Virus record (IMG/VR): IMGVR_UViG_3300020036_001014
Location: 2,266-66,265 of that record
Strand: one strand, 5' to 3'
DNA: 64,000 nt
Origin: a virus
Part shown: one piece after another, positions 1-64,000 of the stretch
Layout: each line of letters begins with the position of its first letter
Position numbering within the stretch: the first letter of the stretch is position 1
Program-made: the position numbers and the translations under genes
Notes under the pieces: model-generated
What the model was told of the DNA's origin: nothing
The model's database searches: none
The model's input: the letters and a program-made list of their open reading frames with translations, nothing else

Positions 1-21
1 CAGAGCGCGAACATCATTGAC

Positions 22-264
22 TCAGTCGAGGGAGTTGAGACCCCTGCGGATGTCGTTGACCCTGCGCTTCAGGTCCTCGCAGAAGGCAACATGGTCGTCG
101 ATGCGCCTATTGAGCAAGAGTCCGAAGCGGCTGTCAGCGGTCTCCATGAAACGGGAGATGGCCTTGTCGATGTCAAGGAATGAGTTGACCAAGTCCTGCT
201 GAGTAACATTCCTCCGGTCGATCTTATCCCTATCTGGGTCCGGGTTGCGTAGGTCTGGGAACAT
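22..264 (-). CDS. hypothetical protein (80 aa)
   Basis: ATG-initiated ORF from the six-frame track; charged helical-looking sequence with no recognisable motif. Confidence 0.35.
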   Translation of the reverse strand: MFPDLRNPDPDRDKIDRRNVTQQDLVNSFLDIDKAISRFMETADSRFGLLLNRRIDDHVAFCEDLKRRVNDIRRGLNSLD

Positions 265-286
265 GTGACAAATGTACTGAAAAGAG

Positions 287-309
287 AAAGGGGCCAGAAG
301 GCCCCTTTT
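287..309. terminator. rho-independent terminator hairpin (bidirectional)
   Basis: Perfect inverted repeat AAAGGGGCC-AGAA-GGCCCCTTT with T-runs on both strands, directly 3' of minus-strand gene 330..656. Confidence 0.6.
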
Positions 310-329
310 CTTGTGTTAGATGGATCTGG

Positions 330-656
330 TTACGCGCCAGCAGCGGTCACAGTAACGAATGCATCGCCAGCGGTGAGAGCGTCCGTGATCTTCGTGATAC
401 CAGTGGCAACAGCAGCAGCGTTGGTGAACTCCCACTTAGCGCGAGGCGAAGCGGTTCCAGTTGCGCTGGTGAACCAAGCCAGATAGTTACCACCGAGGCC
501 GAGCACGCCGAGGCGGTTGGTCTCAGTACCCTGAACAGGCGTATAGCCAGAGGGGGTAGTGATGGCAGGGATAGGCCAAGGACCATTGGCGGACGCTTGG
601 AACGTCGCCTTGTCGGTGTCCATGATCTCCCCAGTAACAGTGAATTGTACGAGCAT
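330..656 (-). CDS. hypothetical small Gly/Thr/Ala-rich protein (108 aa)
   Basis: ATG ORF bracketed by a minus-strand TATCTTTG element (698..705) about 42 nt upstream and the 287..309 terminator, forming a self-contained transcription unit. Confidence 0.5.
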   Translation of the reverse strand: MLVQFTVTGEIMDTDKATFQASANGPWPIPAITTPSGYTPVQGTETNRLGVLGLGGNYLAWFTSATGTASPRAKWEFTNAAAVATGITKITDALTAGDAFVTVTAAGA

Positions 657-697
657 GACTTATGAGGTTTGTTTGTTTTTGTGTCTCTTTGTCCACA

Positions 698-705
698 CAA
701 AGATA
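698..705 (-). promoter_or_regulatory. TATCTTTG promoter element (Bacteroidota -7 type) for gene 330..656
   Basis: Plus strand reads CAAAGATA, i.e. TATCTTTG on the minus strand, about 42 nt upstream of the ATG at 656. Confidence 0.45.
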
Positions 706-789
706 ATGCAACTCTCTGGGTTTCAGGGAGTTACGTCTTTTTTTGGTCCATTGTGATATAGTATGTACTTTTACTAACCACCAGATCAC

Positions 790-996
790 ATGGACACACA
801 GAGCATCAAGGCCCTACTGAACGCAAAGCTGGCAGACGTGTCGGCGCAATGGTCGAAAGCCGTTGACGAAGAGGAGCGCGTAACGGCGTCCGACTACATA
901 AAGGTAGCGTTGCTAGAAGGCGCCATGAACGCCATCTCAGAAGTGATCGTGGAGATCGACCGAGCTGTTAAGCAGCAGCAGCCAGAGCTGTCGTGA
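790..996 (+). CDS. hypothetical protein (68 aa)
   Basis: ATG ORF in the track; convergently overlaps 968..1297 by about 29 nt. Confidence 0.3.
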   Translation: MDTQSIKALLNAKLADVSAQWSKAVDEEERVTASDYIKVALLEGAMNAISEVIVEIDRAVKQQQPELS

Positions 997-1297
997 TCGC
1001 CGTCACGCAGAGGTTGGCTCCAGCCTGCGTATTGACCCACGTAGCCTGATCCGACACGTACCCCATGGCGATATCGAAGAATCGCTGGTCCGTAAAGTGA
1101 CAGCGCACGTAGTAGTCAATAGGCGGGGTTTGCGGAAGCTGACTTCCGTTATAGTCCGTCACTCCGTACACGAAGCGAGGCTTGCGTAGAAGCGCAGCAC
1201 CAGTGAACGCTGATGCGGGATGAACCATGGTATCACCATTCGACAGGGTGACTACCATTTCATTCGTGGCCAGACTGATCTGAATAGTTGAAGGCAT
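968..1297 (-). CDS. hypothetical protein (~109 aa)
   Basis: Track ORF 968..1330 begins with TTG; the first in-frame ATG (MPSTIQ...) lies 11 codons in, so the start is set to 1297. Confidence 0.35.
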   Translation of the reverse strand: MPSTIQISLATNEMVVTLSNGDTMVHPASAFTGAALLRKPRFVYGVTDYNGSQLPQTPPIDYYVRCHFTDQRFFDIAMGYVSDQATWVNTQAGANLCVTAITTALAAAA

Positions 1298-1356
1298 GGT
1301 TATGAGTTTACCTTGGCAAAGGTACTGCAACTATCTGGTACACAGTAGTTTACGCC

Positions 1357-1364
1357 TATCTTTG
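1357..1364 (+). promoter_or_regulatory. TATCTTTG promoter element upstream of the terminase gene
   Basis: Exact octamer TATCTTTG about 50 nt upstream of ORF start 1415. Confidence 0.45.
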
Positions 1365-1414
1365 CGGGTATCGAGCAGGCTAAATCCATACGGGAGCACG
1401 CCGCAGAGCTTCTA

Positions 1415-3769
1415 TTGAACCTTAGCTCTGCTGGAATTACTCTATCCGCAGACCATGAACGGGTCGTCAGATCGGAGGGTTACGGGGACGAGCTGGCCCA
1501 GCAAGTCAGCAAGGATAAGTATACTCGGAGCATGGCTCCGGCAGACCCGGCCTTATTCGAGGAGACGCTTGAGGGTTCGCATCTTTGGCTTTACGATATT
1601 CCTGTGGCCACTGAAGGCGAGAACTCCGGGAAGCCGCTTGAGGGTAAGGCTTATTACAAGAGCATCCCGCAAGAGTGGATCAACGAGTGGAAAGACAAAG
1701 AGATAACAAGGGCCGACTGGAGGCCAGATGACCCGGAGCTGGTCACGAAGGAGTTTCGTGGCTTCATTAACTCAGGCATCCCTCAGTTCGACCAACTGAA
1801 ACCCTACTTGGGATTCTTCCTGTACATCGAGCAAGCTCGCCGCTGGCTTGAGGACAAGCGAACGCTGTCTGATATTGATCCGGCGGAGCGGTACGAGTGG
1901 AAGAAGGTGGAGTACGCAAGGGTTGCTGACAACACCCTGTATGGTCTCAATAAGTACATCACGGTAAAGGAGGATGGATTCGTAGGTGGTCGCAGGAAGT
2001 ACGAGGCGTCAGCACCGCAGGCCCTGCTTGCATTCATTGCCGACCTTGGAAAGAGCTCCGATCTGCTCAAGGGCCGCCAGTCAGCTATCACCACGTCGGT
2101 AATGGCAATGGCCGCCATCCGATCAGTTACGGTTCCCAGCTTCACTGGTGTGTTCATGGTCCACAAGAAGGACGGCACCGGTAAGACGCTGTTCCGCGAC
2201 AAGTTCCAGTCCACCTTCCAGCACCTACCAAAGTGGATGTTGGCCGGTGTTGACGTGAGCAAAAGCTTCTCCGCCGAGTCCGCTATCATGGACTTCGATA
2301 AGGGTGATACAAAGATCACCAAGGGCATGGACGTGTCCGAGATGCGCCTTCTGTCGGCAGAGGACAGCATGGCCGTTAACGGACGTACGCCTACGTGGTC
2401 CCTGTTCGACGAGTGTCAGAACATCCCAACGTACCAGACCATCAAGGGTGAGATCGACCCGTCGATGTTCCAGTTCAACATCAAGACTGGTAAGATGGAT
2501 CTGGTCCGCCAGATCTTGGCATGGGGTACTGGGTCCAGTAACAACACCGGTAACGGTGCATTTGAGAACGACTTCCGTTCACTGCTTGAGGCATGGGAGG
2601 GCGGAGAAGATACGGCAGGCTGGACTCCGTTGTTCTTCGACTGGACCTGTCGCCCCGGTATGACCAAGGCGTTCTACCTAAAGCAGAAGGCAAAGTACCT
2701 GCGAGGCCAGACCGAGGAAACAAAGGGGCTTACGCCAACAGAGCGACTGGCCTTGTTCAACGCCCACTATCCACGTAAGCCGGATGATGCGTTTATGATA
2801 ACCCACAGGACTCTGATCCCGATGGAGCTTATCGTGAGGCAGCAGAACCGGATCATGGACATGTGCCACAAGAAAGGGCTCGGTCCAGTGTACGGAAGCT
2901 TCGTCCCGATCTTCAATGAATCCATCACGTTGCCGGAGACGTGCTACTTCCCACACCCGGTAATAGGGGCAACGTGGAAGCCAGCTCATGCTGACGAGGT
3001 TACCGCCCCGATCAAGATGTTCCTTGATGCGAACAACTCCTACACGAATAGGAACTTCCACGGGACCGACCCGATCAACAACGACGGCGGTCACTCCAAG
3101 TTCTCGGGGTGTATCATCGACATGGCGGCGAAGGAGATCATGACCAACGATGGGCCGATATACGTACCGACGATAGCATGTATGCTCAACGCTCGTACGG
3201 CGTTCCCAAAAGACCTGTACGTACAGAACATTCTCATGGGTATCTACTACCGCAACCATGGCCAGAAGGCTTGTAAGGAGCTGGTGGAGATCAACGCCGG
3301 TCAGCGTTATGTAGACTTCAAGTGTGGCCCTGAGTTCAATCTCCGCGAGTCCCTTGTCGAAAGAGCTAGACTTCCACTGAAGTACAGAGGTGGCACACAC
3401 CTATACGGCCTTGACCTGAAGGGTGGGAAGGACTCACGCAAGGATCACCTGTACGGGGACATCACCGACTTCCTGCGCACCAACTGGTACAACATCTGGT
3501 ACTACGACATCTGGACCCAGATCCGCCGCATGGCCGTTGTGTCACAACCCGACGGGTCTGTGAAGTGGGGCGCTCAAGCCAAGAACGTTGACAACGATGA
3601 CATGGTGTACGCCATGGGTTATGCGGACGTGTGCGCTAAGGCGTTCGACGCACAGCCCAAGCGCGTTGATGCCATGACCAAGGAATACAGAACGGTAAGG
3701 AAGGTGGTTCGTGACAGCAACCACATGCCCAAGTACCAGTACGAACGAGTAGAGGTAACACATGGCTGA
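1415..3769 (+). CDS. terminase large subunit (putative)
   Basis: 784-aa ORF at the head of the packaging/head module. It has a deviant Walker A (ADLGKSS) and a Walker B-like hhhhDE (SLFDECQ) about 115 aa downstream, and the synteny is TerL–portal–scaffold–MCP. The track start is TTG; the first in-frame ATG is at 1532, so the true start is uncertain. Confidence 0.5.
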   Translation: MNLSSAGITLSADHERVVRSEGYGDELAQQVSKDKYTRSMAPADPALFEETLEGSHLWLYDIPVATEGENSGKPLEGKAYYKSIPQEWINEWKDKEITRADWRPDDPELVTKEFRGFINSGIPQFDQLKPYLGFFLYIEQARRWLEDKRTLSDIDPAERYEWKKVEYARVADNTLYGLNKYITVKEDGFVGGRRKYEASAPQALLAFIADLGKSSDLLKGRQSAITTSVMAMAAIRSVTVPSFTGVFMVHKKDGTGKTLFRDKFQSTFQHLPKWMLAGVDVSKSFSAESAIMDFDKGDTKITKGMDVSEMRLLSAEDSMAVNGRTPTWSLFDECQNIPTYQTIKGEIDPSMFQFNIKTGKMDLVRQILAWGTGSSNNTGNGAFENDFRSLLEAWEGGEDTAGWTPLFFDWTCRPGMTKAFYLKQKAKYLRGQTEETKGLTPTERLALFNAHYPRKPDDAFMITHRTLIPMELIVRQQNRIMDMCHKKGLGPVYGSFVPIFNESITLPETCYFPHPVIGATWKPAHADEVTAPIKMFLDANNSYTNRNFHGTDPINNDGGHSKFSGCIIDMAAKEIMTNDGPIYVPTIACMLNARTAFPKDLYVQNILMGIYYRNHGQKACKELVEINAGQRYVDFKCGPEFNLRESLVERARLPLKYRGGTHLYGLDLKGGKDSRKDHLYGDITDFLRTNWYNIWYYDIWTQIRRMAVVSQPDGSVKWGAQAKNVDNDDMVYAMGYADVCAKAFDAQPKRVDAMTKEYRTVRKVVRDSNHMPKYQYERVEVTHG

Positions 3770-4331
3770 AGACACTTCATACATGATCTATGCGCCCAAG
3801 AACGCCAAGGGGCTTCTTGTGCAGTACCCTGAACTTGGGGAATACAAAGAGCTGAAGCCTTCCGCCATTAAGCCACACGACTTACTGTTCGCGTGGTGGA
3901 TGAGGTGCGAATGCTCCCCATACTTCGATGACGAAGACAAGGACAAGATGCAAGCCTGCATTGAAAAGGCTTATCCAACCGAACAGCAGCGCAAGAGCAA
4001 GGCAGAGGAATTTTCCAAGGGCATTCCTGATAACATCAAGACTGCGTTCAAGCGCATGACCCTATTCAACGCTACGGCACGCGTTGAGATGTACTTGTAT
4101 CTGAAGACCGTGCGAGAGAACTGCAAGGCGCTTCTGGCCCAGCCAATGGACGGCGCGTCTGACGAAACAAAGGACGCATGGGCTAAGAGAGCGCCGGGAA
4201 TCTGGAAGCTCATGAAGGACACCCTTGCCGATATCGAAAGGGGCGCGTTCGGTGTAACTGAGGAATCAGGCGCCGACGCAGAGGATGACGACGACGGATC
4301 ACTTAGGGACTTTAGACAATCTCGTAGATAA
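3762..4331 (+). CDS. hypothetical protein (189 aa), acidic C-terminus
   Basis: ATG ORF overlapping the terminase stop by 8 nt and abutting the next ORF; compact late-operon packing. Confidence 0.45.
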   Translation: MAEDTSYMIYAPKNAKGLLVQYPELGEYKELKPSAIKPHDLLFAWWMRCECSPYFDDEDKDKMQACIEKAYPTEQQRKSKAEEFSKGIPDNIKTAFKRMTLFNATARVEMYLYLKTVRENCKALLAQPMDGASDETKDAWAKRAPGIWKLMKDTLADIERGAFGVTEESGADAEDDDDGSLRDFRQSRR

Positions 4332-6667
4332 TGGAACCTGTAAGCATCAACAATCGTGGGTACTGGGCTTGGACGCCAATCGCCCCTGTCATTCCTCCGA
4401 GTATGACTATCCCCGAAGAAGAGAAGGGGGAGTACTACCACTCGGTATGGATGCGGTACTTCCTGTCCAGTCAGGTCAGCCAGTGGAGGAACTACTACCT
4501 GTCCAACTACGCCGACAACGTAGGGTATGCGATCGACAGCCGCTTCGGAGAAGAGAGCGACGTAAGGATGTTCTTCGGTGACGGAGCTGCGCAGACCACA
4601 AGGATCCCATTCAAGTTCCCCATCATGTCACCCATGCTTACCCGCATGATCGGTGGCGTTGACAACCTATCCATTGCAGCCACTGCTGAGTCGGCCACAC
4701 CGAGCTACGTCAAGGCGCGTAAGGAGGACTTCATGCTTGAGGGCATGATGTTGTCAGAAGCAGCCGCTGCTGGTCCGATGATGGCTGCCGCATACGAGGG
4801 CATGGGCGTTTCCCCAGACCAAGAAGAGACAGAGCGCATCCGCGAGATGTCGTACACGGATCACTTGGTTCGCGGGGCTAACTCGCTCATGGCTATGATG
4901 GCTGAACGTACCGGGCTGGATAAGACCAAGCGCCAAGTAGCTATGTTCATGGCCACGTCCGGGGCTGCTGCTATTCACACATTCCAGAACGGCAACAAGC
5001 TGGAGGACGAAGTGATCGAGCCAAGGGAGTTCGGGTGGGACACCTCAGCAATGAAGCCCAACCTGTCTGACGGCAGGTTCATGTACGTATCTCCACTGAT
5101 GTCGGTATCGGCTATCGCAGAGCGATGGAACCCGAAGGCCGATATCATTTACTCGCTAGACAAGTGGGCTCGCCTGCTACCCGGAGGCAACAACTTCCAA
5201 GCAGGTTGGCCACAATCACGTCCTCGTGTGTTCACGATGTACTGGAAGGATATGCGTGTGATCGAGCGCGGGTACATCATGAAGGATGGCGAGCTTGAGT
5301 ACTGCACGATCAACGAGAAAGATCCTGACACGGGAGAGATCGCGTATACCGATAAAGATCTAGTTGATCCTCCGGTTAACAAGTACACACTGGCATGGAC
5401 CGAAGCAGAGCGTCGTGCAAAGAAGCAGCGCAGAAGCATTGAGATCCTTCGCTACTGCTCCATGATCCCATGGGAGTACATGCCCGGTGGTTATACCAAG
5501 GGCGTTACTTACAGCTCCAGCCTCAAGGCCCCCGTTCCCCCAAGCAACAGCGGTCTGCCTAACGTTGGGTTCGTTGGAGATATGGTAATGGACTACGGAG
5601 TCTACGACCTGCAAGAAGCAGATCCGGACGATGTATTCTCTGTCAAGTTCCCGATCAAGGCCGCCACTTGGAGATATATCGGTGGCCATATCGTAGCTCC
5701 TCTTACTGCTGCCCGTGACCCGCAGCGTTGGATGAACCAGATCACGTCCGACATTGCTTACCGCCTACGTACGGCTGGCGGAAAGCTTACGGTCATCGCT
5801 TCCTCCGCACTGGCAGGAACGCAGATGTCCGAGCAGGAGATCGAGATGAAGTCCAAGGAGGGCGGCGTGGCGATCATCGACGGTACCCTTACAGGAGGCA
5901 TCGCCAACGCAAGCGGAGTCATTGACTCTTCTCCATCCTCTTCGTTCTACCAGATGCTCGGTATGCTGCCACAGGTAAAGGAGGTGGCAGAGAGCGCGGT
6001 CGGTATCTACGAGGCGAACTACGGCGCGCCACAGGGCCAAGATCAACTTGTCGGTACGCTGAAGATCCAGCTACAACAAGCCGGTACCCAGCAGCAGCCG
6101 TTCTATGCAGCTATCGCTGACGTGTACCAAGAGGTGCATCAGTTCCACGTACAGGCTGGTAAGCAGTTCTATACCCGCCGCCCATGGATGCTTGAGCAGA
6201 TGGTCGGCAGTGAGGACATGGAGGCATTCCTTGCCAGCAAGGATATGACCCTTGAGCAGTTCAGGGTCAGGGTGGAACTGAGCCCAGATGGAGCACAGCT
6301 TCGCATTATCACCGATCAGCAGACCATTCCGGGACTTATGCAGATGGGTATGCTGGATCCTGTTACGGCGGCTCAACTTCTGGGTCGCAGTATTCCAAGC
6401 GATGTATACGCAGCCGCAAGGGAGTACACCAAGAAAGCGGCCGAGGCCCAACAACGCGCCGTCGAAGATCAGCAACAAGCCGCGCAGGCTCAGATGCTGG
6501 CCCAAGAACAGGCCGCTATTGACCAGCAGAACATCCAGCTTGGCAATGAGGAAACTCAGGCTGGACTCAAGATGGCTCAGATCAACCAGAAGGCTTCAAT
6601 GCCATACGCCCAAGCAGAAGCAGCACACCTGAAACCAGAGGCTAATCCGCTCCTCGGAAATACATAA
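4331..6667 (+). CDS. portal protein (putative)
   Basis: 778-aa ORF between the terminase and scaffold/MCP genes; Q/A-rich charged C-terminal tail typical of portal barrels; assignment from size and synteny only. Confidence 0.45.
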   Translation: MEPVSINNRGYWAWTPIAPVIPPSMTIPEEEKGEYYHSVWMRYFLSSQVSQWRNYYLSNYADNVGYAIDSRFGEESDVRMFFGDGAAQTTRIPFKFPIMSPMLTRMIGGVDNLSIAATAESATPSYVKARKEDFMLEGMMLSEAAAAGPMMAAAYEGMGVSPDQEETERIREMSYTDHLVRGANSLMAMMAERTGLDKTKRQVAMFMATSGAAAIHTFQNGNKLEDEVIEPREFGWDTSAMKPNLSDGRFMYVSPLMSVSAIAERWNPKADIIYSLDKWARLLPGGNNFQAGWPQSRPRVFTMYWKDMRVIERGYIMKDGELEYCTINEKDPDTGEIAYTDKDLVDPPVNKYTLAWTEAERRAKKQRRSIEILRYCSMIPWEYMPGGYTKGVTYSSSLKAPVPPSNSGLPNVGFVGDMVMDYGVYDLQEADPDDVFSVKFPIKAATWRYIGGHIVAPLTAARDPQRWMNQITSDIAYRLRTAGGKLTVIASSALAGTQMSEQEIEMKSKEGGVAIIDGTLTGGIANASGVIDSSPSSSFYQMLGMLPQVKEVAESAVGIYEANYGAPQGQDQLVGTLKIQLQQAGTQQQPFYAAIADVYQEVHQFHVQAGKQFYTRRPWMLEQMVGSEDMEAFLASKDMTLEQFRVRVELSPDGAQLRIITDQQTIPGLMQMGMLDPVTAAQLLGRSIPSDVYAAAREYTKKAAEAQQRAVEDQQQAAQAQMLAQEQAAIDQQNIQLGNEETQAGLKMAQINQKASMPYAQAEAAHLKPEANPLLGNT

Positions 6668-6713
6668 CTACCTAAAAGTCAGGGAGTTGTATACAAATAA
6701 GCGGAAAACGAAA

Positions 6714-6721
6714 TATCTTTG
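6714..6721 (+). promoter_or_regulatory. TATCTTTG promoter element (near-leaderless spacing)
   Basis: Exact octamer ending 5 nt before the ATG at 6727. Confidence 0.45.
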
Positions 6722-6726
6722 TACCG

Positions 6727-7860
6727 ATGGAAGTCACTGAAAACCAGACAGTTGAGGAAGGAAAGCAGATCCGAGGAGCCCTCGCATCTGTCCTGACCGG
6801 CCAGAAGCAAGAAGCTCCTGCCGCTCAACCAGTTGCGGCTGCACCAGCCGTAGAACCCGCAGCTCCTGCGGAAGTCAAAGTAGAGGTAACTCCGGCCCCA
6901 GTGGTTGTTGAGACCCCTGTTGTAGCGGCCACGCCAACTGTTGATCCCTACGACAATGTCGTGGCATCTGTGGTTGGTGGTCAACCCACTGTCCAGTGGA
7001 GCGACGATGCCAAGAACCTCTTTAAGACCACCTTCGGCGCAGAGGATCCCCTTGCATTCAAGGTGGAGATCGACAACAAGCTCACTCAGGTGCAGCTGTT
7101 CGAGACCCAGCTTAAGGAGCTTCAGCCCCTGAAGTCTGCCTTCGAGGCCATGCCCCCTGCTATGCACGTTGCTTTCCAAAAGGCAATGCAGGGTGATGTA
7201 GCTGGTGCTCAGGAGTACCTGAAGTCCATGCCTACCGCAGCCCTTGAGAACAAGGCAGCCAAGGATCTGAACGACCGCCAGCTCATTGATACGTACTTCC
7301 CCGACAAGATGAAGTCCGAGCAGTGGGCTATGCTCAATGACCCCGAAGCCGATTCGGATGTCAAAGAAGCCCTTAAGACCAAGGTCACTGCACTTCGCGA
7401 GGCCGCTGAGTTCAAGCACGAGGCTTCCCGCAACGATCACCAAGAGACCGTTGTCAAGCAGAAGCAAGCTCAGGAGCTTGCCTTCAAGGAATACCAAGCA
7501 GCGGTAACCAACACAGCCGCTCTGGCCAAGGGATCGAATCTCGGATCCTTCGTTGACGACACGTTCGTTAACAACATCCAGACCGGCGACTACATCATGA
7601 ACTTCGTCCAGAAGGACGGCGTTACTCCCACCCCCCAAGCAGCTACCCTGCTCCTGAAGGCGCTTCACTTCGATCCAGCTGTGAAGGCCGCAGAGGCAAG
7701 AGGATATAAGCGTGGACTGGAGGAAGCCCGACTTGAGGACACCTCGCGTATGCCGTCCGCAGTACGATCGGCAGCTCGGGACGCAGGCGATGCACCGAAG
7801 AATCCTACACAACAGGACTCGATCAATCAGATCCTGTTCCGAGCATTGAACACAAACTAA
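6727..7860 (+). CDS. scaffolding protein (putative)
   Basis: 377-aa Ala/Glu/Lys/Pro-rich low-complexity protein (VAAAPAVEPAAPAEVKVEV...) immediately upstream of the capsid gene. The mirror ORF 6679..7812 on the minus strand is Leu/Gly-rich antisense noise. Confidence 0.5.
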   Translation: MEVTENQTVEEGKQIRGALASVLTGQKQEAPAAQPVAAAPAVEPAAPAEVKVEVTPAPVVVETPVVAATPTVDPYDNVVASVVGGQPTVQWSDDAKNLFKTTFGAEDPLAFKVEIDNKLTQVQLFETQLKELQPLKSAFEAMPPAMHVAFQKAMQGDVAGAQEYLKSMPTAALENKAAKDLNDRQLIDTYFPDKMKSEQWAMLNDPEADSDVKEALKTKVTALREAAEFKHEASRNDHQETVVKQKQAQELAFKEYQAAVTNTAALAKGSNLGSFVDDTFVNNIQTGDYIMNFVQKDGVTPTPQAATLLLKALHFDPAVKAAEARGYKRGLEEARLEDTSRMPSAVRSAARDAGDAPKNPTQQDSINQILFRALNTN

Positions 7861-7878
7861 GAAAACCCTTAAAACAGC

Positions 7879-9180
7879 ATGTCACTTAACAGTTACGCGG
7901 AGAACATTAACAATGCTCCGTATGGTCTACAGAACACCAACGCTCCGGGTTCTCCCTATGCCGTGGCTTACAGCCGTGGCGTAACGAACCACCTGAGCCT
8001 GTCGGTTGACCCCATCATCTTTGATGCGCAGCCCCAGCAGTTCCTCGATCTCCAGTTCCTCATGGCCTTCGCTTCCTCGGAAGTAGCTGGTGATGAAGTG
8101 ATCTGGCAAGAGAACGTATGGAGCCGTAGCCCGATCGCTCTGGCTGCCAACTTCACCGCCGTTGCCGCCTCCCCCGGCGTAACGGTAACCGGTACGATCA
8201 CTTACGCTGCTGCCAGCGAAGGCTTCATCTACCCCGGTCAGAAGCTCCACTACACTGCAACCAACGGTACTCAGGTACAGTGCGTTGTAGATAGCGTGAA
8301 CACCGGTGCCAACACCGCAGTGATCCGCTCGATGGTAGGCGTAGGTCTCGCAGCCGTAGCCAGCGGGGCTAACTTCACCGACGGTCGCACCTTGGGTGGT
8401 GATGGCCAAAGCACCTTCGTGCAGCCTGTCCGCACCCAGACCGTCCAGCGCACCAACTTGCTGGAGAAGATCGGTCCTGAGCAGACCCTTTGGAACCACC
8501 TTGAGCGTATCAAGTGGAAGAACCTCCAGCAGACCAACTTCATGGAAACCGACATGAAGAACCTGCTGACCCAGTTGAAGGTCACGATGTGTCAGCGTAT
8601 CTGGTTCGGCCAGTACGGTGAGACCCTGACCTTGGGTGGAGCTATCGCCAAGACGACCGAAGGTATCGTTCCCGCCATCCAGAACAACGGTGGTGCTACG
8701 ATCCAGAGCACAATGAGCACGGTATGGGATGACCTGACCACAGGTATCTTCCAAACCAACTTCGGCCCTAACAACAACCAGCGAGTTGTGTTCGGTACCC
8801 CGGAGATGCTGCACGCCCTGAACCTCAAGCAGAAGGCCGAGTTCGTCCGTTACTCTAGCGGCGACAAGGTGTTCGATCTTGACTTCGAGGTGTGGAAGAT
8901 CGGCGGTCAGACCCTGACGCTGGTGCCTGTGCAGATCTGGGGCGACATCGCGTCCTTCCCCGAGATCTTCAGCCGCCGTCTGGTGGTGCTGCAACAGAAC
9001 ACGGTGAAGCTTGTAACGATGCGCGGTGTGCCGATGATCCAGCAAGGGGTCAAGGTGTCGCAGAGCCGTAACAACATCACTCCGTTCGAGATCTATGATT
9101 TTGAGCGCTACACTGTAGAAGGCTTCATTGGCGTGCAGATGCAAGGTGCCGCATTTTCGTTCATCATCGACGTCCAGTAA
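7879..9180 (+). CDS. major capsid protein (putative)
   Basis: 433-aa ORF directly after the scaffold gene and followed by a strong terminator; size and position fit an HK97-fold MCP. Confidence 0.5.
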   Translation: MSLNSYAENINNAPYGLQNTNAPGSPYAVAYSRGVTNHLSLSVDPIIFDAQPQQFLDLQFLMAFASSEVAGDEVIWQENVWSRSPIALAANFTAVAASPGVTVTGTITYAAASEGFIYPGQKLHYTATNGTQVQCVVDSVNTGANTAVIRSMVGVGLAAVASGANFTDGRTLGGDGQSTFVQPVRTQTVQRTNLLEKIGPEQTLWNHLERIKWKNLQQTNFMETDMKNLLTQLKVTMCQRIWFGQYGETLTLGGAIAKTTEGIVPAIQNNGGATIQSTMSTVWDDLTTGIFQTNFGPNNNQRVVFGTPEMLHALNLKQKAEFVRYSSGDKVFDLDFEVWKIGGQTLTLVPVQIWGDIASFPEIFSRRLVVLQQNTVKLVTMRGVPMIQQGVKVSQSRNNITPFEIYDFERYTVEGFIGVQMQGAAFSFIIDVQ

Positions 9181-9213
9181 TCAACAGGCGCAAGCCTGAT
9201 CAACACACAGCTG

Positions 9214-9243
9214 AAGCCCTCGGAGCAATCCGGGGGCTTTTGC
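9214..9243 (+). terminator. rho-independent terminator after the capsid gene
   Basis: GC hairpin CCCTCGGA-GCAA-TCCGGGGG followed by CTTTTGC. Confidence 0.55.
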
Positions 9244-9266
9244 ATTGATACTCAGCCAGTTAGCCA

Positions 9267-9274
9267 TATCTTTG
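9267..9274 (+). promoter_or_regulatory. TATCTTTG promoter element
   Basis: Exact octamer 23 nt upstream of the ATG at 9297, immediately after the terminator. Confidence 0.45.
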
Positions 9275-9296
9275 TACCTCACAAATACCATACACT

Positions 9297-10118
9297 ATGG
9301 CAGAGAAGAAGGTTGACGGACGTAGTAAGATCGCTCGTCTGCGCACAAAGGCTGACAAGATCGGGATCACGTATACCGACAACACGTCAGAAGAAGCACT
9401 GGAAGAGGCTATCGAACAATGGGAGGACGCCAATGCTGACGCCCCTCCTGTAAGCGGAGCACCGGCTCCAAGCCAAGCATCGGTCGATATCGTTGCTTTG
9501 GGCAAGGTAATGGCAGATCAGATGGGTAACGCTATCCGTACAGCCAATCTGCCGCACTCCGATGACGGGCTGGTTGATATGCGGGACGCTGATCCCGATG
9601 ACGAAGCTCCGGAGAAGATCTACTTCCACCCAGCTAGTTGGTGGATCTTGCCAGCCAAGCGCATTGGTGGCCAGCGCATCAAGGCTCCGTTCGGTCGCAT
9701 CGTGTTCAAGATGGACACCGGTTCTTCGGTACTGGTAGGTGGCCGTCACCAGACCAAGTACCAAAGCGTATTCCGCACCAAGAGTAAGAAGGAGCAGGCA
9801 TACATGGACACCCATGAGATGTACCGCAAGTTCTTCTTCTGGTCCGATGACAGCGTAGCTGCCTCTAGCATGGAGGTTGCATTCGCTGAACGTTACGCCG
9901 CCCATGTGAACAACCTGAACGCCAAGCAATCGGCTGAGTTGTTCGCCATTGGCGCTGACTTGGGGCTGAAGCTGACCCGTAGCATGGCGCTCCCTGTACT
10001 GCGTAGCAATATCGCAGAGGAGCTGACCAAGCGCGAGGCAGAAGTAGAACGTGAACGTGAACGTCAGCTGATCGTGGCCTCTAGCCGTGGCGATCTGCTG
10101 TCCATCCAACCACAATAA
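9297..10118 (+). CDS. hypothetical virion-module protein (273 aa)
   Basis: ATG ORF with its own promoter element; its stop overlaps the next start (TAATG). Confidence 0.45.
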   Translation: MAEKKVDGRSKIARLRTKADKIGITYTDNTSEEALEEAIEQWEDANADAPPVSGAPAPSQASVDIVALGKVMADQMGNAIRTANLPHSDDGLVDMRDADPDDEAPEKIYFHPASWWILPAKRIGGQRIKAPFGRIVFKMDTGSSVLVGGRHQTKYQSVFRTKSKKEQAYMDTHEMYRKFFFWSDDSVAASSMEVAFAERYAAHVNNLNAKQSAELFAIGADLGLKLTRSMALPVLRSNIAEELTKREAEVERERERQLIVASSRGDLLSIQPQ

Positions 10119-10888
10119 TGATCACAGGGACCGATATCTGGAATGTCATGAAGGCTCGGCTGGATGCCGAAGGCTCTGATCGCTACCTTCCTGATCAGGA
10201 TATCATCCCTGCTATCAACAGTTCGATCTCGCGAGCAATGACAGCCATTGGCTGGGCGCTTGCGAATCGCAAAGGTTCCGAAGAAGCTCTCTCCGAATTG
10301 ACGCGGATGAGGATCTGCCAGACAAATACAGAAGGTGGCATTGATCTCAACGACGCATCGTTCGGGGAGGGCATCTGGAACGTTATGGGCATTTACGCCC
10401 GTCCCGAAGTAAATGGAACTCCGAGCATCCTCCCTCTTCCAGCAGGCAGCAGCCGCTGCCGCACGGAGCTGGGTTGGTCTGGGTCTGGAGATCCGGTTGA
10501 GCGAGTGACTGTGGAAGAAGTACCAAAGATCCGCCTGAACATCTTCCGTAACGGGAACGAGGTTCTTGCCAGTAACCCCAACCGGGTTACCTTCTCCTAC
10601 TACATCCCCGGAAACGCTTCGTCTACCGCCTACGCGTCCGGAACAAGGGAGCTTCGGGTTCTCCCCAAGAGCGTTACATCCGCCTCCCTGATCGGTATTG
10701 CCTACCTCAAGGACCCCGGAACTGTAACCGTCCTGACCGACCAAGTGTCTTTTCCGGTGTCCATGACCAATACACTGGCCAGCTGGGCTCTGACATATAT
10801 CGCCGTAAAACAAGGCGACGGCACGGCCCTTATGCCAGTTGCATCAAAGGACGCTAGCGAGCTTTTCAATCTGGCTTCGGTAGCATAA
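10118..10888 (+). CDS. hypothetical virion-module protein (256 aa)
   Basis: ATG ORF translationally coupled to the previous gene. Confidence 0.45.
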   Translation: MITGTDIWNVMKARLDAEGSDRYLPDQDIIPAINSSISRAMTAIGWALANRKGSEEALSELTRMRICQTNTEGGIDLNDASFGEGIWNVMGIYARPEVNGTPSILPLPAGSSRCRTELGWSGSGDPVERVTVEEVPKIRLNIFRNGNEVLASNPNRVTFSYYIPGNASSTAYASGTRELRVLPKSVTSASLIGIAYLKDPGTVTVLTDQVSFPVSMTNTLASWALTYIAVKQGDGTALMPVASKDASELFNLASVA

Positions 10889-10894
10889 AGTTAG

Positions 10895-10902
10895 TATCTT
10901 CG
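10895..10902 (+). promoter_or_regulatory. TATCTTCG variant promoter element
   Basis: 7/8 match to TATCTTTG, 20 nt upstream of the ATG at 10923. Confidence 0.3.
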
Positions 10903-10922
10903 TTGCCCAACAACAAGCAACG

Positions 10923-11351
10923 ATGATCATAGCTGTAGACTTTGACGGAACGTGTGTCACTCATGCCTTTCCTGATCTGGGAAAGGAGATAGGCGCAGCC
11001 CCTGTTCTTAAGGAGCTATCAGACGCCGGACACAGGCTCATTCTGTGGACAATGCGCAGCGATAAGATAGACTGCGACACATCGAGTGACGGCACATTGC
11101 ACCCCAATGGAGGTCTTTACCTAACCCAAGCGGTTGAGTGGTTCCAATCCAATGAGATCGCCCTGTATGGGGTGAATCAGAACCCGGACCAAGGGTCATG
11201 GACACATTCACCGAAGGCGTACGCTCACTTGTACATAGACGACGCCGCGCTAGGCGCCCCGCTGGTATATGACCCACTGATCTGCGATCGACCGTTCGTG
11301 GACTGGGTTGCAACAAGGGCCGAGCTTGTCAGGATTGGAGCACTGACTTAA
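10923..11351 (+). CDS. HAD-superfamily phosphatase-like protein (142 aa)
   Basis: N-terminal IAVDFDGTCV matches HAD motif I (DxDGT); YIDDAALG near the C-terminus is motif-III-like. Confidence 0.5.
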   Translation: MIIAVDFDGTCVTHAFPDLGKEIGAAPVLKELSDAGHRLILWTMRSDKIDCDTSSDGTLHPNGGLYLTQAVEWFQSNEIALYGVNQNPDQGSWTHSPKAYAHLYIDDAALGAPLVYDPLICDRPFVDWVATRAELVRIGALT

Positions 11352-11376
11352 TCCCCTGAGCCACAGGTACTTGTAG

Positions 11377-11384
11377 TATCTTTG
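11377..11384 (+). promoter_or_regulatory. TATCTTTG promoter element (near-leaderless)
   Basis: Exact octamer ending 6 nt before the ATG at 11391. Confidence 0.45.
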
Positions 11385-11390
11385 TGGCTG

Positions 11391-12152
11391 ATGACCTACG
11401 CGCAACTAGCTGACGACATCCTCGTTACGATGGGGTACATCCACGATGATGCTCTGCGTCATCGGGAGTCGGTCCTCTACAACGTACTTCTTGTAGTCAA
11501 TAAGCTCAAGGACCAGCAGCTGACCAAGCAGCTGGACAAGGGAGACTACAAAGCAGCCAGTTCCATGACCAGCACGTACATCGTGCCGGTTACCCACCGT
11601 GACGCAGGTGACACCAGTGTGACCGAGTGGGATGCCTGCTACTTCGATCTTCCTACCTCGGTGTACTCGCTGCCCAACGACCGAGGGGTTGTGTTTGTTC
11701 GATACCTCCGCAACGAGATCGAGCATGGCTGTCCTCCGGCTGTTACCAGAACCCCGTTCACTGCGGCTACGCTGGCTTCAATGAACGCCATCCAGTCCGC
11801 CAAGTACCAAGCCCCTTCGCCCGCCCGCCCATACTACGCGCGTGGCCGGGAGTCTAATGGTACGGTGATCAAGGATCGCGTGTATGTGTTCGGAGTAAAG
11901 AAAGCCATCACCCATCTACTGGTAGGGTTGTTCGCTGCTCCTGACTTTACCACCGTTGACCCTAACGAGAATATCGACCTACCCGACGAGCTGCTGCTGT
12001 CGGCCAAGAAGATGATCCTTGACCTTGAGGCTTACGCGCTTCAGATCCCGCAAGAGCGCCTGCATAACGATGGTCGCGACTTCGATCCGAACCAGATCAC
12101 GCGCACCCGCCCACTCATGTCGGTCAACGACCCTAATCAAATTGATCCATGA
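11391..12152 (+). CDS. hypothetical virion-module protein (~253 aa)
   Basis: Track ORF 11382..12152 begins with TTG; the first ATG (MTYAQ...) is at 11391. Confidence 0.45.
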   Translation: MTYAQLADDILVTMGYIHDDALRHRESVLYNVLLVVNKLKDQQLTKQLDKGDYKAASSMTSTYIVPVTHRDAGDTSVTEWDACYFDLPTSVYSLPNDRGVVFVRYLRNEIEHGCPPAVTRTPFTAATLASMNAIQSAKYQAPSPARPYYARGRESNGTVIKDRVYVFGVKKAITHLLVGLFAAPDFTTVDPNENIDLPDELLLSAKKMILDLEAYALQIPQERLHNDGRDFDPNQITRTRPLMSVNDPNQIDP

Positions 12153-12895
12153 GCCTCGGTAACGCATACGTACCAGTAGGCGAAGTGATCACGTTCGCCG
12201 CTCAGGAGATCGGTGACGAGGAGTTCGGTCGCCTTGGTCGTCCTTTCTACCTCAGTGCGGCTCAACGTGCGCTGGTAGAGATGAACTACCAGACCCAGTT
12301 CTACAAGAAGATCTTCGAGGCTGCTATTCCTGACGACCTGATCATTGAGCTTCCTTGTGACCTGACCGGTAAGGACATGGTCCTGTTGTTCAACGGCAGC
12401 AACTGTGACATCGGTCGATCAACTGTCCTGTTCATAAAGCCGAACATGTGGCACAAGGGTGGATCTGGATACGTGGCCAACAACAGGGGCTTCAATCCAG
12501 ACCCTCTTCAGTGGTCCTCGTCTTGGACCCAGACCCAGCCTTGCTTGCATTTCGCAGGCGAGCACATGGGCAAACTCTATCTGTCCGAAGGCTGCGCTCG
12601 ATACGAGAAGCTGCACATCACCTATACCGGACTGGGTATGGAGGATATCGGAGAGGACTTCGAGGTTCCGTACTGGTGCCGTGAAGCTATCACTGACTTC
12701 ATCGTTGACCGTGCGGCTAAGGCCATGTTACCAGAAGCTCCGCAGTTGATGAAGTATCGCATCGACAGCAAGCAGTCAGAGCTGAAGGATGCTCGCGGTA
12801 GCTGGCATCAAGCCGTTATCAGGTACAAGCTGAACGACAAGAAGGGCCGATACGATACCGACGCGTACACGCACAGATTCGGTCACTTCCCATAA
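12149..12895 (+). CDS. hypothetical virion-module protein (248 aa)
   Basis: ATG ORF with an ATGA overlap to the upstream gene. Confidence 0.45.
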   Translation: MSLGNAYVPVGEVITFAAQEIGDEEFGRLGRPFYLSAAQRALVEMNYQTQFYKKIFEAAIPDDLIIELPCDLTGKDMVLLFNGSNCDIGRSTVLFIKPNMWHKGGSGYVANNRGFNPDPLQWSSSWTQTQPCLHFAGEHMGKLYLSEGCARYEKLHITYTGLGMEDIGEDFEVPYWCREAITDFIVDRAAKAMLPEAPQLMKYRIDSKQSELKDARGSWHQAVIRYKLNDKKGRYDTDAYTHRFGHFP

Positions 12896-12905
12896 TCCAC
12901 TCGCT

Positions 12906-13235
12906 ATGAATCAAGGAGAATTTGAAGGACGCAAACGGAAGCGGAAGATGACCAAGGCCCAGATAGACGCGGAACTTGAAAGGGAGAGATCCAAAATAGC
13001 CAATGGGTCATGGAGCGGAATGGGTGGACTGAGCGAGAGGACTGTTCCTAAGTTTTCGCGACACCCAAGTCCTCTAAAAGACAGAGCTGCTGATGCCATT
13101 GATAAAGTCACTGGTAATTACGACAGCGGACTAAGCGGAGTATTTCACTCACCAAGAACGAAGTACGTAAAGGACGAGAATACTAGGGGGTATGCCGGGT
13201 ACCACAAGCAGAAACACAGGGGTAAATCACGGTAG
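12906..13235 (+). CDS. hypothetical basic protein (109 aa)
   Basis: ATG ORF with a Lys/Arg-rich N-terminus. Confidence 0.4.
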   Translation: MNQGEFEGRKRKRKMTKAQIDAELERERSKIANGSWSGMGGLSERTVPKFSRHPSPLKDRAADAIDKVTGNYDSGLSGVFHSPRTKYVKDENTRGYAGYHKQKHRGKSR

Positions 13236-13236
13236 G

Positions 13237-16200
13237 ATGCCAAATCTGTTACACTTTCCGTGGATCCGAAGACTACTTGGACGCGGTGTAAATAGCGACG
13301 TGCGCCCTGAGCTTATGCCTGACGGCTTGGCTAGGGAGGCGGTTAATATCCGCCCTACATCCATTGCCGGTAACACTGGATCTGCATCTGCTATTGGTGG
13401 TGAGGAGGTAGCTTCGTTCGAGACCCTTCAGCCTAGCCTTCTGTACCAGTGCATCGGCGCTGCTTCATGCAACGGCCACATGGTGGAGTTCTGGGCTGGT
13501 GATGGTCAGGATTCCTTCATCAAGATCGACGGGGTCATTGTAGCCCAGAGTCCCAACATCCCTTACCGATATGATCGTCCGCTTCAGCTTGCGGTTGTCG
13601 AGGATGTAAGACGCGGGGTTATTTACCCAGCCGATCACGCATCTGATGCCCTGTACTGGGACGTGGATGATCTGCTGCTGAACGTAGGCAACGACGTTTA
13701 CTTCTCCGCCTACACCACGGACCTTAACTCCGTTCTCCTCACCACTAACCCAGAGTTCCCCGAGCACGTAGGTAACTACGAAACCTCTCCGGGTCTCGCT
13801 GCTGGACAATATCAGTACCGACTACGCTACGTATCACCGCTTGGCGATAGATCGAACAGCGGCCCAGAAACACCCCTTGTCACGGTTCCTATATGGCAGG
13901 ACCGTAAGATGACGTGGCAGCAGGGCTCGTTCCCCGGCCTGTCTACCGTTGGTGGACCTATCTCTCCATTGACTCCGACCGGATACGGAGTGACACTGAG
14001 GTTCCGCGTTGATAACCAGCAAGGTTATTCCTTCGTGGAGATTCTGCGTACCAAGTATACCGATGGACTCGGAGCCGGTATCACTGAGGTGGTGGCCAAG
14101 ATCGGCATCGTCCCCGGACAGGTATCCATCCAGACCTTCAATGATCCTACTGATGCTATTGCTCTGCCGGAGGTTGTTCCTGCGGATGAAGTCGGTCCGA
14201 GGCTAATAACATTCACCGCTCCAAAGGCGGTTGAATACGCTGATCGTAGGGTCACTTACGGAAACTTCTCCACCGGTACCAGAGATTCAGGCATAACGTT
14301 CACGGAGGTTGACGGGAATAAGATGGTTCCCATTACTGCTGGAGTTTATACCCAGCCGGACAGCAACTTCTCCAGCATCTACAACGACGGGTACTCTGAC
14401 CCCGTTAACAACACCTACATGAAGAGCTACATGCGCGGAGAAGCGTATGGCCTTGGTGTAATGGTGTGGGACAAATACTCTTCCAGATACTACGTAACGG
14501 AGCTGTATGACAGCTATCAGTTCCCTAACCGCAGGGATCCAAAGCAGGGGGACAGCCTGAATCTTTCCGACACTCCTACGTGGGCGGCTAATACCAACTG
14601 CAACGGACAGGATCCAACGATCCCTCTTGTCACAGCTACGTTCGATGCCTTCGACCAAGGACAAGTAACGAAGTTCCCCCTGCCAACTCCGGGTACGGGA
14701 TACAACTTCATCAACATGGCTACGGACGCCGGGGCTCAGGCTCCGTGGGGTCCGACTGATCCGGTGCAAAGCGGTATCAACGGTCTTAACGATCAGACCC
14801 GTGTTGACATGTCGCCAGTCACTCAGGCCAGCTTGGGTGGGGTTGATGACGCGGTTGTGTACTCGGACATTACCGAGAGGATGTGGGCTCCGCAGTATCA
14901 GGCATTAGGCGGGGCTATCTATGGGGTAGAGAACCTACCTCGCGGGGCGAAGGTTCTGTCCATCATGCGTACTGAGCCAGCTAACAAGGTTGTTGCTCAG
15001 GCTATCGCCGCGTATCAACTGAAGGAGGATGAGCCGTTCGACACATCGGCTGCGACCAGAACCCGTAGGGATAGATGGGCGCTGAACCTTGACATCCCTG
15101 ACTTCAAGTCATTCAAGGTTGATCAGGCTACTCAGGACGAGCTGATCGCCAACCCGCAGAACTTCAAGCTCCAGTTCGTTAGCCCGCTTGGCGTAGCTTC
15201 TGTTCCATTCGGATGGACATACCCCAGCAACGAAGGTCCGGATAACTATACCGGACTGTTCCCGGACATGATCACCTATGCTGGCATCCAGTACGATCAG
15301 GGTCAGGTGAACGTTGGTGAACCAATGTCTGGAATGGCGTATCAAGCCACCGGTGGTAGCCCAGCTCCACTATCCAACTACATCGGATACGATGCATGGA
15401 GGGGACAGGTACCTTCTCCCGGAGGTGGACCATGGCACATGCCCGGTGGTGATCAAGGGAATACATTGATCGACATTGATTCTGCCGACCAAGTGATCGA
15501 CGGTAGATCCTCGTTCGTTCGCGTTGTTTGTTCTACTCCCATCTACAACGAGGAGTATCTGGCCGGTACGGAGACGTTCGACTCAGCTATTACCCGTGCC
15601 TATCACCAGCCGTTCTATGTGGTGAACCTGATCCGGGTCAACGCTACCGTTCCGGACCTGACCATTGACCAGTACATCAACACCGGGTACCACATCAAGC
15701 TGGATACCTGCATCGGTGTATCGACAGGAGGTAATGATTCGTTCGAGCTTCTGAATGAACGCTGGGAGGATGTACTCAGTGGGGATGTTCTTCAGACACG
15801 CTACGTATGGGTACAGCAAGGAAGCAATGAGGCTCAGGCTTGGCTCCAGATCAATGGATCCCAGTTCATGGCCATTGCCCCTAATATCCTGTTCGATATC
15901 GGGCTGTATGGATTTTGGACCGCTCCTGACGGAACACAGGTATACGGTATCTGTGTAGCCAACCTTGGTACGGCTACATCCAGCGGTCGCAGGTCTACTG
16001 CCTGTACGGTATCGTTCGGACTGTGGGGATCCGTTCCTCTTCCAGTTCCTCCAGTGAACAGCCGGATCCTTGTGCGCTACAACAAGAACGCACCGATCAA
16101 GTTCTTTGGCGGAGACTGCACCATTGCTCCTTCACTGGGATGTTTTGTTGATGGCACGATCAGCTACGATCCAGCCGCTCCGCTTATGCAGCAGTTCACC

Positions 16201-17781
16201 GCTGCCGGTACTTCGCTCAATGTTCTTCCCCGCCTGCCCTACATTGGGTACAGAAAGAACCCCGGCTATCGCCTGCCCATCCAGACGCAGATACCGTATA
16301 CCGAGGTAGGTGATTATGCAAGAACACTGTTCGGACTTCGTCAGTGGTGTGTGCTATGGGACGCAGAGCAACGGGCCTCCATTAAGTACGGCATCGCAAC
16401 AGCCGCGCCCGGCGGACCATACCAGTGGCCAACGATCGGCTATGCCGTCAAGCCGTATGTCTACGATAGCAACAACCCGACCAACGGGATGTATACATAT
16501 CCTGACATTATGGTGGGCGGAGTGCCAGTAACTCAGATCACCGACTTTGCCAGAGGGGGTATCCCATTCGCTGACGCATACAATCAGGACTACTGGAAAC
16601 AGTCAGGTGTAACAGGATTTGGCATTCCTTACGACGACCAAGGTGGTATCCAAGAAAGGACTACCTATCCTACCGGGCTTATCTGCTCTCTGGAGGTAGA
16701 TCCTATCCTTACTGACGTACCGGGTATCCGAACCTTCATTGACGCGAACCTGAAGGTTCTATCAGAGGAGAATGGGGAGATCAAGACAATGGGTACGGCT
16801 CTGGGCCAAGGAGGTGGGAACATCTACACCTTGGGCCAAGGAGGTAGGAACATCTACACCTTCCATGACCGTGGCGTAGCTCGTGTGCTGACAGCCAAGA
16901 ACATCCTCACCGGCGCCTCTGGTGAGCAGATCTCTACCATGGTCATCTCAAACTACTGGGGTGACGAGATGTGGCTGTCACGATCCATCGGCTCACCCGA
17001 CCAGATGTGGAGGTTGCTTGCCAAATCCACCGCCCTTGCCGGAAAGGGATATGCAGATAGCTTCTTCTGGCCAGACCGCAACAGTTGGTATAGGCTGACT
17101 GGTGATCAGATCATTGATATCGGCCACGAGAAGTTCATTGCTGAAACTCTTCCTGCATTGACACTGTATCCGGTAGGCTATGGAGCTAACATGCTCAAGG
17201 CTTCTTCTGGCTACGACCGTAGGTACAACGAGGCTTACTTCTCAATCATGATCCCGCAGGATCCGGTGGATGGCCAGCAGTCCCGTCCCCGCCGTGGCGT
17301 GTATGTGTACTCCCCTGATACCAACGAATGGATCGGAAGGTACACCTATGACATGGACCAGTATTCCATGCTGAACGGTAGGTTCTACGGATTCAGAAAC
17401 TCCCAGTGCTTCAAGCTGGATGAAGGGTATACAATATCCGGGAATATCCGAGAATCCTCGATCACCGTTCCAGTGGTAGGAGATGTGGGCATGTTTAAGG
17501 AGTTTTGTCGCGGGCGTGTAACTGGGTCCAAGCCTGACCGAATCGAGATCCTTGACCAGAACTTCAATGTGATCGTCCGCAAGGATGCCGTGATCAACAA
17601 CAGCCCGTACTGGGTCAAGGCGTACGATGGTTGGGAATTTTGGGCAGACAGAGTTCTCGCATCGGTTGATCCAGCTAGGCCACTGCCTCAAGATCAGTTC
17701 TTCTACCTTCGCTGCATCTGGTCAACTGCATCTGCAAAGCAGGCAGTAGCCCTATCGGGCCAGCTCAAACTAATTAAGTAA
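13237..17781 (+). CDS. large virion tail protein (1514 aa; muzzle/tail-spike-like)
   Basis: Track ORF 13192..17781 overlaps the upstream gene by 44 nt. An in-frame ATG at 13237 sits 2 nt after the upstream stop. Gly/Thr/Pro-rich beta-type composition and position suit a tail component. Contains a 30-bp in-frame tandem duplication. Confidence 0.5.
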   Translation: MPNLLHFPWIRRLLGRGVNSDVRPELMPDGLAREAVNIRPTSIAGNTGSASAIGGEEVASFETLQPSLLYQCIGAASCNGHMVEFWAGDGQDSFIKIDGVIVAQSPNIPYRYDRPLQLAVVEDVRRGVIYPADHASDALYWDVDDLLLNVGNDVYFSAYTTDLNSVLLTTNPEFPEHVGNYETSPGLAAGQYQYRLRYVSPLGDRSNSGPETPLVTVPIWQDRKMTWQQGSFPGLSTVGGPISPLTPTGYGVTLRFRVDNQQGYSFVEILRTKYTDGLGAGITEVVAKIGIVPGQVSIQTFNDPTDAIALPEVVPADEVGPRLITFTAPKAVEYADRRVTYGNFSTGTRDSGITFTEVDGNKMVPITAGVYTQPDSNFSSIYNDGYSDPVNNTYMKSYMRGEAYGLGVMVWDKYSSRYYVTELYDSYQFPNRRDPKQGDSLNLSDTPTWAANTNCNGQDPTIPLVTATFDAFDQGQVTKFPLPTPGTGYNFINMATDAGAQAPWGPTDPVQSGINGLNDQTRVDMSPVTQASLGGVDDAVVYSDITERMWAPQYQALGGAIYGVENLPRGAKVLSIMRTEPANKVVAQAIAAYQLKEDEPFDTSAATRTRRDRWALNLDIPDFKSFKVDQATQDELIANPQNFKLQFVSPLGVASVPFGWTYPSNEGPDNYTGLFPDMITYAGIQYDQGQVNVGEPMSGMAYQATGGSPAPLSNYIGYDAWRGQVPSPGGGPWHMPGGDQGNTLIDIDSADQVIDGRSSFVRVVCSTPIYNEEYLAGTETFDSAITRAYHQPFYVVNLIRVNATVPDLTIDQYINTGYHIKLDTCIGVSTGGNDSFELLNERWEDVLSGDVLQTRYVWVQQGSNEAQAWLQINGSQFMAIAPNILFDIGLYGFWTAPDGTQVYGICVANLGTATSSGRRSTACTVSFGLWGSVPLPVPPVNSRILVRYNKNAPIKFFGGDCTIAPSLGCFVDGTISYDPAAPLMQQFTAAGTSLNVLPRLPYIGYRKNPGYRLPIQTQIPYTEVGDYARTLFGLRQWCVLWDAEQRASIKYGIATAAPGGPYQWPTIGYAVKPYVYDSNNPTNGMYTYPDIMVGGVPVTQITDFARGGIPFADAYNQDYWKQSGVTGFGIPYDDQGGIQERTTYPTGLICSLEVDPILTDVPGIRTFIDANLKVLSEENGEIKTMGTALGQGGGNIYTLGQGGRNIYTFHDRGVARVLTAKNILTGASGEQISTMVISNYWGDEMWLSRSIGSPDQMWRLLAKSTALAGKGYADSFFWPDRNSWYRLTGDQIIDIGHEKFIAETLPALTLYPVGYGANMLKASSGYDRRYNEAYFSIMIPQDPVDGQQSRPRRGVYVYSPDTNEWIGRYTYDMDQYSMLNGRFYGFRNSQCFKLDEGYTISGNIRESSITVPVVGDVGMFKEFCRGRVTGSKPDRIEILDQNFNVIVRKDAVINNSPYWVKAYDGWEFWADRVLASVDPARPLPQDQFFYLRCIWSTASAKQAVALSGQLKLIK
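16804..16863 (+). repeat. 30-bp tandem duplication inside the tail gene
   Basis: GGGCCAAGGAGGTGGGAACATCTACACCTT x2 with one G/A mismatch; encodes GQGGGNIYTL/GQGGRNIYTF. Confidence 0.8.
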
Positions 17782-18287
17782 CTACTTTATACGGACAGAC
17801 AGTCCGGTAATGGTGGTTGGCTTAGACGGAAGGTCGGGGAAAGGAAGTCCATCAATCCCCCTACCCCCTTTCTTCCATAGAAAGAGATGGAGAACCGTGT
17901 ACTCCCCGACCACAGTCCGTATAAAGGAGCCTAGGATGAGATCGTGTGGCTGAAAGGCGTTTGCAAGTCATAGAAGTCGCTTCTTTCATTTACCGGGGAT
18001 ACACTGCCTTGTATCGGCTCTGAGGTGCTTTATCACGGGTCACGCTCATCCCGTATCCATTACGGGCTATCGCAAAAGCGAAAGCCGAGAACAGACGCAA
18101 CCTGTCCTCGGCCTTCCGTGTAGCTGGCAAGGGAACCCCTTGGTCCAGTCAATATCTTCAGTGCCGAATACGGTTGCGTCGTATTCGGGGGCAAATATAG
18201 CACAGGTCCATGGACAGAAGCAAGTGCGATCTTTCGCTATCTTTGTAACTGCCTGACAATCAGCAGGTACCAAAACGATAGTACCAC
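17782..18287 (+). other. ~500-nt non-coding, hairpin-rich spacer
   Basis: No ORF. A 10-bp long-range inverted repeat TTATACGGAC (17789) / GTCCGTATAA (17911) and several 5-6-bp GC hairpins (CGGAC-agaca-GTCCG; CCCGTA-tccat-TACGGG; GCCGAG...CTCGGC). Ends with a TATCTTTG element. Confidence 0.4.
18238..18245 (+). promoter_or_regulatory. TATCTTTG promoter element
   Basis: Exact octamer 43 nt upstream of the ATG at 18288. Confidence 0.45.
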
Positions 18288-19031
18288 ATGGTAGTCCCTA
18301 TTGGTCTAGCTTTAATGGGCGCATCTGCGCTCGCTCAAGGGATCCGTGGGATCTCCCAAGGCAACAAGGCAAAAGACCTTGAGTCCATATACAACCAGCG
18401 AGAGAAAGAGATCGAGCCAGTCTCTCCCATGCTTACGTCCTACTTGAACCGCATCTCACAGCAAGAGCGAGCCATGCGAGCTGGTACGGATTCGGCAAGT
18501 GCATTCGCCAGACAAGGACTCGGTAACGCGCTGGCCCAGACCCAGAACAACTTGGTCCGTGCATCTGGACCCGGAGCAGTAAACAACCTTCTTCGTTCCC
18601 AGCAGGGGTTCAACCAAGGCATTGCTGGTGTAGCCGCTGGTGCTTCTGATCGAGCAGACGGTATGCTTCAGTACCAAGGAGCACTGACCCAGAACATCAA
18701 CCAGCTGATGTACAACCGTCAGCTCAAGCGCCGTAACATGGCTCAGGCCAACTGGGCTCACATGAAGCAGTCGAGCAACGACAACCTGAACTCACTGTTC
18801 GGCATCGGAGCACAGATCGCAACCATGCTGCCTGATATGCAGCTCGGAGGTGGCAAGGTATTGAAGGATGGCGGCATCCCACAGGGAGCAACTGCTGCCC
18901 CGTATAACTACGCGCAGCCGGACGGCCCACCAGTTCCTGAGTCCTACTCAAGCCAAGGCTCAAGCCTACTGCCGGACAACTACCAGTTCCCAACCGGAGT
19001 TAAGACACCTCCCATTAACTACGGATTCTAA
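18288..19031 (+). CDS. hypothetical protein (247 aa), hydrophobic N-terminus, Q/N/G-rich
   Basis: ATG ORF; N-terminal MVVPIGLALMGASALA looks like a signal or TM segment. Confidence 0.45.
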   Translation: MVVPIGLALMGASALAQGIRGISQGNKAKDLESIYNQREKEIEPVSPMLTSYLNRISQQERAMRAGTDSASAFARQGLGNALAQTQNNLVRASGPGAVNNLLRSQQGFNQGIAGVAAGASDRADGMLQYQGALTQNINQLMYNRQLKRRNMAQANWAHMKQSSNDNLNSLFGIGAQIATMLPDMQLGGGKVLKDGGIPQGATAAPYNYAQPDGPPVPESYSSQGSSLLPDNYQFPTGVKTPPINYGF

Positions 19032-20788
19032 TGCCAGAGCTAGGTACGCCCGAAGGTGAGTTCTACAACCCGGATCCAGTAGCCACGGATGATAGCGTTG
19101 ACATAGCTGCTGCGGTAGCTGCTGGCGCCGGTCAACCAGCACAGCAACAGGTGACTGACGCGAGCACGTCGTCAGCTGTGTATCAGCCACAGCGTCAGAA
19201 TATCAGCCAATCCGTTAACATCCAAGGCGGGTTCCCTCAGCAGGGCGTGCTTGAGCTTACGCAAGAGGACTTCTACCCCGGACCCGGCGTAGCTGAAGAT
19301 CGTTATGAGACCGGCCTTGAGCTGACCCCTCGTGCCGCACAGACACCTCTTGGGGCTATCAGCAAAGCAGCTGCACTACTGCAACGCAGGCAGCAGGATC
19401 TGGACAAGGCCGTTCAGGACTTTGACATCAACTCCAAGATGGGCAAAGCCGCTGATCCATATCAGCAGAACTTTGTCAAGGTGGCCCGTGGTAAGATGGA
19501 CAACTTCGTAGCAGGGGTTGCCGATGCTTACTACAAGGGAGACAAGAAGGCGGCTATGCGAGCCATTGCAACCAACCCGGAACTACGTACCAAGTGGCGT
19601 CAGCTGTCATCCGAACTCGAAGCCCTTGGCCAGCACAGCCAGTTCATTGGACTGCGTGCCGCTGAGTACATCAAGAACGCCAAGGACAACAAGATCCAGT
19701 TCGACCCTGAGACGCTGAAGATGGCGGAGGAATTGTACTCTGGCTTGAATCAATTCAGCGCAGAGGACGGAGCTGGAGGTGATGTACTGAAACAAACCCG
19801 ACTGAACCGTGCGTTCGAGCAGCGCATGTCAATGGAGGAGTTCTACAACAACGACGTCCTTAAGGGGCTTGAACAGTCGCAGCAAGAGCTGTCGAAGGTT
19901 GGCATCACCAAGAGAGGCAACACTTGGTTCATGACCAAGGAGGGCAAGAAGAACTTCGATGGGGTCATTGATGCAATGGCTCCGCGCATGGCGGATGTGT
20001 CTGGCATCACGGTCGAAGAGGCTAAGGATTATCTTACAAAGCGTCTGCCCGTATCCATCACTGAGGATGTTCATGCTCAGGGAATTGAGATGGGTCGTGG
20101 AAGTCAGGCCAATACAGAGAAGACGTCCTTGTCTGGTGGGGTAGGAAGGTCTATCGCCACAGATGACTGGAAGTCTCAGACCAATAGCGCATATCAGAAA
20201 CTGCGCAAGGAGAATCTGCAAGCCATGTCTTCCGGGAATAAGTTCCCTGATGAGAAGAATGATCAGATGCACATCATGACCCGACAGATCGCTGCCAATG
20301 AAGCGAATGGAAGCATACAGCGAGTCGATCCAAGTGTGATCGTTGGCGGTCAGGCGAAGCCTGTTGGTGCCCGCAGATACGGAAACTCTTACATCACCGG
20401 AGAGAGCTTCGAGCGTGCATACGATAAGAACAAGCAACCTATTCCCGGACAGTGGTACGTAGTCGGTCGCGAGGTTGGCCCGGAGATGACGCAGGAGCTT
20501 ATGAGGGCGGAGCAATCGTCAGGTCCTGACGGCGTAGAAGCCCTGCTTAGTACCGATAAGTTCAAGTCTGCGCCTATCGTATACCGCAGGGTCGGCGATG
20601 TTCTTCCCGCCCTGAATGAGTACTACAAGAAGCAGGTCCCAAGCGGAGGCACATTCATTGATGTACTGGAGGGTGCGGTAGGTGGATCGCCTGCCCCATC
20701 AGCGCCAGCCAAGCCACCCGCACCATCTTCCCAAACGCCAGCTCCAGTGCGTAAACGCTGGAACCAGGTAACTCAATCACTAGAGTAA
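19031..20788 (+). CDS. hypothetical virion protein (585 aa)
   Basis: ATG ORF coupled (TAATG) to its neighbours; Ala/Pro-rich C-terminus. Confidence 0.45.
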   Translation: MPELGTPEGEFYNPDPVATDDSVDIAAAVAAGAGQPAQQQVTDASTSSAVYQPQRQNISQSVNIQGGFPQQGVLELTQEDFYPGPGVAEDRYETGLELTPRAAQTPLGAISKAAALLQRRQQDLDKAVQDFDINSKMGKAADPYQQNFVKVARGKMDNFVAGVADAYYKGDKKAAMRAIATNPELRTKWRQLSSELEALGQHSQFIGLRAAEYIKNAKDNKIQFDPETLKMAEELYSGLNQFSAEDGAGGDVLKQTRLNRAFEQRMSMEEFYNNDVLKGLEQSQQELSKVGITKRGNTWFMTKEGKKNFDGVIDAMAPRMADVSGITVEEAKDYLTKRLPVSITEDVHAQGIEMGRGSQANTEKTSLSGGVGRSIATDDWKSQTNSAYQKLRKENLQAMSSGNKFPDEKNDQMHIMTRQIAANEANGSIQRVDPSVIVGGQAKPVGARRYGNSYITGESFERAYDKNKQPIPGQWYVVGREVGPEMTQELMRAEQSSGPDGVEALLSTDKFKSAPIVYRRVGDVLPALNEYYKKQVPSGGTFIDVLEGAVGGSPAPSAPAKPPAPSSQTPAPVRKRWNQVTQSLE

Positions 20789-23700
20789 TGACAGATCCTC
20801 AGAATCCACCGGCACAAGACATCGAGATCGAAGCGCCGGATGGGGCTATCATTGCCTTCCCGTCAACTATGTCAGAGCAGGACATCGGCGCTGCCATGTC
20901 CAAGCTATACCCAAGCAAGCCGCAGCAGCCTCCTGCCAAGCAGCAACCCGTTACCCCGCAAGCTACAGCTGCGCCCGTAAGCCAAGCCACGGAGCTTGAT
21001 CCGTTCGGTGACGTTATCGCCAAGCCATCTCTCGTGGCCAAGCAGGAGCCCATGGTTCCTACCACGAAGATGACAGAGGGTATGCCGTTCGTATCCCAGC
21101 GCCAGAACCTGATGGAGTTGGAGCGCAAGGAAGAACTGTCAGCTGAGATGGCCAGACAGAACATGTTCGCTAACTCCCACTTCGCCGGGATGAATGAAGA
21201 GCAGCTGAACAAAGCGAAGCAAGGTATCGAGGCAGAGAAGATGGCATTCGATAAGATCGGGCAAAGCATCGTACAGCGCACAGGATCGCTTAAAGAGTCA
21301 GCAGCCGCACTGGAGGCAACGCGCAAGCAATTAGAGCAGCAGATCCAAGAAAACCCAGCTCTTCAGCCAGAGCTATCCGCTCAGTATGACGCAGCGGTAG
21401 AGGCTCACAACAAAGAAGCCCGTACCGTACAGGCCCTGATCCCCATCGCAGAGGACTACGCAAGCAAGCTTGGTCTGGATGAGATGGCTGCCACGATGCA
21501 GGACTACGAGATCAAGAAGGGTCAAGGAAGTTGGGGCGGGGCTATCGCGAACAAGTTCACTGGGTCTGTCGGTCAGATGATGGCAGCTGGCGCTGACCTG
21601 ACCATGTCTCTGGCTAATTCGCTAGACGCTGTAACCGGGTTCACCGGTATGACCGACGCACAGCGCGGCATCCTCAAGGAAGAGCTTATCGGCAAGGACG
21701 CATCCGGTATCAGGGATATACCAACCGATCTGATGCGTATCGAGAGCACGACCAAGGAGTACATCCAAGAGAAGGAGAAAGGGCTGTTAGGTGGAGCGGT
21801 TCTCGGTCTTGCTGGTTCGGCACTGCTAATGATGACACCAGCCATGTCCGGGATCTTCCTTCAGTCCTACGACGGAATGAAGCAGGAGATGTCAGGTGAT
21901 GAATGGGCTGGTGTACCGGAGTCAGAGAAGGCAGCACTGGCTGCGGCTGGTGGAACGATCGCAGCATCCCTTGAGCGCCTTGGTTTCAGCAACCTTGCCA
22001 AGAGTACACCTGTTGCGCGCACGATCCTTGCGTCTGCCATGCCCAAGATGCTGCCAAGCATGTCGGCTGGCCAGATAAATAGACTACTCAGCGCAGAGAC
22101 AGACAGCTGGATCCGTAACGCCATTGTCAAAACAGGGTCTGGTTTCCTAGCTGAAGCAGAAACCGGCGCAGCCCAAGAGCTAGCCGACATCGGCATGAAG
22201 GAGATGTACAACGAAGCTAAAGGCAGGGACTTGTTCCAGACCCCAGAGTCTTTCGTTGACGCGTTCGGTCAGGTTGTGCGCAGTGGTATTCAGGAAGGCA
22301 TCGGAGGCAGTATCATGTCAGCTCCGTTCGCATACTCTGCTGCACGTAAGGCTGGCGCTGTTGGTAAGCAGCAGACCGAGAGGCAGTATAAGTTCATGGA
22401 GAAGCTGTTCACTGATCCTGACTACGTAGATACATTCAAGGCTGCGTCAGAGGCCTTGGTCAAGGCCGGTGAGGTAACTCAGGCTGAAGTGGATCGTGCT
22501 GTTGACGACCTTCAGGTGGCGAGTAAGCTGATGCAGAAGATGCCGGAGGATATGCCAGCGGATAAGCGCAGGCAGGCATTCGATCTGCTGCTGGAGAAGG
22601 AGCGCCTATCCAAGAAGGAGAAGGCGATGGTCGAGGGCAAGGTACAGGACATCGACAATGAGCTACGCAAGCTGGCGGGTATAGAGACCAAGACACCAAC
22701 TACTGATAAGACAAGTACTAACACTGCTACGATCAAGCAGGATGACGGAAGTGTGTCCAAGGATGGCGGCCACAGATTCATTGTAGACGGAAGGATATCG
22801 CTCCCGGTAAAAGGAGATGGATCTCAGGATGCCATAAGAGAAACAACTGCTTGGGCAGATGAGGTTACATCGCTCAATGATGGCACTATCATATTGACTG
22901 ATCCTGATAACGGACCCGTTCAGAAGCTAGTGGTCGGACGCGGAGATGAGACCTCGTTTTGGCTGGAAGACGCAAAGACCGGTGAGGTTATGTGGAAGTC
23001 CGGAGATAACATCGGGCTACTCAAGAGCAGGGTGGGGAATGGCGACATTCTCTCGACGCCTACCGCCGCCACCGCAAACCCTGCGGCGAAGCCGACAGAA
23101 GAAGAGCTTAACACCGACACGAAAGGGGACGCGGAACGCGATGAACTGATACGAATGAGGAATGATCGAGGGGTGTTCTTCGACCCCATGGACGACCTTC
23201 CTGATCAGGTTGTCAGAACCATGAACCGCGTTGATAACGGTGTACCCACCGACCCCGTTTCGCTGAACGAGGCAAGCAACTGGTTGTATGGTAAAAGGAA
23301 ACAGATCGCCAGCATGGCCACCGACCCAAATCGAATGATGACAAGGAATCAGATAGACGGCCTTCTTGCAGAGATAGATGACGCGATAAGCACCATAGAA
23401 ACATACAAGTATGAGCAACGAGAAAAAGGATCAACCGATGCCAGCGAAAACTACACCGGAGAAAAGGGTGAACATCAGGCGGCGGCTATTGATAGCGCAA
23501 ATGCCGTCCGGACACCCAATGAAGGCACCGCAAGGATCAACCCAGAAGGGGATTTGACAGACGATCAGCTGAATGCGCTAGCAGAAGACCCATCACTGGC
23601 TGCAACTAAAGCTGCGACCAGTGGAGGTGTTGACGTGAATGACTCCGCTGCCATCAACGAACTTGCAACACGCTTGCAAGGGTTGAACAAAGCTGGTGCT

Positions 23701-26700
23701 GATTACGCAGCGATTATTGGCAAGGTAGCCAAAGCGGCCACTACCCTCAGGTCCATTGCTCCGGGGGTTAACATCCAAGTACACGAGACGGCTGACACCA
23801 TCCCAGTAGGGGATGCTTCGTCCGGTAATCGAGGCGTACTTACCATCACCGGCCGTGACGCTAACGGCAACGTAGAGGGTACGATCCACATCAACTTGGA
23901 TCAAGCCACTGAGAATACGATAGCCCACGAGATCGGGCACGTTGCTCTTCGTCAGGCATTCGGCGCTGATCCCAAGCTGTTCACGCAGTTCAAGGAGAGG
24001 GTCAAGAAAGCTGTCAAGCCGTCTGACTTCAAGGCCGTTGAGGCCATGATGGGTAAGGACTACTCTTCTGCCGAAGCACCGGAAGAGTTCCTTGCTGATC
24101 TGACGCAGATGGTCAGCGATCGCATCGACTCAGGCGATCCGCTTACGGCCAAGGAAGTTACTGTAATCGACAAGGTTGTTGCGATCATCAACGACTTCCT
24201 TAAGGCACTGGGCATTGATCCGATCCTAGTTGATCCACGGGACGCACGAGCTACCCTTGAGTTCTTCCGCGATCTGGGCGCTGCTGCTAACGCAGGGGTT
24301 GCCGTCAATACAGAGCTGGCAGAAGGGGTAGGCGGGACCGGTACGGTATACTCCAAGGCAGATAGCAATGTGGTCCGCCTGCTTAAAGGATCAGAGTTCC
24401 TGAACGCAGCTCCGGCACAGCGCAAGCAGATGCTGATCGACGCCCGTGCTCAGGACGCATCTGAACGCGCAGCGCAAGAGGCCAAGGTTGTAGCCCAAGC
24501 AAAGGCGGCTGGAGCAAAGGAGGAACGCGTTCGATCCAAGGAGGACCTGAGCAATATGAAGGAGCAGTACAAAACCTTCATTGACAGCTACGACGCAGCG
24601 ACCAAGAAGTCCATGGCTGAACTTGAGGAAGAGTTCATTGCCCGTAACGCCAAGGATGTTGACCTTGCGCGAGCCGCCATTGACAACCTCAAGGCACAGC
24701 TTCAGGAATCCAAGGAGGACCTTAAGCGTGTGGCCAAGGATGGGTTCAATCTGGGTCGCGGTATCGGCAGCGTAGAGGGTGAGGTACGCGGTATCGGGGA
24801 GGGCCTAAAGCAAGCCGCTGCTGCACAGAAGAAGATCCGCGAGGATGTTGCAGCTTACCTGAGCCTGATCAAGCAGAAGGGAGATATCTCGGTAGCCCAG
24901 TCCAAGGCACTGATCAATGCAGCAATGCGGATCAAGATCGGAGACCCAGCCTCATTCACCAAGTTCGAGAACTACGTGGACAAGGTCATGGATGATGCGG
25001 CTTACGCAGCAAGGATCGAGCAGGTCCGTGACCTACAAGCTAAGGCGACCAAGCGAAAGCACTCGTTGATGTCTGGCATCGTTAAGGAGTTCACATCAAT
25101 AGACCCGGAGAACATCCCAAGTTCATTGATGGCGGACTACGTGTCAGCCCTTAAGAACCTAGCCAAGAAGGTTCCTTCCTACTCCGACATGAAGGGACTT
25201 GTGATCCAGATCTCAAACGCAAGGCCAATCCCCACTGCTGGTAAGTTTGACTCGGCCACAAGTTTTTCGGAACTCAATCAAGCCATCACGTCTATCGCCA
25301 GCAACCAGCTCAACAGCGTTGAAGATTTCATGTCAATGCTTCGGGACATGAGGAGTGTGGCGAAGAGGGCCAGCGAACTCAATAGCCTTGATCCATCTGA
25401 TCCGAACTACCTCAGCGACACTCAGTACAACGGACTGGTTGACGGACTGGCGTTAACGTCAAGGAAGCTGTCGGATGAATACATAAAAGAGGTTGAGCCA
25501 CTGAAGAAGGCACTGATAGGTAATATCAGATCCATTACCGTACCATATTCATCGACCAGTTCTGCCGACGCAGATCCAAGCGAGAATCTACTTCAGGACG
25601 CTGCTACGCTTTCCGACAAGCAGCTCATGTCTCTTGATCCAATACAGCTTCAAGACCTATCGGAGCTCATGGCTCAAGCCGTCGCCGATAGATACGTAGA
25701 CGTAAGTAGGTTGTTCCCAATAGTCACGGCAGCCAAGGTGTATTCAGATGCGGAGAATATGGCCAACAATCTCCGCAAAGTCAAGATGGATCAAGTCAAG
25801 CTAGGTGAGTTACTGGCCCGAACCGATGTCTCGTTCTGGTCCAGTGTATCCGGGATGGGAGCGCGTGTGGCCAATGTATTCGACAGGGGAATTGTTGCCC
25901 CTTGGATCAAGGCCGACGCCGGTAGGATCAGGCTGATGAGGGATACCGGTAGCAAGGTCGTTGACCTGAAGGAGAAGTACAAGCTTGGCCCTAAGCTTAC
26001 TGACTCGATAAAGGCTAACGCCATGCGTAAGCAAGTGCCGAACTATGTCATGGACAAGATCGGAGCGGTCGTACGATACTTGGAAGAGTACGAGCTTGGC
26101 ACCAGAGTGGACAGGTCCGACGAGTTCGGACAGTATGGTACTCGTGATATGTTTGAGCCAAGCACTCTTGAGAAGCTGGACAAAGGAGGTGCAATGCACA
26201 CTGCTGGAGCCGACCAGACAAAGAAGCACTGGGAGAAGGCGTGGCTCTCTTTCCCGAAGACCAACGGGAAGGTGGACCCCAAGGACGTATACGAGTCTGT
26301 TACAAAGAACGACGGAAGGTATCTATCCAAGGAGGAGGGCGCGTTCTTTAACGAACTGATGGAGTGGAAGGCCAAGAACATCACCCCCAAGCAGCGATAT
26401 GCTAACGCGATAAGAGGCATCCCGTTCAACGAGCTTCAGTTCCACATGCCAAGGGTCAAGATCGGGCCAGCATCAACGTCCGACGCAGAGGCGCTCGCCA
26501 CACCAGTGACCAACAAGAACCTTGGCCTTCGATCTGGCACTGGGTACTCCCGCAGCGAGAACCAGCCACTCGGGTTGTTTGAGACCAATATCGAAAGTCT
26601 GATCCACAACAACGCAGAGTCTACTGGGCGTGACTTCTATTTCAATAGCGCACTGAAGGAGGTGTCTCTTGCGCTGAAAGAGGCTGGCAAGAATGTGGCA

Positions 26701-28293
26701 GGAGAGGGTAACCTAGAGCAAGTGGTCGCTGTGATAAGGGATTCCGTTCAGCAGTCGATCAATGCGGGGCTCACCCCGCTCCCAAGCAATGGGGCTGGAG
26801 AGAAGCTGTTCGCAGCGGCCATGTCAGCGGCTTCTATGCGGGCGCTGCTCCGACCCCTTCGCGTAATCCCAGATCTCCTATCTTCCTCAATAGACATGGC
26901 CGGGAGGACAGGGTCCTTGTCGATATACCCCAAGGCGGTCACTCAGCTCAATGGTCTAAAGGATGACGTGAAGAGGTTGATGGATGACACCAACAGCAAT
27001 CATGCGGACAGGCTATCCATCTCTAGGCACATAGAAATAGGCCGTGACGAGATAGTTGAGCAGGGCAAGCTCGCGAAGGCAAGGGAATACATGTCATCCC
27101 TAGCTGAGAAGATCATGGCCGCTCCTGTATGGATGACAATGTTCGAGTCATCGTTCATGGACGCCGCTGGACAGAAGTTCGACATGGAGAAGTACAAGTC
27201 CAGCGCCATCTACCGAGCAACTAACAAGGAAGCCGTAAATATAGCTGCTGCTCAGGCAGACTTCGTGTGGTCGAGGTACACTGGCACAGGGACGATCGTT
27301 GGACAGAAGAGAAAGAACAACGCCCTATTCGCTGATGTTGACTCAAAGACAAAAACAGGAAGATCGTTGGCGTGGATGACCGGCTATTCCGAGCGTCAAA
27401 GACAAGCCCTTATTGACTCGTTCCGATTCGCAAGAGAAACCATATCGTCTGGATCTGGGGCCGGGAAACTAAAGGGATCCGGAACCTTCTTGGCGACAGC
27501 GACAGGAACACTGATCAGCGGCCTTGCCTACGCTATGGGTATGCAGATGGCGCATCTAGCTTGGATGGCGGCTGCCGGTGACGACGAGGAGAAGAAGAAG
27601 GCCGCTGAGAATATGGAGAAGATGAAGAGCCCGGAGTACGCAGGAGGAGAGGCGCTGGCTTCGATGGCTTCTTTGGCTGGTACGAAATACGGGTCTGTTG
27701 GTAGGTACTCCATAAGAGTGATGGGGTCCCTGTATTACGCGTGGCTTGACTCACAAGAGACCCCGACTGATCCAGAAGCCAAGCGAGAGTTCAATAGCAG
27801 AAAGGCTTGGGCTAAGGAGATGGTAAGAAACTTTACCTACTCCGCACCCATTGAGACATCTGGCAAAGGGGGGTCCGGTAAGGCGGTAGTTCACTCAATG
27901 GCAGACGCCATCCCCGTTGTCGGATCGCTGTCAGCTCTGATAGAGCAGGAGCTGGAAGCGGTTAAGTCCTCCAAGAAGCTTGGAAAGGAGGCCGAAAGCG
28001 TAGAGGAGGTGGCCATCTTGGCTGGTCAGATGTCCCTCGCCCTGTTCAACACCGTAGCATTCCTGTATGGGATCCAGTTCTCGTCTGCTGCGCTGGATAA
28101 GAAGGCTGCCGGGATCATGAAGGATCAAGAGCTAGGCAAAGCACCGACAACGGCAGCTGGATTTAAGGCCAGAGCCATGAGCCGGTTCGACAGAATGGCT
28201 GAAGATGACGCACAAATGGAGTCGGACAGGGCCTTTGAGGACAAAGGATTGATCGACAAACTGCTCCAAGGTGATCCAAATGATGAGGAATAA
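20788..28293 (+). CDS. giant virion protein (2501 aa) with zincin-like HEXXH motif and hydrophobic segments
   Basis: Uninterrupted 7.5-kb ORF. HEIGH with a Glu about 21 residues downstream (gluzincin-like pattern) near residue 1050. Several predicted TM-like stretches around residues 330-420 and near the C-terminus. Long Ala/Glu/Lys-rich coiled-coil-type regions. Resembles tape-measure or ejected cargo proteins. Confidence 0.55.
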   Translation: MTDPQNPPAQDIEIEAPDGAIIAFPSTMSEQDIGAAMSKLYPSKPQQPPAKQQPVTPQATAAPVSQATELDPFGDVIAKPSLVAKQEPMVPTTKMTEGMPFVSQRQNLMELERKEELSAEMARQNMFANSHFAGMNEEQLNKAKQGIEAEKMAFDKIGQSIVQRTGSLKESAAALEATRKQLEQQIQENPALQPELSAQYDAAVEAHNKEARTVQALIPIAEDYASKLGLDEMAATMQDYEIKKGQGSWGGAIANKFTGSVGQMMAAGADLTMSLANSLDAVTGFTGMTDAQRGILKEELIGKDASGIRDIPTDLMRIESTTKEYIQEKEKGLLGGAVLGLAGSALLMMTPAMSGIFLQSYDGMKQEMSGDEWAGVPESEKAALAAAGGTIAASLERLGFSNLAKSTPVARTILASAMPKMLPSMSAGQINRLLSAETDSWIRNAIVKTGSGFLAEAETGAAQELADIGMKEMYNEAKGRDLFQTPESFVDAFGQVVRSGIQEGIGGSIMSAPFAYSAARKAGAVGKQQTERQYKFMEKLFTDPDYVDTFKAASEALVKAGEVTQAEVDRAVDDLQVASKLMQKMPEDMPADKRRQAFDLLLEKERLSKKEKAMVEGKVQDIDNELRKLAGIETKTPTTDKTSTNTATIKQDDGSVSKDGGHRFIVDGRISLPVKGDGSQDAIRETTAWADEVTSLNDGTIILTDPDNGPVQKLVVGRGDETSFWLEDAKTGEVMWKSGDNIGLLKSRVGNGDILSTPTAATANPAAKPTEEELNTDTKGDAERDELIRMRNDRGVFFDPMDDLPDQVVRTMNRVDNGVPTDPVSLNEASNWLYGKRKQIASMATDPNRMMTRNQIDGLLAEIDDAISTIETYKYEQREKGSTDASENYTGEKGEHQAAAIDSANAVRTPNEGTARINPEGDLTDDQLNALAEDPSLAATKAATSGGVDVNDSAAINELATRLQGLNKAGADYAAIIGKVAKAATTLRSIAPGVNIQVHETADTIPVGDASSGNRGVLTITGRDANGNVEGTIHINLDQATENTIAHEIGHVALRQAFGADPKLFTQFKERVKKAVKPSDFKAVEAMMGKDYSSAEAPEEFLADLTQMVSDRIDSGDPLTAKEVTVIDKVVAIINDFLKALGIDPILVDPRDARATLEFFRDLGAAANAGVAVNTELAEGVGGTGTVYSKADSNVVRLLKGSEFLNAAPAQRKQMLIDARAQDASERAAQEAKVVAQAKAAGAKEERVRSKEDLSNMKEQYKTFIDSYDAATKKSMAELEEEFIARNAKDVDLARAAIDNLKAQLQESKEDLKRVAKDGFNLGRGIGSVEGEVRGIGEGLKQAAAAQKKIREDVAAYLSLIKQKGDISVAQSKALINAAMRIKIGDPASFTKFENYVDKVMDDAAYAARIEQVRDLQAKATKRKHSLMSGIVKEFTSIDPENIPSSLMADYVSALKNLAKKVPSYSDMKGLVIQISNARPIPTAGKFDSATSFSELNQAITSIASNQLNSVEDFMSMLRDMRSVAKRASELNSLDPSDPNYLSDTQYNGLVDGLALTSRKLSDEYIKEVEPLKKALIGNIRSITVPYSSTSSADADPSENLLQDAATLSDKQLMSLDPIQLQDLSELMAQAVADRYVDVSRLFPIVTAAKVYSDAENMANNLRKVKMDQVKLGELLARTDVSFWSSVSGMGARVANVFDRGIVAPWIKADAGRIRLMRDTGSKVVDLKEKYKLGPKLTDSIKANAMRKQVPNYVMDKIGAVVRYLEEYELGTRVDRSDEFGQYGTRDMFEPSTLEKLDKGGAMHTAGADQTKKHWEKAWLSFPKTNGKVDPKDVYESVTKNDGRYLSKEEGAFFNELMEWKAKNITPKQRYANAIRGIPFNELQFHMPRVKIGPASTSDAEALATPVTNKNLGLRSGTGYSRSENQPLGLFETNIESLIHNNAESTGRDFYFNSALKEVSLALKEAGKNVAGEGNLEQVVAVIRDSVQQSINAGLTPLPSNGAGEKLFAAAMSAASMRALLRPLRVIPDLLSSSIDMAGRTGSLSIYPKAVTQLNGLKDDVKRLMDDTNSNHADRLSISRHIEIGRDEIVEQGKLAKAREYMSSLAEKIMAAPVWMTMFESSFMDAAGQKFDMEKYKSSAIYRATNKEAVNIAAAQADFVWSRYTGTGTIVGQKRKNNALFADVDSKTKTGRSLAWMTGYSERQRQALIDSFRFARETISSGSGAGKLKGSGTFLATATGTLISGLAYAMGMQMAHLAWMAAAGDDEEKKKAAENMEKMKSPEYAGGEALASMASLAGTKYGSVGRYSIRVMGSLYYAWLDSQETPTDPEAKREFNSRKAWAKEMVRNFTYSAPIETSGKGGSGKAVVHSMADAIPVVGSLSALIEQELEAVKSSKKLGKEAESVEEVAILAGQMSLALFNTVAFLYGIQFSSAALDKKAAGIMKDQELGKAPTTAAGFKARAMSRFDRMAEDDAQMESDRAFEDKGLIDKLLQGDPNDEE

Positions 28294-28317
28294 CCTCCTG
28301 ATAGTCAGGACTTTAAG

Positions 28318-28325
28318 TATCTTTG
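28318..28325 (+). promoter_or_regulatory. TATCTTTG promoter element (near-leaderless)
   Basis: Exact octamer ending 4 nt before the ATG at 28330. Confidence 0.45.
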
Positions 28326-28329
28326 CGGT

Positions 28330-28890
28330 ATGCTCCAGCTAAAGGCTCGGTCCTGTGAGACCTGCGACGGGTTTACGTTCACCGACAAGACGGGGGCGTA
28401 CGATATCACCGACAACCCTACTGGGTACGGTGCAGCTAACACTGTCCTCCAGCCATCTAGCTTCGACACGTACATCCTTCAGGTATGGCAGCCCAACTCC
28501 GATCTCTCAGGAGATCCGGACTACGAGGTTGACCTGCTGACGCTGACGTACCCCACCCCGGACGCAGATTTCTTCTTCTCGTGGCCCATTACAATGACCA
28601 TGATGGGGATTGACTCCATGCCCTCCGGGGTATGGACCATGACCGCAAGAGGCGTAGACGGGTCTACTACTTACCGAGTAGATGTACAGTGCATCTTCCT
28701 TGAAGACATCGAGGATCAGATCGACCAACTGATGCTGCGATGGGATCCCAAGTGCGGATGCAACAAGGGCTGTCCTTCGGCACCAGAAGCATTCATGCAG
28801 CTGATGACCATCAAGTGCGGAGGGATCTGTGATCGTGACGCATCGCAAAGCCTGATCGACGATCTATACGACATCTGTGTAAACTGTTAA
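28330..28890 (+). CDS. Cys-rich hypothetical fibre-associated protein (186 aa)
   Basis: Multiple CxxC/CGC motifs (CETCDG, CGCNKGC, KCGGICD, CVNC). Confidence 0.45.
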   Translation: MLQLKARSCETCDGFTFTDKTGAYDITDNPTGYGAANTVLQPSSFDTYILQVWQPNSDLSGDPDYEVDLLTLTYPTPDADFFFSWPITMTMMGIDSMPSGVWTMTARGVDGSTTYRVDVQCIFLEDIEDQIDQLMLRWDPKCGCNKGCPSAPEAFMQLMTIKCGGICDRDASQSLIDDLYDICVNC

Positions 28891-28896
28891 GAAACC

Positions 28897-29928
28897 ATGT
28901 GCGGATGCGCTAGTCCTTGTAACTGTGACCTGAACTTCGATCTGGGCCCCGCTGGTCTTCAGGGGGATCCCGGTCCATCCAACGTGCTTACCATCGGTAC
29001 AGTTACCACGCTGGCTGCTGGAGAGGATGCGACTGCCTCTATCACTGGCACGAGTCCCGATCAGATCCTGAACCTTGGCATTCCTGTTGGAGCCACGGGT
29101 GCAGGCACACCCGGTACTGACGGCACAGATGGGATCAATGCTTACTCTACACTAGCCTCTGGATATACACAGCCAGCGGTTGACTTCAACACGACCATCA
29201 CCCTAGTAGACGGTTCGTGGGTGGCTAACGGCCAGTGGATCTATGTAACTGGGGGTGGGTTCTACCAAGTCTCCGGCGTAGCTGGTAACGTGATCACCAT
29301 CGAGAACATCGGTACGGTAGGTAACGTAGCCGGTGGCATGAGCGTGTCTAATGGAGGCGCTGTTAGCCCAGCTGGTGTTCCGGGTGCTATTGGAGCAACA
29401 GGCGCAGCCGGTGCGACTGGAGCCACTGGAACAGGGTCCATTGTCAGTCTGGTAACTACCATCCCAACCACCACCCCGCCTCCGGGATACGAGTTCCAGT
29501 TCTATACCGACAGCCTTACCCTACCAACCATCTTCCGGGCATACAGCTGGAACGGTTCGGTATGGACAGCTGGTCCCAACATCCTGAGTGGGTTTGGCTC
29601 CACTACCCTAGTAACCCTTACCGCTGGCCCTGTTAGTGTACCGGTGAACTTCCAGTACAGCAGGACCAACATCACCACCACGTCAGCTGACTTTACACTA
29701 GCCTTCAACCTGACCAACTTGGTTGATCACGGTACGTGGCAGGTAAACGTGGTGAAGATCGGAGGTGGTTCAATTACCATGAGCTATACCTCCACATGGG
29801 ATAAGAAGACGGGCGTTACTCTGCCTACTACCATCGCAGCTGGCGAGACGTGGACGTTTGTGATCCGCATGGGTTACGATACGGCTCGTCCTATCATCGA
29901 GGATGTTTATAGCGTGATCCCAACTTGA
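28897..29928 (+). CDS. collagen-like repeat tail fibre protein (343 aa)
   Basis: N-terminal MCGCASPCNC, then Gly-X-Y runs (GPAGLQGDPGPS; GVPGAIGATGAAGATGATGTG), then a Thr/Ser-rich beta region. Confidence 0.5.
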   Translation: MCGCASPCNCDLNFDLGPAGLQGDPGPSNVLTIGTVTTLAAGEDATASITGTSPDQILNLGIPVGATGAGTPGTDGTDGINAYSTLASGYTQPAVDFNTTITLVDGSWVANGQWIYVTGGGFYQVSGVAGNVITIENIGTVGNVAGGMSVSNGGAVSPAGVPGAIGATGAAGATGATGTGSIVSLVTTIPTTTPPPGYEFQFYTDSLTLPTIFRAYSWNGSVWTAGPNILSGFGSTTLVTLTAGPVSVPVNFQYSRTNITTTSADFTLAFNLTNLVDHGTWQVNVVKIGGGSITMSYTSTWDKKTGVTLPTTIAAGETWTFVIRMGYDTARPIIEDVYSVIPT

Positions 29929-31748
29929 TCACCGATCTCAGCATATCTGCGGCAAGAACATTGTTCGCCTGCTGTTCGTTGAATTATCTCAACGAGTACC
30001 GCAAGGCTGCGCGCTATGGCGAAGAGGACATCTGCGACCGGAACCTCTGGATCTACATGCTGTGGGCCAAGGGGATCATGTCCCGTACGCCACTGATGAC
30101 AGAGATCAACGGCAGCATTGTCGTTGCCGATGCTGGGACCACTGCTATCAATGGGACATACTACCCATCCGGGACCAACGCAGAGGGTATTGTATACACG
30201 CTTACCACTGATCCATACACATACATCCATCTGGAGGTCGGTGTGTGGAACCTGATGTACGATGACTCTCCTTACTACTACCAGTCCAGCGTAGGCGTAG
30301 CAGCAACACCAGCAGACGCTACATGGTCTGCCAACTTCGGAGCTAGTCCCGTGCCTACGTTCACTTTGCTTGAAGTAAGCGGTAAATGCGTTAGCCGAGA
30401 GTTCGCAGAGCAGGTATTCGATAAGGCCAAGTGCTATTGCGAGGTATGTGGATGTACCCCTGCGGCAACTCCGACCCCGGTTGACTGCACTATCACCCCT
30501 GATTACACGGTTGATCTGACCATTGACGCCGCCCAATGGGCTGTGACCGAGGCAGACAACCAGGTGGATGGGTTCTCGTACTACATCGTGACGATCGTTG
30601 GCGGTAGCGGAGCCAACCCCGGCCAGATAGGGACCTACTCCACGTTGCTTGGTGGATGGCAGTACAACACCCCCGTTCCGGGCTCCATCATCCTTGACAG
30701 CAACACTGGTATTTACTGGGTTGACTACGTGTACCCAGTTCTTCCTGCGCCCATGTTCCCGCCGATCAACTCCACCAGTGATGGGGCCGGTGAGTATGTC
30801 ATCCAGTCGGCCTTCCCGTGGCAATCAGCTGGTAACTCCAGCAACGTGGTCGTGGAGATGTTCGACGGTGGCCTTGGATGGACCGAGGTATACAGCGGAT
30901 CAGCCGCTTCTCTTGCCACTCCAGTAACGCTGAACCTAGCAGAGCCGGGGTACTTTGAAGTACGGGCCACGTATACAGTCGGTTCGTGTACCTATCAGTA
31001 CTTCACTGGTGTTATCACCAACATCCCCAACCCTCCGGGATCCAGCCGTAGCTGGTTCATGCCAGCAGGCTTCTCTGTTGCAGCAACTCCGGACTTCGTA
31101 GACTGCGTCAACAACCAAGAGAGCACGATATCGTTCCGATTTAAGATCCAAGAGGACACGGATAGCGTGTGGCTTGAATCTGTTAACGGTGGGTGGAGCT
31201 TAAGTATCGGGGCCGGAGGCGGCTTCCCATACGCTGGCGCTGGGCCAACTGTGTTCTGTTACTTGCAGGCTGATATCTACGGGACATTCACCTATGTTGG
31301 TGACGTGGAGATCTCTGTGAATGAATGGCACGTAGTTGAATTTGTCAGGGATGCAACCGTTATTGATGGCTGGGTGCCCGGAACTGACTTCGAGATGTAC
31401 CTTGATGGCGTACTACAAACGATGTCACCAGTTGGGATCATATCCCCACCATCTTACATTGCCGGTGATGTGCCAACGCAGCCACCACTGCCACTACTGT
31501 GGTCTGACAACCTGAGCGGTGCATGGATCGACGAGGTGTATGGATGCCGTACCGCAAGGTCTCAGTCTGATATTACCAACATCATTGAGCCCAACCTGAT
31601 GCAAGGCAGCGATGCTACGTGGGACCGTGCATTCTACTGGAGGATCGAGGATACTGACAACGATCTCTTGGTGGCCAACCAGCCTTCCGGTACACCGTTC
31701 ATTGGAGTTACAACCACACTCTCAACCGACGTTGATCCAAGCATCTAA
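29925..31748 (+). CDS. tail fibre / receptor-binding-like protein (<=607 aa)
   Basis: Track start is TTG; the first ATGs are about 45 codons in (around 30058), so the true start is uncertain. Contains a CYCEVCGC cysteine cluster like its two upstream neighbours. Confidence 0.4.
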   Translation: MITDLSISAARTLFACCSLNYLNEYRKAARYGEEDICDRNLWIYMLWAKGIMSRTPLMTEINGSIVVADAGTTAINGTYYPSGTNAEGIVYTLTTDPYTYIHLEVGVWNLMYDDSPYYYQSSVGVAATPADATWSANFGASPVPTFTLLEVSGKCVSREFAEQVFDKAKCYCEVCGCTPAATPTPVDCTITPDYTVDLTIDAAQWAVTEADNQVDGFSYYIVTIVGGSGANPGQIGTYSTLLGGWQYNTPVPGSIILDSNTGIYWVDYVYPVLPAPMFPPINSTSDGAGEYVIQSAFPWQSAGNSSNVVVEMFDGGLGWTEVYSGSAASLATPVTLNLAEPGYFEVRATYTVGSCTYQYFTGVITNIPNPPGSSRSWFMPAGFSVAATPDFVDCVNNQESTISFRFKIQEDTDSVWLESVNGGWSLSIGAGGGFPYAGAGPTVFCYLQADIYGTFTYVGDVEISVNEWHVVEFVRDATVIDGWVPGTDFEMYLDGVLQTMSPVGIISPPSYIAGDVPTQPPLPLLWSDNLSGAWIDEVYGCRTARSQSDITNIIEPNLMQGSDATWDRAFYWRIEDTDNDLLVANQPSGTPFIGVTTTLSTDVDPSI

Positions 31749-32269
31749 TGCTCGACGCCCTAATAGGATGGCTCAAGGAGATCTGGTCCGGGCTTATGCC
31801 ATGGGCCATCGTCAAGGAGTACTCCAAGGGGGTTAAGCTACGCTTCGGTAGGTTCCAAGGAATACTGGAGCCGGGGTTCCATTGGATAATCCCATTCGTA
31901 GATGACGTTGAGCCCTGTGTTCACGTAACCACGACCATGGACTTGGCACCGCAGTCCGTGCTGACCAAGGATGGGGAGAGCATCGTTATCCGATGCGTGG
32001 TGAAGTACTCGATCACAGACGTAGAGAAGTTCTACCTGCGCGTAACGGACGCAATAGGAGCCCTTAGAGACATCTCAATGGGCTCGGTGTACGATGTGGT
32101 CAAGACAATGGATTGGGAAGAGCTGCGTCAAGCAGACCTGCCTTCCCTGATGACCAAGGAAGTACGCAAGCAGGCGTTCCGTTGGGGGATAGACGTGAGC
32201 ATGGTTACTGTCATTGACCTATCCAAGATGAAGTCTATTCGGTTGATCGGGGGATCGTTACCACTCTGA
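31748..32269 (+). CDS. SPFH/band-7 domain protein (173 aa)
   Basis: Pattern EYSKGVKLRFGRFQGILEPGFHWIIPFVDDV...TKDGESIVIRCVVKYSITD matches the SPFH core (RFG..., PG.H..PF.D.V, TKD...V.VD.V). Last gene of the plus-strand module, overlapping convergently with 32235..32600. Confidence 0.6.
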   Translation: MLDALIGWLKEIWSGLMPWAIVKEYSKGVKLRFGRFQGILEPGFHWIIPFVDDVEPCVHVTTTMDLAPQSVLTKDGESIVIRCVVKYSITDVEKFYLRVTDAIGALRDISMGSVYDVVKTMDWEELRQADLPSLMTKEVRKQAFRWGIDVSMVTVIDLSKMKSIRLIGGSLPL

Positions 32270-32600
32270 TCACAAGGCCGTGGTTCTCTGCTTGCTTGAT
32301 CATGTCCTTTGTTCCGGGTGAAGTCCCGTCCCAGAATGCAACCAGATGCGTGGCCGCGCCAGCCATCACGCCATTGCGTATAAATCCAGCAGCCTTCTTG
32401 TAGTTCTTCCAGTCAGCAGGATACGGATCCGCCTTGATACCGTTCTCATCGGCCCATCTTTTGCCGAGCATGTCCGGACTATCGTGACACGCTCCATGTA
32501 TTATCACGTCCGGCTTTGTGCGGGAGAATAAGTGATCCAGCTTTCTGGCCACGAACTCGTAGTCCCTGAACCCTCTTGACCCGGCTACTATGCACCTCAT
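32235..32600 (-). CDS. SLOG/DUF2493-like nucleotide-binding protein (121 aa)
   Basis: MRCIVAGSRGFRDY...VIIHGACHD...VAFWDGTSPGTKDMI pattern recalled for YspA/DUF2493 SLOG-family proteins. Confidence 0.45.
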   Translation of the reverse strand: MRCIVAGSRGFRDYEFVARKLDHLFSRTKPDVIIHGACHDSPDMLGKRWADENGIKADPYPADWKNYKKAAGFIRNGVMAGAATHLVAFWDGTSPGTKDMIKQAENHGLVIRVVTIPRSTE

Positions 32601-33106
32601 GTCTTAGGTGGTTCTGGGCTTCTGTACTCATTCCTCCTAAGCTGTCGGACGTATGACGGTGAGATGTCATATCTCTTTGCCTCCGCCCTAGACGACTCCG
32701 TACTCTTTCGTATAGCCCCAACCTGAGCGTCTGAAAGCTTTGCTCGAACATGCCTTTCGCCGATCATTATCGGTAGATAGACAAAACGGCCTTTTGTTAT
32801 TGCGTCCCGAATGTTATCCTTGCGGGTTCCACTAAATAAATGAGCTGGATTAAAGCACCTGCGGTTGTCGCACGAATGACAAACATCATGCCCATCGCCT
32901 AAAGCGCCCCCGTGCTCGATGAATGACACAACATGAACACCGGCGTTTCTTCGGGACCCGTCGGATCTAGACCCAATAATCATTCTCCCATACCCCCTTC
33001 GGGTGGATCCTGTCCAGTTCCAACACCCGGAAGAAGTGTCAATGGACCGATGCCTCATAAGTCGCTCCATGATTGAGTGGACGATTTGACCGCGTATCTT
33101 TTTCAT
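32597..33106 (-). CDS. HNH homing endonuclease
   Basis: SGCWNWTGSTRRGYG ... CHSCDNRRCFNPAHL is the HNH core (AP2/HNH_3-like); ATGA coupling to neighbours. Confidence 0.7.
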   Translation of the reverse strand: MKKIRGQIVHSIMERLMRHRSIDTSSGCWNWTGSTRRGYGRMIIGSRSDGSRRNAGVHVVSFIEHGGALGDGHDVCHSCDNRRCFNPAHLFSGTRKDNIRDAITKGRFVYLPIMIGERHVRAKLSDAQVGAIRKSTESSRAEAKRYDISPSYVRQLRRNEYRSPEPPKT

Positions 33107-33108
33107 GA

Positions 33109-33351
33109 CTAAGTGGCGTTAGGGGCTGGAGGCAGTGGCATCCAGTGAGTTGGCGTCGGCCCGTCCCATGCGTCACCTCTGTGCCACCACCTTCCGACAC
33201 CCCTCCACATCACAAGGTGCATATTGACCCACACTAATACGTGGGCTCCATCGGGGGTTGAATCATCTACTTTTCTCCACCGCATGTTATTGGTGGCCTC
33301 ATAGATAGCCCTAGTGGCTTCTTCGATGGTCATTGGTTTGGGTATGTTCAT
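33109..33351 (-). CDS. hypothetical protein (~80 aa)
   Basis: Track ORF 33109..33414 overlaps the upstream gene by 66 nt. The internal Met (MNIPKP...) gives an ATGA overlap at 33348-33351. Confidence 0.35.
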   Translation of the reverse strand: MNIPKPMTIEEATRAIYEATNNMRWRKVDDSTPDGAHVLVWVNMHLVMWRGVGRWWHRGDAWDGPTPTHWMPLPPAPNAT

Positions 33352-33779
33352 TGCTTCTGTTTTTTCCATACCGAATCCCATAGAGCCCAGTATGCGGTGA
33401 AGAACTTGGACCACTTGGGATTATCCTGAAGAGACTTGCCCCAGTATGTCCACTTGTCGTGACACCCTACATGATCCCCCTTGGAGTGACACATGATCCA
33501 GATGTTATCCTTGTTCTTCTTGTGCTCCGGGTACATTCCCTTGGGAAGAAGGTGACTGAAGTTCGACGCAGTAGCTTCATGGATGCTGATCCCGCAGAGC
33601 TGGCATTCATGGGGTCGTTCGTCCCATATCTCAGCCAACACCTCCTTCTCCCCACTTGCCTTCCTCTTGCCCAGTGATGAAGCCTTCTTAACTACTCCCG
33701 AGTTAATCAGCTGGCCCATCGTAGGCTTATCCTTCTTCGGTCGCTTGGACCTGAGCGGTGTTCGTCGTTTCAGCGTCAT
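33348..33779 (-). CDS. HNH-family nuclease (143 aa)
   Basis: Cys/His pattern CQLCG...HLLPKG...HKKNKDNIWIMCHSKGDHVGCH typical of HNHc. Confidence 0.55.
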   Translation of the reverse strand: MTLKRRTPLRSKRPKKDKPTMGQLINSGVVKKASSLGKRKASGEKEVLAEIWDERPHECQLCGISIHEATASNFSHLLPKGMYPEHKKNKDNIWIMCHSKGDHVGCHDKWTYWGKSLQDNPKWSKFFTAYWALWDSVWKKQKQ

Positions 33780-34117
33780 AGTTCTGTTATCTCAAACTCA
33801 ATGCGAGGGTTAACCTTGTCAATGAACTTCTGGGCCACGATCCGTATGCACTTGCGATCATTGGCCACAACCTTGGATGACTGCATACAGTCAAGGATCA
33901 CCTTGAATACGCCGTCCAAGTCTTGGCGATCACTAGGCAGATACACGTCAAGGATCAACTCGAACCTGCCTTCGATCATCTTGCCACGGTACTGACCGCA
34001 CTGCATCTTGAAGGTGTCCTCGTACTGGGTTACGACCTTGGTCTTGAACAGCCTGTTGTTGGCTATCCTGTAACTGTTGCTTTTGCTAGGTGGGGTGCCG
34101 TGTATGACGCATCTCAT
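33776..34117 (-). CDS. RusA-like Holliday junction resolvase
   Basis: 113 aa; DRQDLDGVFKVILDCM...VVANDRKC...EFEITEL matches the RusA acidic-residue pattern and C-terminal motif. Confidence 0.6.
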   Translation of the reverse strand: MRCVIHGTPPSKSNSYRIANNRLFKTKVVTQYEDTFKMQCGQYRGKMIEGRFELILDVYLPSDRQDLDGVFKVILDCMQSSKVVANDRKCIRIVAQKFIDKVNPRIEFEITEL

Positions 34118-34401
34118 TTGCAGGAGGCTCTAATGATCTCAACGAGTATCATCGCAAAAGCAATGTACCCACCAGCGTGGTCTATGCCAGCCGCTAGTCT
34201 CTCTATGCCAAACCTGATATGCTCTGCTGCGCGTTCGCTCATGGGAACTGGGATTTAAGCCTGCTCTGCTGATCTTTCTGCGCCTTACACGCAGATCCAG
34301 TAGTTGGGTAGCTACGCACAGCACAGCTGCATTCTAGTAGTACACACATGATCACCAGAAAGATGATCCATGCCTTCATCTTGTTGTCCATTGGTTCAAA
34401 G

Positions 34402-34614
34402 CTATTGATTTGTTTTCACTAGATCAAGTGGAGGTGGTGGAGAGTTAGCTGGTTTACCACACCTGTCGCACTGGTACACACGTTCATTGGGGTGCATCGG
34501 CTTGCCGTTAGTTCCTCTCTCCATTGTCCTGCGGTAGCCCTTGTCCCAGAACCCGGCATAGATCCCGAAAGACAAGCAGTAGCTACACGATGCGGGTTTG
34601 GTTTGGGTCTTCAT
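34402..34614 (-). CDS. small zinc-ribbon protein (70 aa)
   Basis: CSYC...CDRCGKP cysteine pairs. Confidence 0.35.
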   Translation of the reverse strand: MKTQTKPASCSYCLSFGIYAGFWDKGYRRTMERGTNGKPMHPNERVYQCDRCGKPANSPPPPLDLVKTNQ

Positions 34615-34846
34615 TGGGATCCAGTTCCTTGGGTTTCTTACGCTGTGCGCTACGTAGCTTGATCTCGTCTACTGCTTCATCAACAGTACGGGCCAATAGA
34701 ACAAGGCGCTTGATGTTACTGCCCTTCTTCTCGATCCGGTTCTTGTACCTGATAACCGTAGCTCCTACCGTCTTCCATGCCTCAAGGTGTCCATCGGATT
34801 CGGACTGATGGATCTGCCAATCTTCCCATTCGGATACTTGCTTCAT
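34583..34846 (-). CDS. hypothetical protein (87 aa)
   Basis: ATG ORF in a tightly packed minus-strand operon. Confidence 0.35.
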   Translation of the reverse strand: MKQVSEWEDWQIHQSESDGHLEAWKTVGATVIRYKNRIEKKGSNIKRLVLLARTVDEAVDEIKLRSAQRKKPKELDPNEDPNQTRIV

Positions 34847-35085
34847 AGCTTGATCTTCTTTGGAGCTACTGGATACGAGTCGGGATCCTCCTCCTTCATC
34901 TCAAGCTCAATGGCCTTGAAGTGGGCTATCAACCTCTCCGTGATACCCCAGTCTGCACACGCCAGATCAATGGCTGCTATGATCTCAGGCGCTTTGTTAA
35001 AGGTCGCGCTGTCCATTACGATTGCCTCAGTGATCTGCTCGATGTCAAGGGATACACCGATCTGTACATTGATCTTCTGTTTCAT
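34843..35085 (-). CDS. hypothetical protein (80 aa)
   Basis: ATG ORF with ATGA-type overlaps at both ends. Confidence 0.35.
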   Translation of the reverse strand: MKQKINVQIGVSLDIEQITEAIVMDSATFNKAPEIIAAIDLACADWGITERLIAHFKAIELEMKEEDPDSYPVAPKKIKL

Positions 35086-35345
35086 TTCTTTGTCAGTGCT
35101 GCTATGTACTCTCTGATATCTCTGGACTCCTTGGAGGACAAGCCGTACCGGGCTTCGATCAATGGCAGTCCAGCCACTAGGGCCTCAGCCATGATGGTAT
35201 CATCAACGGAGTTGATCACATCAGTGATGTTAATGTCCTGAAGATCCGATACCGAATCCTCGATGCTGTTTACTGCTGACTCAAGATCCCTAATGGAACC
35301 CTTTAGATCACGCATGAAGTCATGCACCTTGTCTACCTTGCTCAT
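35082..35345 (-). CDS. hypothetical protein (87 aa)
   Basis: ATG ORF with ATGA-type overlaps at both ends. Confidence 0.35.
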   Translation of the reverse strand: MSKVDKVHDFMRDLKGSIRDLESAVNSIEDSVSDLQDINITDVINSVDDTIMAEALVAGLPLIEARYGLSSKESRDIREYIAALTKK

Positions 35346-36532
35346 GTTATTGGTTTCAGTGTTGCTCGGTTCATGTCAATGTCACATTCCTCTACCAATG
35401 CCTTCAGTCCCGGTGTGTTCATGATCCTTTGGATGGGTGATACGGTGATACTTACGCCTTCCGTCGTGTCAAGGATCGGTGGTAATTCTTCACCAGCGTA
35501 GGCGTTAACGAAGTCATCTACAACGTCCACAACTGTGATGGTATCGAACAGCTCGTACCCCTGCTCCTTGAGCATATCGTATGGTACTAACCAATCCCCA
35601 ATGTCGTCCCCGTCAGGAGCACCGATAGCCTCAAGGATATCACACACCTCCATGCTGCGGCACAGTGGCTCAACCATCAGGGACTGTGACAACCACCCCT
35701 CCCTGATCTGTCCGTTAGGCAGCTCACGGTCAGAGTACATCCCAGCATCGGGGAACATGACCACATCCCTTCCTACGAGGCACATGAACTTGCTGGCAGA
35801 CACTCCATGACTACCACCTGTGGCCAGCCAGATCTTATCTGGATACAGACAGGCACAGATAAGGGCTGTTTTCTCCCCCTCTACGACACAAACTGTATCG
35901 GTTGGTCTGGTCTTAAGCAAGTGCTCCCCGAAGAGAACCTGAGCGCAGCCAATGTCCTCCATTGACTTACCCGTCAGGATGCTGTGTAGCCATGTGGCCC
36001 TGAGATCCTTCCTTCTCTTCCCGTTGTCGTCATACTGGATCACCTTCCCACTTCTCTCAAGCCCATCATCCCCGATCTGGTAGTATACCATCGCTCCGTG
36101 ATACGCTGGGAAGTTCTTACCGAACGGGTAGATACCAGTACGGTACATTGACAGTACCTGCATGGCTACCATTGGGTCTGGTACGACGCGCATGAACCAG
36201 TCAATGAACTTGCAGTGCTCGACAAGGGACGGATCCCGTGTCATGTCCACTGCCTTCTTCGGTGCCCGCCAGTCCGTCTTACGTGGCGGAGGTGGGGGGA
36301 CCTTGGTTATCTCTGGCCTGTCTGGTTTGTTGCCGTCCATCATCCATTGGGTTGGGGTATACGAATACTGACAGCTGTTGATCTTTTCACATACCCCTAC
36401 CTGAATAGGTAGTTGTTGTCCGGTCAGCCTGTCGATGAACCTCCGATACTCCCTGTGTCCGCAGTTCGGACAGATCTCCTTTCTTGATCGGGATCTGTCG
36501 AAGACGAAGCGGGCGTTCCGTTTGGCAAGCAT
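35342..36532 (-). CDS. DNA primase (zinc ribbon + TOPRIM)
   Basis: N-terminal CPNCGHREY...C..NSC zinc ribbon; VVEGEKTALICA (TOPRIM Glu) and VVMFPDAG (DxD) motifs. Confidence 0.6.
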   Translation of the reverse strand: MLAKRNARFVFDRSRSRKEICPNCGHREYRRFIDRLTGQQLPIQVGVCEKINSCQYSYTPTQWMMDGNKPDRPEITKVPPPPPRKTDWRAPKKAVDMTRDPSLVEHCKFIDWFMRVVPDPMVAMQVLSMYRTGIYPFGKNFPAYHGAMVYYQIGDDGLERSGKVIQYDDNGKRRKDLRATWLHSILTGKSMEDIGCAQVLFGEHLLKTRPTDTVCVVEGEKTALICACLYPDKIWLATGGSHGVSASKFMCLVGRDVVMFPDAGMYSDRELPNGQIREGWLSQSLMVEPLCRSMEVCDILEAIGAPDGDDIGDWLVPYDMLKEQGYELFDTITVVDVVDDFVNAYAGEELPPILDTTEGVSITVSPIQRIMNTPGLKALVEECDIDMNRATLKPIT

Positions 36533-36597
36533 GATAGGTGAACAGGGCGATGAAGAAGACGATGCTCCAGAATGTAGCGAACCCTAACATAGTGTTT

Positions 36598-36822
36598 TTA
36601 TTCTTCATGTGGAGATTGTTTTCCTACGTAGAATGTATGTGTCCCGCTCTTCTTGCTGCGGGTGGCACAGACAACACCACCTGACTTCCATGTGGTAGCG
36701 AAGCAGTACTGCTTAACCCCTGCGGTCTCGCTGATCATTCCGTCATCTACCACCTGTCGGACCATGATCAATGCTTCTTTGTCGGTGATGCCGTCCTTGA
36801 TATGGATGATGATCTTGCTCAT
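36598..36822 (-). CDS. hypothetical protein (74 aa)
   Basis: ATG ORF. Confidence 0.35.
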   Translation of the reverse strand: MSKIIIHIKDGITDKEALIMVRQVVDDGMISETAGVKQYCFATTWKSGGVVCATRSKKSGTHTFYVGKQSPHEE

Positions 36823-36978
36823 GGCCAGATCTGTTCAAGGATGACACTACGCAGATCATGTGGCACCTGCCACTCATCAGGCACAGTGCTGCTATGCACG
36901 GCTACCTTCAGGACATCCCGTTGGTAGTTCTCCATCTTCTCGTTCTTGATGGACTGTGGTGTGTTCTCGTTGTACATG

Positions 36979-37971
36979 TTAGTATTTCTTGCCATGGCGT
37001 GTGCCACGAGTTAGGTTATACTTCAGCTTCAGGTCGATGTGTCGCCACAGGTCGATGTTGTGCTTATTAGCCAACCAGAAAACAGACAGCAGCGCTGCGT
37101 CCAGTCCGGGCAGATTATATCCGCCGGAGTTTCCCGAACAGATGAACGAGCATGTGGATAGCAAGGCCTCCCCAACATTGTCCTTGTCGGACTTCTTGGA
37201 CAGGTCGTAGTTTTTGAATGTGTGATCCAGATACCCCATCAGGTCAGCTATCCGGATCACGATGTCCGCCAGCTCGTACTCGAAGTACGAAAACAGGTCT
37301 CCGTAGTTCTTCTTGATGCCTTTGATGGCCGATGGAGATACGCCCCATTTGTCGGCCACTTCGACAAGCCGCATCGTATTGAGGTCCGCTAGCACGGCTG
37401 CTCGATCATCCCAGTTGAAGACCTTCTGCACATTACGAAGGCCGTGCCGAAGAGCGTGCTCGTTGTTTTCCGCCTGCGTAACCCATTCAAGATTCCACGC
37501 AATGTCATTCAGCTTATTGCCGTCAATGTGGTTGATGACAGAGGCGCCAGCTGGCTTGTCAAGGAAGGCCGAGGCTACGAGCCGAGCCACCTTGTACGTC
37601 TTTCCGCGAAGGGATACCGTTCTGTATCCAGTTCCACCAATGCCCGGACGAAGTACACGGCCCTTCTTAGTGTGGCCCCCACTGCCATTGTCAACCCACA
37701 TGTCCTTGCTTCGCACCTCGCCAAGCTCGCTCACTTCGTAGTCCTCGTGCTCAACGCACTGGACCCACTTGGCCTCATCGCGAGACATCGGTATGCCGAT
37801 AGGCTGGAGTGGCGTAGTGGCCATAATTTTCCCACCCCTATGCGCCTCCAGTGCCTCTCCGCACTCGCTCACGATGAGCATCAGCAGCTCGCCGGTGTTG
37901 CGCGGCCCATTCCACCACCCCATAGCCTTCGCTTGAGAGTGGGCTCGTTCGATCAGTTCGTTGATGTTCAT
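36979..37971 (-). CDS. MazG-like NTP pyrophosphohydrolase with in-frame HNH endonuclease insertion
   Basis: N-terminal ELIERAH...ELLMLIVSECGEALEAHRGG and C-terminal ELADIVIRIADLMG...KLKYNLTRGTRHGKKY are MazG-like. About 200 aa between them carry NUMOD4/HNH_3-like motifs (YEVSELGEVRS, GY..VSL, NHIDGNKLNDIAWNLEWVTQAENNEHA) plus an HTH segment. Confidence 0.55.
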   Translation of the reverse strand: MNINELIERAHSQAKAMGWWNGPRNTGELLMLIVSECGEALEAHRGGKIMATTPLQPIGIPMSRDEAKWVQCVEHEDYEVSELGEVRSKDMWVDNGSGGHTKKGRVLRPGIGGTGYRTVSLRGKTYKVARLVASAFLDKPAGASVINHIDGNKLNDIAWNLEWVTQAENNEHALRHGLRNVQKVFNWDDRAAVLADLNTMRLVEVADKWGVSPSAIKGIKKNYGDLFSYFEYELADIVIRIADLMGYLDHTFKNYDLSKKSDKDNVGEALLSTCSFICSGNSGGYNLPGLDAALLSVFWLANKHNIDLWRHIDLKLKYNLTRGTRHGKKY

Positions 37972-37972
37972 G

Positions 37973-39268
37973 TTAGTCTTGGTGTATTGTTGGTGTGAAT
38001 GGTTTAGCTGCCTCGGAGATCCGTTGGGTAGGGCCGTTGAGAAACAACGTGTCGTTGAAAAATCTCCCCTTCCTCGACTTAACGCTCCTGAATGTCATCG
38101 GGATCTCATTGGGATCGTTATCATCCCCCTTCTCCACAATGACCACCCAATGCGCATCGTGCCCTAGCTGCCCCGAATGCTTCAGGCTGTTGAGTCCGGC
38201 ACTGTTACCCCCGAAGGACGCCCGGTTCAATACCGATAGCGCAACAGTGGCAACGCCAGTGGCCTTGGTGACAGCAGTAATGGTTTCACTGGCCTGAGTG
38301 GTAGTATCCGTCTTGCCTACGATGTTCTTGTTCTTGCTACTCACCCTCTGCACGTAGTCAAGGAAGATCACCTCACATCCATGCCTGCGGATCAGGTCAT
38401 TGTAGTACCCGTGTAGTTCCTCTGCGCTTACCGTAGCTGGGTCGATGACGTGGATCCTGTCGTACACCTCCTTGTTCTGATCCATGGTGTAGAAGATCTG
38501 CTCCCTCTCTGCTGGTGATAGCAGGTTGTCCTCGATCCTTTCGGCATCAATACCAGCCTCCATTGCAGCAGCTCGGAAGGTCAGCTCATCAGCGGTCATC
38601 TCAATACTGATAACCCCTACATGGGTGTCTTGCTTGGCCACCGATAGAACCATGTTGATCATGGCGCTCGTCTTGCCGGAACCAGAGTCCCCTGCTACGA
38701 TCCCGTAGCTGCCCTTGCGGATCTTCCATACGTTGTCCAGTCTACCAAACCCCGGAGCCCATGTCTTCTCTGGCCCCTCCCTGCCCATGATGCGCTTCAT
38801 GGTATCAGTAAGAGTCTCAGCTTTCTTGGCAGACACGTCATGGTGGGTCAGGACAAACTCATTGATCTTGGTCATGGCCCCTGACATACCGTTCTTCAGG
38901 GCCTCTGCCGTACCCAGATACTCCATCAGTTCGGACAGCTTCTTCCGTGACTGAAGGATACCTAATCCTTTGATCAAGAAGTCAAGGTCAGCTGGCTCTT
39001 CCTGCTGGTCGATCTCTTGTACCAGCTGATCCGTTTCACCTTGGCTCTCGCCCCAGATATCACCTACCTCAATGGCCAAGGCTTCGGGAGTTACGGACAC
39101 ACCGGCGAAGTGCATCTTACGGAACGCTCTCCACACAGCCATTGTATCCTCGTTGCCGAAGTGGTGGGAGTTCACCGTCTGGATCATCCTTCGGGCTAGG
39201 TCCTTGTTGAAGACCCCTTTTAGTAGCGCTACTTCATGGACGCGGGTATTGATCTTACCGTCACTCAT
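37973..39268 (-). CDS. replicative DNA helicase (DnaB-like)
   Basis: 431 aa; Walker A GDSGSGKTS, Walker B VIFLDYVQ, N-terminal helical domain; ATGA coupling to the upstream gene. Confidence 0.8.
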   Translation of the reverse strand: MSDGKINTRVHEVALLKGVFNKDLARRMIQTVNSHHFGNEDTMAVWRAFRKMHFAGVSVTPEALAIEVGDIWGESQGETDQLVQEIDQQEEPADLDFLIKGLGILQSRKKLSELMEYLGTAEALKNGMSGAMTKINEFVLTHHDVSAKKAETLTDTMKRIMGREGPEKTWAPGFGRLDNVWKIRKGSYGIVAGDSGSGKTSAMINMVLSVAKQDTHVGVISIEMTADELTFRAAAMEAGIDAERIEDNLLSPAEREQIFYTMDQNKEVYDRIHVIDPATVSAEELHGYYNDLIRRHGCEVIFLDYVQRVSSKNKNIVGKTDTTTQASETITAVTKATGVATVALSVLNRASFGGNSAGLNSLKHSGQLGHDAHWVVIVEKGDDNDPNEIPMTFRSVKSRKGRFFNDTLFLNGPTQRISEAAKPFTPTIHQD

Positions 39269-39894
39269 TCTCTCTCGTTTGTTTTAAGTAGCTTGTTGAT
39301 TCGTGCTTTGAAATTGCCAGACCGCTTCGCGGGGGCTCCGCCGTGTAAGTTGAACCACCGCTCATGTTCGTGGTACACCTCCATGATCTTGTCAACGCTC
39401 AGTGATTTCTGGCCTGCTATTAGCCTCTCAATCGCATCGGCTAACGTCTCGTCTGGCTGTGCGTCAACTAAGGTGCGGCAATGCTCCATGTGGCTTGCTG
39501 CTGGGTCAACACGCTCCGCCTCAATTCCATCGAAGTCCACATCCTTGGCCCGCTCTATATTGGCCTTCAGGTAGGCGTCTTGGTCGGTGATGTGGGCGTC
39601 GGGGTCAAGGGGCTGGGCAGGGGTGGTGGAAAGGGCGGCATCCCATTCAGGCGTGGCGGTGATCCCGAATGTGTAGAGCAAGTCCACCATCGCATCCCCC
39701 GCCTTTTGCATGGCATCTACCCGTGCCCTGAGATCAGCGATGGTCTGCTCCTGCTCCGCTAGGTGGGCTTCGTACTTGTCGCGGACATCTACCGTGGACA
39801 TTCTGTGTTGAGAATACAGGGTCACGCCATTTGTTGTGATGTAACCTATCAGATCCTCATCACTCAGGTAGGGCTTCCGTGTTGGTGTGCTCAT
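39265..39894 (-). CDS. hypothetical protein, possible helicase loader/partner (209 aa)
   Basis: ATGA-coupled immediately upstream of the helicase gene; no motif recognised. Confidence 0.35.
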   Translation of the reverse strand: MSTPTRKPYLSDEDLIGYITTNGVTLYSQHRMSTVDVRDKYEAHLAEQEQTIADLRARVDAMQKAGDAMVDLLYTFGITATPEWDAALSTTPAQPLDPDAHITDQDAYLKANIERAKDVDFDGIEAERVDPAASHMEHCRTLVDAQPDETLADAIERLIAGQKSLSVDKIMEVYHEHERWFNLHGGAPAKRSGNFKARINKLLKTNERE

Positions 39895-39943
39895 GGCTGT
39901 GTGAGGGGTTGGTTCTTGTTCTTAGAGTTGGATCAGCGGTGGG

Positions 39944-40609
39944 TTAGGGGCAACTGCTACCATCTGCGGTTGAGAACAAGGACGGTGCGTGAAGAGCCTC
40001 TGACCACTGGCCTGCCATGGCCTTGGCGATGCCGGGGAACGTCTTGTTCCGAATGCGCCTCATGGCCTCTGAACCGTAGGCCAACTTCTTACCATCAGGC
40101 CCAACAGCATCGCCATACCACGCCGGAAGCCTTTTACCTGACGGTGACACGTAGAACTCGCCCTTGCCTACCACCTTGGTGGGCACCAGCAGGGGCAGGC
40201 CCTTCAGCCAGAGGCAGGTGCTCTTGCTGAATGGGTCGCCGAACTGCCAAGGGTGGATGATCTGGTCGGGCTTGCGGTACACGCTGGACATGATGCCGAT
40301 GGGGTTCTCGATTGCCACCCGTGGGCATTGCAGCCGCGTGAACAGTATGAAGAAGTCGATGCCTTCCTGTTGCCGTCCGTCTGCCCGCTTTTGCGCGAAG
40401 TGTTTGGCACCGCTGACCGCAAGGTGCGTGCAGGGAGGGAAGGCGATCACCATATCCCACGTCTGGCCCAGGATGTCGCGCACATCACCCTGGTAATGTG
40501 GTCCCGGCGTATCGGTCGGCAGGATGTCGCAAGAAGTGGCATCATGGCCCAAGGCCAGTAGCTCATCACGCACCGTCCCAGAATGTTCGCAAGCAACGAG
40601 TATTTTCAT
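39944..40609 (-). CDS. compact C5-cytosine DNA methyltransferase-like protein (221 aa)
   Basis: Motif I-like ILVACEHSGTVRDEL; motif IV-like AFPPCTHLAVSGA (PC-dipeptide); motif VI-like VAIENPIG (ENV-like); motif VIII-like GDPFSKS; very short or absent target-recognition domain. Confidence 0.4.
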   Translation of the reverse strand: MKILVACEHSGTVRDELLALGHDATSCDILPTDTPGPHYQGDVRDILGQTWDMVIAFPPCTHLAVSGAKHFAQKRADGRQQEGIDFFILFTRLQCPRVAIENPIGIMSSVYRKPDQIIHPWQFGDPFSKSTCLWLKGLPLLVPTKVVGKGEFYVSPSGKRLPAWYGDAVGPDGKKLAYGSEAMRRIRNKTFPGIAKAMAGQWSEALHAPSLFSTADGSSCP

Positions 40610-40642
40610 GTCATCTGTTTTTAACCGCAGCAGCCCCTAACA

Positions 40643-40699
40643 GGCGGTTGGCGTAATTCTCCCAACACACAAGGCCGACGCGCAACTACGCCAACCGCC
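40643..40699. promoter_or_regulatory. 13-bp perfect inverted repeat (GGCGGTTGGCGTA / TACGCCAACCGCC), 31-nt loop
   Basis: Straddles the stop codon of gene 40686..41057 and sits upstream of gene 39944..40609; candidate terminator or operator. Confidence 0.35.
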
Positions 40700-41057
40700 G
40701 AACCGTCAGTTCACTTTCAATCAGAGCACTCCCGTAATCGATGGATTCTAGTATGTCGCGGGCCTTTTCAAAGGCTGCACGCCATTCTTCAGCAGATGGG
40801 GCACCCGACGAAAGTCCTTCGCTGTTAGCGTCTTCATAGGCCACTAGCGTCGAAAGGACTTCGCGCATGTCATGGGACGCAGCAATGGTCTTTGCTTTCA
40901 TCAGTGCTTCGCTGAAGTTGCACCCCTTTTCGTAGGGAATCACGCACACCACACGATCATCGCCTTCTTTGCTAGGGTCGATCACCTTTACTGAACTGGT
41001 GGCTTCTGATCGCCAGAAGTCTGCAATCCACGTTGTCTTGTGCTTTCTTACGTCCAT
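40686..41057 (-). CDS. hypothetical protein (123 aa)
   Basis: ATG ORF. Confidence 0.4.
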   Translation of the reverse strand: MDVRKHKTTWIADFWRSEATSSVKVIDPSKEGDDRVVCVIPYEKGCNFSEALMKAKTIAASHDMREVLSTLVAYEDANSEGLSSGAPSAEEWRAAFEKARDILESIDYGSALIESELTVRRLA

Positions 41058-41088
41058 GGTTCTTACTTGTTAATCAGCATGTGGTGGT

Positions 41089-41829
41089 TCAGTAATCCAT
41101 GCTTGAGCCCTTGCGAATAAGAGTCTTCCTACAATCTGGCCTAGCATACCCGATGGGCTCGTCCTTGGCGTACCTGACAACGGGCAATGCTATCCCGTCT
41201 CCAATGTACTTGTTCGTACAGTAGAAACAAAGCGGCATTGATCCTTCGATGTATGCTTCCTCGAAAGCCTCGCGGCTTACCACCCGATAGGCCAGACCTT
41301 GGGTGATCACTCGACACCCGCAGTCAGCCATGTGGATCTTACCGCTGTGCATGGCGTACACCCTGCGGCGGTAGATCCCTATCTGCCTCTTGGTGGCCCC
41401 AGTAAGCACAGCTTTCTCCGATGTAGCGTCCCGGATGTCGGACAACTCCTTGGCTATTGTGCTCAGGAACACCGGCTCAGTGGCCGTGTCAGGTGGAGCC
41501 ATCCCAAGTTCCTCATACACCATCCTCACCATTGTAGCAATGTCCTTGTCGATAGGAATAAGCTCAGTGATCTTGTCGAATGAATGAAGGACAGTGGCGT
41601 GGTGTCTGTTGAATGCCTTGCCTACTTGTTCTATTGTAAGACCACAGCTCCTTCGGCAGAAGTAGATGGCGATCTGCCTTGGGATGCCAACGATAACCTG
41701 TCTGTCCTTGGACCTGATCCATTCGGGTGTCATTCGGATACCCCGCCTCTCGCACATAGCGCAGACAGCAGAGACGACTTCGTCCACTGTCATCACTCCC
41801 GTGATCACAGCACTGTCAGTTGGTTCCAT
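41089..41829 (-). CDS. replication initiator-like protein with DnaA domain IV-type HTH
   Basis: IPRQIAIYFCRRSCGLTIEQVGKAFNRHHATVLHS matches the DnaA C-terminal DNA-binding helix pattern (R.IA.YL...T..S...IG..F.RDHTTV.H); Cys-rich C-terminal zinc finger. Confidence 0.5.
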   Translation of the reverse strand: MEPTDSAVITGVMTVDEVVSAVCAMCERRGIRMTPEWIRSKDRQVIVGIPRQIAIYFCRRSCGLTIEQVGKAFNRHHATVLHSFDKITELIPIDKDIATMVRMVYEELGMAPPDTATEPVFLSTIAKELSDIRDATSEKAVLTGATKRQIGIYRRRVYAMHSGKIHMADCGCRVITQGLAYRVVSREAFEEAYIEGSMPLCFYCTNKYIGDGIALPVVRYAKDEPIGYARPDCRKTLIRKGSSMDY

Positions 41830-41830
41830 G

Positions 41831-42229
41831 TTACTGTTCTATTAGTTTCGGATCCTCGTAGATGTTGCCGATGATCTCGTACTCACTGATACCCATATCC
41901 CACGCAAGCTCAGTGTCCCCGGTGTCGAGTGGGCCATAGTGTATACACCACGCGGCCCTTGCTTCGTCGAAGATCACAGTACCCATGATAACCGGGTCGT
42001 TGGGATTCATGTCGTAGTCGAAGGCCCTTACCACGTCCCCCTCGTAGATCTCTTTGCCGTTCTTGTCTTTGAGTCCAGTGAACTGCATCAATGAAAAGTC
42101 GCCAGTGACCCATGATCTTTCCAGCGCCAAGCATCCATTGAGATACAGGACCGGACCGGGCTGAGTGTCTGGATAGTACATGTTCTTGCACACGGTATCC
42201 CATGCTCGGAACTTGATCCATCTAGCCAT
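41831..42229 (-). CDS. YopX-family protein
   Basis: MARWIKFRAWD ... FTGLKDKNGKEIYEGDVV ... IIGNIYEDPKLIEQ matches the YopX hallmark pattern. Confidence 0.75.
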   Translation of the reverse strand: MARWIKFRAWDTVCKNMYYPDTQPGPVLYLNGCLALERSWVTGDFSLMQFTGLKDKNGKEIYEGDVVRAFDYDMNPNDPVIMGTVIFDEARAAWCIHYGPLDTGDTELAWDMGISEYEIIGNIYEDPKLIEQ

Positions 42230-42653
42230 TGTTGTACTCCTTATGTAAGTTGATCATCTCCTGCTTGGCGATACCCAGTCGGATGGAGATGGAGATCAGA
42301 ACATCATTACTGGTAGCAAGCCGTTGCTTCATGCGCTTGTACTTAGCCTCCGCCTCAATGATCTCCAGTCGCATCAACTCAGTACTCACCTCCCCCTCGA
42401 TCCGATCCGTGGCCTTGGCTGTTGACAGCTTGTTGTCCTGCAACTGCATCAGCAGTCTGGACTTGATGCAGTGGGTCATGTACGCCTCCTTCTTCTTGGC
42501 ATGATCCTCTTCGGCATCCACCATGTACGTACCCATCGTGTGCCTGTACCCAGCTAGGTAGGTATGGATCTCGGTCAGCTCATGTGGGCTAAGGTTCGTG
42601 TCCATGCTGCGCTGGCACAGCTTGTCCACCTCGGTTATCACAGTCGCTTCCAT
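42222..42653 (-). CDS. hypothetical protein (143 aa)
   Basis: ATG ORF; helical/charged. Confidence 0.35.
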   Translation of the reverse strand: MEATVITEVDKLCQRSMDTNLSPHELTEIHTYLAGYRHTMGTYMVDAEEDHAKKKEAYMTHCIKSRLLMQLQDNKLSTAKATDRIEGEVSTELMRLEIIEAEAKYKRMKQRLATSNDVLISISIRLGIAKQEMINLHKEYNNG

Positions 42654-42892
42654 ACCCGAAGGAGTGTTGGATCGTTCTCATCAACAGCCATCCGCAGCTT
42701 CATGCCGGGGGTGTACTTGGTCCGAGCGATACACACAGTGCTCTTGGCCACCTCTACTGATGACTTGATATTGTGGGTAAAGCTACCATTCGGATCCTCG
42801 TGGGACAGGAGCTCTGTCAGCTTGGTCCTAAGAGTGCTGTTAACTCCCTTAGTTAGCCCCGGATTCGGGGTGTCGTTACTTATGTCAGACAT
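42638..42892 (-). CDS. hypothetical protein (84 aa)
   Basis: ATG ORF. Confidence 0.3.
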   Translation of the reverse strand: MSDISNDTPNPGLTKGVNSTLRTKLTELLSHEDPNGSFTHNIKSSVEVAKSTVCIARTKYTPGMKLRMAVDENDPTLLRVWKRL

Positions 42893-43286
42893 CTTTGGTT
42901 CCTTTGATTGTTTCAGAGCCTGCGATATAGACCGCTGGCTCGATCAACTCACCCTCTTCCTGATCGAAGATGGCAGCACCTGTCTTGGACGCAACCTGCG
43001 CCAAGGATTGCACCTTCTTGATCCGTTCGGATAGCTTGGTCAGCACCTGTACGTTGTCGTACTTCCACTTACCCGCTCCGTTCATTGGAGTGAAGTTGTA
43101 CCCTTGGTCAGTAAACCCTTCCTTGCCGTACTGCTTGATGGCAGTAACGGCATTGTCCTTGACCGAGAGGATAGCCTCCTCTGCTGTCTTGATGATGGAG
43201 TACAGTTCAGCGTATGCCTTGGCTGGATCAAGTTCACCATTGAACTCAGCGACAGCGATGTTGCGTATGTATTCGTGTACATTCAT
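42885..43286 (-). CDS. hypothetical protein (133 aa)
   Basis: ATG ORF. Confidence 0.35.
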   Translation of the reverse strand: MNVHEYIRNIAVAEFNGELDPAKAYAELYSIIKTAEEAILSVKDNAVTAIKQYGKEGFTDQGYNFTPMNGAGKWKYDNVQVLTKLSERIKKVQSLAQVASKTGAAIFDQEEGELIEPAVYIAGSETIKGTKDV

Positions 43287-43543
43287 TGTTCTCTTTCTTT
43301 AAGCATATCATCCGCAATGAGGTAGGCTCTGGCACACAGAACCTTGTCGTCAGGCAGAAGGCCATGTCCGCTGACCGACATCATAACCATTCCCTGCATC
43401 GCCTTGGCTGCGAAGTAGTCGCGCAGTTCCATACCGTTGACGTAATCCGTAGTGAATCCACCAGCCCCGTCAAAGGATTTGTATGCCGTTGGAAAGGCCG
43501 GGCCTCCTGTGTTCTTCTGTTCCATGTCAGTATCTATCTCCAT
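43283..43543 (-). CDS. hypothetical protein (86 aa)
   Basis: ATG ORF with ATGA overlap. Confidence 0.35.
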   Translation of the reverse strand: MEIDTDMEQKNTGGPAFPTAYKSFDGAGGFTTDYVNGMELRDYFAAKAMQGMVMMSVSGHGLLPDDKVLCARAYLIADDMLKEREQ

Positions 43544-43835
43544 TGTCGAAGATGGGATTAGGGTGTGTTACTCGTCTTGCTCTGATGCCCAGCTGATCTA
43601 GTCCGATGCGAGGCTGCTTGGCCCTCTTCATCTTCTCCATCCACACTTCATCCTCTATCTTCTGCTTGGACTTCAAGTACTTGTCGACCTCCTCGAAGAT
43701 GCAGTACCCGTGGCCAGTGTTGGAGATGATGCCAGCGTTCTTAAGCCTTGATATGGTAGCGCAGCTTATGCCAAGCATTCTCGCTGCGGTAGTGCATCGT
43801 ACCCTACCAGTCACTAGGGGGTTCACCGGGTCCAT
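43527..43835 (-). CDS. HTH DNA-binding protein (102 aa)
   Basis: VRCTTAARMLGISCATISRLKNAGII is a classical helix-turn-helix (excisionase/MerR-like). Confidence 0.45.
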   Translation of the reverse strand: MDPVNPLVTGRVRCTTAARMLGISCATISRLKNAGIISNTGHGYCIFEEVDKYLKSKQKIEDEVWMEKMKRAKQPRIGLDQLGIRARRVTHPNPIFDNGDRY

Positions 43836-44007
43836 GTGGTTGGATGTATTTCAAGTTAGGCGTTGACATTCCGTTGTCTCCTAGCACTGGTGCATCTTCC
43901 AGTGTTTTGATGATGCGTTCAGCCACCCCTCGTGAGACGTACACCGTATCCAGTAAGCGGAAGATGTAGGCTATCTGACGAGAGGTGGCTTCTGCATCTT
44001 GACCCAT
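43804..44007 (-). CDS. hypothetical protein (67 aa)
   Basis: ATG ORF. Confidence 0.3.
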   Translation of the reverse strand: MGQDAEATSRQIAYIFRLLDTVYVSRGVAERIIKTLEDAPVLGDNGMSTPNLKYIQPHGPGEPPSDW

Positions 44008-44816
44008 TAGGCCACAGCTACTTCACGGGACACTTCAGGGAACTCTTCCACAGCAGGGTTCCACCTGAGCTGACGCATCTCATCTCCACGGAGGCGAGCG
44101 TTCCATGCCTTGGTGAACAGGGCCATGACAACGGTACGCTCCAACTTGCTACGGCTGGCGCTGTTGTCGATCAACCGCTGACGCAGCAGGTAAGCTGGGT
44201 CCCGTGGCGACAGGTTCAGCCCATCATTCAGGTCGTTGAAGAACTTCTGCGCCTCCTTCTTGGCTACACTGGAGAACATGTGGTACAGGCCAGCGGGTAC
44301 AGTGGGACCAGCTAGCTTCTTCAGGCTGTGAAGGTTCTGTGCAAAGCGGACAGAGTCACGAACGCTTGGCTCACTGTCAAGGAAGTCGAAGAACGTACGC
44401 TTGGCCATAAGACGACTAGAGCGTTTCCACTTGGTGTCCTCACGCATATCCAGTACCACACGGATAGCACCGGACAGCACATTGGTATCCACCTCACCAG
44501 CAAGTTGCAACACAGCACCTGTACTACGGGGACGACGGTCCGTGTCAATGGTGCGCATGGAGTCCGTCTCCAGTCCTGTTACCACGAACGTATCAACAGG
44601 CTTGCCAGCCTTGATGATAGCGTGCAGTCGGTGCTGCCCGTCCAGCAACCCCTTGTCATCAAAGCGGATGGTGTCTCCGTTCTGCTGCCAGTTACCGTTC
44701 TTGATCTCAGTGGACAAAAGATCAACCAGCGCAAGACTCAGCTTGCGGTTGCGGTTGTTCTTCTTAAGCCACTCTGCCGCCATCTCAGGCGTTACCGTCT
44801 TCAGTTCTGCTTTCAT
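44007..44816 (-). CDS. ParB-like nuclease domain protein (269 aa)
   Basis: DGQHRLHAI matches the ParB/Srx GxxR box; preceded by a GTTAAC-type motif. Confidence 0.5.
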   Translation of the reverse strand: MKAELKTVTPEMAAEWLKKNNRNRKLSLALVDLLSTEIKNGNWQQNGDTIRFDDKGLLDGQHRLHAIIKAGKPVDTFVVTGLETDSMRTIDTDRRPRSTGAVLQLAGEVDTNVLSGAIRVVLDMREDTKWKRSSRLMAKRTFFDFLDSEPSVRDSVRFAQNLHSLKKLAGPTVPAGLYHMFSSVAKKEAQKFFNDLNDGLNLSPRDPAYLLRQRLIDNSASRSKLERTVVMALFTKAWNARLRGDEMRQLRWNPAVEEFPEVSREVAVA

Positions 44817-44830
44817 TGTTATTGGTTGTT

Positions 44831-44849
44831 GTTAACTATTGATGGTTAG
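44831..44849 (-). promoter_or_regulatory. GTTAAC-type palindromic motif (GTTAACTATTGATGGTTAG)
   Basis: 14 nt upstream of the ATG of 44007..44816 in mRNA sense. Confidence 0.4.
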
Positions 44850-44855
44850 TGTTGA

Positions 44856-45380
44856 TCAGAAGGGAGGCATGGAATCGTCACTGTCATCAGGGAACGCACC
44901 CTGTCCCGCTGGTCCCTGTGGTGCAGCATACGCAGCTGCTGTCACCGTACGCTTGGCTACCGCCGAGTCATGTAGTGCAAGCGCAGCCAGAAGCTTAGGC
45001 TCCCACTCTGCTTGAGGTGTGTTGCTTTCGATGATGCTCTTGAGCAAGCCTTGGATCATGACGCTGTTCTCTTTCTCCGGGGTCCAGCCAGTGGACTTGC
45101 TTTGACCACCAGATGATGCAGCAGGGCGGCTGTAATCAGGCTTGGGCACGATCTTCTTAGCCGTGTGCCATGGACCATTGCGACCTTGATGTGTCTTGGT
45201 GATCTCATAGGTGGCCTGTTGTCCGATCTCCCACGGCGCCTTGTCGGGGGACTGGGTATTGACCGAAAGGTTATCGCCGTTCTCCATCGTACACCACCAC
45301 CCATACAGGGTACCGTGCTGCCCCTCGTAGGGGTTGCCCTGTTTCACTGACTTCAGTGCGCTTGTCTTTGCTTCTGCCAT
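44856..45380 (-). CDS. single-stranded DNA-binding protein (acidic C-terminal tail)
   Basis: C-terminus ...FPDDSDDSMPPF resembles the SSB partner-binding tip (D-D-D-I-P-F type). Start taken at internal ATG 45380 (MAEAKTS...); the track ORF extends to 45497. Confidence 0.5.
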   Translation of the reverse strand: MAEAKTSALKSVKQGNPYEGQHGTLYGWWCTMENGDNLSVNTQSPDKAPWEIGQQATYEITKTHQGRNGPWHTAKKIVPKPDYSRPAASSGGQSKSTGWTPEKENSVMIQGLLKSIIESNTPQAEWEPKLLAALALHDSAVAKRTVTAAAYAAPQGPAGQGAFPDDSDDSMPPF

Positions 45381-45384
45381 TGTC

Positions 45385-45549
45385 TTATTGGTTTTCTCGT
45401 TGAAAGTAATGCTCAAACTTTGGGTACAGCTGGTCGTGGATAGAGCAGATCCGATGGGCTGTGTCCTCCTTGCCAACGGGGTTGGCTTCTCCTGCATTGT
45501 CTGGGTTTCCCCGTTCTTTCCAGTACATTCTGTACACCTCTTTACTCAT
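45385..45549 (-). CDS. hypothetical small protein (~54 aa)
   Basis: Track ORF 45385..45624 starts with TTG; an internal ATG at 45549 has a degenerate GTTAAC-type motif just upstream. Confidence 0.25.
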   Translation of the reverse strand: MSKEVYRMYWKERGNPDNAGEANPVGKEDTAHRICSIHDQLYPKFEHYFQRENQ

Positions 45550-45712
45550 TTCTCTCTGTTGTCGTAGTTGAATTGTTCCCGACACTCCCTGTGTACCCTT
45601 CGGTACTCGATCGGATCCATGCAATAGGGGCAGAGATCCTCCTCCGGTGGCGACACCGGCTGTTCAGCGTTCATTTTAGTTGTTGGTGTTAGTTAACCGA
45701 ACTCTATGTCAC

Positions 45713-45931
45713 TCATGATCTAGCTTTTAGCAGTCGTTCTTTGGCGACTTCCATATCATAGATCAGAACAGCGTCTCCGGGATAGACCTTTCGCGTCAAA
45801 ATCCTGCGGCACCTGCTCGCCTTGAGCTTAAGCTCTGGAGCGATTGCCATCAATTTTGCCAAGACTTGTGGCTCAAGCCCTTCTCGGAGTTTCGTTACCC
45901 TTACCATCAGGGCTGGATCATACATCTTCAT
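45713..45931 (-). CDS. hypothetical protein (72 aa)
   Basis: ATG ORF. Confidence 0.3.
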   Translation of the reverse strand: MKMYDPALMVRVTKLREGLEPQVLAKLMAIAPELKLKASRCRRILTRKVYPGDAVLIYDMEVAKERLLKARS

Positions 45932-45970
45932 GACCCCAAAGGTAAGAACTTATTCTGACCCGTGCAAGTG

Positions 45971-46180
45971 TTAGCCTACCTTCTCTTGTTGCTTGAGGTA
46001 TGCACTGATCTTGTCTATCTCCATCCCGACCAACTCCTTGGCCTTCTTGATAGCGTATGGCTGGCACATCATTACCTGATGCCCGTTCTCTGCCATGGAC
46101 TCTTTCATGATGTCGCCGATCAGATCAAGGTCGTTCATGATCCTGTTCTTGGTGGCTTGGATCGCGTCTTGTTCGTTCAT
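45971..46180 (-). CDS. hypothetical protein (69 aa)
   Basis: ATG ORF. Confidence 0.3.
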   Translation of the reverse strand: MNEQDAIQATKNRIMNDLDLIGDIMKESMAENGHQVMMCQPYAIKKAKELVGMEIDKISAYLKQQEKVG

Positions 46181-47064
46181 CAGTTCATGATGTATGTACG
46201 TGTTCCGTGTTCGTTCATCCAGTCAACGATGATGTCGTAGCTGGCGTCATTGGCTTTAGCTCCAGCGCCTACCATTACGTACTCCTTGGCACGTCCGGCA
46301 CGAGGGGCCACATGATTAGTATAACGAGTGACCCCGTTGAACAGAGCCCACATCGTTGGTCCTTCGATCTCTGTCTCTACCAGCATGGAATTACCCAGCT
46401 TCTCAAGCTTGTTCTGCTTGGCTGTGCCGATGTCATCCAGTGGAGAGATCCCGAAGCATCGCTTGATGATGGTCTCGAACACACCCTGCGCCGTCTTTTC
46501 ATCCAGCTTGGTATCAGCCATGCGTTCGTAGTTCTTCACGAGCTGGTACTCCTGATCAATGGCGAGCTTCATATCGTCCACCATTGCCTGAAGTTTCTCG
46601 TGAGCAGTAGCAGTGTGTCGCACCTTGTTCATACTGGCTGCACGCAGTGCTCGGTAGTAGGTGTTGGCGCACTTGATCACCGTGGTAGTGGACCCGAATC
46701 CAACAGCAGAAGAGCCATCGTGTGAGTTCATCGCCGTCAGGTATCGTGTCACCCCGCCTACCCCTACGTTAACCTCTGGCAAAGCAACTTGAAGGTACAC
46801 CCGCTGGCCTCCGCTCAACAGCCCACCAGTGGCAGCGTCAAGGCCAATGGTATTGCTGGCCTCAACCACCAGTTCAGCAAGCTCACTGTTCTGTACGGGC
46901 AGGTAGTTCTTACCCACCACACCAAGGCACTTGTCGTTGTCGGACCGGATGACACCATAGCCCTCGGTCATGATGCCGGACTCAGTGACAAGGCGTTCTT
47001 TAACTACTCCCCAGTTAAGACCAGTCGCCTCAAGCAACTCGAATGTCTTCATGTATTTTTCCAT
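46180..47064 (-). CDS. DUF932-like phage protein (294 aa)
   Basis: GVVGKNYLPVQNSELAELVVEASNTIGLDAATGGLLSGGQRVYLQVALPE resembles the conserved DUF932 N-terminal block as recalled. Confidence 0.4.
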   Translation of the reverse strand: MEKYMKTFELLEATGLNWGVVKERLVTESGIMTEGYGVIRSDNDKCLGVVGKNYLPVQNSELAELVVEASNTIGLDAATGGLLSGGQRVYLQVALPEVNVGVGGVTRYLTAMNSHDGSSAVGFGSTTTVIKCANTYYRALRAASMNKVRHTATAHEKLQAMVDDMKLAIDQEYQLVKNYERMADTKLDEKTAQGVFETIIKRCFGISPLDDIGTAKQNKLEKLGNSMLVETEIEGPTMWALFNGVTRYTNHVAPRAGRAKEYVMVGAGAKANDASYDIIVDWMNEHGTRTYIMN

Positions 47065-47066
47065 GC

Positions 47067-47948
47067 TTATTTTGCTTTGAATGGATCAGATGGACCCCCC
47101 CAGAGACGAAGGCCGAACCCCTCGCCGTCTCTCTTTGTTACCGAGTCATCGCCTTCTGGGATCTTAAACCCGGTAACCTCCTCGATGCTGGTACCGTATA
47201 CCTCAACGTCGATAACTGCGTTCTTTACTTGGTCGATGACCATGCCCTGCTCGCTGCACATATAGGCCAGCTTTGACACCTTGTCTCCGCTCCAGTCCGG
47301 GACCTTGGCAGAGATGAACGACCTGTACATTTCCATCGGCATCTTGTCAACTGGCACCACGTACCGGATACGGGAGGGTCTGGCCTTGATCCTATCAGGG
47401 ATGCGGTCCAAGTGGTTGGTGCAGCCAATGAACACAGTCCCCTGAACGCTGTTGCACCCGTCGAGGTACGTCAGAAGATCGTGGTCCTCGGACACAGCAT
47501 CGAACTCATCGTAGAACATCACGATCAGGTTGTCCTGCGATCCACGGATATGCTTGGACATCTTAGCTATTGCCCCTGCACTGTATCCTGTTGCGTCGAT
47601 GCAAATAGCGCCGAACTCAGTTGATAGATCCTGCATCAGCAGTCGTGCAGCGGAGGTCTTGCCAGTACCAGCTGGCCCATGCCACAGCAACCCGAGCTTG
47701 TGACAAATGTCCATGGACTTGAACTTGTCCTTAGCCGCAACGAACTCCTTCACCCTGCCGATGGTGAAGTTGATGCCCTCGTGGTCGAATCGGACAAGCT
47801 GCTCGACTCCTGAGTACTTGGTTACCCCAAGTACCAGCCTGTCGTCAGGTGTCTTCATGCTGACCATCGTATAGATACCTTCTTCTAGTTTCTCGACACG
47901 CAGAAGGTCATCGTCCAGTATGGTGGTGTTACCCAGCTTCTTGTACAT
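47067..47948 (-). CDS. AAA-family ATPase (293 aa)
   Basis: Walker A GPAGTGKTS, Walker B VMFYDEFD, sensor-like TNH. Confidence 0.7.
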   Translation of the reverse strand: MYKKLGNTTILDDDLLRVEKLEEGIYTMVSMKTPDDRLVLGVTKYSGVEQLVRFDHEGINFTIGRVKEFVAAKDKFKSMDICHKLGLLWHGPAGTGKTSAARLLMQDLSTEFGAICIDATGYSAGAIAKMSKHIRGSQDNLIVMFYDEFDAVSEDHDLLTYLDGCNSVQGTVFIGCTNHLDRIPDRIKARPSRIRYVVPVDKMPMEMYRSFISAKVPDWSGDKVSKLAYMCSEQGMVIDQVKNAVIDVEVYGTSIEEVTGFKIPEGDDSVTKRDGEGFGLRLWGGPSDPFKAK

Positions 47949-47951
47949 GTG

Positions 47952-48311
47952 CTACTTGTTGAAGAGTTTCTTGTACACCTTCTCGACCACGTCCTTGGGT
48001 ACGAACGTGCATCCGAACTGGACACCATCGTTCTTGAACTCAGCCTTGTATTCACCAGCCATTATCAGTTCTTCAACAACGATTAGCTTGGCCAGCTCGG
48101 ACATGAACTCTGGCATGTCGATGGTTTTGAATCCTCCGGGTCCAGCAGTTCCTAGTTTATATTCATACAGGACGGCGTAGCCCCTGAATCCGGACGTCCT
48201 CGAATCGGGCCACAGCTTGACACCAACCCCATCTGCGTATGTCAGTAGCTTATTGTACCGGTCTTCACTCATTGGCGTAACGCACCCGCCTTGGTATTTC
48301 AACTTGCTCAT
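47952..48311 (-). CDS. hypothetical protein (119 aa)
   Basis: ATG ORF. Confidence 0.35.
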   Translation of the reverse strand: MSKLKYQGGCVTPMSEDRYNKLLTYADGVGVKLWPDSRTSGFRGYAVLYEYKLGTAGPGGFKTIDMPEFMSELAKLIVVEELIMAGEYKAEFKNDGVQFGCTFVPKDVVEKVYKKLFNK

Positions 48312-48312
48312 C

Positions 48313-48693
48313 TTAATTGTAGTGTTGTTCGTGAATGTCCTTGACCTTTTCCTTCAGTGTTGGTACCTTGAACTGGACGTAGATGTTATCCGGTGACGCA
48401 TCGAAGTAGTGTCGAAGCGCAGGACACAACCACAGATCCATTCCAAGTTGTGGGCAGTGGTAGTACGTGCCCGTGGTTACTTCGCCGCCAGTCCTGCTGA
48501 TGTGCAGGGTGTGCGACGGGAAATCAACAGCAGAGAACGTCAGGTACACCTCGTCGCTGCCTTCGGACAGCAGTTCGATAAGTGTATCCGCCCCTGCCAC
48601 AAAGGGTTCATCAACCAACCCCACGTTGGGATCGGTGAATACCCACATCGGACCCTTGCGTTCCGCCTTGATGGTGAAGATTGAATTGCTCAT
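48313..48693 (-). CDS. hypothetical protein (~126 aa)
   Basis: Track ORF extends to 48759, overlapping the upstream gene; internal ATG (MSNSIF...) gives an ATGA overlap at 48690-48693. Confidence 0.35.
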   Translation of the reverse strand: MSNSIFTIKAERKGPMWVFTDPNVGLVDEPFVAGADTLIELLSEGSDEVYLTFSAVDFPSHTLHISRTGGEVTTGTYYHCPQLGMDLWLCPALRHYFDASPDNIYVQFKVPTLKEKVKDIHEQHYN

Positions 48694-49052
48694 GGTAGTT
48701 GTGCGAATAGGACTTGAAGTGTTTCGACAGGCAGCTTGTTCAGCTTCTCTAGCGAGCACAATGGATACACCTCGGTCAAGTAGCTCCTTCTCGTGGCCTC
48801 GATGAAGGCATCATTGAACGCATCCTCGTGACAGAAGTGATAGTCTTGCGACTTACCCTTCACTACGCTCACCTTGCCTTGGTGGTAGTTGGTGACATAG
48901 GCGGAGAACTGTCCTCCGATATGCCTCAATGCGTCCTGCTGTGACGCCCATGTTCCAACGTACTCAACGCTACCTGCGCCAAGGTGCATGAACACATGCG
49001 TCGTCTTGTTTCTTTTATTAGTCCTACTTGCGGGAACTATCTTGATATCCAT
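48690..49052 (-). CDS. hypothetical protein (120 aa)
   Basis: ATG ORF; GTTAAC-type motif 3 nt upstream. Confidence 0.4.
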   Translation of the reverse strand: MDIKIVPASRTNKRNKTTHVFMHLGAGSVEYVGTWASQQDALRHIGGQFSAYVTNYHQGKVSVVKGKSQDYHFCHEDAFNDAFIEATRRSYLTEVYPLCSLEKLNKLPVETLQVLFAQLP

Positions 49053-49054
49053 GG

Positions 49055-49073
49055 CTTAACTGTTTATGGTTAG
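49055..49073 (-). promoter_or_regulatory. GTTAAC-type motif (CTTAACTGTTTATGGTTAG)
   Basis: 2-3 nt upstream of the ATG of 48690..49052. Confidence 0.4.
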
Positions 49074-49978
49074 TCGATCAGCTTCTCGCCGATCTTCTTG
49101 ACCAGTTCATTTGGAAGTTCGTACTCACCGATGGTGATGCTGTCCTTGTTGAACTGGACGTTGCCTTGCTTGGTTGTGATAACCTCACCACTGCACCGCT
49201 CAAGCCACTGGTCAATGGTAAGTTCGTTGCGATCATTTGTATTGTCGTTACCAACGAACGCTGGGTGATGCTTCCTGTACACAAAGACAGGGAAGTTGAC
49301 AGTAGATGTGGGGTCATAAGGCTTCACTCCAGAGCGAGCAGTGGTTTCACACGCCACCCATTCACGAAGCGCCTTATCCTTGATGGCTACACAGTCGCCG
49401 TCTTGCAGGCTGTGCTTCTTTGTCCCACCCATGCCAGCAATGATCTTCTTGACCGTTGCGTTATCAACAGTAGTGCAACCAATGGTCACGGAACCGGGCT
49501 TGATCTCAACGGTCCAGTCCTTGTACTTCAGTGGTTCTTCTGTCTTGACCAACAGGCGTTCGATGAACTCACCCAGTGAGAGGTAGTTCAGCGGATCTCC
49601 TGAATTGTCGGCTAAGATCTGGGAACTCCATCCATTCAGACCAGACTTATCCATGAAGATCACCACCTCGCTACCAAGTGACCACACGGGCTTTTTCCCA
49701 ACAGCCACAGCTGCATCGTACACGATCTTACCCGTAATGGCATCGACCTTCACTGCGTCGTATGGCTGAAGTCCTGCTGTTGCTAGCTCCACATCTTCAA
49801 AGAGGAAGCTGTAATACCCAATGCAGACCCACATGTCGGTAACACGTCCTACCGTGTGGTCTTTCCCAACCATGAGCCCCATTGGACCGTCCCATCCGGG
49901 ATTGCCGCCCGAGTTGTATTTCTCCTTAGTAGCAGTGGCCTTGATGCGTACGCGGTCTCCCTTCTTGAACGTTGTCAT
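49070..49978 (-). CDS. hypothetical protein (302 aa), paralogous C-terminal motif with next gene
   Basis: Contains SVTIGCTTVDNATVKKIIAG and SITIGEYELPNELVKKIGEKL, related to HVSIGCFTLKNEEVLAIEAA in 49975..50700. Confidence 0.4.
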   Translation of the reverse strand: MTTFKKGDRVRIKATATKEKYNSGGNPGWDGPMGLMVGKDHTVGRVTDMWVCIGYYSFLFEDVELATAGLQPYDAVKVDAITGKIVYDAAVAVGKKPVWSLGSEVVIFMDKSGLNGWSSQILADNSGDPLNYLSLGEFIERLLVKTEEPLKYKDWTVEIKPGSVTIGCTTVDNATVKKIIAGMGGTKKHSLQDGDCVAIKDKALREWVACETTARSGVKPYDPTSTVNFPVFVYRKHHPAFVGNDNTNDRNELTIDQWLERCSGEVITTKQGNVQFNKDSITIGEYELPNELVKKIGEKLID

Positions 49979-50700
49979 TGTTGTTTGGTTTTGATGAGTT
50001 CAACTACCTTCTTAATGTCTTCGTACTTAACAGTGTGTCCTTCTGCGAACGTTGCTACACCAGTTGTATCGTTCCACTTAACAGGAACACCCTTCACCTT
50101 AAGGTTCATCGCAGCCTCAATGGCAAGAACCTCTTCGTTCTTCAGCGTGAAGCAGCCGATGCTTACATGTCCATCCTCCATCTTCACCTCGTAACTATTG
50201 ATAGTTAGTGGCTTAGTGATAACGGTGCGCTCCATCAGTTCCATGAACTGGTTGAATGGCATGAAGTTCTTAGACTCTTGACTCCACGCTGACCCCTTCA
50301 CGCCAGATGTTGTTACGCCATCACGGTATACGCTCGTGCCACCGAAGAACAGCCAACCGCCATCGTCATGCTTGTGCGGACTGTCAACACCCAGCTCCTT
50401 CGCCCGAGCCAGTGCATAATACCTCTGCGCAGGAGTGAAGTCCTTACACGCATCACCATGCTTCAAGCCAGCCTGCGGTGCTGGGGTGATGACGGTAGCC
50501 CACACATCGTTCAGGTACAGCCTTACTTGATCGCTGCCGTCACTAACATAAAGACCTTCTGCGCTATTTGTTGACCATCTTGCACCGTGCGGAATAGTAT
50601 ATTCCATGTCAGGCTTGCCGTCGTACTCAATGGACCGCACCGTAGCCCCGGCTACAATACCACGGGCAGTTGCTTCCTTGATCAGTTGTTCGAGTGTCAT
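49975..50700 (-). CDS. hypothetical protein (241 aa)
   Basis: ATG ORF; shares a (V/S)xIGCxT...N..V..I motif with 49070..49978. Confidence 0.4.
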   Translation of the reverse strand: MTLEQLIKEATARGIVAGATVRSIEYDGKPDMEYTIPHGARWSTNSAEGLYVSDGSDQVRLYLNDVWATVITPAPQAGLKHGDACKDFTPAQRYYALARAKELGVDSPHKHDDGGWLFFGGTSVYRDGVTTSGVKGSAWSQESKNFMPFNQFMELMERTVITKPLTINSYEVKMEDGHVSIGCFTLKNEEVLAIEAAMNLKVKGVPVKWNDTTGVATFAEGHTVKYEDIKKVVELIKTKQQ

Positions 50701-50957
50701 GTCAGTTCGAGGTTAAGAGTTGTTTGGCTTGAGGATATGTAACAGACAGCCGTAGTTCACGTAGTTCGTTCATGAACTGCTTGGCTGCCAGCTTCAGACA
50801 GATGGGATCCGATAGATCCACTGCCATGCGGTATTGCCGGACCGCTTCCTTGATGTACTTGTTCATTTGGCTTTGTTGTTGTTACAGAGTTTCCACAGGA
50901 GGATGATGCTTAACACAATGATAAGCCCACCTCCGAAGATGTTGAATGCAGCTTGCA

Positions 50958-51956
50958 TTATTCTACCAGTTGTTTATGGTTCGTCCACTCAAACGTGTTG
51001 ATGTCAGAGGTGAAGTGTCCACACCCCTCGCAGTACAGGTATCCTTGGTCCGAAGCTACTTCATGTGACTCACACCTTGGGCATACCATGTCATCCATGT
51101 CCACTGGATCCTCACCCCAGCTCTCGCCGTAACAGTAGGAGTAGTTGCCGTGGTCCTTGTCTTCTCCTGCGAAGTAGATCCACGCAGTTACTTCTTCTCC
51201 ATCAGACAGTGTTACTTGCGTCTCACGGCGTTGGTACAAGGTCGGGTGTCCTTCCAGCTTATCCAGCTCCAGCAGGGTATCGGTTGACACACGATACACC
51301 TCTACCTCTACCTGTGAACCACCACCGCCTTCGATCAGGAACGGTAGACCATGTACGCACAGTCTGTGCTTCTCATTGGTCCACCCCCAGCCCATGAAGT
51401 CAGCCTTGTCGAGCATCCAGTTGTTACCGTGGCCTGTTTTCAGTGTACCATACACGGCCACCATCTTACCAGTTGGGATACAGTAAGCGTTGGAATACCA
51501 CGCTCCTTCATGCTCAACCCACCCCTCACCAGTACGGATGATGCTCTTGCGCTTGGCATTGACAAGAACATACCGCTGTGCGAACCGTGACAGAACCGCC
51601 TCACGAGATTCATGGTTGACGCTACGTAGCATATCAGCCAAGTGTTGGGTATCAGTACGGTCGTCGTCGATAAACCCCTCTACCGTACCGTTCTGGAACA
51701 AGTAGAACCCGTTGTCCACCGGGAATGGGTGGCAGTTCTGCAATGTCTTGCCACCTACCGTGGCCCACCTGAAGTGGTGTATCGCTGGACCGGGCTCAAG
51801 TGCTAGCTTGATAGCCTTCTCCATATCCAGTGTCTTCTCAACCTTGCCTGTTCGTAGGCAAAGTCTACCGTATCCGTCCGAGTTAATGAGCGCAGCTCGC
51901 TTAACTATGTCCGAGTTAAGCACGGACCCGCTGCTGTTGTCAATGAGTAGGCACAT
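50958..51956 (-). CDS. fused class-II glutamine amidotransferase (Ntn) + gamma-glutamyl cyclotransferase-like protein
   Basis: Start set at the internal Met (MCLLIDNSSG) so that Cys2 is N-terminal, since the track ORF overlaps the upstream gene. IHHFRWATVGGKTLQNCHPF matches the GATase-II signature (H.RWAT.G...N.HPF). C-terminal half MVAVYGTLKTGHGNN...VEVEVYRV...GHPTLYQR matches the AIG2/GGCT fold pattern. Terminal CPRC...CEGCGH zinc ribbon. Confidence 0.55.
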   Translation of the reverse strand: MCLLIDNSSGSVLNSDIVKRAALINSDGYGRLCLRTGKVEKTLDMEKAIKLALEPGPAIHHFRWATVGGKTLQNCHPFPVDNGFYLFQNGTVEGFIDDDRTDTQHLADMLRSVNHESREAVLSRFAQRYVLVNAKRKSIIRTGEGWVEHEGAWYSNAYCIPTGKMVAVYGTLKTGHGNNWMLDKADFMGWGWTNEKHRLCVHGLPFLIEGGGGSQVEVEVYRVSTDTLLELDKLEGHPTLYQRRETQVTLSDGEEVTAWIYFAGEDKDHGNYSYCYGESWGEDPVDMDDMVCPRCESHEVASDQGYLYCEGCGHFTSDINTFEWTNHKQLVE

Positions 51957-53931
51957 CTGTTGTTTGTTGTTGTTGTTGTTCGTAAGTACTGATCTCTTCT
52001 GGTGTGGCTGGTCGCAGGTCAATAATGTCCTCACCGGACATATCTGTTCCGTTGCCACGCAGCCACGTTACTCCAATGGCTCCAGTTCGTATCACACCCC
52101 TTGAATCTGCTCGGCACAGGTGTCCATGTGCAGGACCCCGGCCATTGTACATCAGAACCTGACCCACGGTGAATGGATTACCATCGTTACGTGTTGCTCG
52201 CTCGATCTCCTGCGGTGTTGCTCTGCGGGCAGACGACCGTTGGTATACACCGCCACACGGCGCTATGGATATCGTACCGTCACTGAACGTTCTCTCCACA
52301 AGCTGGGTTGTTCCGATAAACTGCGAGTCGCACCCTGTGTTATCGCCAGTGATCACGATCCAGTCACCCGTTCTGAGTATGTCTGCGGCAGCGATCTCTT
52401 CTGGAGTAGCACGGCGTGCTGATTCAGCTGGGTAGAACCAACCATGACCAATATGTGCCCAGTCCGTGCTATGACTTCCAGACCAGTCGATACCGAGCAA
52501 TTGATCTACCACGATGCAGCGACCCAGTTCACCTGTCCAACCCATTCTATCTGGTCCGGTTACTACAACCCAGTCTCCAATAGCCGGTAGATACCCGGTC
52601 TCTACTGGCTCTGGTTGTGCTGGAATAGCGGCCAGCTCTTCTTCCGTTGGAAGGCGTAGTCTGTTGGCATATACCCATGCGTCTGTCCTGTAATCCATCC
52701 GATGCACATTTATTTCCGCTCCGGTGCCATTTGCTGCGTTGACCGTAACCAATGATATGGGATCGTTCGCATACCCGTCAATCCACATCAGCACCTGTCC
52801 AGTGGTCCAGCTTGGGGGTGGCGGTGGAGGTGGGACGTAGTTCCGAATGAACTCACTGATCCCGTCGTGTTTGACACCACGGTAATACCACCCGGCGAAC
52901 GCACTGTACAGGCGGATGACCTCCTGGACTTTCTTGATCCCAGCCTTCGGATCTTCGGGGTTGGTGTAAACATCCAGCAGCATCTTCCGCACATCACCGT
53001 CACGACCCAGCTGCTTGCGCATCCATGTCCATGTCAAGGGCTTTTCTTTAGCCGCAAGCAGGAAGTGTGCTATCAGGTCGAACCTCCACATCAGGGACTT
53101 GGCCGTCTTGACCGCACTGGGAACTCGAAGCTCGATCCGGTGTGGCTCAAAGAAGAATGCTTGGTACTTCTCTTGTCTACCCTTCTCCTTGTCGGTCATG
53201 GCCTTGCAATACCCACCCGTCAAGCGTTTGGGATACAGAGCAAGCAGTAAGGGGAACAGCGGGCGGATCCGTTCGGATAGCTCGATAGGGGTAAACCGTC
53301 TGTCACTGATGGAGATATGGCCACCGCAACTGGTTGAGCAGTCGGCGTCGAGAACCTTGGTCAGCTTACGTACATGCTGAACCAGAAGCTCACGCTCGTT
53401 GATGTTGAAGGCTGGGGATACAAGCTCGAAACCCGTATCATCATCCAGCGAACCGTCACGTTCACATACCCATCCAGAGGGAAGTTCAAGCCCATCCTCG
53501 ATCAGATCACGGATACTGCGATCCTCTTTCTCCACCTCGAACCCGATGCGATACGGGTGTTCGTTGGTAACTGCATGAAGGTCACGCTCTTGGCTGTGGT
53601 AGTCGTTCAGGCCCCCTTCCTCTGGCTCGGAGTTGTACGTCTCGCTGCGTTCGTGGTAGTGGGCGTGGTCGTCACGGCACGACTCGCACCACCACTCATC
53701 AACATCTTCGATGTGGGTGAGGTTGAAGCCTGCGTTGTCATCGTGGCAAATGTCTTCGTTACAGCTACCGCACGAAGAGACTTCGTTCTGGTGGCAGATG
53801 CCGTCTATCATTGTACGGGTGGCCTCGTCTTCTGGTATCCAAGCCTCGCTTTGTTCCGAGTACAGATACCCATCAAGCTCTGGTGCAGATCGAGAACTGC
53901 ACCGTATTTCTATGGTGTGTGAATGCGGCAT
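51940..53931 (-). CDS. amidoligase-like (glutamine-synthetase-fold) protein with C-terminal repeat domain
   Basis: 663 aa; N-terminal Cys/His cluster; RIGFEVEKE...DGSLDDDTGFELVSPAF...GGHISIS resembles Amidoligase_2/GCS2-like ligases as recalled; C-terminal region has ~4 copies of an RRATP(E/Q)EI...TGDW(I/V)V(I/V)TG repeat and a PPPPPPP tract. Confidence 0.4.
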   Translation of the reverse strand: MPHSHTIEIRCSSRSAPELDGYLYSEQSEAWIPEDEATRTMIDGICHQNEVSSCGSCNEDICHDDNAGFNLTHIEDVDEWWCESCRDDHAHYHERSETYNSEPEEGGLNDYHSQERDLHAVTNEHPYRIGFEVEKEDRSIRDLIEDGLELPSGWVCERDGSLDDDTGFELVSPAFNINERELLVQHVRKLTKVLDADCSTSCGGHISISDRRFTPIELSERIRPLFPLLLALYPKRLTGGYCKAMTDKEKGRQEKYQAFFFEPHRIELRVPSAVKTAKSLMWRFDLIAHFLLAAKEKPLTWTWMRKQLGRDGDVRKMLLDVYTNPEDPKAGIKKVQEVIRLYSAFAGWYYRGVKHDGISEFIRNYVPPPPPPPSWTTGQVLMWIDGYANDPISLVTVNAANGTGAEINVHRMDYRTDAWVYANRLRLPTEEELAAIPAQPEPVETGYLPAIGDWVVVTGPDRMGWTGELGRCIVVDQLLGIDWSGSHSTDWAHIGHGWFYPAESARRATPEEIAAADILRTGDWIVITGDNTGCDSQFIGTTQLVERTFSDGTISIAPCGGVYQRSSARRATPQEIERATRNDGNPFTVGQVLMYNGRGPAHGHLCRADSRGVIRTGAIGVTWLRGNGTDMSGEDIIDLRPATPEEISTYEQQQQQTTDVPTH

Positions 53932-53965
53932 AGTTGATCAATTTTAGCCTCGTGTTACTCGTCAT

Positions 53966-54202
53966 TCATTGATCGCCTAGCCGCCCTTCTGGCTTGCTGG
54001 TCACGAAGTACTTCGATGGGTGACACGTTAGCCAAATGACCTGATCTGGATGCTTGATGGTGTCAATGACGCTGGTGATACGATACCGCCAGTACCAGAT
54101 CTTGCCGTCCGGCCCTGCATGAACACGGGCAATTCCCCGATCGCAGGAATTGCGCCACTGGATGTAGTCCCATCCAAAGAGGAAGTTCTTTAGCTTGTAC
54201 AT
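53966..54202 (-). CDS. hypothetical protein (~78 aa)
   Basis: Start moved to internal ATG (MYKLKN...) because a GTTAAC-type motif lies between it and the track's upstream ATG. Confidence 0.35.
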   Translation of the reverse strand: MYKLKNFLFGWDYIQWRNSCDRGIARVHAGPDGKIWYWRYRITSVIDTIKHPDQVIWLTCHPSKYFVTSKPEGRLGDQ

Positions 54203-54212
54203 GTTGTTGGTT

Positions 54213-54231
54213 GTTAACTGTTCGTAGTTAC
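54213..54231 (-). promoter_or_regulatory. GTTAAC-type motif (GTTAACTGTTCGTAGTTAC)
   Basis: ~11 nt upstream of the ATG (MYKLKN) of 53966..54202. Confidence 0.4.
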
Positions 54232-54479
54232 TTCTGTTTGGCGAGGATGGCATTCCAGTTGTCGATCACATCGCTCAGGTCATATGCGTAGTCCTCATCG
54301 TCCATCACTTCAGATCGCACCTCCAATAGCATCTTGCGCATCGCGTTTCCAGCCTCCTCCAACTCTTCCACCCTGTCCTGTAGGGGCTGGGCTACTTCGG
54401 TGATCGCGGCGGCGTAACCTGACGCCATGACCGGATCATCAGTCCATTGATAGGACAACTCTTCAGCGTTCAGTTTCAT
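54228..54479 (-). CDS. hypothetical acidic protein (83 aa)
   Basis: ATG ORF; ATGA-coupled to the upstream micro-ORF. Confidence 0.35.
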   Translation of the reverse strand: MKLNAEELSYQWTDDPVMASGYAAAITEVAQPLQDRVEELEEAGNAMRKMLLEVRSEVMDDEDYAYDLSDVIDNWNAILAKQK

Positions 54480-54619
54480 TTCTTCCAGTGTCTGTTGGTT
54501 GTTGTTGCAGTTGCTTCGCGGATCACCGCAATGGCCCGAAGGCGTTCAATGGGTGTCGCGTTATTGACCGTCATTAGCAGCATGTGCGCCTGACGTACTT
54601 GTTCCTTGGTTGGTTTCAT
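54476..54619 (-). CDS. micro-ORF (47 aa), not in track
   Basis: ATG placed immediately after a GTTAAC-type motif (GTTAACTAACGAACAGTTAAG-ATG); stop overlaps the next ATG (ATGA). Confidence 0.35.
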   Translation of the reverse strand: MKPTKEQVRQAHMLLMTVNNATPIERLRAIAVIREATATTTNRHWKK

Positions 54620-54640
54620 CTTAACTGTTCGTTAGTTAAC
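54620..54640 (-). promoter_or_regulatory. GTTAAC-type motif (CTTAACTGTTCGTTAGTTAAC) + GC element at 54648..54660
   Basis: Abuts the ATG of micro-ORF 54476..54619; followed by GCGCCTTGCGGCTT. Confidence 0.45.
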
Positions 54641-54678
54641 TCACAGGCGCCTTGCGGCTTTCTGTTGTTGGTTAGTGT

Positions 54679-54999
54679 CTACTGCTTGCCTTGTGCAAGA
54701 TCTATCGACTTAGGGTTAAAGCGAACCATTGCATTGTACGCAGCTGTTTCGTCCGTAAACCCGTAATCTCCTTGATGCGCGTCTACATAGTTGTCTATCA
54801 GCTTCTTGGCTTCGATCAACTCTGCCAACAGGTCGTCCCGTTGTTGCTTGAGGTCGGGGGCTTGGGCGATCAGCTCATCATCACCAGATCGCAGTGATGT
54901 AACCTGAGCTATGTGTATTCCACGTCGATCAAATACGCCGACGCCAACAACGTGGGCCACAACCTTGCTGTGCCACGGTCCCGGTGTGTGCTTGCTCAT
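54679..54999 (-). CDS. hypothetical protein (~106 aa)
   Basis: Internal ATG (MSKHTPGPW) sits 3 nt after a GTTAAC-type motif; the track ORF extends to 55134. Confidence 0.4.
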   Translation of the reverse strand: MSKHTPGPWHSKVVAHVVGVGVFDRRGIHIAQVTSLRSGDDELIAQAPDLKQQRDDLLAELIEAKKLIDNYVDAHQGDYGFTDETAAYNAMVRFNPKSIDLAQGKQ

Positions 55000-55002
55000 G
55001 TC

Positions 55003-55022
55003 CTTAACTATTTGATGGTTAG
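55003..55022 (-). promoter_or_regulatory. GTTAAC-type motif (CTTAACTATTTGATGGTTAG)
   Basis: 3 nt upstream of the ATG of 54679..54999. Confidence 0.4.
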
Positions 55023-55341
55023 CGTCGCATCCAGTCACGACGGCGTTCTTTTCTTGACACCCTGCCGCAGTCCCGCTCAATGGCAGTACCGGACATTTGA
55101 TCCGTGACCCGTGTATCCCGATCACCCGGACCACTGGCCATGATACGGATAGGAGAGCTATCGGTCATTACTTCTGACCCACAGTTGACGCATGTCCCCA
55201 CCCATACTTGTCGGAAGGTTGACCCGAACGGTATACCAGCTATCTGCTGTTTCCATTCAAGGGAATGTCCACGCCAAGATGCAGAAGCATTGGCGTCATC
55301 GCGGAGCTTATTCAGCCCTACTTTGTATGTGATCACGTCGC

Positions 55342-55980
55342 TCATTTGATCGGATACTTGGAGTTCAGCGTATCTGCGATTCGCTTGCCGTATTTGCGGC
55401 TGATGTACTTGGCTTGGTAAGCCCACGCAGCAGCCCCCGCAGCATCCCCCGCAGCAGCCCGCGCAGCATCCCCCGCAGCAGCCCCCGCAGCATCCCACGC
55501 AGCAGCCCCCGCAGCAGCCCCCGCAGCATCCCCCGCAGCAGCCCCCGCAGCATACCCCGCAGCAGCCCCCGCAGCAGCCCACGCAGCAGCCCCCGCAGCA
55601 TCCCCCGCAGCATACCCCGCAGCATCCCCCGCAGCATACCCCGCAGCAGCCCACGCAGCAGCCCGCGCAGCAGCAAGCTCGCTGGCGCTCGCCCGGCCAT
55701 TTGCATAACGCTCTGCGACTCGAACAGCTTCTCTGCTCCGCTCATCGGTCAACAGGTCCCATACCCTACGACCATCAGCAAGCGGGGTCTTGCGAACGAA
55801 ACGACAGGCAAGAAGCCGAAGCTCCTTGTTATCCAGTAGCTTCAATTTCTCGATCAGCCACATAGACCACTCAGGATCCTTGTTCATGCTTATCACTTTC
55901 TCCCACGTTGGGGCTTCTTTCATGGCTTCGACGGCTGGTCCGCAGGCGCCAATGCGCCGGAGGTGTTGGTATGGTTTCAT
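55342..55980 (-). CDS. protein with ~19 tandem AAGx tetrapeptide repeats (212 aa)
   Basis: N-terminal ~110-aa globular-looking region, then AWAAAGYAAGDAAGYAAGDAAGAAAW... encoded by the 12-bp tandem array; all other frames are open only because of the repeat. Confidence 0.5.
   Translation of the reverse strand: MKPYQHLRRIGACGPAVEAMKEAPTWEKVISMNKDPEWSMWLIEKLKLLDNKELRLLACRFVRKTPLADGRRVWDLLTDERSREAVRVAERYANGRASASELAAARAAAWAAAGYAAGDAAGYAAGDAAGAAAWAAAGAAAGYAAGAAAGDAAGAAAGAAAWDAAGAAAGDAARAAAGDAAGAAAWAYQAKYISRKYGKRIADTLNSKYPIK
55423..55674. repeat. tandem array of ~21 x 12-bp units (CCCCCGCAGCAG / CCCCCGCAGCAT)
   Basis: Read directly: 252 bp of near-perfect 12-mers with occasional A/C substitutions. 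Confidence 0.9.
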
Positions 55981-56015
55981 ATTAGCTCGTTGTTACTTCG
56001 TTAAACTCGCTCAAA

Positions 56016-56030
56016 GACGCCTTGCGGCTT
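56016..56030 (-). promoter_or_regulatory. GC element GACGCCTTGCGGCTT with degenerate GTTAAC-type region (55985..56009)
   Basis: ~35 nt upstream of the ATG of 55342..55980; same GC element recurs at 54648, 57476 and, inverted, 57091. Confidence 0.35.
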
Positions 56031-56049
56031 ACTGGCTGTGTGTTGTTCG

Positions 56050-56223
56050 TTAAAAGAGTGATTTGATCACGTCATCAACTGGTACTTCGTTGTCCACGAA
56101 CACCTTCAGCGTCCGATCGTCGTCCTGAAAGGACAGCTGAATGCCCCCTTTCTTCGTGTAAACAACATAGGCTCGGCCCTTGCTGTCGATCACTTCAAGT
56201 CGTGTGAGTTTGTGGGTGTCCAT
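56050..56223 (-). CDS. micro-ORF (57 aa), not in track
   Basis: ATG ORF (MDTHKLTRLEVIDSKGRAYVVYTKKG...) between the repeat gene and the tRNA. Confidence 0.3.
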   Translation of the reverse strand: MDTHKLTRLEVIDSKGRAYVVYTKKGGIQLSFQDDDRTLKVFVDNEVPVDDVIKSLF

Positions 56224-56323
56224 GGTCGTTCAGTGTTTATGCCCACATTGGCAGTTATCGTCCTTGTCGTTGACACATGCTGCAACGATCATCAGCAGTA
56301 GTATGATGGCTAGGCTGGTCATT

Positions 56324-56343
56324 GTTAACTCGTTGTTGGTTAG
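56324..56343 (-). promoter_or_regulatory. GTTAAC-type motif (GTTAACTCGTTGTTGGTTAG)
   Basis: Between the 3' end of tRNA-Arg and a 30-aa hydrophobic micro-ORF (56230..56322). Confidence 0.4.
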
Positions 56344-56346
56344 TTG

Positions 56347-56420
56347 TCACCCCGCCACGACTCGAACGTGGACTTTACCGGGTAGAGGCCGGTCGTGTTA
56401 TCCAATTACACTACGGGGCG
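56347..56420 (-). tRNA. tRNA-Arg(UCU)-like
   Basis: Minus-strand cloverleaf: acceptor CGCCCCG/CGGGGTG (one G-U), D arm GTGT-AATTGGATA-ACAC, anticodon arm ACCGG-CCUCUAC-CCGGT (anticodon UCU; C at position 33 is atypical), T arm CCACG-TTCGAGT-CGTGG. GTTAAC-type motifs on both flanks. Confidence 0.6.
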
Positions 56421-56432
56421 CATAGCACTGTA

Positions 56433-56452
56433 TTAGTAACTATTGATAGTTA
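56433..56452 (-). promoter_or_regulatory. degenerate GTTAAC-type motif (AGTAACTATTGATAGTTAAT)
   Basis: Immediately 5' of tRNA-Arg on the minus strand. Confidence 0.3.
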
Positions 56453-56457
56453 ATGGT

Positions 56458-56631
56458 CTAGCTCGTTGGGGGCTCGTCGCCCTCATGAACAGGAAGCCAT
56501 CTTCCGTCCTTCAGTTGATCCCAATCTGCATCGGGATCCACTTCAGACAATAGCATCCACGTTCCTTCACCCCGGAACTGTCCCGGACCGGGCATCTTGA
56601 TCCATCGGATCGGTTCGCATTCTTTGCACAT
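56458..56631 (-). CDS. micro-ORF (57 aa), not in track
   Basis: ATG 3 nt downstream of motif GTTAACTGTTATTGGTTAAG. Confidence 0.3.
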   Translation of the reverse strand: MCKECEPIRWIKMPGPGQFRGEGTWMLLSEVDPDADWDQLKDGRWLPVHEGDEPPTS

Positions 56632-56634
56632 GTT

Positions 56635-56654
56635 GTTAACTGTTATTGGTTAAG
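56635..56654 (-). promoter_or_regulatory. GTTAAC-type motif (GTTAACTGTTATTGGTTAAG)
   Basis: 3 nt upstream of the ATG of micro-ORF 56458..56631. Confidence 0.4.
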
Positions 56655-56910
56655 CGTATTCTGGTTCTTCCACTGGTTCGCTTTCAATGCGCTCCAGTTG
56701 TTGCTCAAGTTCGTCCAGTGGGCGGAAGCGGCCAACGAAAAACCCGTTCGGGTTCCGATGCGGCTCTTCTTTCACATGCAGCCCGGTCATGGATACTACC
56801 CTGCTCACGGTGTATGTGTCACCAGCCACGAGCTTGTGCGGCACGCCACTGGTCAGCCTTCCGTCGGATGCGTCCACACACACCACCTTCTGGCCTACGT
56901 AGAAGCTCAT
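56650..56910 (-). CDS. hypothetical protein (86 aa)
   Basis: ATG ORF; ATGA-coupled to the upstream micro-ORF. Confidence 0.4.
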   Translation of the reverse strand: MSFYVGQKVVCVDASDGRLTSGVPHKLVAGDTYTVSRVVSMTGLHVKEEPHRNPNGFFVGRFRPLDELEQQLERIESEPVEEPEYA

Positions 56911-57056
56911 TTCTCGTCCTTGTTATGCCCCTTCAGATCCCTTTTCAGCCCCTCCCATAGATGGGAAAAGTTGTGGTCTTGATAAGGAGCGGGTGAAACG
57001 TCCGGTTGCTCTTCGGCCAGCTGCCGTTCAACTTGTAGGTGTCCTTTGTTTGCCAT
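56907..57056 (-). CDS. micro-ORF (49 aa), not in track
   Basis: ATG ORF whose TGA overlaps the ATG of 56650..56910. Confidence 0.3.
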   Translation of the reverse strand: MANKGHLQVERQLAEEQPDVSPAPYQDHNFSHLWEGLKRDLKGHNKDEK

Positions 57057-57090
57057 GCTTTCTCGCTTTACGTTGTTACGCTCGTTCGCA

Positions 57091-57128
57091 GCCGCCTTCG
57101 GCTTGCTCGTTAACTACTCGTTAGTTAG
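57091..57128. promoter_or_regulatory. GC element (GCCGCCTTCGGCTT) followed by GTTAAC-type motif (GTTAACTACTCGTTAGTTAG), plus-strand orientation
   Basis: Element order is reversed relative to other sites, so it may serve the opposite strand or form a small hairpin (AGCCG-CCTT-CGGCT). Confidence 0.3.
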
Positions 57129-57293
57129 TGGTCGTTGTTCGTACTTCGCACGTACTACGGGATCTTTCACGGCTAACCTCCGCTCGTTCATGGGCAACGA
57201 AAGCAGGTATTCCCGGAACGCTATCCCGTGGCTATGCTTCGACGTTATTCGCCTGCGGCCAAACAGGCCACGAACCGTTAAGGCTTTCATTTC

Positions 57294-57314
57294 GTTAACT
57301 ACTTTTGGTTAAGG
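57294..57314 (-). promoter_or_regulatory. GTTAAC-type motif (GTTAACTACTTTTGGTTAAGG)
   Basis: 3 nt upstream of the ATG at 57290 of a possible 58-aa micro-ORF (57114..57290). Confidence 0.35.
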
Positions 57315-57394
57315 TGGTGTGCAGCCGGACGTACGAGTAAGGTTGTCGGGTTAGTCCCCGGACCTTCGCAGTATCCTTTCACCGCACACCTTGA

Positions 57395-57447
57395 CATTGC
57401 AGCCGGGATCGAACCGGCAGGGCATAGCCCTTCCATCTTTTGCAATG
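57395..57447 (-). ncRNA. mini tRNA-like element (acceptor stem + T-arm + one hairpin, no D-arm)
   Basis: Minus strand: CATTGCA-AAAGATGGA-AGGGC-TAT-GCCCT-GCCGG-TTCGATC-CCGGC-TGCAATG. Perfect 7-bp acceptor-like stem and canonical T-arm with TTCGATC loop. Directly downstream of motif 57451..57471. Confidence 0.35.
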
Positions 57448-57450
57448 TTC

Positions 57451-57490
57451 GTTAACTGTTCGTTAGTTAACTCTCAGACGCCTGCGGCTT
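57451..57490 (-). promoter_or_regulatory. GTTAAC-type motif (GTTAACTGTTCGTTAGTTAAC) + GC element (AGACGCCTGCGGCTT)
   Basis: Lies between the stop of 57489..57764 and the mini tRNA-like element. Confidence 0.4.
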
Positions 57491-57764
57491 ACTGTTCTTG
57501 GCCAGTGCTCGCGCTTTCGTAGTCACGCAAGAACCTAAGCAGGAACACGTCAATGTCCTGACCCACCACCGACGTTAGTCCTTCACGCAAAAGGATCGCA
57601 TGGGCTAGGTCCAGCACGTACTTTTTCGTCACTACGTTCTTGTGCCCGTGGCCCCAATAGGCCCTTGACACCTTGTCCGCATGGTCGGCCTGTTCCACGG
57701 CCTTCCTTTGGTCGTCCGTAGTGGCGCGATCCATTGCGGCCTTGATCTTTGGGTGCGTTCTCAT
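57489..57764 (-). CDS. hypothetical protein (91 aa)
   Basis: ATG 4 nt after motif CTTAACTATTTGGTAGTTAAC. Confidence 0.4.
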   Translation of the reverse strand: MRTHPKIKAAMDRATTDDQRKAVEQADHADKVSRAYWGHGHKNVVTKKYVLDLAHAILLREGLTSVVGQDIDVFLLRFLRDYESASTGQEQ

Positions 57765-57768
57765 TTGC

Positions 57769-57789
57769 TTAACTATTTGGTAGTTAACG
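57769..57789 (-). promoter_or_regulatory. GTTAAC-type motif (CTTAACTATTTGGTAGTTAAC)
   Basis: 4 nt upstream of the ATG of 57489..57764; identical 21-mer at 58413. Confidence 0.45.
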
Positions 57790-57843
57790 GAACGAAAGAA
57801 AGGGAAGGGGCGTTTCCGCCCCCTCCCGATCTTCCTTTGGCCC

Positions 57844-58407
57844 TTAGGCCGCTTCCTTCGCTTCCAATTCCCTCAGATGCGCCTGCACCGCTTCCAGCAA
57901 CCCTTCACAAGCCTTGCGGTCCATGGATGCCACAAGGGCACCCCAGTTCTTAGCGAACTGCCGGGCGATCACTTCGCCGGTCACGGTCGGACTATCATCC
58001 ACCGTGGAAGCATGTTTATTGCCTTCAACTTTCAGCGCGGCACCCTTGTCGGAACGTTCGGCCCGCATACGGATACCGCAGCGTTCACGCATGACCACGC
58101 TGAAGGTTTGTTGGGCCATGCCGCAGCGCCAATTTCGCACCGTCACCGTCTTGCCCGCTTTTATCTCTTTAGATGCCGGGCAAAGTACCTCTTTCAAGGT
58201 ATTGAATATCGCCCGATCTTCCATGCCGGATGCGCGGAGATCTTCGCAGGCCTTCACCAGCCGATCAGATACCCGACCCACAATAGGGGCCAGACCTTCA
58301 CGGAAGGGTTCCGCGTTCGCATCTTCTTTGCCAACGAAGGCCGTGAAGCGCTCCACGATACCCTTGGCCTGTTCAATGTTCAGGCCGTCGTTCACTTGCT
58401 TTTCCAT
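57844..58407 (-). CDS. hypothetical early protein (187 aa), first gene of minus-strand operon
   Basis: ATG 5 nt after an identical CTTAACTATTTGGTAGTTAAC motif; faces the control region. Confidence 0.45.
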   Translation of the reverse strand: MEKQVNDGLNIEQAKGIVERFTAFVGKEDANAEPFREGLAPIVGRVSDRLVKACEDLRASGMEDRAIFNTLKEVLCPASKEIKAGKTVTVRNWRCGMAQQTFSVVMRERCGIRMRAERSDKGAALKVEGNKHASTVDDSPTVTGEVIARQFAKNWGALVASMDRKACEGLLEAVQAHLRELEAKEAA

Positions 58408-58412
58408 CTTGC

Positions 58413-58433
58413 TTAACTATTTGGTAGTTAACT
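58413..58433 (-). promoter_or_regulatory. GTTAAC-type motif (CTTAACTATTTGGTAGTTAAC)
   Basis: 5 nt upstream of the ATG of 57844..58407; followed by the hairpin TAAGGG...CCCTTA. Confidence 0.45.
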
Positions 58434-58949
58434 ACAGTTAAGGGCGTAGCTATCCCCTTACCTCGGAATTGAGGCTTTTCGTGCCGCCCCTCCGAACGAA
58501 CGGAAGATCCACCCTGGCCCTATGTTCAACGCATCCGGTCAAGGAGCGCAACAGTAGGAGCGGCAGGCAATAGAACGCGGTGGTACTTATATCCTTATTG
58601 CAGGAAGGCCACCCAGTATGTCAAAGAACATAACGGGACAAAGGAAGTAAAAGAAAATGGAACGTCAATAGCTATGTGACGAACCGTTATGCGTTCATCC
58701 GTGGGCTATTGTTCCACCCTGGTCCCGATACTGAAAGAACGTGTGTCCGTGGTGATAGGCTGAACACTGGGACGAAGTAATATCACGGAAATGGAAAAAG
58801 CAAGTGAAAGGGAAAATAAGTTATGAACAGCTATCGGAGCCCTTGCCCATAGGTATGAACGTGCGTATGCGTGCGACGCACGCGATATAGGCGATCCGTT
58901 GGGATATTCCAAGGGGGGTTACTCACCATTCGTCACATTGAAACACACC

Positions 58950-59011
58950 ATGACACAATGACAGCTACTGACACAATGACATGACAGTATGTCCACATGA
59001 CAACATGACAG
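58950..59011. repeat. iteron-like array of 7 (A)TGACA repeats
   Basis: ccATGACAcaATGACAgctacTGACAcaATGACATGACAgtatgtccacATGACAacATGACAgctaacg; longer units CAATGACAGCTACTG / ACATGACAGCTAACG are 13/15 identical; further ATGACAAG / GCTGTCAAG copies near 59190. Confidence 0.6.
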
Positions 59012-59118
59012 CTAACGCTGTTAACAAACTTAACACTGTTAAGTGAATGACCAATGATCAGCCATCCAACAAACGTTTGCTTTACGGATCTTTTGGTCCA
59101 TTGCATCCCAAGGGATCA

Positions 59119-59165
59119 ATTCCCATGTAAAAGGATACGGGTGCAGTAGTTCCCATGGAAAATAA
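59119..59165. repeat. direct repeat TTCCCATG(T/G)AAAA (2 copies)
   Basis: TTCCCATGTAAAAGGA and TTCCCATGGAAAATAA about 31 nt apart. Confidence 0.5.
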
Positions 59166-59260
59166 CTTGACGTGATAGCCGTCAACAACATGACAAGATA
59201 GCTGTCAAGTAGGGTCCCTTTTTGGGTCCGCCGTAGCCGTTTGTTGGACGGTTTCCCTTT

Positions 59261-59291
59261 GGGGGTGGGTGGGGGTGGTTAACAGGGGGGG
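59261..59291 (+). other. G-tract with G-quadruplex potential
   Basis: GGGGGTGGGTGGGGGTGG followed by AACAGGGGGGG. Confidence 0.4.
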
Positions 59292-59797
59292 AGAGTCCCC
59301 CAGATCCAGAATGATACGGGCACCAACAGGACACAAGTACCCCAACAACCAGATTGATCCCAATTCCCTACATTCGCCTCTATGAAGCACTACGTCCACT
59401 CAAAGACCGGAGAACGATACAGCTCCGCTGAGTACGGGAACTACGGTCCTGATCACATCCCTCCGGGACGGAAAGACCTACCAGCTGACGGCTACCCATA
59501 CACGGTCGTTAGTGATCCTCCGGCTAAAGCTGCTTGGGATCGGTGATACATTCGATCTGCTGGCCTATTGGGTAGGTACCCTATTCCTTGGTTCTCTCTC
59601 TGTGAGTTAAGCTATGAGGTGATCTGTAAAGGGGTGGGGGTGTTTTCTTTAAGTACCCGTTCTTCCTCTTGTGATTCTTGGGCCAGCTTGGGTGAATGTA
59701 GCCCGCGAGATCTGGTAACGGTCCGTCACTTTGTTCTTGTTCTTTTCCATTGGTCTGTATATCTTTGTAGCGCAGGTAGGAAGCTGTCCGGATGGTT

Positions 59798-59872
59798 TCT
59801 CATGTAGCTCAAATTGGGAAGAGCGATCCCCGGCGCTGGGGATAGGTGCAGGTTCGATGCCTGTCATGAGAG
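59798..59872 (+). tRNA. tRNA-like element with non-canonical anticodon arm (possible pseudo-tRNA)
   Basis: Perfect 7-bp acceptor stem TCTCATG/CATGAGA, D arm GCTC-AAATTGGGAA-GAGC, T arm GCAGG-TTCGATG-CCTGT. The anticodon arm is ATCCCC-GGCGCT-GGGGAT (6-bp stem with 6-nt loop, or 5-bp with 8-nt loop) and lacks U33. Confidence 0.4.
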
Positions 59873-59960
59873 CAAGTGATCGCAGGACCCAAGGGTCGCT
59901 ACCTTGGATTCAGATTTTTCAATAGCTGGAGTTAATCGCCCAGCCTTGCGGTCACTATAC

Positions 59961-60035
59961 ATGCGGGTAGCTCAGTCTGGTCAGAGCAGCGGTCTCCAAC
60001 ACTGAAGGTCGGTGGTTCGAATCCATCCCCGTGTG
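59961..60035 (+). tRNA. tRNA-Trp(CCA)
   Basis: Acceptor ATGCGGG/CCCGTGT (two G-U pairs), U8-A9, D arm GCTC-AGTCTGGTCA-GAGC, anticodon arm GCGGT-CUCCAAC-ACTGA (anticodon CCA; 27-43 G-A mismatch), variable loop AGGTC, T arm GGTGG-TTCGAAT-CCATC. Confidence 0.6.
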
Positions 60036-60039
60036 CGAG

Positions 60040-60460
60040 TACTCGGAACGACTCCCGAAAGGGATCGCACTAACCGACCTGAATCGACAGGTCCGAACGT
60101 CTGACGAGGCGGGAGCGGGTCATCATACTTTCCTGGGCCGGGGCATAGTGTGCCGCACTTGGACGAGACACCTCGGAGAGATCCGGGGTGTTCTTGTTTC
60201 ATGGTAAAGCAAATGGAAAATGGCGGCGGAACAGACTTCCCGCCTTCGGCTCCCTTCGGTGTCTGGCCGAACGCTCCTTGGTGAGATCAGGCCACCGAGG
60301 TTGGCGAGGTGGACTGGCGAAGGACTACCTCCGAGGTTCTGGCCATCCCATCAGGAAGGCTTGTTTCTTTCGTTCTGGGAGACTTTAGGCTCCTTGGTGG
60401 TATTCCGATAGGCCACGAGGTTAGATCGTGGCTTAGATCGAAGATTTCTCCATGTAGATA
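60040..60460 (+). other. GC-rich, tetraloop-dense non-coding stretch (possible structured RNA or ori secondary structure)
   Basis: No ATG ORF; serial hairpins capped by GAAA/UUCG/GAAG-type loops (CTCCC-GAAA-GGGA, GCC-TTCG-GC, CCACC...GGTGG, CCTCCGAGG); track ORFs here use GTG starts and look spurious. Confidence 0.3.
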
Positions 60461-60467
60461 TCTGCAG

Positions 60468-60567
60468 TAGTTAACACGTAGTTAATAACATACAAAAGAA
60501 AATACATAGTTAATATACTATAGTTAATACTCTATGTTATATTTTCTTTTCTTTCTTTTTTTATCTG
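60468..60567. repeat. AT-rich region with 4 TAGTTAA(C/T)A repeats and a T-tract
   Basis: TAGTTAACACGTAGTTAATAACA...CATAGTTAATATACTATAGTTAATACTC...TTTTCTTTTCTTTCTTTTTTTATC; candidate DNA-unwinding element. Confidence 0.45.
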
Positions 60568-60891
60568 ATGGAGAAGGTAGATACGAAGTAGATACCTGAT
60601 TCAGCAGATCCTACTGCAAGTATTCCAATGGTGTACGTTAGTACACTATTTTCCTTTTTCTTTGGAGTAGACAATACGAGTGCCAGCGAGGATTGGATAC
60701 GGCGTTCAAAGATTCCTTTCCCGCGCACTGCCGCGTGCGCGCACTATGTTACCAATCCGGAGATCACATTGTCAATAGCAGAGTTGTTAAAAGTTGTGAA
60801 TGAAGTGTTAATGGCGTAGCCCAACCATTGGTCCCTTGGACTTGCATCCGTACCAACATTGTTGTACTTTGGCTGGCCAAATTGAGAACAC

Positions 60892-61377
60892 ATGTGGATC
60901 TGGATTGCTTTTGTCTGTTTAGCTGTTGCCGTATGGATGTGCTTCGAGGTAATGGGTCGAAAGATCAAGGACCTTCGCGATTCCAATAAGTTCCGCCTTG
61001 ATGACCTGAACGACACGCAGTACTTCATGCGTGACAATGCACGCAAGCAGGAGATCGTTCTCCACGAGTCCATAGCTTCGCTCAACAAGGCTATCGCAAG
61101 GCGGGACGACAGCTACCATACGAAGCTGTTCAAGGCACTGGGTGGGACGATCATGCGATCAGATCCAGATGCCGAAGGGTTCGGGCATATCGAGTTCCGT
61201 CTGTCCGACAGATCAACCTGCAATATGTACGACAAGGTCGATGATGCAGGGGTTGAGCGTCAGTGCAAGTCCATGCTTGACAACCTACTTCCCGGCGTAG
61301 CTCGTGGCCTTGATCTGATGGATCGTAGACTCAAGCTCATCGAAGAAGGAAAGGAAACCAGAACCAAAAAGAAGTAA
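60892..61377 (+). CDS. hypothetical protein with N-terminal TM helix (161 aa)
   Basis: ATG ORF; MWIWIAFVCLAVAVWMCF hydrophobic start; TAcTTTG-like element ~16 nt upstream. Confidence 0.4.
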   Translation: MWIWIAFVCLAVAVWMCFEVMGRKIKDLRDSNKFRLDDLNDTQYFMRDNARKQEIVLHESIASLNKAIARRDDSYHTKLFKALGGTIMRSDPDAEGFGHIEFRLSDRSTCNMYDKVDDAGVERQCKSMLDNLLPGVARGLDLMDRRLKLIEEGKETRTKKK

Positions 61378-61378
61378 C

Positions 61379-61465
61379 ATGAGCGTGATCCCTGTATTGA
61401 TAGGAGTCGGCCTGCTGGCCATATTCTTTGGCCTGTACGTTATCTGGAGCGATACCGAGGAATGA
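61379..61465 (+). CDS. micro-ORF, 28-aa hydrophobic peptide (not in track)
   Basis: MSVIPVLIGVGLLAIFFGLYVIWSDTEE; its stop overlaps the ATG of 61462..61734. Confidence 0.25.
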   Translation: MSVIPVLIGVGLLAIFFGLYVIWSDTEE

Positions 61466-61734
61466 CATCCTCAATGTACCGCAAGAGGCGCCTGTTGTGG
61501 GCGGATGATGAGTTCTGCCTTGACTCCGGACTAACACCAGAGCAGCTGGCCTCTCTTGAAGAGAACTTCTTCACACCTGAGCAGAAAAAGTATCTTCTGG
61601 CTGTCAGGTACCGAGTGATGGTAATACCGGACAAGCAGCGGAAGATGTCAGAGGACGAGAGAAACAGGAAGCTGGCCAGAGACAAGGATCGGTACTGGGC
61701 TAAACAACGAGAGGAAAATGGCAAGGCTTCTTAA
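61462..61734 (+). CDS. hypothetical protein (90 aa)
   Basis: ATG ORF, charged. Confidence 0.4.
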   Translation: MTSSMYRKRRLLWADDEFCLDSGLTPEQLASLEENFFTPEQKKYLLAVRYRVMVIPDKQRKMSEDERNRKLARDKDRYWAKQREENGKAS

Positions 61735-61960
61735 GGATTGGAAGGACGCAAACTTCTGGCCAACTGACATGCACTCTATTGAGTGCGCAGAGAAGATCGT
61801 TAAGTTCTATGAAGACCTGATCGACAGAGGCACGCTCCGTGTGGTGGAAGAGGTGGAATGGGATGAAGTAGAAGATCGCTGCCTTAACTGTGGGTTCGGC
61901 AACGATGGCAACTACGTCGGGACGAATTACTGCCCCGGATGCGGAGGAAAGCTTAAGTAA
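61718..61960 (+). CDS. zinc-ribbon protein (80 aa)
   Basis: C-terminal CLNCG...CPGCGG. Confidence 0.4.
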   Translation: MARLLKDWKDANFWPTDMHSIECAEKIVKFYEDLIDRGTLRVVEEVEWDEVEDRCLNCGFGNDGNYVGTNYCPGCGGKLK

Positions 61961-62151
61961 GCGTAGTTATCTTCGTGGCCATGAAAGCCTATCAATCAGC
62001 AACACTTCGGCGCCTTGCCAGAACTCCGGGTGGATCGCTCCGGGTACTTGGAGCCATTGCAGAATCGTGGCGCACTGGCAAGAAGGTCCGCATAAAGGTT
62101 GGGTCCAAGGAGACTTACCTGCTCGCCATCCGCCCAACACTGGGATAAGAA

Positions 62152-62319
62152 ATGGCATTCGATAATGAGTATCCGGGACGCAAGGACTGGAGGCGCCAGT
62201 ACCAGAAGCGGGCGCAGAAGGTGGATCGCAGTTGCCGCTGCCACGGAGATTGTCCGCACTGCCAAGGCAACAGAAAGCACAAGAACCGCCGCAGAAACAA
62301 CGAAGAGGATGCCGATTGA
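62152..62319 (+). CDS. small basic Cys-cluster protein (55 aa), not in track
   Basis: MAFDNEYPGRKDWRRQYQKRAQKVDRSCRCHGDCPHCQGNRKHKNRRRN...; overlaps the start of the next gene. Confidence 0.3.
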   Translation: MAFDNEYPGRKDWRRQYQKRAQKVDRSCRCHGDCPHCQGNRKHKNRRRNNEEDAD

Positions 62320-62527
62320 CGACGAGCTTAACTCTCCCTACGTGATCGTAGTGGAGCTGATGTGCGCCCTGTGTCTCGAAAGGGAAATGACCCAGCTGCC
62401 GTACGGGGTCATGCTGAAACACCTCGACTGTTCCGGGTGCGGAGAACGTGGCTACATGCTGACTACGGGACAGCCCATATACGGTGATCAGGAGATCGGA
62501 ACCGAGATCATGCCCGGTGAGGGGTAA
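62309..62527 (+). CDS. hypothetical Cys-containing protein (~72 aa)
   Basis: Internal ATG (MPIDDEL...) of track ORF 62099..62527, whose upstream part overlaps 62152..62319. Confidence 0.35.
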   Translation: MPIDDELNSPYVIVVELMCALCLEREMTQLPYGVMLKHLDCSGCGERGYMLTTGQPIYGDQEIGTEIMPGEG

Positions 62528-63000
62528 GGATAGACCCTGATGTGATCCGGAGTCGGGTATACCTGAGCCAAGATCCTGTCGTTCCTCTTGTCGATGTGAA
62601 GATGGATCGGTGGCCTGTACTCACCAGCATCATCGGTCAGCTTGATCATCATCACCTTCCCCTCAATGGGGAGATCAACGATCAAGGAGGATGGGATACC
62701 AAATTCTTGGGACCGATTACCAAGAGACTCCAGCTTATCCCAGTTCACGACATACCCGCCACGCATGACCATGCGCTCGGTCAGTGGTATATCCCCAGTA
62801 CAGTAGCCACGGGACCTGATCTCGGCCAGCATGACCATCTCTTCTCCACGCGTGAAGATGCAGTCGTATACCCCTTCTTGACTATCAGGAACGGAGGCAG
62901 ACCACGCTGGATGAGCCTTAAGGATCAGGCCAACGACATGATCCCTTGGATACATCCATCGTCTACCGATGGCAGTAAGCGGGTCAATCCTCTTGTGCAT
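62488..63000 (-). CDS. hypothetical protein (170 aa)
   Basis: ATG ORF on the minus strand, convergent with the upstream plus-strand genes. Confidence 0.4.
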   Translation of the reverse strand: MHKRIDPLTAIGRRWMYPRDHVVGLILKAHPAWSASVPDSQEGVYDCIFTRGEEMVMLAEIRSRGYCTGDIPLTERMVMRGGYVVNWDKLESLGNRSQEFGIPSSLIVDLPIEGKVMMIKLTDDAGEYRPPIHLHIDKRNDRILAQVYPTPDHIRVYPYPSPGMISVPIS

Positions 63001-63157
63001 ACTTCCCCTCTGTCAACCACCACCTCGCAGCAGTATTCACTGCGTCATTGTACAACAGCCATTGATCCGGGGTCGTTGGTTCAGCGATACCCGGTATCTC
63101 AATACCCTTCTTTGCCTTGATGTAGGCGATGATCAGATCAGCTCCATCCATTCCCAT
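62999..63157 (-). CDS. micro-ORF (52 aa), not in track
   Basis: MGMDGADLIIAYIKAKKG...; its end overlaps the ATG of 62488..63000. Confidence 0.25.
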
Positions 63158-63164
63158 CTTAACC

Positions 63165-63172
63165 TATCTTTG
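63165..63172 (+). promoter_or_regulatory. TATCTTTG promoter element
   Basis: Exact octamer ending 4 nt before the ATG at 63177. Confidence 0.4.
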
Positions 63173-63262
63173 CACTATGGAACCCCTTGATTGTCAGGAG
63201 TTTATCGTTGTTGACGCTGACGATCACGTTTGGGTGATCTGCCAAAACTAAGGTACGAGTGG

Positions 63263-64000
63263 ACGTCGTTATCTCAACGGATAGAATTGAGTTCTCCACG
63301 AGGACTTTTGCGTACGGCGTACAAGGTACGGAGATCGTAAAGGTGTCCTATGCCCGAACCCAACAGTCCACCCCAAACTGGTACGAGGTTTACGTTGACC
63401 GAAAGAACGGAGAGCGGATCGTAATTGATCTTCGTACTACTCCTCCGTCGTTCCCCGCATGGACCAATACACAGGCCGGTGCAGAACAGGCTGTAATAGA
63501 CATCACCGCAGTAGCTGGCGTTTGTTGCGATGGCGGTGGAGGTGGTGTTGGTATCGTTGAACTTACCGGAGATGTGCTGGCTGGGCCGGGCACAGGAACG
63601 GTTCCGGCTGTTCTTGCTACGATCGGGGCATTTGCCGGTAGCTATACCGACCCGATCCTGACTGTTGACAACAAGGGCCGGGTAACAGCTATCACGAGCG
63701 GACCGGGTGACGATCACCTTGTTCTGGCTTCGGTTACTGACACTACTCCCGGCACACTGATCGACAAGATCGAGATCGTCAACGCCACTGCCGCTATCAT
63801 CAACGGCGGGGCTGATGAGATCCTTCGCTTCACTCCATCTGGTGGAGGTGGCGGAACAGGGGCGTTCCCGATCGCACTGTACCGTGACGCCGGGGTCAAT
63901 ACGCTCCCAATGGACGGGAGCTGGCTCGACATCGTACTATCGGTGGCCCTTCAGACAGCTGCTGATATTGTACGAACAGGGGCTGAGTTCGAGTTCCAGT
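63263..64000 (+). CDS. partial structural/fibre-like protein (5' part; runs off window)
   Basis: Open frame of >245 codons to the window end with Gly-rich tracts (CCDGGGGGVGIV, PSGGGGGTGAFP); no in-frame ATG, so a GTG start near 63263 or a +1 shift from short ORF 63177..63251 is possible. Not in the track because it has no stop. Confidence 0.4.

Follow-up and report, generated by a model that had tools for sequence, protein, structure and literature searches.

A repeated near-palindromic two-box motif as candidate transcription-start signal of the small leftward genes in an uncultured phage

What is the role of a 19-base near-palindrome that precedes nearly all small leftward genes of an uncultured phage? 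The motif follows the two-box pattern TAAC-N7/8-AGTTAA and was analysed in a 64,000-nt stretch of the phage, here called the window (IMG/VR record IMGVR_UViG_3300020036_001014, positions 2,266-66,265; all coordinates below are those of the window). A preliminary description had listed 13 positions, at all of which we find the motif, and had offered three options: a promoter, an operator for a dimeric regulator, or an mRNA-level signal. Among these, the promoter fits best, and the motif most likely is a promoter, or combined promoter-operator, specific to this phage lineage; the operator is a live rival.

The motif does not occur at random. Exact matches to the two-box pattern number 15 in minus (gene) sense and eight in plus sense, the latter all being palindromic sites of the same family, compared with 0.15 expected for both strands from 100 block-wise base-composition shuffles of the window. 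A strict palindrome (TTAACT-N7-AGTTAA, up to two mismatches) matches 11 times versus 0.88 expected, a count that none of 100 shuffles reached. A bias in strand and position is seen as well: 13 of 17 copies sit in the intergenic DNA (~1.25 kb) that makes up ~5% of the 26 kb leftward cluster, nothing matches between 1 and 33,000, and the 32 kb plus-strand structural block is free of copies, which agrees with the earlier statement that late plus-strand genes lack the motif. There is no exact match right of 58,433. Within the cluster, 11 copies crowd into the first 4.2 kb and most of the distal half has none, a gradient to be expected if small early genes are expressed separately. The four intragenic copies count against a promoter.

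As to architecture, the inverted-repeat core described before does have quasi-palindromic arms but falls short of a true palindrome. Its only invariant parts are TAAC in the left arm and AGTTAA in the right one; moreover, eight sites match in gene sense only and one (56436-56453) matches exactly in antisense only. The boxes are 7 or 8 bases apart in about equal numbers within the window, and upstream of the motif no conserved sequence, and hence no partner element, is seen. Relatives at 75-90% identity have both boxes unchanged, whereas the spacer varies in sequence and length (1 to 4 of 5 bases changed, or a one-base length difference). Ahead of the ParB/KorB-like gene, for example, relatives with 75% protein identity keep the boxes intact while 4 of 5 spacer bases differ, and the orthologue of motif copy 1 in relative L059 has a spacer shorter by 1 nt; copy 6 is identical in L059. 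Invariant boxes, a variable spacer and the 7/8 spacing together are easier to reconcile with contact at two boxes than with a rigid dimer site. Near-palindromy is nevertheless typical of dimer binding sites and unusual for a promoter, and we count it against this reading.

Read leftwards on the minus strand, copy 1 (TTAACTAccaaaTAGTTAA, 58413-58431) lies 5 nt before ATG 58407, where the first leftward gene (187 aa) starts, and adjoins an origin-like non-coding region of ~1 kb. Gene 1 is followed by the only strong intrinsic terminator of the cluster (57802-57827; 11-bp stem with nine G-C pairs, then a T-run), the 81-nt stretch 57760-57840 having a folding energy of -36.3 kcal/mol (z-score -5.35). 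Copy 2 (57769-57787) sits 14 nt past the terminator stem and 4 nt ahead of ATG 57764 (91 aa); after such a terminator, transcription of the following unit must be started anew. Copies 1 and 2 are identical over 24 nt (57765-57788 = 58409-58432); the 21/21 identity given before was right within one base of coordinates. Eight nt upstream of copy 3 (TTAACTAacgaaCAGTTAA, 57452-57470) is a small conserved G+C hairpin box (AAGCCGCAGGCG, 57479-57490; other copies at 54648-54660, 56018-56030 and 57093-57104). Between the end of copy 3 and the first stem of a structured non-coding RNA (57312-57449) there are 3-4 nt, in agreement with the claim that the motif precedes a mini tRNA-like element. This cassette, which has no Rfam match, consists of a tRNA-like minihelix (acceptor-like stem, small hairpin and T-arm GCCGG/TTCGATC/CCGGC) and then a long stem-loop (folding energy -60.4 kcal/mol, z-score -4.57). 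Copy 4 (TTAACCAaaagTAGTTAA, 57295-57312) ends 4 nt before ATG 57290 of a 58-aa gene, whose stop is overlapped by copy 5 (CTAACTAacgagTAGTTAA, 57110-57128) with its 53-nt leader to ATG 57056.

Further along, the TAA of the motif doubles as stop codon of the preceding gene at copies 6 (TTAACCAataaCAGTTAA, 56636-56653, 4 nt before ATG 56631) and 9 (CTAACCAtcaaaTAGTTAA, 55004-55022, 4 nt before ATG 54999) and at CTAACCAtaaaCAGTTAA (49056-49073, 3 nt before ATG 49052). Copies 7 and 8 do bracket a tRNA-Arg gene, as had been noted (tRNA-Arg(TCT), 56346-56420, ARAGORN): the former (TTAACTAtcaaTAGTTAC, 56436-56453) lies 15 nt before its 5' end, the latter (CTAACCAacaacGAGTTAA, 56325-56343) starts 2 nt after it and ends 2 nt before ATG 56322, which opens a 30-aa hydrophobic peptide. 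Copy 10 (TTAACTAacgaaCAGTTAA, 54621-54639), with a hairpin box upstream, is 1 nt before ATG 54619, copy 11 (GTAACTAcgaaCAGTTAA, 54214-54231) ends 11 nt before ATG 54202, and CTAACCAtcaaTAGTTAA (44832-44849) lies 15 nt before ATG 44816 of the ParB/KorB-like gene (44007-44816; 269 aa, invariant DGQHRL). To the sites listed earlier we add a minus-strand copy ending in AGTTAC (50191-50208) in a 241-aa gene, 212 nt upstream of start 49978. This copy may be an internal start signal, and its left box differs (T/C) from that of relative L052. Also new are three perfect-arm copies with a G-rich centre (TTAACTCgggagTAGTTAA, 33688-33706, minus strand; 47000-47018; 51901-51919), each 35-73 nt inside a gene, and degenerate variants before ATG 55980 (TTTAACGAAGTAACAACGAGCTAAT, 55981-56008, minus strand, immediately preceding), ATG 53931 (GTAACACGAGGCTAAAAT, similar to the former) and ATG 45674.

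In site order, the distance from the end of AGTTAA to the next ATG is 5, 4, 4, 53, 4, 2, 4, 1, 11, 3 and 15 nt, with 1-5 nt in eight cases and a mode of 4. Short spacing is also found at the non-coding RNA (3-4 nt) and the tRNA (15 nt), so it is not about translation, and a role in translation only, as once proposed, misfits these copies. The earlier idea of leaderless or nearly leaderless RNAs is supported, with transcription presumably starting close behind the motif. Some sites speak against the promoter reading. In three units AGTTAA is only 1-3 nt before the ATG, leaving little room should the start site have to lie 4-5 nt downstream; in relatives L053 and L166 the gene starts 1 nt after the motif with GTG, a codon ill suited to a leaderless mRNA; and L059 has a 49-aa gene after the terminator without any motif.

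Other genes of the same phage carry a different signal, TATCTTTG, which is the -7 box of the Bacteroidota sigma-A promoter (-33 TTTG / -7 TAnnTTTG; PMC6847099). It occurs nine times in the window (eight plus, one minus), always between genes: on the plus strand at 59760-59767, 30 nt before two rightward tRNAs, and with starts at 1357, 6714, 9267, 11377, 18238, 28318 and 63165, and on the minus strand at 698-705. In four units it sits 4-6 nt before the ATG, and in Flavobacterium the -7 box is 4-5 nt from the start site (PMC6847099); judged by this spacing to ATGs and tRNAs, the two-box motif has the geometry of the host-type promoter and is placed alike with respect to start codons and RNA genes. 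Yet the two are distinct. While the right arm TAGTTAAG of some copies shares T-12, A-11, T-8 and G-5 with TAHHTTTG, it has A-7 and A-6 in place of the near-invariant T-7 and T-6, and G at -10, which is 'virtually zero' in Flavobacterium (PMC6847099). No TAnnTTTG box is close to any motif copy; between 34,405 and 59,031 the minus strand has a single one, at 45944, and a weak box lies at 59032 (minus strand) in the non-coding region at 59 kb. So the proposal of two signals for two gene sets stands, but 'early' and 'late' are assumed labels. The two rightward tRNAs and other non-structural genes, too, are driven by TATCTTTG.

Who reads the motif? No RNA polymerase or sigma factor of the phage or its virion, as suggested previously, was detected in the sequence covered, which is the window plus ~3.6 kb past its right end, up to a short gap before the window start. 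For the 2501-aa virion protein neither PDB, Pfam nor PHROG gave a match, and a DxDxD motif is missing. Since no polymerase or sigma factor was detected, we infer that the likeliest reader is host RNA polymerase together with a putative specificity factor. Against a promoter we count that no clear regulator able to read the motif was found in the phage and that, if the first gene too depends on the motif, the reader must pre-exist in the cell or arrive with the virion. A candidate binder of the palindromic site, based on structure prediction, is the ParB/KorB-like protein (AlphaFold2 pLDDT 95.2), whose top Foldseek matches are ParB 6sdk_B, ParB 7bnr_A and KorB 8qa8_C (probability 0.96-0.99, E 5e-3 to 4e-2).

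This protein is one candidate regulator in a scenario which we regard as rather unlikely, namely that the copies are not themselves promoters but operator or roadblock sites, where a dimeric phage regulator on two half-sites blocks initiation or elongation across the early cluster. Precedents are KorB, a ParB-family protein, at the palindromic operators of plasmid RK2 (PMC11790492) and the L5 repressor at the stoperators of Cluster A mycobacteriophages (PMC9283540): there, too, a single short sequence recurs many times over a mobile genome, in gaps between genes as well as at or close to promoters, and stoperators share the orientation tied to transcription. Quasi-palindromic arms, many copies limited to one co-directional cluster, an encoded protein of ParB/KorB fold with a copy before its own gene, and a tight palindrome with the same half-site in the origin-like region (CTTAACACTGTTAAG, 59031-59045) all favour it. 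However, KorB operators are contiguous perfect palindromes of fixed geometry, whereas the phage spacer is 7 or 8 bp equally often and differs by 1 bp between orthologues; the left and right boxes are unequal, with eight sites matching one orientation only; and relatives whose ParB-like protein is 45-50% identical have non-palindromic punctuation motifs. Stoperators are asymmetric 13-mers of temperate phages encoding a known repressor, and neither a repressor nor an integrase was detected in our phage. Nor is there a nearby host-type promoter to control, and the strong terminator after gene 1 speaks against one long, roadblock-modulated transcript.

Less probable still is action on RNA, with one or a few long primary transcripts cut at or near the motif by an endoribonuclease of host or phage that is sequence-specific and frees the tRNA and small RNA along with leaderless mRNAs, or with the motif as binding site of a translational regulator. 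The motif does lie at every cistron boundary, often together with the upstream stop codon and a few bases before AUG, the tRNA and tRNA-like minihelix could act as processing punctuation, the weak box at 59032 could provide an upstream promoter, and the motif-less L059 gene after the terminator implies some read-through. But an mRNA hairpin, as had been proposed, is unlikely because its folding energy is marginal (mean -1.8 kcal/mol; six of 13 sites at or weaker than -1.0); C.A mismatches occur at half of the sites, and of the 23 arm positions that do not form Watson-Crick pairs, 22 are true mismatches on the mRNA strand. In the template (plus) strand, 16 of the 23 are G.T as against one on the other strand, a bias based on three alignment columns only. 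Moreover, RNase III needs far longer stems than those seen here (at most 7 bp), gene 1 is cut off from the rest by the strong terminator, an Rfam match is absent, and a translational role leaves unexplained why copies precede the tRNA and the non-coding RNA. Very improbable, finally, is that the copies are mainly recombination joints of mobile cassettes with no expression role. Entire gene cassettes are indeed missing or swapped between relatives, with junctions at the motif in five of them: L059 lacks three units and has no non-coding RNA cassette; in L052, L053 and L166 the replacement of genes begins exactly behind the motif (at copy 9 in L053 and L166 after the same motif plus ggacATG, at copy 11 in L166, at 49056-49073 in L052 and L053); hairpin box versions are swapped between sites in L166; and L149 has lost the box before copy 10 via a TAAC/TAAC deletion. 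Such cassette behaviour also counts in favour of the promoter reading. Mere joints, however, fit poorly with fixed orientation, a narrow, short distance to start codons and RNA 5' ends, and invariant boxes around a free spacer, and the recombining repeats of T4 are regulatory signals themselves (PMC4122927).

How does a promoter of this kind compare with known ones? T7-class promoters of single-subunit phage RNA polymerases are asymmetric and give leaders with ribosome binding sites downstream. Our motif is like them a self-contained, highly conserved ~20 bp element that adjoins the start without upstream partner, is repeated before many genes and serves a single gene class; unlike them it is near-palindromic, with starts that would be leaderless or nearly so, and no gene for a single-subunit polymerase was detected across the same range of the window and ~3.6 kb past its right end. 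Early promoters of coliphage N4 are template-strand DNA hairpins for the virion RNA polymerase (PMC4496689). The phage motif shares with them a 5-7 bp inverted repeat with a short loop, a place just upstream of early-gene starts at one genome end and a hairpin better kept on the template strand. The N4 hairpins have 3-nt loops and exist in three copies, whereas our motif has loops of 4-5 nt and at least 13 copies, and no N4-like or other polymerase was detected in the phage.

Similar in organisation are the promoter-early stem-loops (PeSLs) of T4-type phages, composite terminator/promoter cassettes of hyperplastic regions (PMC2839356, PMC4122927). In both cases short repeated units of stem-loop and start signal flank small, mostly orphan early genes, and close relatives differ by gene insertion, loss or replacement with junctions in the repeats. 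The PeSL promoter is, however, of host sigma-70 early type, while our motif differs from the host-type box of its own genome; a strong terminator is present at one unit only, with weak G+C hairpins at four; and the RNAs would be leaderless. To our minds there is about an even chance that the motif is a self-contained transcription-start signal in such terminator/promoter cassettes. Each copy would then be a ~19-21 bp DNA signal, made of TAAC and AGTTAA 7 or 8 bp apart and possibly doubling as operator, that starts one transcription unit within a few bases past AGTTAA. The products would be mRNAs with no or almost no leader, besides a tRNA precursor and a small structured RNA. Joined to an upstream terminator or small G+C hairpin, the signal would form a portable cassette, and by recombination between copies small genes would be inserted, deleted and swapped.

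The leftward gene cluster, on the minus strand (gene sense) from 58.4 to 32.2 kb, is punctuated by a two-box element, TAAC-N7/8-AGTTAA, which forms a solid motif family whose evolutionary behaviour is well documented. A preliminary description of this DNA had named 13 positions for it and called two copies identical; we find the motif at all 13, and the two copies agree over 24 bases (57765-57788 and 58409-58432). The element is not, however, the palindrome it was taken for: its arms are near-palindromic, yet on the left TAAC alone is invariant and on the right AGTTAA. Of 17 copies, 15 keep the latter and the other two have AGTTAC in its place, while degenerate variants precede the starts at 55980, 53931 and 45674 in addition to the 17. 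In full, the right arm reads (T/C/G)AGTTAA(G/C), with T, C or G as its innermost base; read in gene sense, positions 1 and 6 of the arms hold either T or C. The boxes are 7 bases apart in eight copies and 8 in nine, and the sequence upstream of the copies is not conserved. When up to 2 mismatches are allowed, matches to the strict palindrome TTAACT-N7-AGTTAA number 11 against 0.88 expected; the exact two-box pattern has 15 in gene sense and 8 antisense against 0.15 for both strands in shuffled sequence. All 8 antisense matches are palindromic sites of the family. As eight copies match in gene sense only and just one in antisense only, the element has a direction. Three copies with perfect arms and a G-rich centre (gggag, gggag and ggaca in gene sense) lie at 33688-33706, 47000-47018 and 51901-51919, each 35-73 nt inside a gene, and are far above chance.

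Copies crowd towards the beginning of the cluster, with eleven in its first 4.2 kb (about one per 350 bases), another four from 44.8 to 52 kb and a single one at 33.7 kb; the structural block (1-32 kb) contains none, in agreement with the earlier remark that late plus-strand genes lack the motif. With gene calls that are simple ORF choices, 13 of the 17 fall within the roughly 1.25 kb (about 5%) of the cluster that is intergenic, four of these intergenic copies supply the stop codon of the upstream gene, and the gap from AGTTAA to the ATG is 1-5 nt in eight units (mode 4 nt) and 11, 15 and 53 nt in three. AGTTAA also stops 15 nt short of tRNA-Arg and 3-4 nt short of the first stem of a candidate non-coding RNA of 138 nt (57312-57449, minus strand; folding energy -60.4 kcal/mol, z-score -4.6). 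Since units of three kinds are marked in this way, protein genes, a tRNA and a non-coding RNA, the spacing is not about translation, and a translation initiation signal was rejected on the same ground, the distances being similar; pairing with the 3' end of 16S rRNA was set aside too, as we know of no complementarity. The 138-nt RNA itself comprises a tRNA-like minihelix (an 8-bp acceptor-like stem, a small hairpin and a canonical T-arm, GCCGG/TTCGATC/CCGGC) followed by a long stem-loop. Neither ARAGORN nor Rfam calls it, it is missing in the related contig L059, and an Rfam scan of 42-64 kb (E<=1) returned three tRNAs and nothing else.

The only strong intrinsic terminator in the cluster (57827-57802, minus strand) ends 14 nt before a copy of the motif. 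A small conserved G+C box, AAGCCGCAAGGCG, accompanies four copies; its folding is not significant, for which reason we rejected such hairpins as terminators, and seven copies have no hairpin. As for the motif, its 7-bp arms and loop of 4-5 nt give a marginal hairpin in mRNA sense: over the 13 intergenic copies the mean is -1.8 kcal/mol, six copies reach -1.0 at best, one does not fold, and the hairpin is not conserved in mRNA. Of 23 arm positions that depart from Watson-Crick pairing, 22 are true mismatches in the mRNA strand while 16 become G.T on the plus strand, so that with G.T allowed 112 of 119 positions pair on the plus (template) strand versus 97 of 119 on the mRNA strand, a count in which the sites are not statistically independent. 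Striking as this bias is, no more than three alignment columns produce it, and it could simply follow from leaders being rich in A and C and poor in G (A 40%, C 26% and G 15% before start codons).

The window covers most of a podovirus-like phage genome of about 70 kb, that of a crAss-related podovirus which otherwise uses host sigma-A boxes. Its structural genes include a P22-like portal, a crAss-like muzzle protein and a virion protein of 2501 aa, while the leftward cluster encodes a DnaB-type helicase, a primase-like protein, a DnaA_C-domain protein (41089-41829, minus), YopX, DUF932, an AAA ATPase, RusA, an amidoligase/GATase/GGACT pair and many small orphans. Genes outside the cluster (structural operons, the pair of rightward tRNAs and small genes at either end) use a different signal, TATCTTTG, with nine exact boxes, all intergenic, at 1357, 6714, 9267, 11377, 18238, 28318, 59760 and 63165 on the plus strand and 698-705 on the minus strand. 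It is the -7 box of Bacteroidota sigma-A, TAHHTTTG, which in Flavobacterium johnsoniae stands 4-5 nt away from where transcription starts (PMC6847099). In four units TATCTTTG lies 4-6 nt before the ATG, from which leaderless mRNAs are predicted, structural genes included. Few starts have a Shine-Dalgarno-like 4-mer ahead of them (7 of 72, a depletion relative to the 20% of random coding sequence), and the host is apparently one without Shine-Dalgarno-led translation and with Bacteroidota-type promoters. L148, a related contig whose portal is 63% identical, has TATCTTTG, TATATTTG and TAACTTTG at the same places, the middles of its boxes being TC, AT or AC. This contig, the one relative found in a scan of genomes, was binned into a MAG that carries the label Planctomycetia, which leaves Bacteroidota as the probable, though not certain, host group.

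The gene-free stretch of about 1 kb to the right of the cluster (58440-59400) is probably the replication origin; it has clustered ATGACA repeats (58950-59030), a tight palindrome, CTTAACACTGTTAAG (59031-59045), and a DnaA-box-like TGTTCATAA, which recurs in the relative L057 as TGTTGATAA/TGTTCATAA. Beyond it, a tRNA gene (59798-59873, plus strand; Rfam 44 bits), to which ARAGORN gives a four-base anticodon (gcgc), may be frameshift-suppressor-like, otherwise unusual or a calling artefact. Within the cluster, a 12-base tandem repeat (55420-55674; 21 copies, 88% match) in the gene for a 212-aa early protein (55342-55980, minus) is a point where assemblies of relatives break, L052 and L059 ending within it. 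The gene pair at 50958-53931 (minus), for a 663-aa protein with a weak amidoligase match and a 332-aa protein that begins MC..., as in Ntn-type glutamine amidotransferases, and carries a GGACT/AIG2 domain, is conserved in many phage contigs (L001-L058), and may serve DNA base hypermodification or peptide-ligation chemistry. PHROG 757 (DNA methyltransferase) is matched strongly (E 8e-64) by one of 62 ORFs in alignment A1.

What, then, does the motif do? To our minds there is about an even chance that it is a self-contained transcription-start signal, a promoter or promoter-operator. The motif occupies the position that the host -7 box has in the other half of the genome, and one copy follows the strong terminator. 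No TAnnTTTG is present in or near any copy; with no host-type box as companion, a pure operator would control nothing nearby. Invariant boxes around a free spacer that varies by one base fit typical two-box recognition, which a rigid dimer site would not tolerate. We infer that transcription starts at the motif, as we do the identity of its reader, which would be host polymerase with an unrecognised factor or else something new. The upstream terminator or hairpin together with the motif would then behave, evolution included, as a cassette like the PeSLs of T4. Among known signals, sigma-70 promoters were rejected (sites not enriched, 18 found versus 13.4 expected), as were an IHF site (consensus misfit), a sigma-54 -24/-12 promoter (similar spacing, but without GG/GC) and an ECF promoter, for which the spacing is too short. 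A methyltransferase or restriction site was dismissed in view of 13 further GTTAAC outside the family, and a homing-endonuclease target in view of too many copies.

A reader was sought with Pfam, PHROGs or both on about 90 ORFs and with NCBIfam on nine, and no RNA polymerase, sigma factor or clear regulator was found; nor was a PF00940-type match among all ORFs scanned. The roughly 3.6 kb past the window end encode tail fibres and lysis genes and no polymerase. DxDxD, in a scan of all frames, has four matches in ORFs of at least 150 aa, none of them in a polymerase-sized or polymerase-like protein. The 2501-aa virion protein (20788-28293, plus strand), encoded downstream of the crAss-like muzzle gene, has no Pfam, PHROG or PDB-sequence match, and the same goes for other large proteins; a crAss-type virion polymerase was rejected for lack of DxDxD and of similarity to solved structures. 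Its HEIGH zinc-peptidase-like motif and hydrophobic C-terminal segments (the counterpart in L057 has 2217 aa) make ejection or cargo more likely than a polymerase, although it may conceivably be a polymerase of novel fold. Quite improbable in our view is a related scenario in which the copies are N4-like hairpin promoters on the template strand, read by an RNA polymerase activity that sequence methods miss; the candidate readers would be the 2501-aa protein or a small early protein that reprograms host polymerase. If true, this would provide an early-promoter consensus for this phage group, for which there is no published one to compare, a search upstream of the early (virion-polymerase) transcripts of crAss-like phage phi14:2 having revealed no common motif.

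Rather than starting transcription, the copies might be operator or roadblock sites for a dimeric regulator, which we regard as unlikely although the phage has a candidate. A 269-aa protein (44007-44816, minus strand; PHROG 5931, a large phage family, with invariant DGQHRL) goes unrecognised by Pfam and NCBIfam, yet its modelled structure (pLDDT 95) finds ParB-CTP clamps and KorB as top matches with probability 0.96-0.99 and modest E-values of 5e-3 to 4e-2, and its gene is itself preceded by a copy of the motif. Precedents exist in plasmid RK2, controlled by KorB via multiple palindromic operators (PMC11790492), and in L5-type repressors, which act at oriented stoperators (PMC9283540). Like the KorB/ParB network, our phage thus has a ParB-family protein, in this case a counterpart by modelled structure, but KorB/ParB operators are perfect contiguous palindromes of fixed geometry, while the motif is asymmetric with a spacer of 7 or 8 bp and a degenerate left box. 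Moreover, relatives that keep the ParB-like protein have non-palindromic motifs, and nearby a terminator is present and a host promoter absent. L5 stoperators, for their part, are asymmetric, intergenic and oriented with transcription, as is the motif (15 sense versus 8 antisense matches; 13 of 17 copies intergenic), but they go with a temperate phage and its immunity repressor, and no repressor, integrase or partition cassette was seen among the roughly 90 ORFs.

Processing or translational control at the RNA level, which a sequence-specific nuclease could bring about, appears improbable: the hairpin is not maintained in mRNA, the terminator breaks the putative precursor, and stems of at most 7 bp are too short for RNase III, whose sites in the T7 early region have a stable RNA stem of about 20 bp. 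That the copies are recombination joints and nothing else is very improbable indeed, since it leaves their orientation and spacing unexplained. Combinations of these readings, or an explanation we have not considered, keep a small but real share of the probability.

How the element evolves can be followed in close relatives, which came from Logan and JGI assemblies (L052, L053-55, L059, L149, L152/153 and L166); INPHARED gave no megablast match to 15 kb, and IMG/VR holds no close relative. An IMG/VR scan for TTAACTANCNAANAGTTAA returned 88 loci with a single match each on unrelated, mostly A+T-rich contigs, i.e. background, and of 18 loci in an 18-mer scan of JGI metagenomes L166 alone is a true relative. 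At orthologous sites the boxes are unchanged while the spacer varies freely, reading TCAAT, TCAGT or AGAAC ahead of the ParB-like gene, TCAAAT or ACAAAT at 55004, and CCAAAT or CCAAT at the rightmost copy (58413-58431). Whole units come and go as well. L059 is without three of them (a 91-aa gene, the non-coding RNA and a 58-aa gene), a different gene directly follows AGTTAAggacATG in L053 and L166, and the gene downstream of the copy at 49056 differs in L052 and L053. The copy at 54214 leads in L166 into a membrane-protein gene that in L149 follows a degenerate copy, and the hairpin box is lost between two TAAC repeats in L149 and swapped for another version in L166. For covariation, relatives are too close (75-98% identical) or too far (50% or less). 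Distant ones, found via the 663-aa protein (30-47% identity; L001-L051, L056 and L057) or the ParB-like protein (45-50%; L154 and L155), do not have the motif and use punctuation of their own: L042 (6949-12400) has six copies of a gene-junction element, GAGTACGGTCAACCGTACTC, L057 (6500-14500) poly-C as AACACCCCCCCC 2-6 nt before ATG, and L155 (4900-8200) CCAACACyTTAACAC 8-9 nt before ATG, after G+C hairpins. These comparisons suggest that expression signals are fast-evolving and lineage-specific across the whole phage group. The motif is so itself, which suggests a phage-specific reader or, less probably, a poorly sampled host group.

Among known systems, the motif comes closest to the PeSL cassettes of T4 (PMC2839356, PMC4122927), for the way its cassettes are built and shuffled, and to phage-specific polymerases' compact promoters, which it resembles in size, autonomy and position. 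PeSLs consist of a stem-loop or terminator and then an early promoter; a putative counterpart here would be one strong terminator and four weak G+C hairpin boxes with the motif. In both cases relatives differ by indels and gene replacement with junctions in repeats (here in L059, L052, L053, L166 and L149). The promoter part of a PeSL, however, matches the consensus of the host primary sigma factor, and the motif does not. Against the near-invariant T-12, A-11, T-8, T-7, T-6 and G-5 of Bacteroidota sigma-A, to which TATCTTTG sites do conform, it has A for T-7 and T-6 and G at -10; and whereas the box-to-start distance of that factor is 4-5 nt, the motif is placed by its distance to ATG (mode 4 nt). 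In shape it is reminiscent of N4 hairpin promoters, whose inverted repeats of 5-7 bp and short loops can fold on the template strand, but N4 encodes and packages a virion RNA polymerase and none was found here; a T7-class promoter likewise needs a cognate single-subunit RNA polymerase gene, absent among the ORFs scanned. With host-sigma consensus, cognate polymerase and operator geometry all lacking, the motif belongs to none of these families.

Phage genomes commonly have conserved start signals between their genes, and what is interesting about this one is its reader. The genome contains two codes, a host -7 box and a 19-bp near-palindrome without a known factor, and as both signals stand 4-6 nt from start codons, widespread leaderless phage transcripts are predicted. 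The motif opens gene control to experiment in a phage lineage that has not been cultured, and its unit of 20-25 bp is a candidate portable expression signal for the host group. Promoter-mediated cassette shuffling as in T4-type phages would, on the promoter reading, also shape a quite different phage group, and the reader, once found, would point either to a novel means of redirecting host RNA polymerase or to a novel family of regulators.

Follow-up and report, generated by a model that had tools for sequence, protein, structure and literature searches.

Two overlapping genes in a leftward operon

The window that we analyzed, a 64,000-nucleotide stretch of viral DNA, carries two adjacent minus-strand genes. 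Gene 1 (51940..53931, minus strand, ORF starting at an ATG; homologs P0001–P0060; AF2 model m9ad42d0986cc) encodes a 663-aa putative amidoligase, and gene 2 (50958..51956, minus strand; homologs P0061–P0092; AF2 model mef8fb3dac82f) a 332-aa protein that fuses a class II glutamine amidotransferase (GATase-II), a gamma-glutamylamine cyclotransferase (GGACT), and a zinc ribbon. As the first-pass annotation had described, the two ORFs are contiguous and overlap. The stop region of gene 1 and the ATG of gene 2 share 17 nt (51940..51956, minus strand), which suggests translational coupling. Metagenome homologs of the two proteins reach E = 0 and E = 1e-231, and both can therefore be considered real genes rather than chance ORFs.

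The start of gene 2 at 51956 is an ATG giving Met-Cys. A longer ORF, starting at a GTG and reaching 52058, was rejected because all full-length homologs start with Met-Cys and Ntn enzymes require a cysteine as first residue. This start is present in 49 of the 62 distinct partner genes of related loci, the remainder being over-extended ORF calls. The pair is part of a long operon that is read leftward and is located upstream of the replication genes; no terminator was found between genes 1 and 2. This organization is consistent with early or middle cytoplasmic expression.

Domain organization of the two proteins

The catalytic core of the gene 1 protein (residues ~108–352; 52876..53610, minus strand) is predicted to be a glutamine synthetase (GS)-fold carboxylate–amine ligase, a divergent member of Amidoligase_2 (PF12224). 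This assignment, already proposed in the first-pass annotation, is supported indirectly. The protein itself scores 16.8–18.3 bits against PF12224, under the cutoff of 22, and 9 of 26 diverse cores of the family match this profile (best 1.5e-9). According to Foldseek, the gene 1 model resembles GmaS (9qur, 2.6e-6), GS (5dm3), Dop (9cku), and PafA (4bjr) in the PDB, with probabilities of 0.85–1.00. The closest solved folds are those of GmaS and 1-naphthylamine GS, two gamma-glutamyl-amine synthetases for small amines. In BFVD, dozens of phage "amidoligase" models match gene 1, down to 1.2e-18, including those of phages tf and CW02. The core thus shares its catalytic fold with PafA/Dop, PuuA/PuuD, and GmaS-type synthetases but differs from them in its small size of ~240 aa; at the sequence level, the family profile matches no solved structure. 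Invariant residues in the homolog alignment are Y111, G130, E132, E134, K135, E157, D159, S161, G167, E169, C202, G203, G204, H205, R236, E267, R269, and R283. The previously noted motifs IGFEVEKE, GFELVSP, and (C)GGHI hold the invariant columns G130 E132 E134 K135, G167 E169, and C202 G203 G204 H205, respectively. The conserved order ExE...ExD...E...H...R...ExR...R would correspond to that of the metal- and phosphate-binding residues in GS-type ligases.

The Cys/His cluster noted earlier at the N-terminus of the gene 1 protein belongs to a beta-rich, zinc-ribbon-like region (residues ~20–100; 53632..53874, minus strand) modeled as short beta-hairpins with a pLDDT of 84–94. Its C54-x2-C57, C62-H63, and C82-x2-C85 residues are kept in the closest relatives (P0002–P0008), and it has a weak match to zf-piccolo (E = 0.058). 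Downstream of the core, a poly-Pro linker (VPPPPPPPS) precedes the repeat domain previously recognized by its RRATP(E/Q)EI motif. Repeat alignment resolves this domain into four SH3/Tudor-like units of ~65 aa (residues 373–437, 447–516, 517–582, and 583–655; 51967..52815, minus strand), each closing with R[RLP][AP]T[PE][EQ]E[IL]. With jackhmmer, repeats 2 and 3 find each other, and no other match to the repeats was obtained in the window and the fetched loci. Fold searches gave weak matches to tandem SH3-like, Agenet, and YorP domains. Among the aligned homologs, this ~310-aa C-terminal extension is confined to P0002–P0005. More generally, the terminal extensions of the ligases vary greatly across the family: the N-terminal part ranges from 122 to 392 aa, and some ligases contain little outside the core (292–321 aa in loci L011, L044, and L066).

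The AF2 model of the gene 2 protein has a mean pLDDT of 89.3. Residues 1–160 (51477..51956, minus strand) form a compact Ntn GATase-II domain with Cys2 as nucleophile. C2 is nearly invariant in the family and T66 nearly so, and H61, R63, G68, P77, N89, G90, and D102 are invariant, four of these (H61, R63, G68, and P77) lying within HHFRWATVG...NCHPF. The family profile matches GFAT1 (6zmk, 2.5e-6), a class II GAT (3mdn, 1.9e-5), and PurF (2e-4), and Foldseek identifies the glutaminase domain of GlmS (1xff/3ooj, ~1e-6); the Pfam GATase_6 score is 18.4 bits, under the threshold of 27. Like the class II GATases GlmS/GFAT and PurF and the stand-alone EgtC/YafJ-like proteins (3mdn, 1te5), the domain has an N-terminal cysteine nucleophile and a gamma-glutamyl pocket with conserved R63, N89-G90, and D102, the counterparts of the residues with which GlmS-type enzymes hold a free gamma-glutamyl head group. 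In contrast to these enzymes, it is far smaller (~160 aa), has no fused synthase, and is always encoded beside a GS-fold ligase.

The following GGACT/AIG2 domain (residues ~163–282; 51111..51470, minus strand) is matched by PF06094 (83.2 bits, E = 2.7e-23) and phrog_2520 (1e-24), and its profile matches mouse GGACT (1vkb, 3.8e-23). Superposition on 1vkb by Foldseek gives a target-normalized TM-score of 0.72 and an rmsd of 2.1 Å, with 32% identity. The domain has the fold of characterized mouse and human GGACT (A2LD1; 1vkb, 3jub; TM-score 0.72, ~31% identity) and conserves both the YGTL motif (168–172), part of the invariant GGCT motif VYGTLK, and the catalytic Glu, E235, which aligns with the Glu of the GGACT "FE(D/S)CP" segment. 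Unlike GGACT, it is flanked by an Ntn amidotransferase domain on one side and a zinc ribbon on the other. This C-terminal Cys4 ribbon (C292xxC295...C309xxC312; 51006..51089, minus strand) has a sub-threshold match to Zn_Ribbon_TF (E = 9e-4). Its CxxC...CxxC columns are conserved in the family alignment; among the partner proteins, 36 of the 52 unfused ones and 4 of the 10 fused ones carry a comparable ribbon. All three parts of gene 2 therefore agree with the earlier description of a Met-Cys Ntn domain with an H.RWAT.G...N.HPF signature, an AIG2/GGCT-like domain, and a terminal zinc ribbon.

A widespread two-gene module in phages

A GATase-II gene follows on the strand of the amidoligase gene in every one of the 69 IMG/VR viral contigs that extend at least 1 kb downstream of the latter; these contigs form 51 clusters at 90% identity and 28 at 50%. 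The median distance between the two genes is 27 nt, and it does not exceed 51 nt in 58 of the 69 loci. The pair was also found in a 165-kb relative. We found no conserved third gene family beside it across the loci, and no protein in which an amidoligase is fused to a GATase. In nine loci, which belong to 8 of the 51 clusters defined at 90% identity, two amidoligase paralogs flank a single GATase gene. The amidoligase family is nearly missing from cellular reference genomes and its distribution is phage-restricted. The conserved functional unit is therefore amidoligase plus GATase-II, a two-gene module widespread in phages, and GGCT is accessory to it. The amidoligase/GATase-II/GGCT triad put forward in the first-pass annotation stands for its first two members and not for GGCT as a fixed one. 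Likewise, the fusion of two activities, although present here, is not special to the window, as 7 of the 69 loci (about 10%) encode a GATase–GGCT fusion.

A phage cassette combining Amidoligase_2 (PF12224), GATase-II, and GGCT was described by Iyer et al. (2009, Mol Biosyst), and is annotated in LUZ24-like phages, phiEco32, PaP3, tf, CW02, PSA-HP1, the OM43 phage MEP401, and mycobacteriophage Marvin. The larger cassettes of LUZ24-, phiEco32-, and CW02-like phages are labeled "peptidoglycan modification cassette." In the phage literature its function is a prediction, and we found there no biochemical study of the amidoligase/GATase-II module, in agreement with the earlier remark that the system is phage-associated, computationally described, and biochemically uncharacterized. 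The pair already exists in GenBank phages: C75C1, MW202828, Marvin (gp105/106), and MEP401 (gp05/06).

The window pair is a variant of this recognized module. It combines the same enzyme families at an early, replication-proximal genome position, and the ligase model superposes on the amidoligase models of tf and CW02. As in UFV-P2/LUZ24-like phages, MEP401, and Marvin, the amidoligase gene is upstream of the GATase gene, with the difference that an HNH gene lies between them in UFV-P2/LUZ24-like phages. Compared with the larger cassettes, the window form is minimal, as ATP-grasp and COOH-NH2 ligase (PF14395) genes were not found among the window ORFs scanned, and its GGCT and GATase form one polypeptide, whereas GGCT has a gene of its own in those cassettes. 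It further differs from the known cassette by the zinc-ribbon N-terminus and the four SH3-like repeats of its ligase, found in its closest relatives only, and by a sequence too divergent for detection by tblastn against 50,697 phage records and under the Pfam threshold. C75C1 (OQ984151) and Podoviridae sp. ctfjg026 (MW202828) likewise encode an amidoligase followed by a fused GATase-II–GGCT, the fusions being 35% identical to that of the window over 88% and 79% of the query, respectively. Both are annotated just as "gamma-glutamyl cyclotransferase," and the MW202828 ligase as "hypothetical." In the repeat search neither ligase matched the SH3-like repeats; that of C75C1 is ~310 aa long, and four small ORFs separate it from the fusion gene.

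Candidate functions of the module

Our preferred reading, a tentative one, is that the module makes and processes gamma-glutamyl amide bonds on a putative target early in infection. All three catalytic domains could act on this one bond type (gamma-Glu-NH-R). The ligase would use ATP to phosphorylate a carboxylate, most likely that at the gamma position of glutamate, and couple it to an amine of the target; the Ntn domain would hydrolyze the gamma-amide to free glutamate; and the GGACT domain would cyclize the gamma-glutamyl amide to 5-oxoproline, releasing the amine. We infer the glutamate or gamma-glutamyl specificity, the direction of each step, the formation of any complex, and the target. 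The same logic, an ATP-dependent gamma-glutamyl amide ligase co-encoded with a cleaver of that bond, is that of PafA/Dop, a GS-fold ligase/amidase pair, and of PuuA/PuuD; in PuuA/PuuD and AtdA1/AtdA2, a gamma-glutamylating ligase of the GS type is encoded together with a gamma-glutamyl hydrolase. EgtC, a stand-alone class II GATase, takes off a gamma-glutamyl group, and the GGCT-fold BtrG strips a gamma-glutamyl protecting group. Here, the cleaving partner has Ntn and GGCT folds, whereas known pairs use a GS fold or a class I GATase, and, unlike in pupylation, no Pup-like tag gene was identified. Against this scheme, it would seem futile to pair a ligase with two enzymes that undo its product, unless the successive steps take place in a set order on different intermediates. 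In addition, ~90% of the modules have no GGCT, so the core function cannot depend on gamma-glutamyl cyclization.

A heteromeric glutamine-dependent amidotransferase would show the same tight linkage of ligase and GATase genes. Such a two-component enzyme is accordingly the main rival, unlikely but to be taken seriously: the GATase-II would hydrolyze glutamine and hand the ammonia to the GS-fold ligase, which would spend ATP on turning a carboxylate into a carboxamide, the carboxylate being carried by a protein, peptide, metabolite, or nucleic-acid substituent. GGCT would then be a lineage-specific add-on. The obligate pairing in 69 of 69 loci, with overlapping or near-abutting genes, points to co-translation in stoichiometric amounts and to a complex. 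Every glutamine-binding and oxyanion residue of the genuine class II amidotransferases is conserved, ammonia is natural to GS-fold enzymes (GS and GmaS are the top fold matches), the nine loci with one GATase between two amidoligases look as if a donor were shared by two synthetases, and the majority of modules function without GGCT. However, ammonia-channeling class II GATases are normally fused to their synthase, and no such fusion occurs among the loci. Stand-alone class II GATases that have been characterized, EgtC among them, act as gamma-glutamyl amidohydrolases. Nor does this explanation give a role to the GGACT domain, which requires a gamma-glutamyl amide with a free alpha-amine, or to the separate GGCT genes of LUZ24- and CW02-type cassettes.

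One other reading keeps the gamma-glutamyl chemistry and changes its target. An auxiliary metabolic module rewiring host gamma-glutamyl or amine pools (polyamines, glutathione-like thiols, or other amines) rather than marking a macromolecule would fit the small-amine substrates of the nearest solved folds, the short ligases with little besides a core, and the fact that free gamma-glutamylamines are GGACT substrates. We nevertheless find it rather improbable, since the variable ligase extensions, SH3-like repeats, and partner zinc ribbons resemble targeting or docking modules, and the near absence of the family from cellular reference genomes argues against a borrowed host metabolic gene. Still more doubtful is peptidoglycan modification or superinfection exclusion by remodeling the gamma-linked D-Glu in the stem peptides of the cell wall or in precursors of these. 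Peptidoglycan can be a ligand of SH3-type domains, and the literature gives this role to the amidoligase/GATase/GGCT/ATP-grasp/COOH-NH2-ligase cassette of LUZ24-, phiEco32-, CW02-, and PSA-HP1-type podoviruses. This published role is a prediction, though, the last two enzymes were missing from the window scan, and inspection of both proteins revealed no obvious signal peptide or membrane segment. Moreover, the D-Glu alpha-amine is acylated by L-Ala in stem peptides, and a free alpha-amine is required both for GGCT cyclization and by the Ntn pocket (D102); intact stem peptides should therefore be poor substrates. Decoration of a modified base in phage DNA by the ligase and amidotransferase seems very unlikely. 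Some viral contigs do encode amidoligase and glutaminotransferase Pfam domains beside 5-HMUDK and aGPT-Pplase (PMC8989533), and nucleic-acid binding would be a conceivable role for zinc ribbons and SH3/Tudor-like repeats. The gene at 39944–40609, cited earlier as a hint of genome hypermodification, does encode a small C5-MTase-like DNA methyltransferase (phrog_757, 8e-64); however, it lies among the replication genes, 11 kb from the pair, which itself is among early genes. The hint is unsupported, because Pfam and PHROG searches of nearly all window ORFs of at least 150 aa found no dUMP/dCMP hydroxymethylase, thymidylate-synthase-like enzyme, aGPT-Pplase, nucleotide or 5-hmdU kinase, TET/JBP, PLP, or radical-SAM enzyme, nor the two ligases mentioned above. 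None of these genes is conserved beside the pair in 80 viral loci.

Returning to the gamma-glutamyl amide scheme, the lineage-specific zinc ribbon and four SH3-like repeats of the ligase suggest a macromolecular or polymeric target. The gene 2 protein is the obligate partner of this ligase, with a GGACT domain acquired in this phage lineage. Together, the two proteins may add, trim, or recycle a gamma-glutamyl mark early in infection; alternatively, the gamma-glutamyl moiety may serve as a transient protecting or activating group.

The overlapping gene pair and its domains

The module is made up of two minus-strand genes that share a 17-nt overlap. Gene 1 (53931 to 51940) codes for a 663-aa protein, and gene 2 (from the ATG at 51956 to 50958) for one of 332 aa with a Met-Cys start (MCLLID). 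A longer GTG start of gene 2, at 52058, was rejected as an ORF-calling artefact, as full-length homologues begin with MC. This start is found in 49 of the 62 distinct gene 2-type partner genes of related loci and is nearly invariant in the gene 2 family alignment (A2). With best E values among metagenomic homologues of 0 for gene 1 and 1e-231 for gene 2, both are regarded as genuine genes on sequence comparison. No terminator was detected between them, and the promoter and terminator scan otherwise yielded nothing decisive. The ATG of gene 2 lacks an upstream Shine-Dalgarno-like sequence in the inspected interval 51957-51976 (minus strand). The sequence before it is a CA-rich tract (acaacaacaacaaacaacag), in which the QQQQQ tail of gene 1 is encoded as well. 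For gene 1, the sole Shine-Dalgarno-like candidate is a GAGG lying as far as 17 nt upstream. Gene 2 may rely on translational coupling to gene 1.

The two ORFs and the domains assigned to them by the first-pass annotation are correct according to ORF coordinates and profile, fold, and motif evidence. The expected amidoligase and class-II glutamine amidotransferase (GATase-II) folds were both recovered, but the direct Pfam scores are under the cutoffs. For gene 1, PF12224 (Amidoligase_2) scores 16.8 bits over the full protein and 18.3 bits over the core (cutoff 22), and phrog_2443 "amidoligase" matches weakly (E = 0.005). PF12224 is matched independently by 6 of 37 homologues and by 9 of 26 diverse family cores (best 1.5e-9), and three homologues with precomputed PF12224 hits are linked to the gene 1 query at about 1e-29 to 1e-31. 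Since the direct score is below the cutoff and the relatives match, membership in Amidoligase_2 rests on transitive homology. An AlphaFold (AF2) model built from 37 sequences is confident in the core (pLDDT of about 81-97 for residues 125-350). In Foldseek searches against the PDB, it retrieved the gamma-glutamylmethylamide synthetase GmaS, glutamine synthetases (GS), Dop, and PafA with probabilities of 0.85-1.00. Its fold matches in BFVD include dozens of phage proteins named amidoligase (>20), with E values down to 1e-18, among them I2FLP2 of Pseudomonas phage tf and H9D1D3 of Salinivibrio phage CW02 (probability 1.00) and a protein of the Marvin-cluster phage Tesla. The core is thus modeled with the GS-like catalytic fold common to recognized phage amidoligases, and gene 1 is placed in the amidoligase family by the PF12224 matches of its relatives together with the PDB and BFVD fold matches.

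This core is compact, about 240 aa, and the family invariants are Y111, G130, E132, E134, K135, E157, D159, S161, G167, E169, C202-G-G-H205, R236, E267, R269, and R283. From motif order, we infer that the succession ExE...E...H...R...ExR corresponds to the residues that bind metal and phosphate in GS-type enzymes. The gene 1 product is a predicted ATP-dependent amide-bond ligase. To our knowledge, no member of this family appears to have been characterized for ATP-dependent amide-bond formation, and the family profiles A1 and A3 gave no meaningful match to a solved structure among all PDB sequences. On the N-terminal side, residues 20-100 form a confidently modeled beta-rich Cys/His module whose C54xxC57, C62-H63, and C82xxC85 are kept in the nearest relatives. 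A poly-proline linker lies C-terminal to the core and is followed by four repeats; these, of about 65 aa (residues 373-437, 447-516, 517-582, and 583-655), each end with an RRATPEEI-type motif. These repeats weakly resemble SH3/Tudor/Agenet-like domains in fold searches and are confined to the closest clade of homologues (P0002-P0005); no other occurrence was found in neighboring ORFs, the window, or any of the fetched loci.

The GGACT/AIG2 domain of gene 2, which the first-pass annotation had also read there, is unambiguous. PF06094 scores 83.2 bits (cutoff 22.8), the family profile retrieves mouse GGACT (1vkb, 3.8e-23), and the model (mean pLDDT 89) superimposes on 1vkb with a target-normalized TM-score of 0.72 and an rmsd of 2.1 Å. 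The motif V168-Y-G-T-L172 and E235 are conserved, the latter aligning with the Glu of the "FE(D/S)CP" segment of GGACT. In residues 1-160, Cys2 and T66 are nearly invariant and H61, R63, G68, P77, N89-G90, and D102 are invariant in A2. Pfam GATase_6 scores 18.4 bits against a threshold of 27. The family profile reaches GFAT1 (2.5e-6), the stand-alone class-II GATase 3mdn (1.9e-5), and PurF (2e-4), and Foldseek matches the model to the GlmS glutaminase domain (about 1e-6, probability 1.00). By profile and model, the N-terminal 160 residues are a small Ntn class-II glutamine amidotransferase with an N-terminal-nucleophile Cys. From the aligned motifs, we take R63, N89-G90, D102, and T66 to be equivalent to GlmS R73, N98-G99, D123, and T76. 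Gene 2 carries no fused synthase, and the one candidate acceptor for ammonia is the neighboring amidoligase, adjacent in 69 of 69 loci. The protein ends in a Cys4 zinc ribbon, which is present in 36 of 52 unfused and 4 of 10 fused homologues.

An obligate pair in phage genomes

We scanned IMG/VR with the family alignment, found relatives in 284 viral contigs, fetched 80 loci, and ran HMMs of the three catalytic domains on all their ORFs. All 69 loci in which 1 kb or more of sequence follows the amidoligase gene have a GATase-II gene downstream of it on the same strand, with a median gap of 27 nt (51 nt or less in 58 of the 69). The association survives dereplication into 51 clusters at 90% identity and 28 clusters at 50% identity. 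The first-pass annotation had pointed to a computationally described triad with GGCT, two of whose three activities are fused here. The conserved unit proves to be the pair: GATase-II is alone in 53 loci, followed by a second amidoligase paralogue in 9, and fused to GGCT, as in the window, in 7, and the HMM search of all flanking ORFs revealed no separate GGCT gene. The fusion is not unique to the window: it also occurs in phage C75C1, and the nearest relatives of the window ligase (43-60% identity) have the fused partner directly downstream. Clustering of the flanking ORFs recovered the ligase in 85 loci and the GATase in 77, the next commonest family being found in 21; the two are the only conserved members of the neighborhood. 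The analysis shows three catalytically intact-looking domains; two of them, the ligase and the Ntn enzyme, make up a phage-specific pair that is obligate and tightly coupled.

The nine loci with the order amidoligase-GATase-amidoligase are L003/L004, L029, L039, L047, L064, L070, L073, and L087. Their second paralogue is larger, about 500-580 aa, which suggests two ligation steps with one common partner.

An exhaustive profile search returned 2,224 cluster representatives (50% identity) at E ≤ 1e-3, 617 of them at E ≤ 1e-30. We also searched 185,579 reference bacterial and archaeal genomes for one exact motif, GFEVEKED, as a degenerate DNA pattern. Of the 30 loci returned, a single one, on a Neisseria MAG contig (L118), was real and the others were chance matches. 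By this limited single-motif test, the family appears to be essentially phage-restricted. Among 50,697 phage records, neither megablast with the locus nor tblastn with the complete 663-aa protein gave a match, and known phages were reached solely through the gene 1 core at relaxed E values and through the partner protein. In C75C1, the pair is annotated as an "amidoligase enzyme" and, for the fusion, only as a "gamma-glutamyl cyclotransferase." The pair is also carried by Podoviridae sp. ctfjg026 (MW202828), mycobacteriophage Marvin (gp105/gp106), and OM43 phage MEP401 (gp05/gp06), and relatives of this subfamily are found in cultured phages of Pseudomonas, Escherichia, Mycobacterium, and the Vibrio group and in cultured marine phages.

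The phage amidoligase system was reportedly predicted computationally by Iyer and colleagues in 2009. The first-pass annotation was right to tie the pair to a predicted system of this kind. In the literature on PF12224, or on amidoligases in connection with anti-defense or phage-related topics, we found no biochemical characterization. Phage genome papers call the cassette "peptidoglycan modification/superinfection exclusion" or an auxiliary metabolic gene set (PMC5498523, PMC11945000, PMC10580990, PMC3890496). All cite the computational study (Iyer et al. 2009), and several state that the function of the cassette remains to be explored. The form found in the window is an architectural variant of this known, widespread phage module, namely a minimal two-gene form marked by the GATase-GGCT-zinc-ribbon fusion and by a ligase with SH3-like repeats.

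Genomic setting of the pair

The window covers the greater part of a divergent tailed-phage genome; a cluster member of the window protein lies on a contig of 67.8 kb. The structural genes are on the plus strand between 1 and 32 kb and include a portal gene, a crAss "muzzle"-like protein (13192-17781; PF25731, 9.6e-9), and a 2,501-aa ORF (20788-28293). This block ends with an SPFH/Band_7 protein (31748-32269, plus strand) that is also found in a 165-kb relative (L001). A minus-strand operon extends from about 58 kb to 32 kb, with the pair located upstream of the replication genes. It continues with genes for a DUF932 protein, an AAA ATPase, a DnaA-like HTH protein, a small C5-cytosine-methyltransferase-like protein, DnaB, HNH endonucleases, and a DUF6371 primase-like protein. 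No DNA polymerase was recognized anywhere in the window.

Just downstream of the pair, on the minus strand, lie paralogous ORFs (49070-49978 and 49975-50700, and also 47952-48311) that have no family match. They share a small domain "...V(S/T)IGC(F/T)T(L/V).N..V..." (BLASTP 8e-7 between 49070-49978 and 49975-50700). The neighbors at 49070-50700 were rejected as members of the module because they do not accompany it in relatives. A DUF6717 (PF20475) protein is encoded a few kilobases downstream of the module (48313-48759, minus strand) and likewise in a distantly related 58-kb phage contig (L003/L004; L003 14120-14530). This co-occurrence may reflect a shared backbone or a loose association. 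On the other side of the pair, a 212-aa ORF (55342-55980, minus strand; phrog_18326) contains a tandem repeat at 55420-55674, about 21 copies of 12 nt, that encodes its C-terminal half (AAGYAAGDAAGAAAW...). ORFs in other frames over this repeat (CCGG..., LRGL..., SPRS...) are its shadows. There are three tRNA genes: tRNA-Trp(cca) at 59798-59873 and tRNA-Arg(tct) at 59961-60036, both on the plus strand, and, at 56346-56420 on the minus strand, a tRNA-like sequence to which ARAGORN assigns a four-base anticodon (gcgc). This third sequence may be a tRNA of the frameshift-suppressor type or simply a mis-call.

Possible functions of the two-gene module

GS-fold ligases such as GS, GmaS, and PuuA activate the gamma-carboxyl of glutamate as an acyl phosphate before coupling it to an amine; for PafA, of the same fold, this glutamate is the C-terminal residue of Pup. 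Class-II Ntn amidotransferases hold a free gamma-glutamyl head group and cleave the gamma-amide of glutamine or, in EgtC, of gamma-Glu-X. GGACT converts gamma-glutamyl-amines to 5-oxoproline and the amine. All three catalytic domains of the module would accordingly belong to families with a typical chemistry at the glutamate gamma-carboxyl. Because their chemistries center on this group, we tentatively favor, as quite possible, a module that forms gamma-glutamyl amide bonds on a substrate early in infection and afterwards processes them, in which the variable termini of the ligase would act as targeting modules. The main rival, somewhat unlikely in our estimate, is a two-subunit glutamine-dependent amidoligase with the GATase as ammonia donor. 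It accounts better for the strict pairing and for the amidoligase-GATase-amidoligase triads, but more poorly for the GGCT fusion.

The full "peptidoglycan modification" cassette combines amidoligase, GATase, GGCT, ATP-grasp, and COOH-NH2 ligase genes; those of CW02 and of LUZ24-like phages (UFV-P2) have the last two and a separate GGCT. The window form, in contrast, lacks ATP-grasp (RimK-like) and COOH-NH2 ligase (PF14395) genes among nearly all window ORFs of at least 150 aa, scanned with Pfam or PHROGs (the exceptions, 10118-10888, 11382-12152, 12149-12895, 18288-19031, and 20788-28293, lie in the structural region). In addition, no export signal was seen, and the alpha-amine of D-Glu is blocked in stem peptides, whereas the GGCT and Ntn chemistries require a free one. 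These three points make peptidoglycan modification unlikely for the two-gene form. A thymidine/cytosine hypermodification cluster would be expected to combine the amidoligase and GATase with nearby genes for aGPT-Pplase, a 5-hmdU DNA kinase, and either a dUMP/dCMP hydroxymethylase or TET/JBP. In some viral contigs, amidoligase and glutaminotransferase domains lie, with no assigned function, beside 5-HMUDK/aGPT-Pplase (PMC8989533). Searched for among the same scanned ORFs, dUMP/dCMP hydroxymethylase, thymidylate-synthase-like, TET/JBP, nucleotide or DNA (5-hmdU) kinase, aGPT-Pplase, PLP, and radical-SAM enzymes were all absent, and no hypermodification gene is conserved next to the pair across the 80 viral loci. 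The first-pass annotation took the methyltransferase-like gene at 39944-40609 (minus strand, 221 aa) as a hint of hypermodification, which is not supported: the gene lies among replication genes, 11 kb from the pair, with no partner enzymes among the scanned ORFs. It is the only DNA-modification gene detected in the window and matches phrog_757 "DNA methyltransferase" (8e-64), with no Pfam hit at E ≤ 0.01. Its product is too short for a normal target-recognition domain; FPPC resembles motif IV and IENP motif VI. As precursor-pathway genes are missing from the scanned ORFs, DNA hypermodification is likewise unlikely for this form.

In a more novel reading, the substrate would be a macromolecule. 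The minimal amidoligase-GATase-II pair would then be a phage-specific, never characterized modifying machine that marks its targets early for takeover or counter-defense, an idea we consider doubtful. The ligase would attach a gamma-glutamyl or carboxamide mark to a host or phage protein or nucleic acid, guided by modules that can be exchanged at its N and C termini (in the window, a zinc ribbon and the four SH3/Tudor-like repeats). Supplying ammonia, or editing or erasing the mark, would fall to the Ntn and GGACT domains, and the whole would be a viral counterpart of pupylation/depupylation or of effectors of the glutamylation type. PADLOC defense-system models matched neither protein at E ≤ 0.01.

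The amidoligase/GATase module is among the commoner enzyme pairs of tailed phages lacking an assigned function, and its labels ("peptidoglycan modification," auxiliary metabolic gene) are guesswork annotation. Two tightly coupled genes, an optional fused GGCT, and an essentially phage-restricted distribution make it a compact, testable system, and the same three results speak against labeling the two-gene form as peptidoglycan modification or DNA hypermodification. The pair will not surprise a specialist, yet it offers a clean minimal entry to an enzyme pair long listed as "function unknown." If its target is a metabolite, it would be an auxiliary metabolic function of limited novelty; if its target is a host macromolecule, it would represent a new class of phage-encoded post-translational or post-replicative modification.

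What the first reader, a model, noticed from the sequence alone, without database searches (positions are those of the whole stretch)
55342..55980. Twenty-one tandem 12-bp repeats encoding an (AAGx)n low-complexity protein, a potential contingency locus
Positions 55423-55674 are an almost perfect array of CCCCCGCAGCAG/CCCCCGCAGCAT 12-mers. On the coding (minus) strand they specify AWAAAGYAAGDAAGYAAGDAAGAAAW... fused to a ~110-aa N-terminal domain. Such short-unit tandem repeats are prone to slippage, so copy number is likely to vary between isolates while staying in frame. The repeat also produces long spurious ORFs in all other frames. The function of an Ala/Gly tetrapeptide repeat protein in an early operon is unknown; it could be a flexible linker or a hypervariable decoy or anti-defence factor.
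Basis: seen in the sequence. Interest (0 to 1): 0.6.

Follow-up and report, generated by a model that had tools for sequence, protein, structure and literature searches.

The report
Hypervariable alanine-repeat hairpin protein of phages
A phage gene carries 21 in-frame 12-base repeats whose number and two exposed amino acids per repeat differ between near-identical phages; it belongs to a very large, unstudied protein family that probably uses this fast-changing helical stalk to bind a host or rival protein.

Summary
In detail: a 12-bp array of 21.2 copies (55420-55674) lies in frame inside a 212-aa gene (55342-55980, minus strand). The predicted variation is real. Sister contigs from other metagenomes carry 7, 15 and 21 units with 94-100% identical flanks. 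One 21-unit allele differs at 11 bases, all in the array, with none in 1,443 flanking bases.

The gene is not an oddity. It belongs to an uncharacterised family with 4,705 clusters at E<=1e-10. Members have a conserved all-helical N-domain, a variable [A/D]-A-A-[W/R/G] array and a conserved C-terminal helix. AlphaFold2 folds a canonical member's array into a long antiparallel helical hairpin.

Across 50 arrays, units are homogenised at synonymous sites but vary strongly at two codon bases. This points to concerted evolution plus diversifying selection. It is not a DGR: no template repeat, no reverse transcriptase among the ORFs scanned, and synonymous adenines do not vary.

Function is inferred only. 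The best guess is a rapidly evolving binding surface, possibly an Imm5-like inhibitor. No Pfam, NCBIfam, PADLOC or PDB assignment holds.

The parts
55342..55980 (-). Complete gene, 212 aa: N-domain, then a 21-unit tetrapeptide array, then a C-terminal helix.
   Evidence: ORF list. There are 514 homologues at E<=1e-3 by the word-indexed search and 17,115 / 4,705 / 375 cluster representatives at E<=1e-3 / 1e-10 / 1e-30 by the exhaustive profile search. It matches PHROG phrog_18326 (unknown function) at E=1e-13.
55666..55980 (-). Conserved all-alpha N-terminal domain (residues 1-105).
   Evidence: AlphaFold2 pLDDT is 93-97. Near-invariant residues are C13, W41, R55, R63, T65, P66, L67, D69, G70, R71, D75-D79, R81, S82, E90. 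hhalign gives 99.7% probability to a Planctomycete paralogue family.
55732..55788 (-). Most conserved motif, TPLADGRRVWDLLTDERSR (residues 65-83). TPLADGRx is an 8-residue insertion relative to the Planctomycete relatives and is modelled as a short beta-hairpin-like loop.
   Evidence: T65 and G70 are invariant. The insertion is seen in the hhalign alignment. DSSP assigns E66/E72.
55420..55674 (-). 12-bp tandem array, 21 units of GCT GCG NGG NNT, encoding [A/D/Y]-A-A-[G/W/R]. It is the hypervariable part.
   Evidence: TRF and unit table. Within the array only unit positions 7, 10 and 11 vary. All 11 differences from L001 fall here. Alleles with 7 and 15 units exist.
55342..55419 (-). Conserved C-terminal helix and tail (AYQAKYISRKYGKRIADTLNSKYPIK, then stop). 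It is predicted to pack back on the N-domain.
   Evidence: pLDDT is 89-97 for residues 180-212. Q189 is near-invariant. The tail motif Q..LLR..GNPF is shared with the Planctomycete family.
55019..55345 (-). Downstream 108-aa gene whose ATG overlaps the stop codon of the repeat gene (ATGA), so translational coupling is likely.
   Evidence: Sequence. The same gene is called in L001 (4356-4682) and L139 (5468-5794). It has no PADLOC hit.
55414..55839 (+). Spurious 141-aa ORF (SPRSIPRS...) created by the repeat in another frame. The same applies to 55365..55745 (-) and to the upstream extension of 55019..55654 (-).
   Evidence: ORF list. These frames have no homology support, whereas the AAGx frame is continuous with conserved flanks.

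Best explanation
The gene encodes a member of a very large, uncharacterised family found in phages and some bacteria.

Architecture. A conserved ~105-residue helical domain and a conserved C-terminal helix anchor the two ends of a variable array of four-residue units, [A/D/x]-A-A-[W/R/G/x]. The array folds back on itself as a long antiparallel alpha-helical hairpin (a stalk). Its length is set by the number of units. I infer that its outer surface is made of the two variable residues of each unit and that the Ala-Ala pairs pack the two helices together.

How the DNA changes. The array is an in-frame 12-bp VNTR. Slipped-strand mispairing or unequal recombination between units adds, deletes and copies units. 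That keeps synonymous sites identical (concerted evolution) and always preserves the frame. Single-base changes at the first base of the NGG codon (Trp/Arg/Gly) and in the GCN/GAN/TAT codon (Ala/Asp/Tyr) are retained.

Result and inferred function. Stalk length and surface change much faster than the rest of the genome. The most likely function is a rapidly evolving protein-binding surface used early in infection. The protein would be an immunity-like or anti-defence inhibitor, remotely of the Imm5 type, locked in an arms race with a host or competitor protein.

Status of each step.
- Shown: the architecture, family membership, allele variation and codon-position pattern.
- Predicted: the hairpin.
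- Inferred: the binding/inhibitor role and the slippage mechanism.
For: (1) Allele series in one phage lineage.
- Alleles have 21, 21 (with 11 substitutions), 15 and 7 units, all with the same GCT GCG NGG GNT codons and 94-100% identical flanks.
- Window versus L001: 11 of 252 array bases differ against 0 of 1,443 flanking bases (Fisher p=6e-10). All 11 are non-synonymous and all fall at 3 of the 12 unit positions.

(2) Other lineages. L004 and L005 are 99.9-100% identical over 12 kb apart from a 162-bp in-frame array indel. L125 and L126 differ by a 4-unit indel.

(3) Family-wide pattern (50 arrays, 564 units).
- Unit-to-unit diversity is 0.06-0.07 at Ala third positions but 0.53 and 0.50 at unit positions 7 and 11.
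- Different lineages use different Ala codons, so homogenisation is lineage-specific.

(4) Codon usage in arrays. Arg is 79% NGG against 32% in the N-domains of the same genes. Gly is 81% GGG against 18%. W, R and G therefore interconvert by single first-base changes faster than synonymous drift.

(5) Structure. AlphaFold2 of the canonical member P0119 gives pLDDT 92 and pTM 0.81. Helices 109-141 and 146-182 form a hairpin whose turn (142-145) sits at the midpoint of the array (114-174).

(6) Residue choice. W, R, Y, D, G, N and S dominate the variable positions. From general knowledge, these are the residues typical of binding hot spots.

(7) Weak but repeated immunity-like signals.
- Pfam Imm5_like hits appear in 8 of 121 members (best E=0.0017), and at E=0.023 they cover profile positions 5-120 of 129 in a Gemmataceae paralogue.
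- The Gemmataceae genome has three tandem paralogues beside an integrase, resembling a poly-immunity locus.

(8) Location. The gene sits in the small-gene block upstream of the replication genes. In other phages it lies among early and replication genes.
Against: - No functional evidence exists for any member, and no paper was found.
- The Imm5_like scores are below Pfam's cut-off (15 against 25 bits).
- No partner gene is conserved next to the family, so no target can be named.
- The array in this window is unusually Gly-rich (15 of 21 units). AlphaFold2 gives pLDDT 37-53 for residues 124-174, so in this allele the stalk may be partly disordered.
- Model coordinates could not be inspected, so which residues face outward is inferred, not measured.
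- All alleles come from short-read metagenome assemblies. Unit order could be chimeric if several alleles coexist in a sample.
- Several lineages have identical arrays despite 1.6% flank divergence (L018/L019/L021), so high turnover is not universal.
Confidence: 0.5

Rival explanations
1. Neutral junk linker. The array is a slippage-prone, functionally unconstrained spacer between two halves of a small helical protein, and its variation is a by-product of repeat instability with no selective meaning.
For: Length varies threefold (7-21 units) without loss of the gene. The middle of this window's array is modelled with low confidence. Some family members replace the array with non-repetitive helical sequence (L031, L032, L046, L047 and the Planctomycete family).
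Against: Under neutrality, synonymous and x/z positions should vary equally. Observed diversity is about 8-fold higher at positions 7 and 11 across all arrays, and in the longest arrays the contrast is zero against about 0.5. Ala-Ala is strictly kept. The array is retained in thousands of lineages. A canonical array is predicted as a confident hairpin.
Confidence: 0.2
2. Nucleic-acid-level element. The G-rich coding strand (a GGG or G5 run every 12 nt) forms G-quadruplexes or another DNA/RNA structure that regulates expression or drives instability, and the protein repeat is secondary.
For: The coding strand of the array is 55% G, with 21 runs of three or more G and one canonical G4 motif at 55506-55546. 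GGG at unit positions 8-10 is nearly universal in W/R/G-type arrays, and NGG codon bias is extreme.
Against: Conservation is at the protein level. The Ala positions use all four codons in different lineages. Arrays built on Y, N, S or M units lack the G-runs but keep the xAAz periodicity (L016, L034, L008, L038, L052). The NGG bias follows simply from Trp having the single codon TGG, combined with recent one-step changes.
Confidence: 0.1
3. Assembly artefact. The array length or unit order is produced by short-read assembly of a repeat (collapse, expansion or chimeras of co-existing alleles).
For: All sequences are metagenome contigs and reads were not available. Window and L001 have the same length but shuffled-looking units, which a chimeric path through a mixed population could produce.
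Against: The longest exact internal repeat is 35-38 nt in all three alleles examined, so any k of 39 or more resolves a clonal array. Four assemblies from different samples all give in-frame arrays with the same codons. Identical arrays are recovered independently from three metagenomes in another lineage (L018/L019/L021). Even chimerism would require real allele heterogeneity.
Confidence: 0.07
4. Targeted mutagenesis by a diversity-generating retroelement. The variable bases correspond to adenines of a template repeat (AGG AAT) copied by an error-prone reverse transcriptase.
For: In this window the variable bases are exactly N of NGG and NN of NNT. That is what A-mutagenesis of AGG-AAT would give, and AAT-type codons are typical of DGR templates (general knowledge of DGRs).
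Against: No second copy of the array or any template-like sequence exists in the 64-kb window. None of the ten large minus-strand ORFs scanned against Pfam is a reverse transcriptase, and none of the ten large ORFs scanned against PHROGs matched one. In lineages whose Ala codons are GCA, the synonymous adenines never vary (L015, L023, L041, L055, L097, L104). Copy-number change is not a DGR outcome.
Confidence: 0.03

Closest known systems
Imm5 / Imm5_like immunity proteins of polymorphic toxin systems (Pfam PF14423 / PF21805), and the solved deaminase-toxin immunity protein SsdAI (PDB 7jtu_B)
   Different: All scores are below family thresholds. No toxin gene lies nearby. Pfam Imm5_like covers only the N-domain region, and nothing I found reports a tetrapeptide array or length and sequence hypervariability for Imm5 or SsdAI. 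Here the protein is encoded by a lytic-type phage early region.
Uncharacterised Planctomycete paralogue family (alignment A3, e.g. Gemmataceae K2R98_05390)
   Same: Homologous N-domain and C-terminal 'Q..LLR.I.GNPF' helix: hhalign probability 99.7%, E=3e-26.
   Different: It lacks the TPLADGRx insertion. Its middle segment is non-repetitive. It carries an extra C-terminal domain (LHDALLEAGH...HPKGCWVLDLILGK). It is itself of unknown function.
In-frame VNTRs / contingency loci of bacterial surface and virulence proteins (general knowledge)
   Same: Short tandem DNA units change in number by slippage or recombination, which gives heritable, reversible protein size variation.
   Different: There is no frameshift on/off switching. 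The protein is intracellular and phage-encoded. Variation is also in sequence, confined to two residues per 4-aa unit, with dN far above dS within arrays.
Diversity-generating retroelement target proteins (e.g. Bordetella phage Mtd; general knowledge)
   Same: A phage protein with a conserved scaffold has variation focused on a few codon positions that yield binding-type residues.
   Different: There is no reverse transcriptase and no template repeat, and adenine specificity fails. The scaffold is a helical hairpin, not a C-type lectin or Ig fold. The diversity mechanism is repeat turnover.
PHROG phrog_18326 and cultured-phage homologues (Burkholderia phage Bcep176 gp36, Erwinia phage phiEt88, Pseudomonas phage AF)
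   Same: Same family: E=1e-13 to the PHROG. Bcep176 gp36 has the N-domain and AAG/AAW/AAR repeats and sits among early genes near a DNA methylase.
   Different: All are annotated only as hypothetical. Bcep176 gp36 lacks the TPLADGR insertion and has a different N-terminal extension.

Membership tests
Phage xAAz-repeat family (PHROG phrog_18326; alignment A1) | Conserved N-domain with the motif C-x-x-V-R-x-TPLxDGRxVWDLLTDERSRxAVxVAE | tested here: met
   phmmer E=1e-73 to 1e-16 to 120 members. The A1 profile scores 214.9 bits (E=4e-65) on the window ORF. PHROG E=1e-13.
Phage xAAz-repeat family (PHROG phrog_18326; alignment A1) | Array of 4-residue [A/D]-A-A-[W/R/G] units encoded by 12-nt tandem units, followed by an A-Q-x-x-x-[IL]-R C-terminal helix | tested here: met
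   Q189 is near-invariant.
Imm5_like (Pfam PF21805) | Score at or above the Pfam gathering threshold (25 bits) | tested here: not met
   The window protein has no hit even at E<=10. Eight of 121 relatives hit weakly, best E=0.0017. The Gemmataceae paralogue scores 15 bits.
Imm5_like (Pfam PF21805) | Genomic linkage to a polymorphic toxin (DYW-type deaminase, CdiA-CT) or a poly-immunity locus | tested here: not met
   No toxin-like neighbour in the window, and no conserved neighbour across 58 loci. Only the Gemmataceae locus shows tandem paralogues.
Imm5_like (Pfam PF21805) | Structural similarity to a solved immunity protein of that class (SsdAI) | tested here: inconclusive
Diversity-generating retroelement target | Nearby template repeat about 75-90% identical to the variable region | tested here: not met
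   Only one array in the window.
Diversity-generating retroelement target | Reverse transcriptase gene in the element | tested here: not met
   Pfam on ten large minus-strand ORFs and PHROGs on ten large ORFs gave no RT. Not every small ORF was scanned, and the genome may extend beyond the window.
Diversity-generating retroelement target | Variation restricted to template adenines, synonymous ones included | tested here: not met
   GCA Ala codons in arrays show zero variation at the A.
Contingency locus (simple-sequence phase variation) | Repeat-number change between closely related genomes | tested here: met
   7, 15 and 21 units. Other lineages.
Contingency locus (simple-sequence phase variation) | Repeat change switches expression on and off (frameshift or promoter spacing) | tested here: not met
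   The unit is 12 bp, and all alleles are in frame and full length.
Known anti-phage defence or anti-defence catalogues | Match to a PADLOC model | tested here: not met
   No hit for the window protein, P0119, P0255 or P0085.

The most novel reading that the evidence does not exclude
The family is a previously unrecognised class of phage hypervariable binding proteins. A fixed helical scaffold displays a stalk built from 12-bp cassettes. Recombination or slippage among the cassettes, plus one-step toggling of two codons (W/R/G and A/D), generates combinatorial surface diversity. This would be a repeat-based, retroelement-independent analogue of DGR variable proteins, used to keep pace with host defence or toxin proteins.
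Probability: 0.25. Interest if true: 0.85.

Novelty: new variant of a known kind. Interest (0 to 1): 0.62.

Why it matters
If the stalk is a fast-evolving binding surface, this would be one of the largest unstudied families of candidate phage counter-defence or immunity proteins. It has more than 4,700 clusters at 50% identity and occurs in phages of very different hosts, including Burkholderia, Erwinia and Pseudomonas phages that can be grown.

It would also be a simple, retroelement-free way for viruses to diversify a protein surface. The unit is tiny (4 residues, 2 of them variable) and is predicted to form a regular hairpin, so it could serve as a designable scaffold.

More practically, the array is a strain-level marker for these phages. 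It is also a place where gene callers produce false ORFs in three other frames.

Tried and rejected
- DGR hypothesis: prompted by the NGG/NNT pattern, then rejected.
- Megablast of the 4-kb neighbourhood against 50,697 phage records: no match.
- Exact-DNA scans for more alleles: metagenome contigs and IMG/VR found nothing. The protein-guided metagenome scan returned only distant relatives of 71% identity or less. Extra alleles came instead from the 90% protein cluster.
- Pfam, NCBIfam and PADLOC on the protein: nothing usable, only spurious Ala-rich FliH hits.
- Profile search of PDB sequences: one chance hit at E=0.86.
- Foldseek against BFVD: only uncharacterised proteins from uncultured phages.
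- The afdb50 library was unavailable.
- Conserved-neighbour analysis over 58 loci: no partner gene.
- Literature searches for the motif strings, DUF7666, Imm5_like, tetrapeptide or alanine-rich phage repeats, and in-frame phage VNTRs: nothing relevant.
- Second family copy in the window: none.

Full report
**1. The observation**

Tandem Repeats Finder finds one outstanding array in the window: 55420-55674, period 12, 21.2 copies, 88% matches, no indels, score 384. The pattern GCNGCNNGGNNT x2 occurs 20 times there, against 0.73 expected in shuffles.

The array lies inside the minus-strand ORF 55342-55980 (212 aa). In coding register every unit reads GCT GCG NGG NNT, giving Ala-Ala-[Gly/Trp/Arg]-[Ala/Asp/Tyr]. 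Three long ORFs in other frames are by-products of the repeat: 55019-55654 (-), 55365-55745 (-) and 55414-55839 (+). Only the AAGx frame is continuous with an N-terminal domain and a C-terminal tail that have homologues.

**2. Setting**

- The window looks like a novel tailed phage. It has a plus-strand structural block with a portal at 4331-6667 and ORFs of 1,529 and 2,501 aa that match no PHROG.
- It also has a minus-strand block with a DNA methyltransferase, DnaB-type helicase, HNH endonuclease, DUF6371 primase-like protein, AAA ATPase, DUF932, and an amidoligase-like protein plus a GATase/GGACT protein.
- The repeat gene sits among small ORFs at the upstream end of that minus-strand block. 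Its stop codon overlaps the start of a 108-aa gene (ATGA at 55342-55345).
- Megablast finds no related record among 50,697 phage genomes.

**3. A large family**

- The N-terminal 122 residues retrieve 514 proteins. An exhaustive profile search finds 17,115, 4,705 and 375 cluster representatives at E<=1e-3, 1e-10 and 1e-30.
- Members share three parts:
  - an all-alpha N-domain with the near-invariant stretch TPLxDGRxVWDLLTDERSRxAVxVAE;
  - an array of four-residue units [A/D/x]-A-A-[W/R/G/x] of very variable length;
  - a helix beginning A-Q-x-x-x-[IL]-R, often followed by NPF.
- Lineage-specific unit flavours exist (AAY, AAN, AAS, AAM, AAC). A few members have a non-repetitive middle segment.
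- The family is PHROG phrog_18326, of unknown function. The window protein reaches no Pfam, NCBIfam or PADLOC threshold.
- Forty-seven IMG/VR contigs carry it, as do MAGs of Dehalococcoidia, Lentisphaerae, Victivallales, Opitutales, Gammaproteobacteria, Nanopelagicales, Gemmataceae and an archaeon.
- Cultured phages also carry it, always as a 'hypothetical protein': Burkholderia Bcep176 gp36, Erwinia phiEt88, Pseudomonas AF and a Curvibacter phage.
- No neighbouring gene is conserved across 58 loci. Contexts are early or replication modules.

**4. Predicted structure**

- For the window protein, AlphaFold2 is confident for residues 1-115 (pLDDT 93-97) and 180-212 (89-97). It is not confident for the Gly-rich middle of the array (37-53).
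- For the canonical W/R/D-type member P0119 the model is confident throughout (pLDDT 92, pTM 0.81). Helices 109-141 and 146-182 form an antiparallel hairpin, and the turn (142-145) is at the exact midpoint of the array (114-174).
- The array therefore reads as a stalk whose two ends are fixed on the conserved domain and whose length follows the unit number.
- I infer that the Ala-Ala pairs form the helix-helix seam and that the two variable residues face outward.

**5. Variation between genomes**

The same gene was found on three further contigs from sibling JGI metagenomes.

| Source | Units | Relation to the window |
|---|---|---|
| Window | 21 | reference |
| L001 (sample 3300020046) | 21 | identical over 1,695 bases except 11 substitutions |
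| L002 (sample 3300020047) | 15 | flanks 94-98% identical |
| L139 (sample 3300020050) | 7 | flanks 94-100% identical |

- All 11 substitutions in L001 lie in the array, all at unit positions 7, 10 or 11, and all are non-synonymous. The count is 11 of 252 array bases against 0 of 1,443 flanking bases (Fisher p=6e-10).
- All four alleles use the same codons and are in frame.
- In other lineages, L004 and L005 are 99.9-100% identical over 12 kb but differ by a 162-bp in-frame deletion in the array. L125 and L126 differ by four units. P0045 and L026 are 197 and 249 aa with the same N-terminus.
- The longest exact repeat inside the window's array is 37 nt, so ordinary assembler k-mers resolve a clonal array.
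- Identical arrays were recovered from three metagenomes in another lineage (L018/L019/L021).
- An artefact is therefore unlikely. Chimeric unit order from mixed populations cannot be excluded without reads.

**6. How the arrays evolve**

- Across 50 arrays (564 units), the third positions of the Ala codons are almost invariant within an array (mean unit-to-unit diversity 0.06-0.07, and zero in most arrays of 15 or more units). Unit position 7 (first base of NGG) has diversity 0.53, and position 11 (second base of GCN/GAN) has 0.50.
- Different lineages have fixed different Ala codon pairs (GCT GCG, GCA GCC, GCC GCA, GCC GCG and others). Homogenisation is therefore recent and lineage-specific, which is the signature of concerted evolution by unit duplication, deletion and conversion.
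- In arrays, Arg is 79% AGG/CGG and Gly is 81% GGG. In the N-domains of the same genes the figures are 32% and 18%. Trp (TGG), Arg and Gly thus interconvert by single first-base changes faster than synonymous drift.
- Neutral slippage alone would not give a large excess of non-synonymous over synonymous diversity. Diversifying or balancing selection on the two variable residues, or a site-specific mutational bias, is required.
- A DGR was considered, because NGG/NNT is what adenine mutagenesis of AGG-AAT would give. It fails: the window has no template copy and no reverse transcriptase among the ORFs scanned, and synonymous adenines in GCA-type arrays never vary.

**7. Relatives and possible function**

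- A large Planctomycete paralogue family shares the N-domain and the C-terminal helix (hhalign 99.7%, E=3e-26). It lacks both the repeat and the eight-residue TPLADGRx insertion, and it is also uncharacterised. One Gemmataceae MAG has three tandem paralogues next to an integrase.
- Sub-threshold Imm5_like (PF21805) matches occur in 8 of 121 members. They cover nearly the whole profile in one Gemmataceae paralogue (E=0.023, 15 bits against a 25-bit cut-off).
- Imm5 was proposed as immunity to DYW-type deaminase and CdiA-CT toxins (PMC3482391).
- These are leads, not membership.
- Taken together, four observations favour a rapidly co-evolving protein-binding role early in infection: the early-gene position, the conserved scaffold with a hypervariable surface, the residue set (W, R, Y, D, G, N, S), and the immunity-like hints. 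I favour an inhibitor of a host defence or toxin protein, at roughly even odds.
- Rivals are a neutral linker (0.2), a G-rich nucleic-acid element (0.1; 21 G-runs), an assembly artefact (0.07) and a DGR (0.03).

**8. Verdict**

The locus is one allele of a very large, unstudied family with an unusual and quantifiable evolutionary signature. Its kind is known (in-frame VNTR, hypervariable viral protein). The combination of a 4-residue cassette, a helical-hairpin stalk and variation limited to two codon positions is not described in anything I could find. Function remains inferred.

Noticed in passing
window 58945-59042: Three adjacent short tandem arrays (ACACAATG x4.4, ACATGACA x4, TAACACTGT x3.3) lie in the region where strand bias and gene orientation switch (about 58.4-60.9 kb). 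Promoter-like sites on both strands are nearby. This may be an operator or origin region of the phage.
   Followed up: no
window 50958-53931 (-): Two adjacent genes lie just downstream of the small-gene block: a 663-aa protein with a weak Amidoligase_2 match, and a 366-aa GATase-like plus GGACT (gamma-glutamyl cyclotransferase) protein with a zinc ribbon. The pair is conserved in L002 and L139. It may be a peptide or metabolite-modifying module.
   Followed up: no
window 36979-37971 (-): A NUMOD4 + HNH homing-endonuclease-like gene is wedged between the DnaB-type helicase (37973-39268) and the DUF6371/zinc-ribbon primase-like gene (35342-36532).
   Followed up: no
window 13192-17781 and 20788-28293 (+): Very large structural-block ORFs of 1,529 and 2,501 aa match no PHROG. 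Eight of the ten large ORFs tested had no PHROG hit, so the phage is far from anything catalogued. A perfect-ish 30-bp x2 repeat sits at 16802-16862 inside the 1,529-aa ORF.
   Followed up: no
window 56710-57081 versus L001 2590-2991: Between two blocks that are 99% identical, the window and contig L001 carry unrelated segments of about 370 and 400 bp. This is a small cassette replacement among the early small ORFs.
   Followed up: no
window 57802-57827 (-): A strong terminator-like hairpin (11-bp stem, 9 G-C pairs, T-run) lies right after the 187-aa gene 57844-58407. The repeat gene may therefore belong to a separate transcription unit that starts downstream of it.
   Followed up: no
window 55420-55674, coding (-) strand: The array's coding strand is 55% G, with a run of three or more G in each of the 21 units (mostly G5) and one canonical G-quadruplex motif at 55506-55546. 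This could contribute to replication slippage or affect translation.
   Followed up: partly
L004 5023-6603; L005; L009 6001-6878: Some phages carry two family genes in tandem. In L004/L005 only the second copy shows the array indel.
   Followed up: partly
L058 4917-7156 (Gemmataceae MAG JAIEMG010000045.1): Three tandem paralogues carry the related N-domain fused to a different C-terminal domain (LADALEDAGC...HCRGPG.HVRGCW). They lie directly downstream of a tyrosine-recombinase-like gene (3993-4904). The layout resembles a mobile poly-immunity locus.
   Followed up: partly
L031, L037, P0085: A few family members carry an extra N-terminal DUF7666 (PF24703) domain. Others carry an 'L..L.K..AC...Y..L...LG...NGLDDAIWAL' type N-terminal extension (L026, L036, L042, Bcep176 gp36).
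   Followed up: no
window 54679-55134 (-) and L030: The ORF after the coupled downstream gene contains an 'MSKHTPGPW' start motif. The same HTPGPW motif precedes a family domain in L030. It may be a recurrent small-phage-protein module.
   Followed up: no
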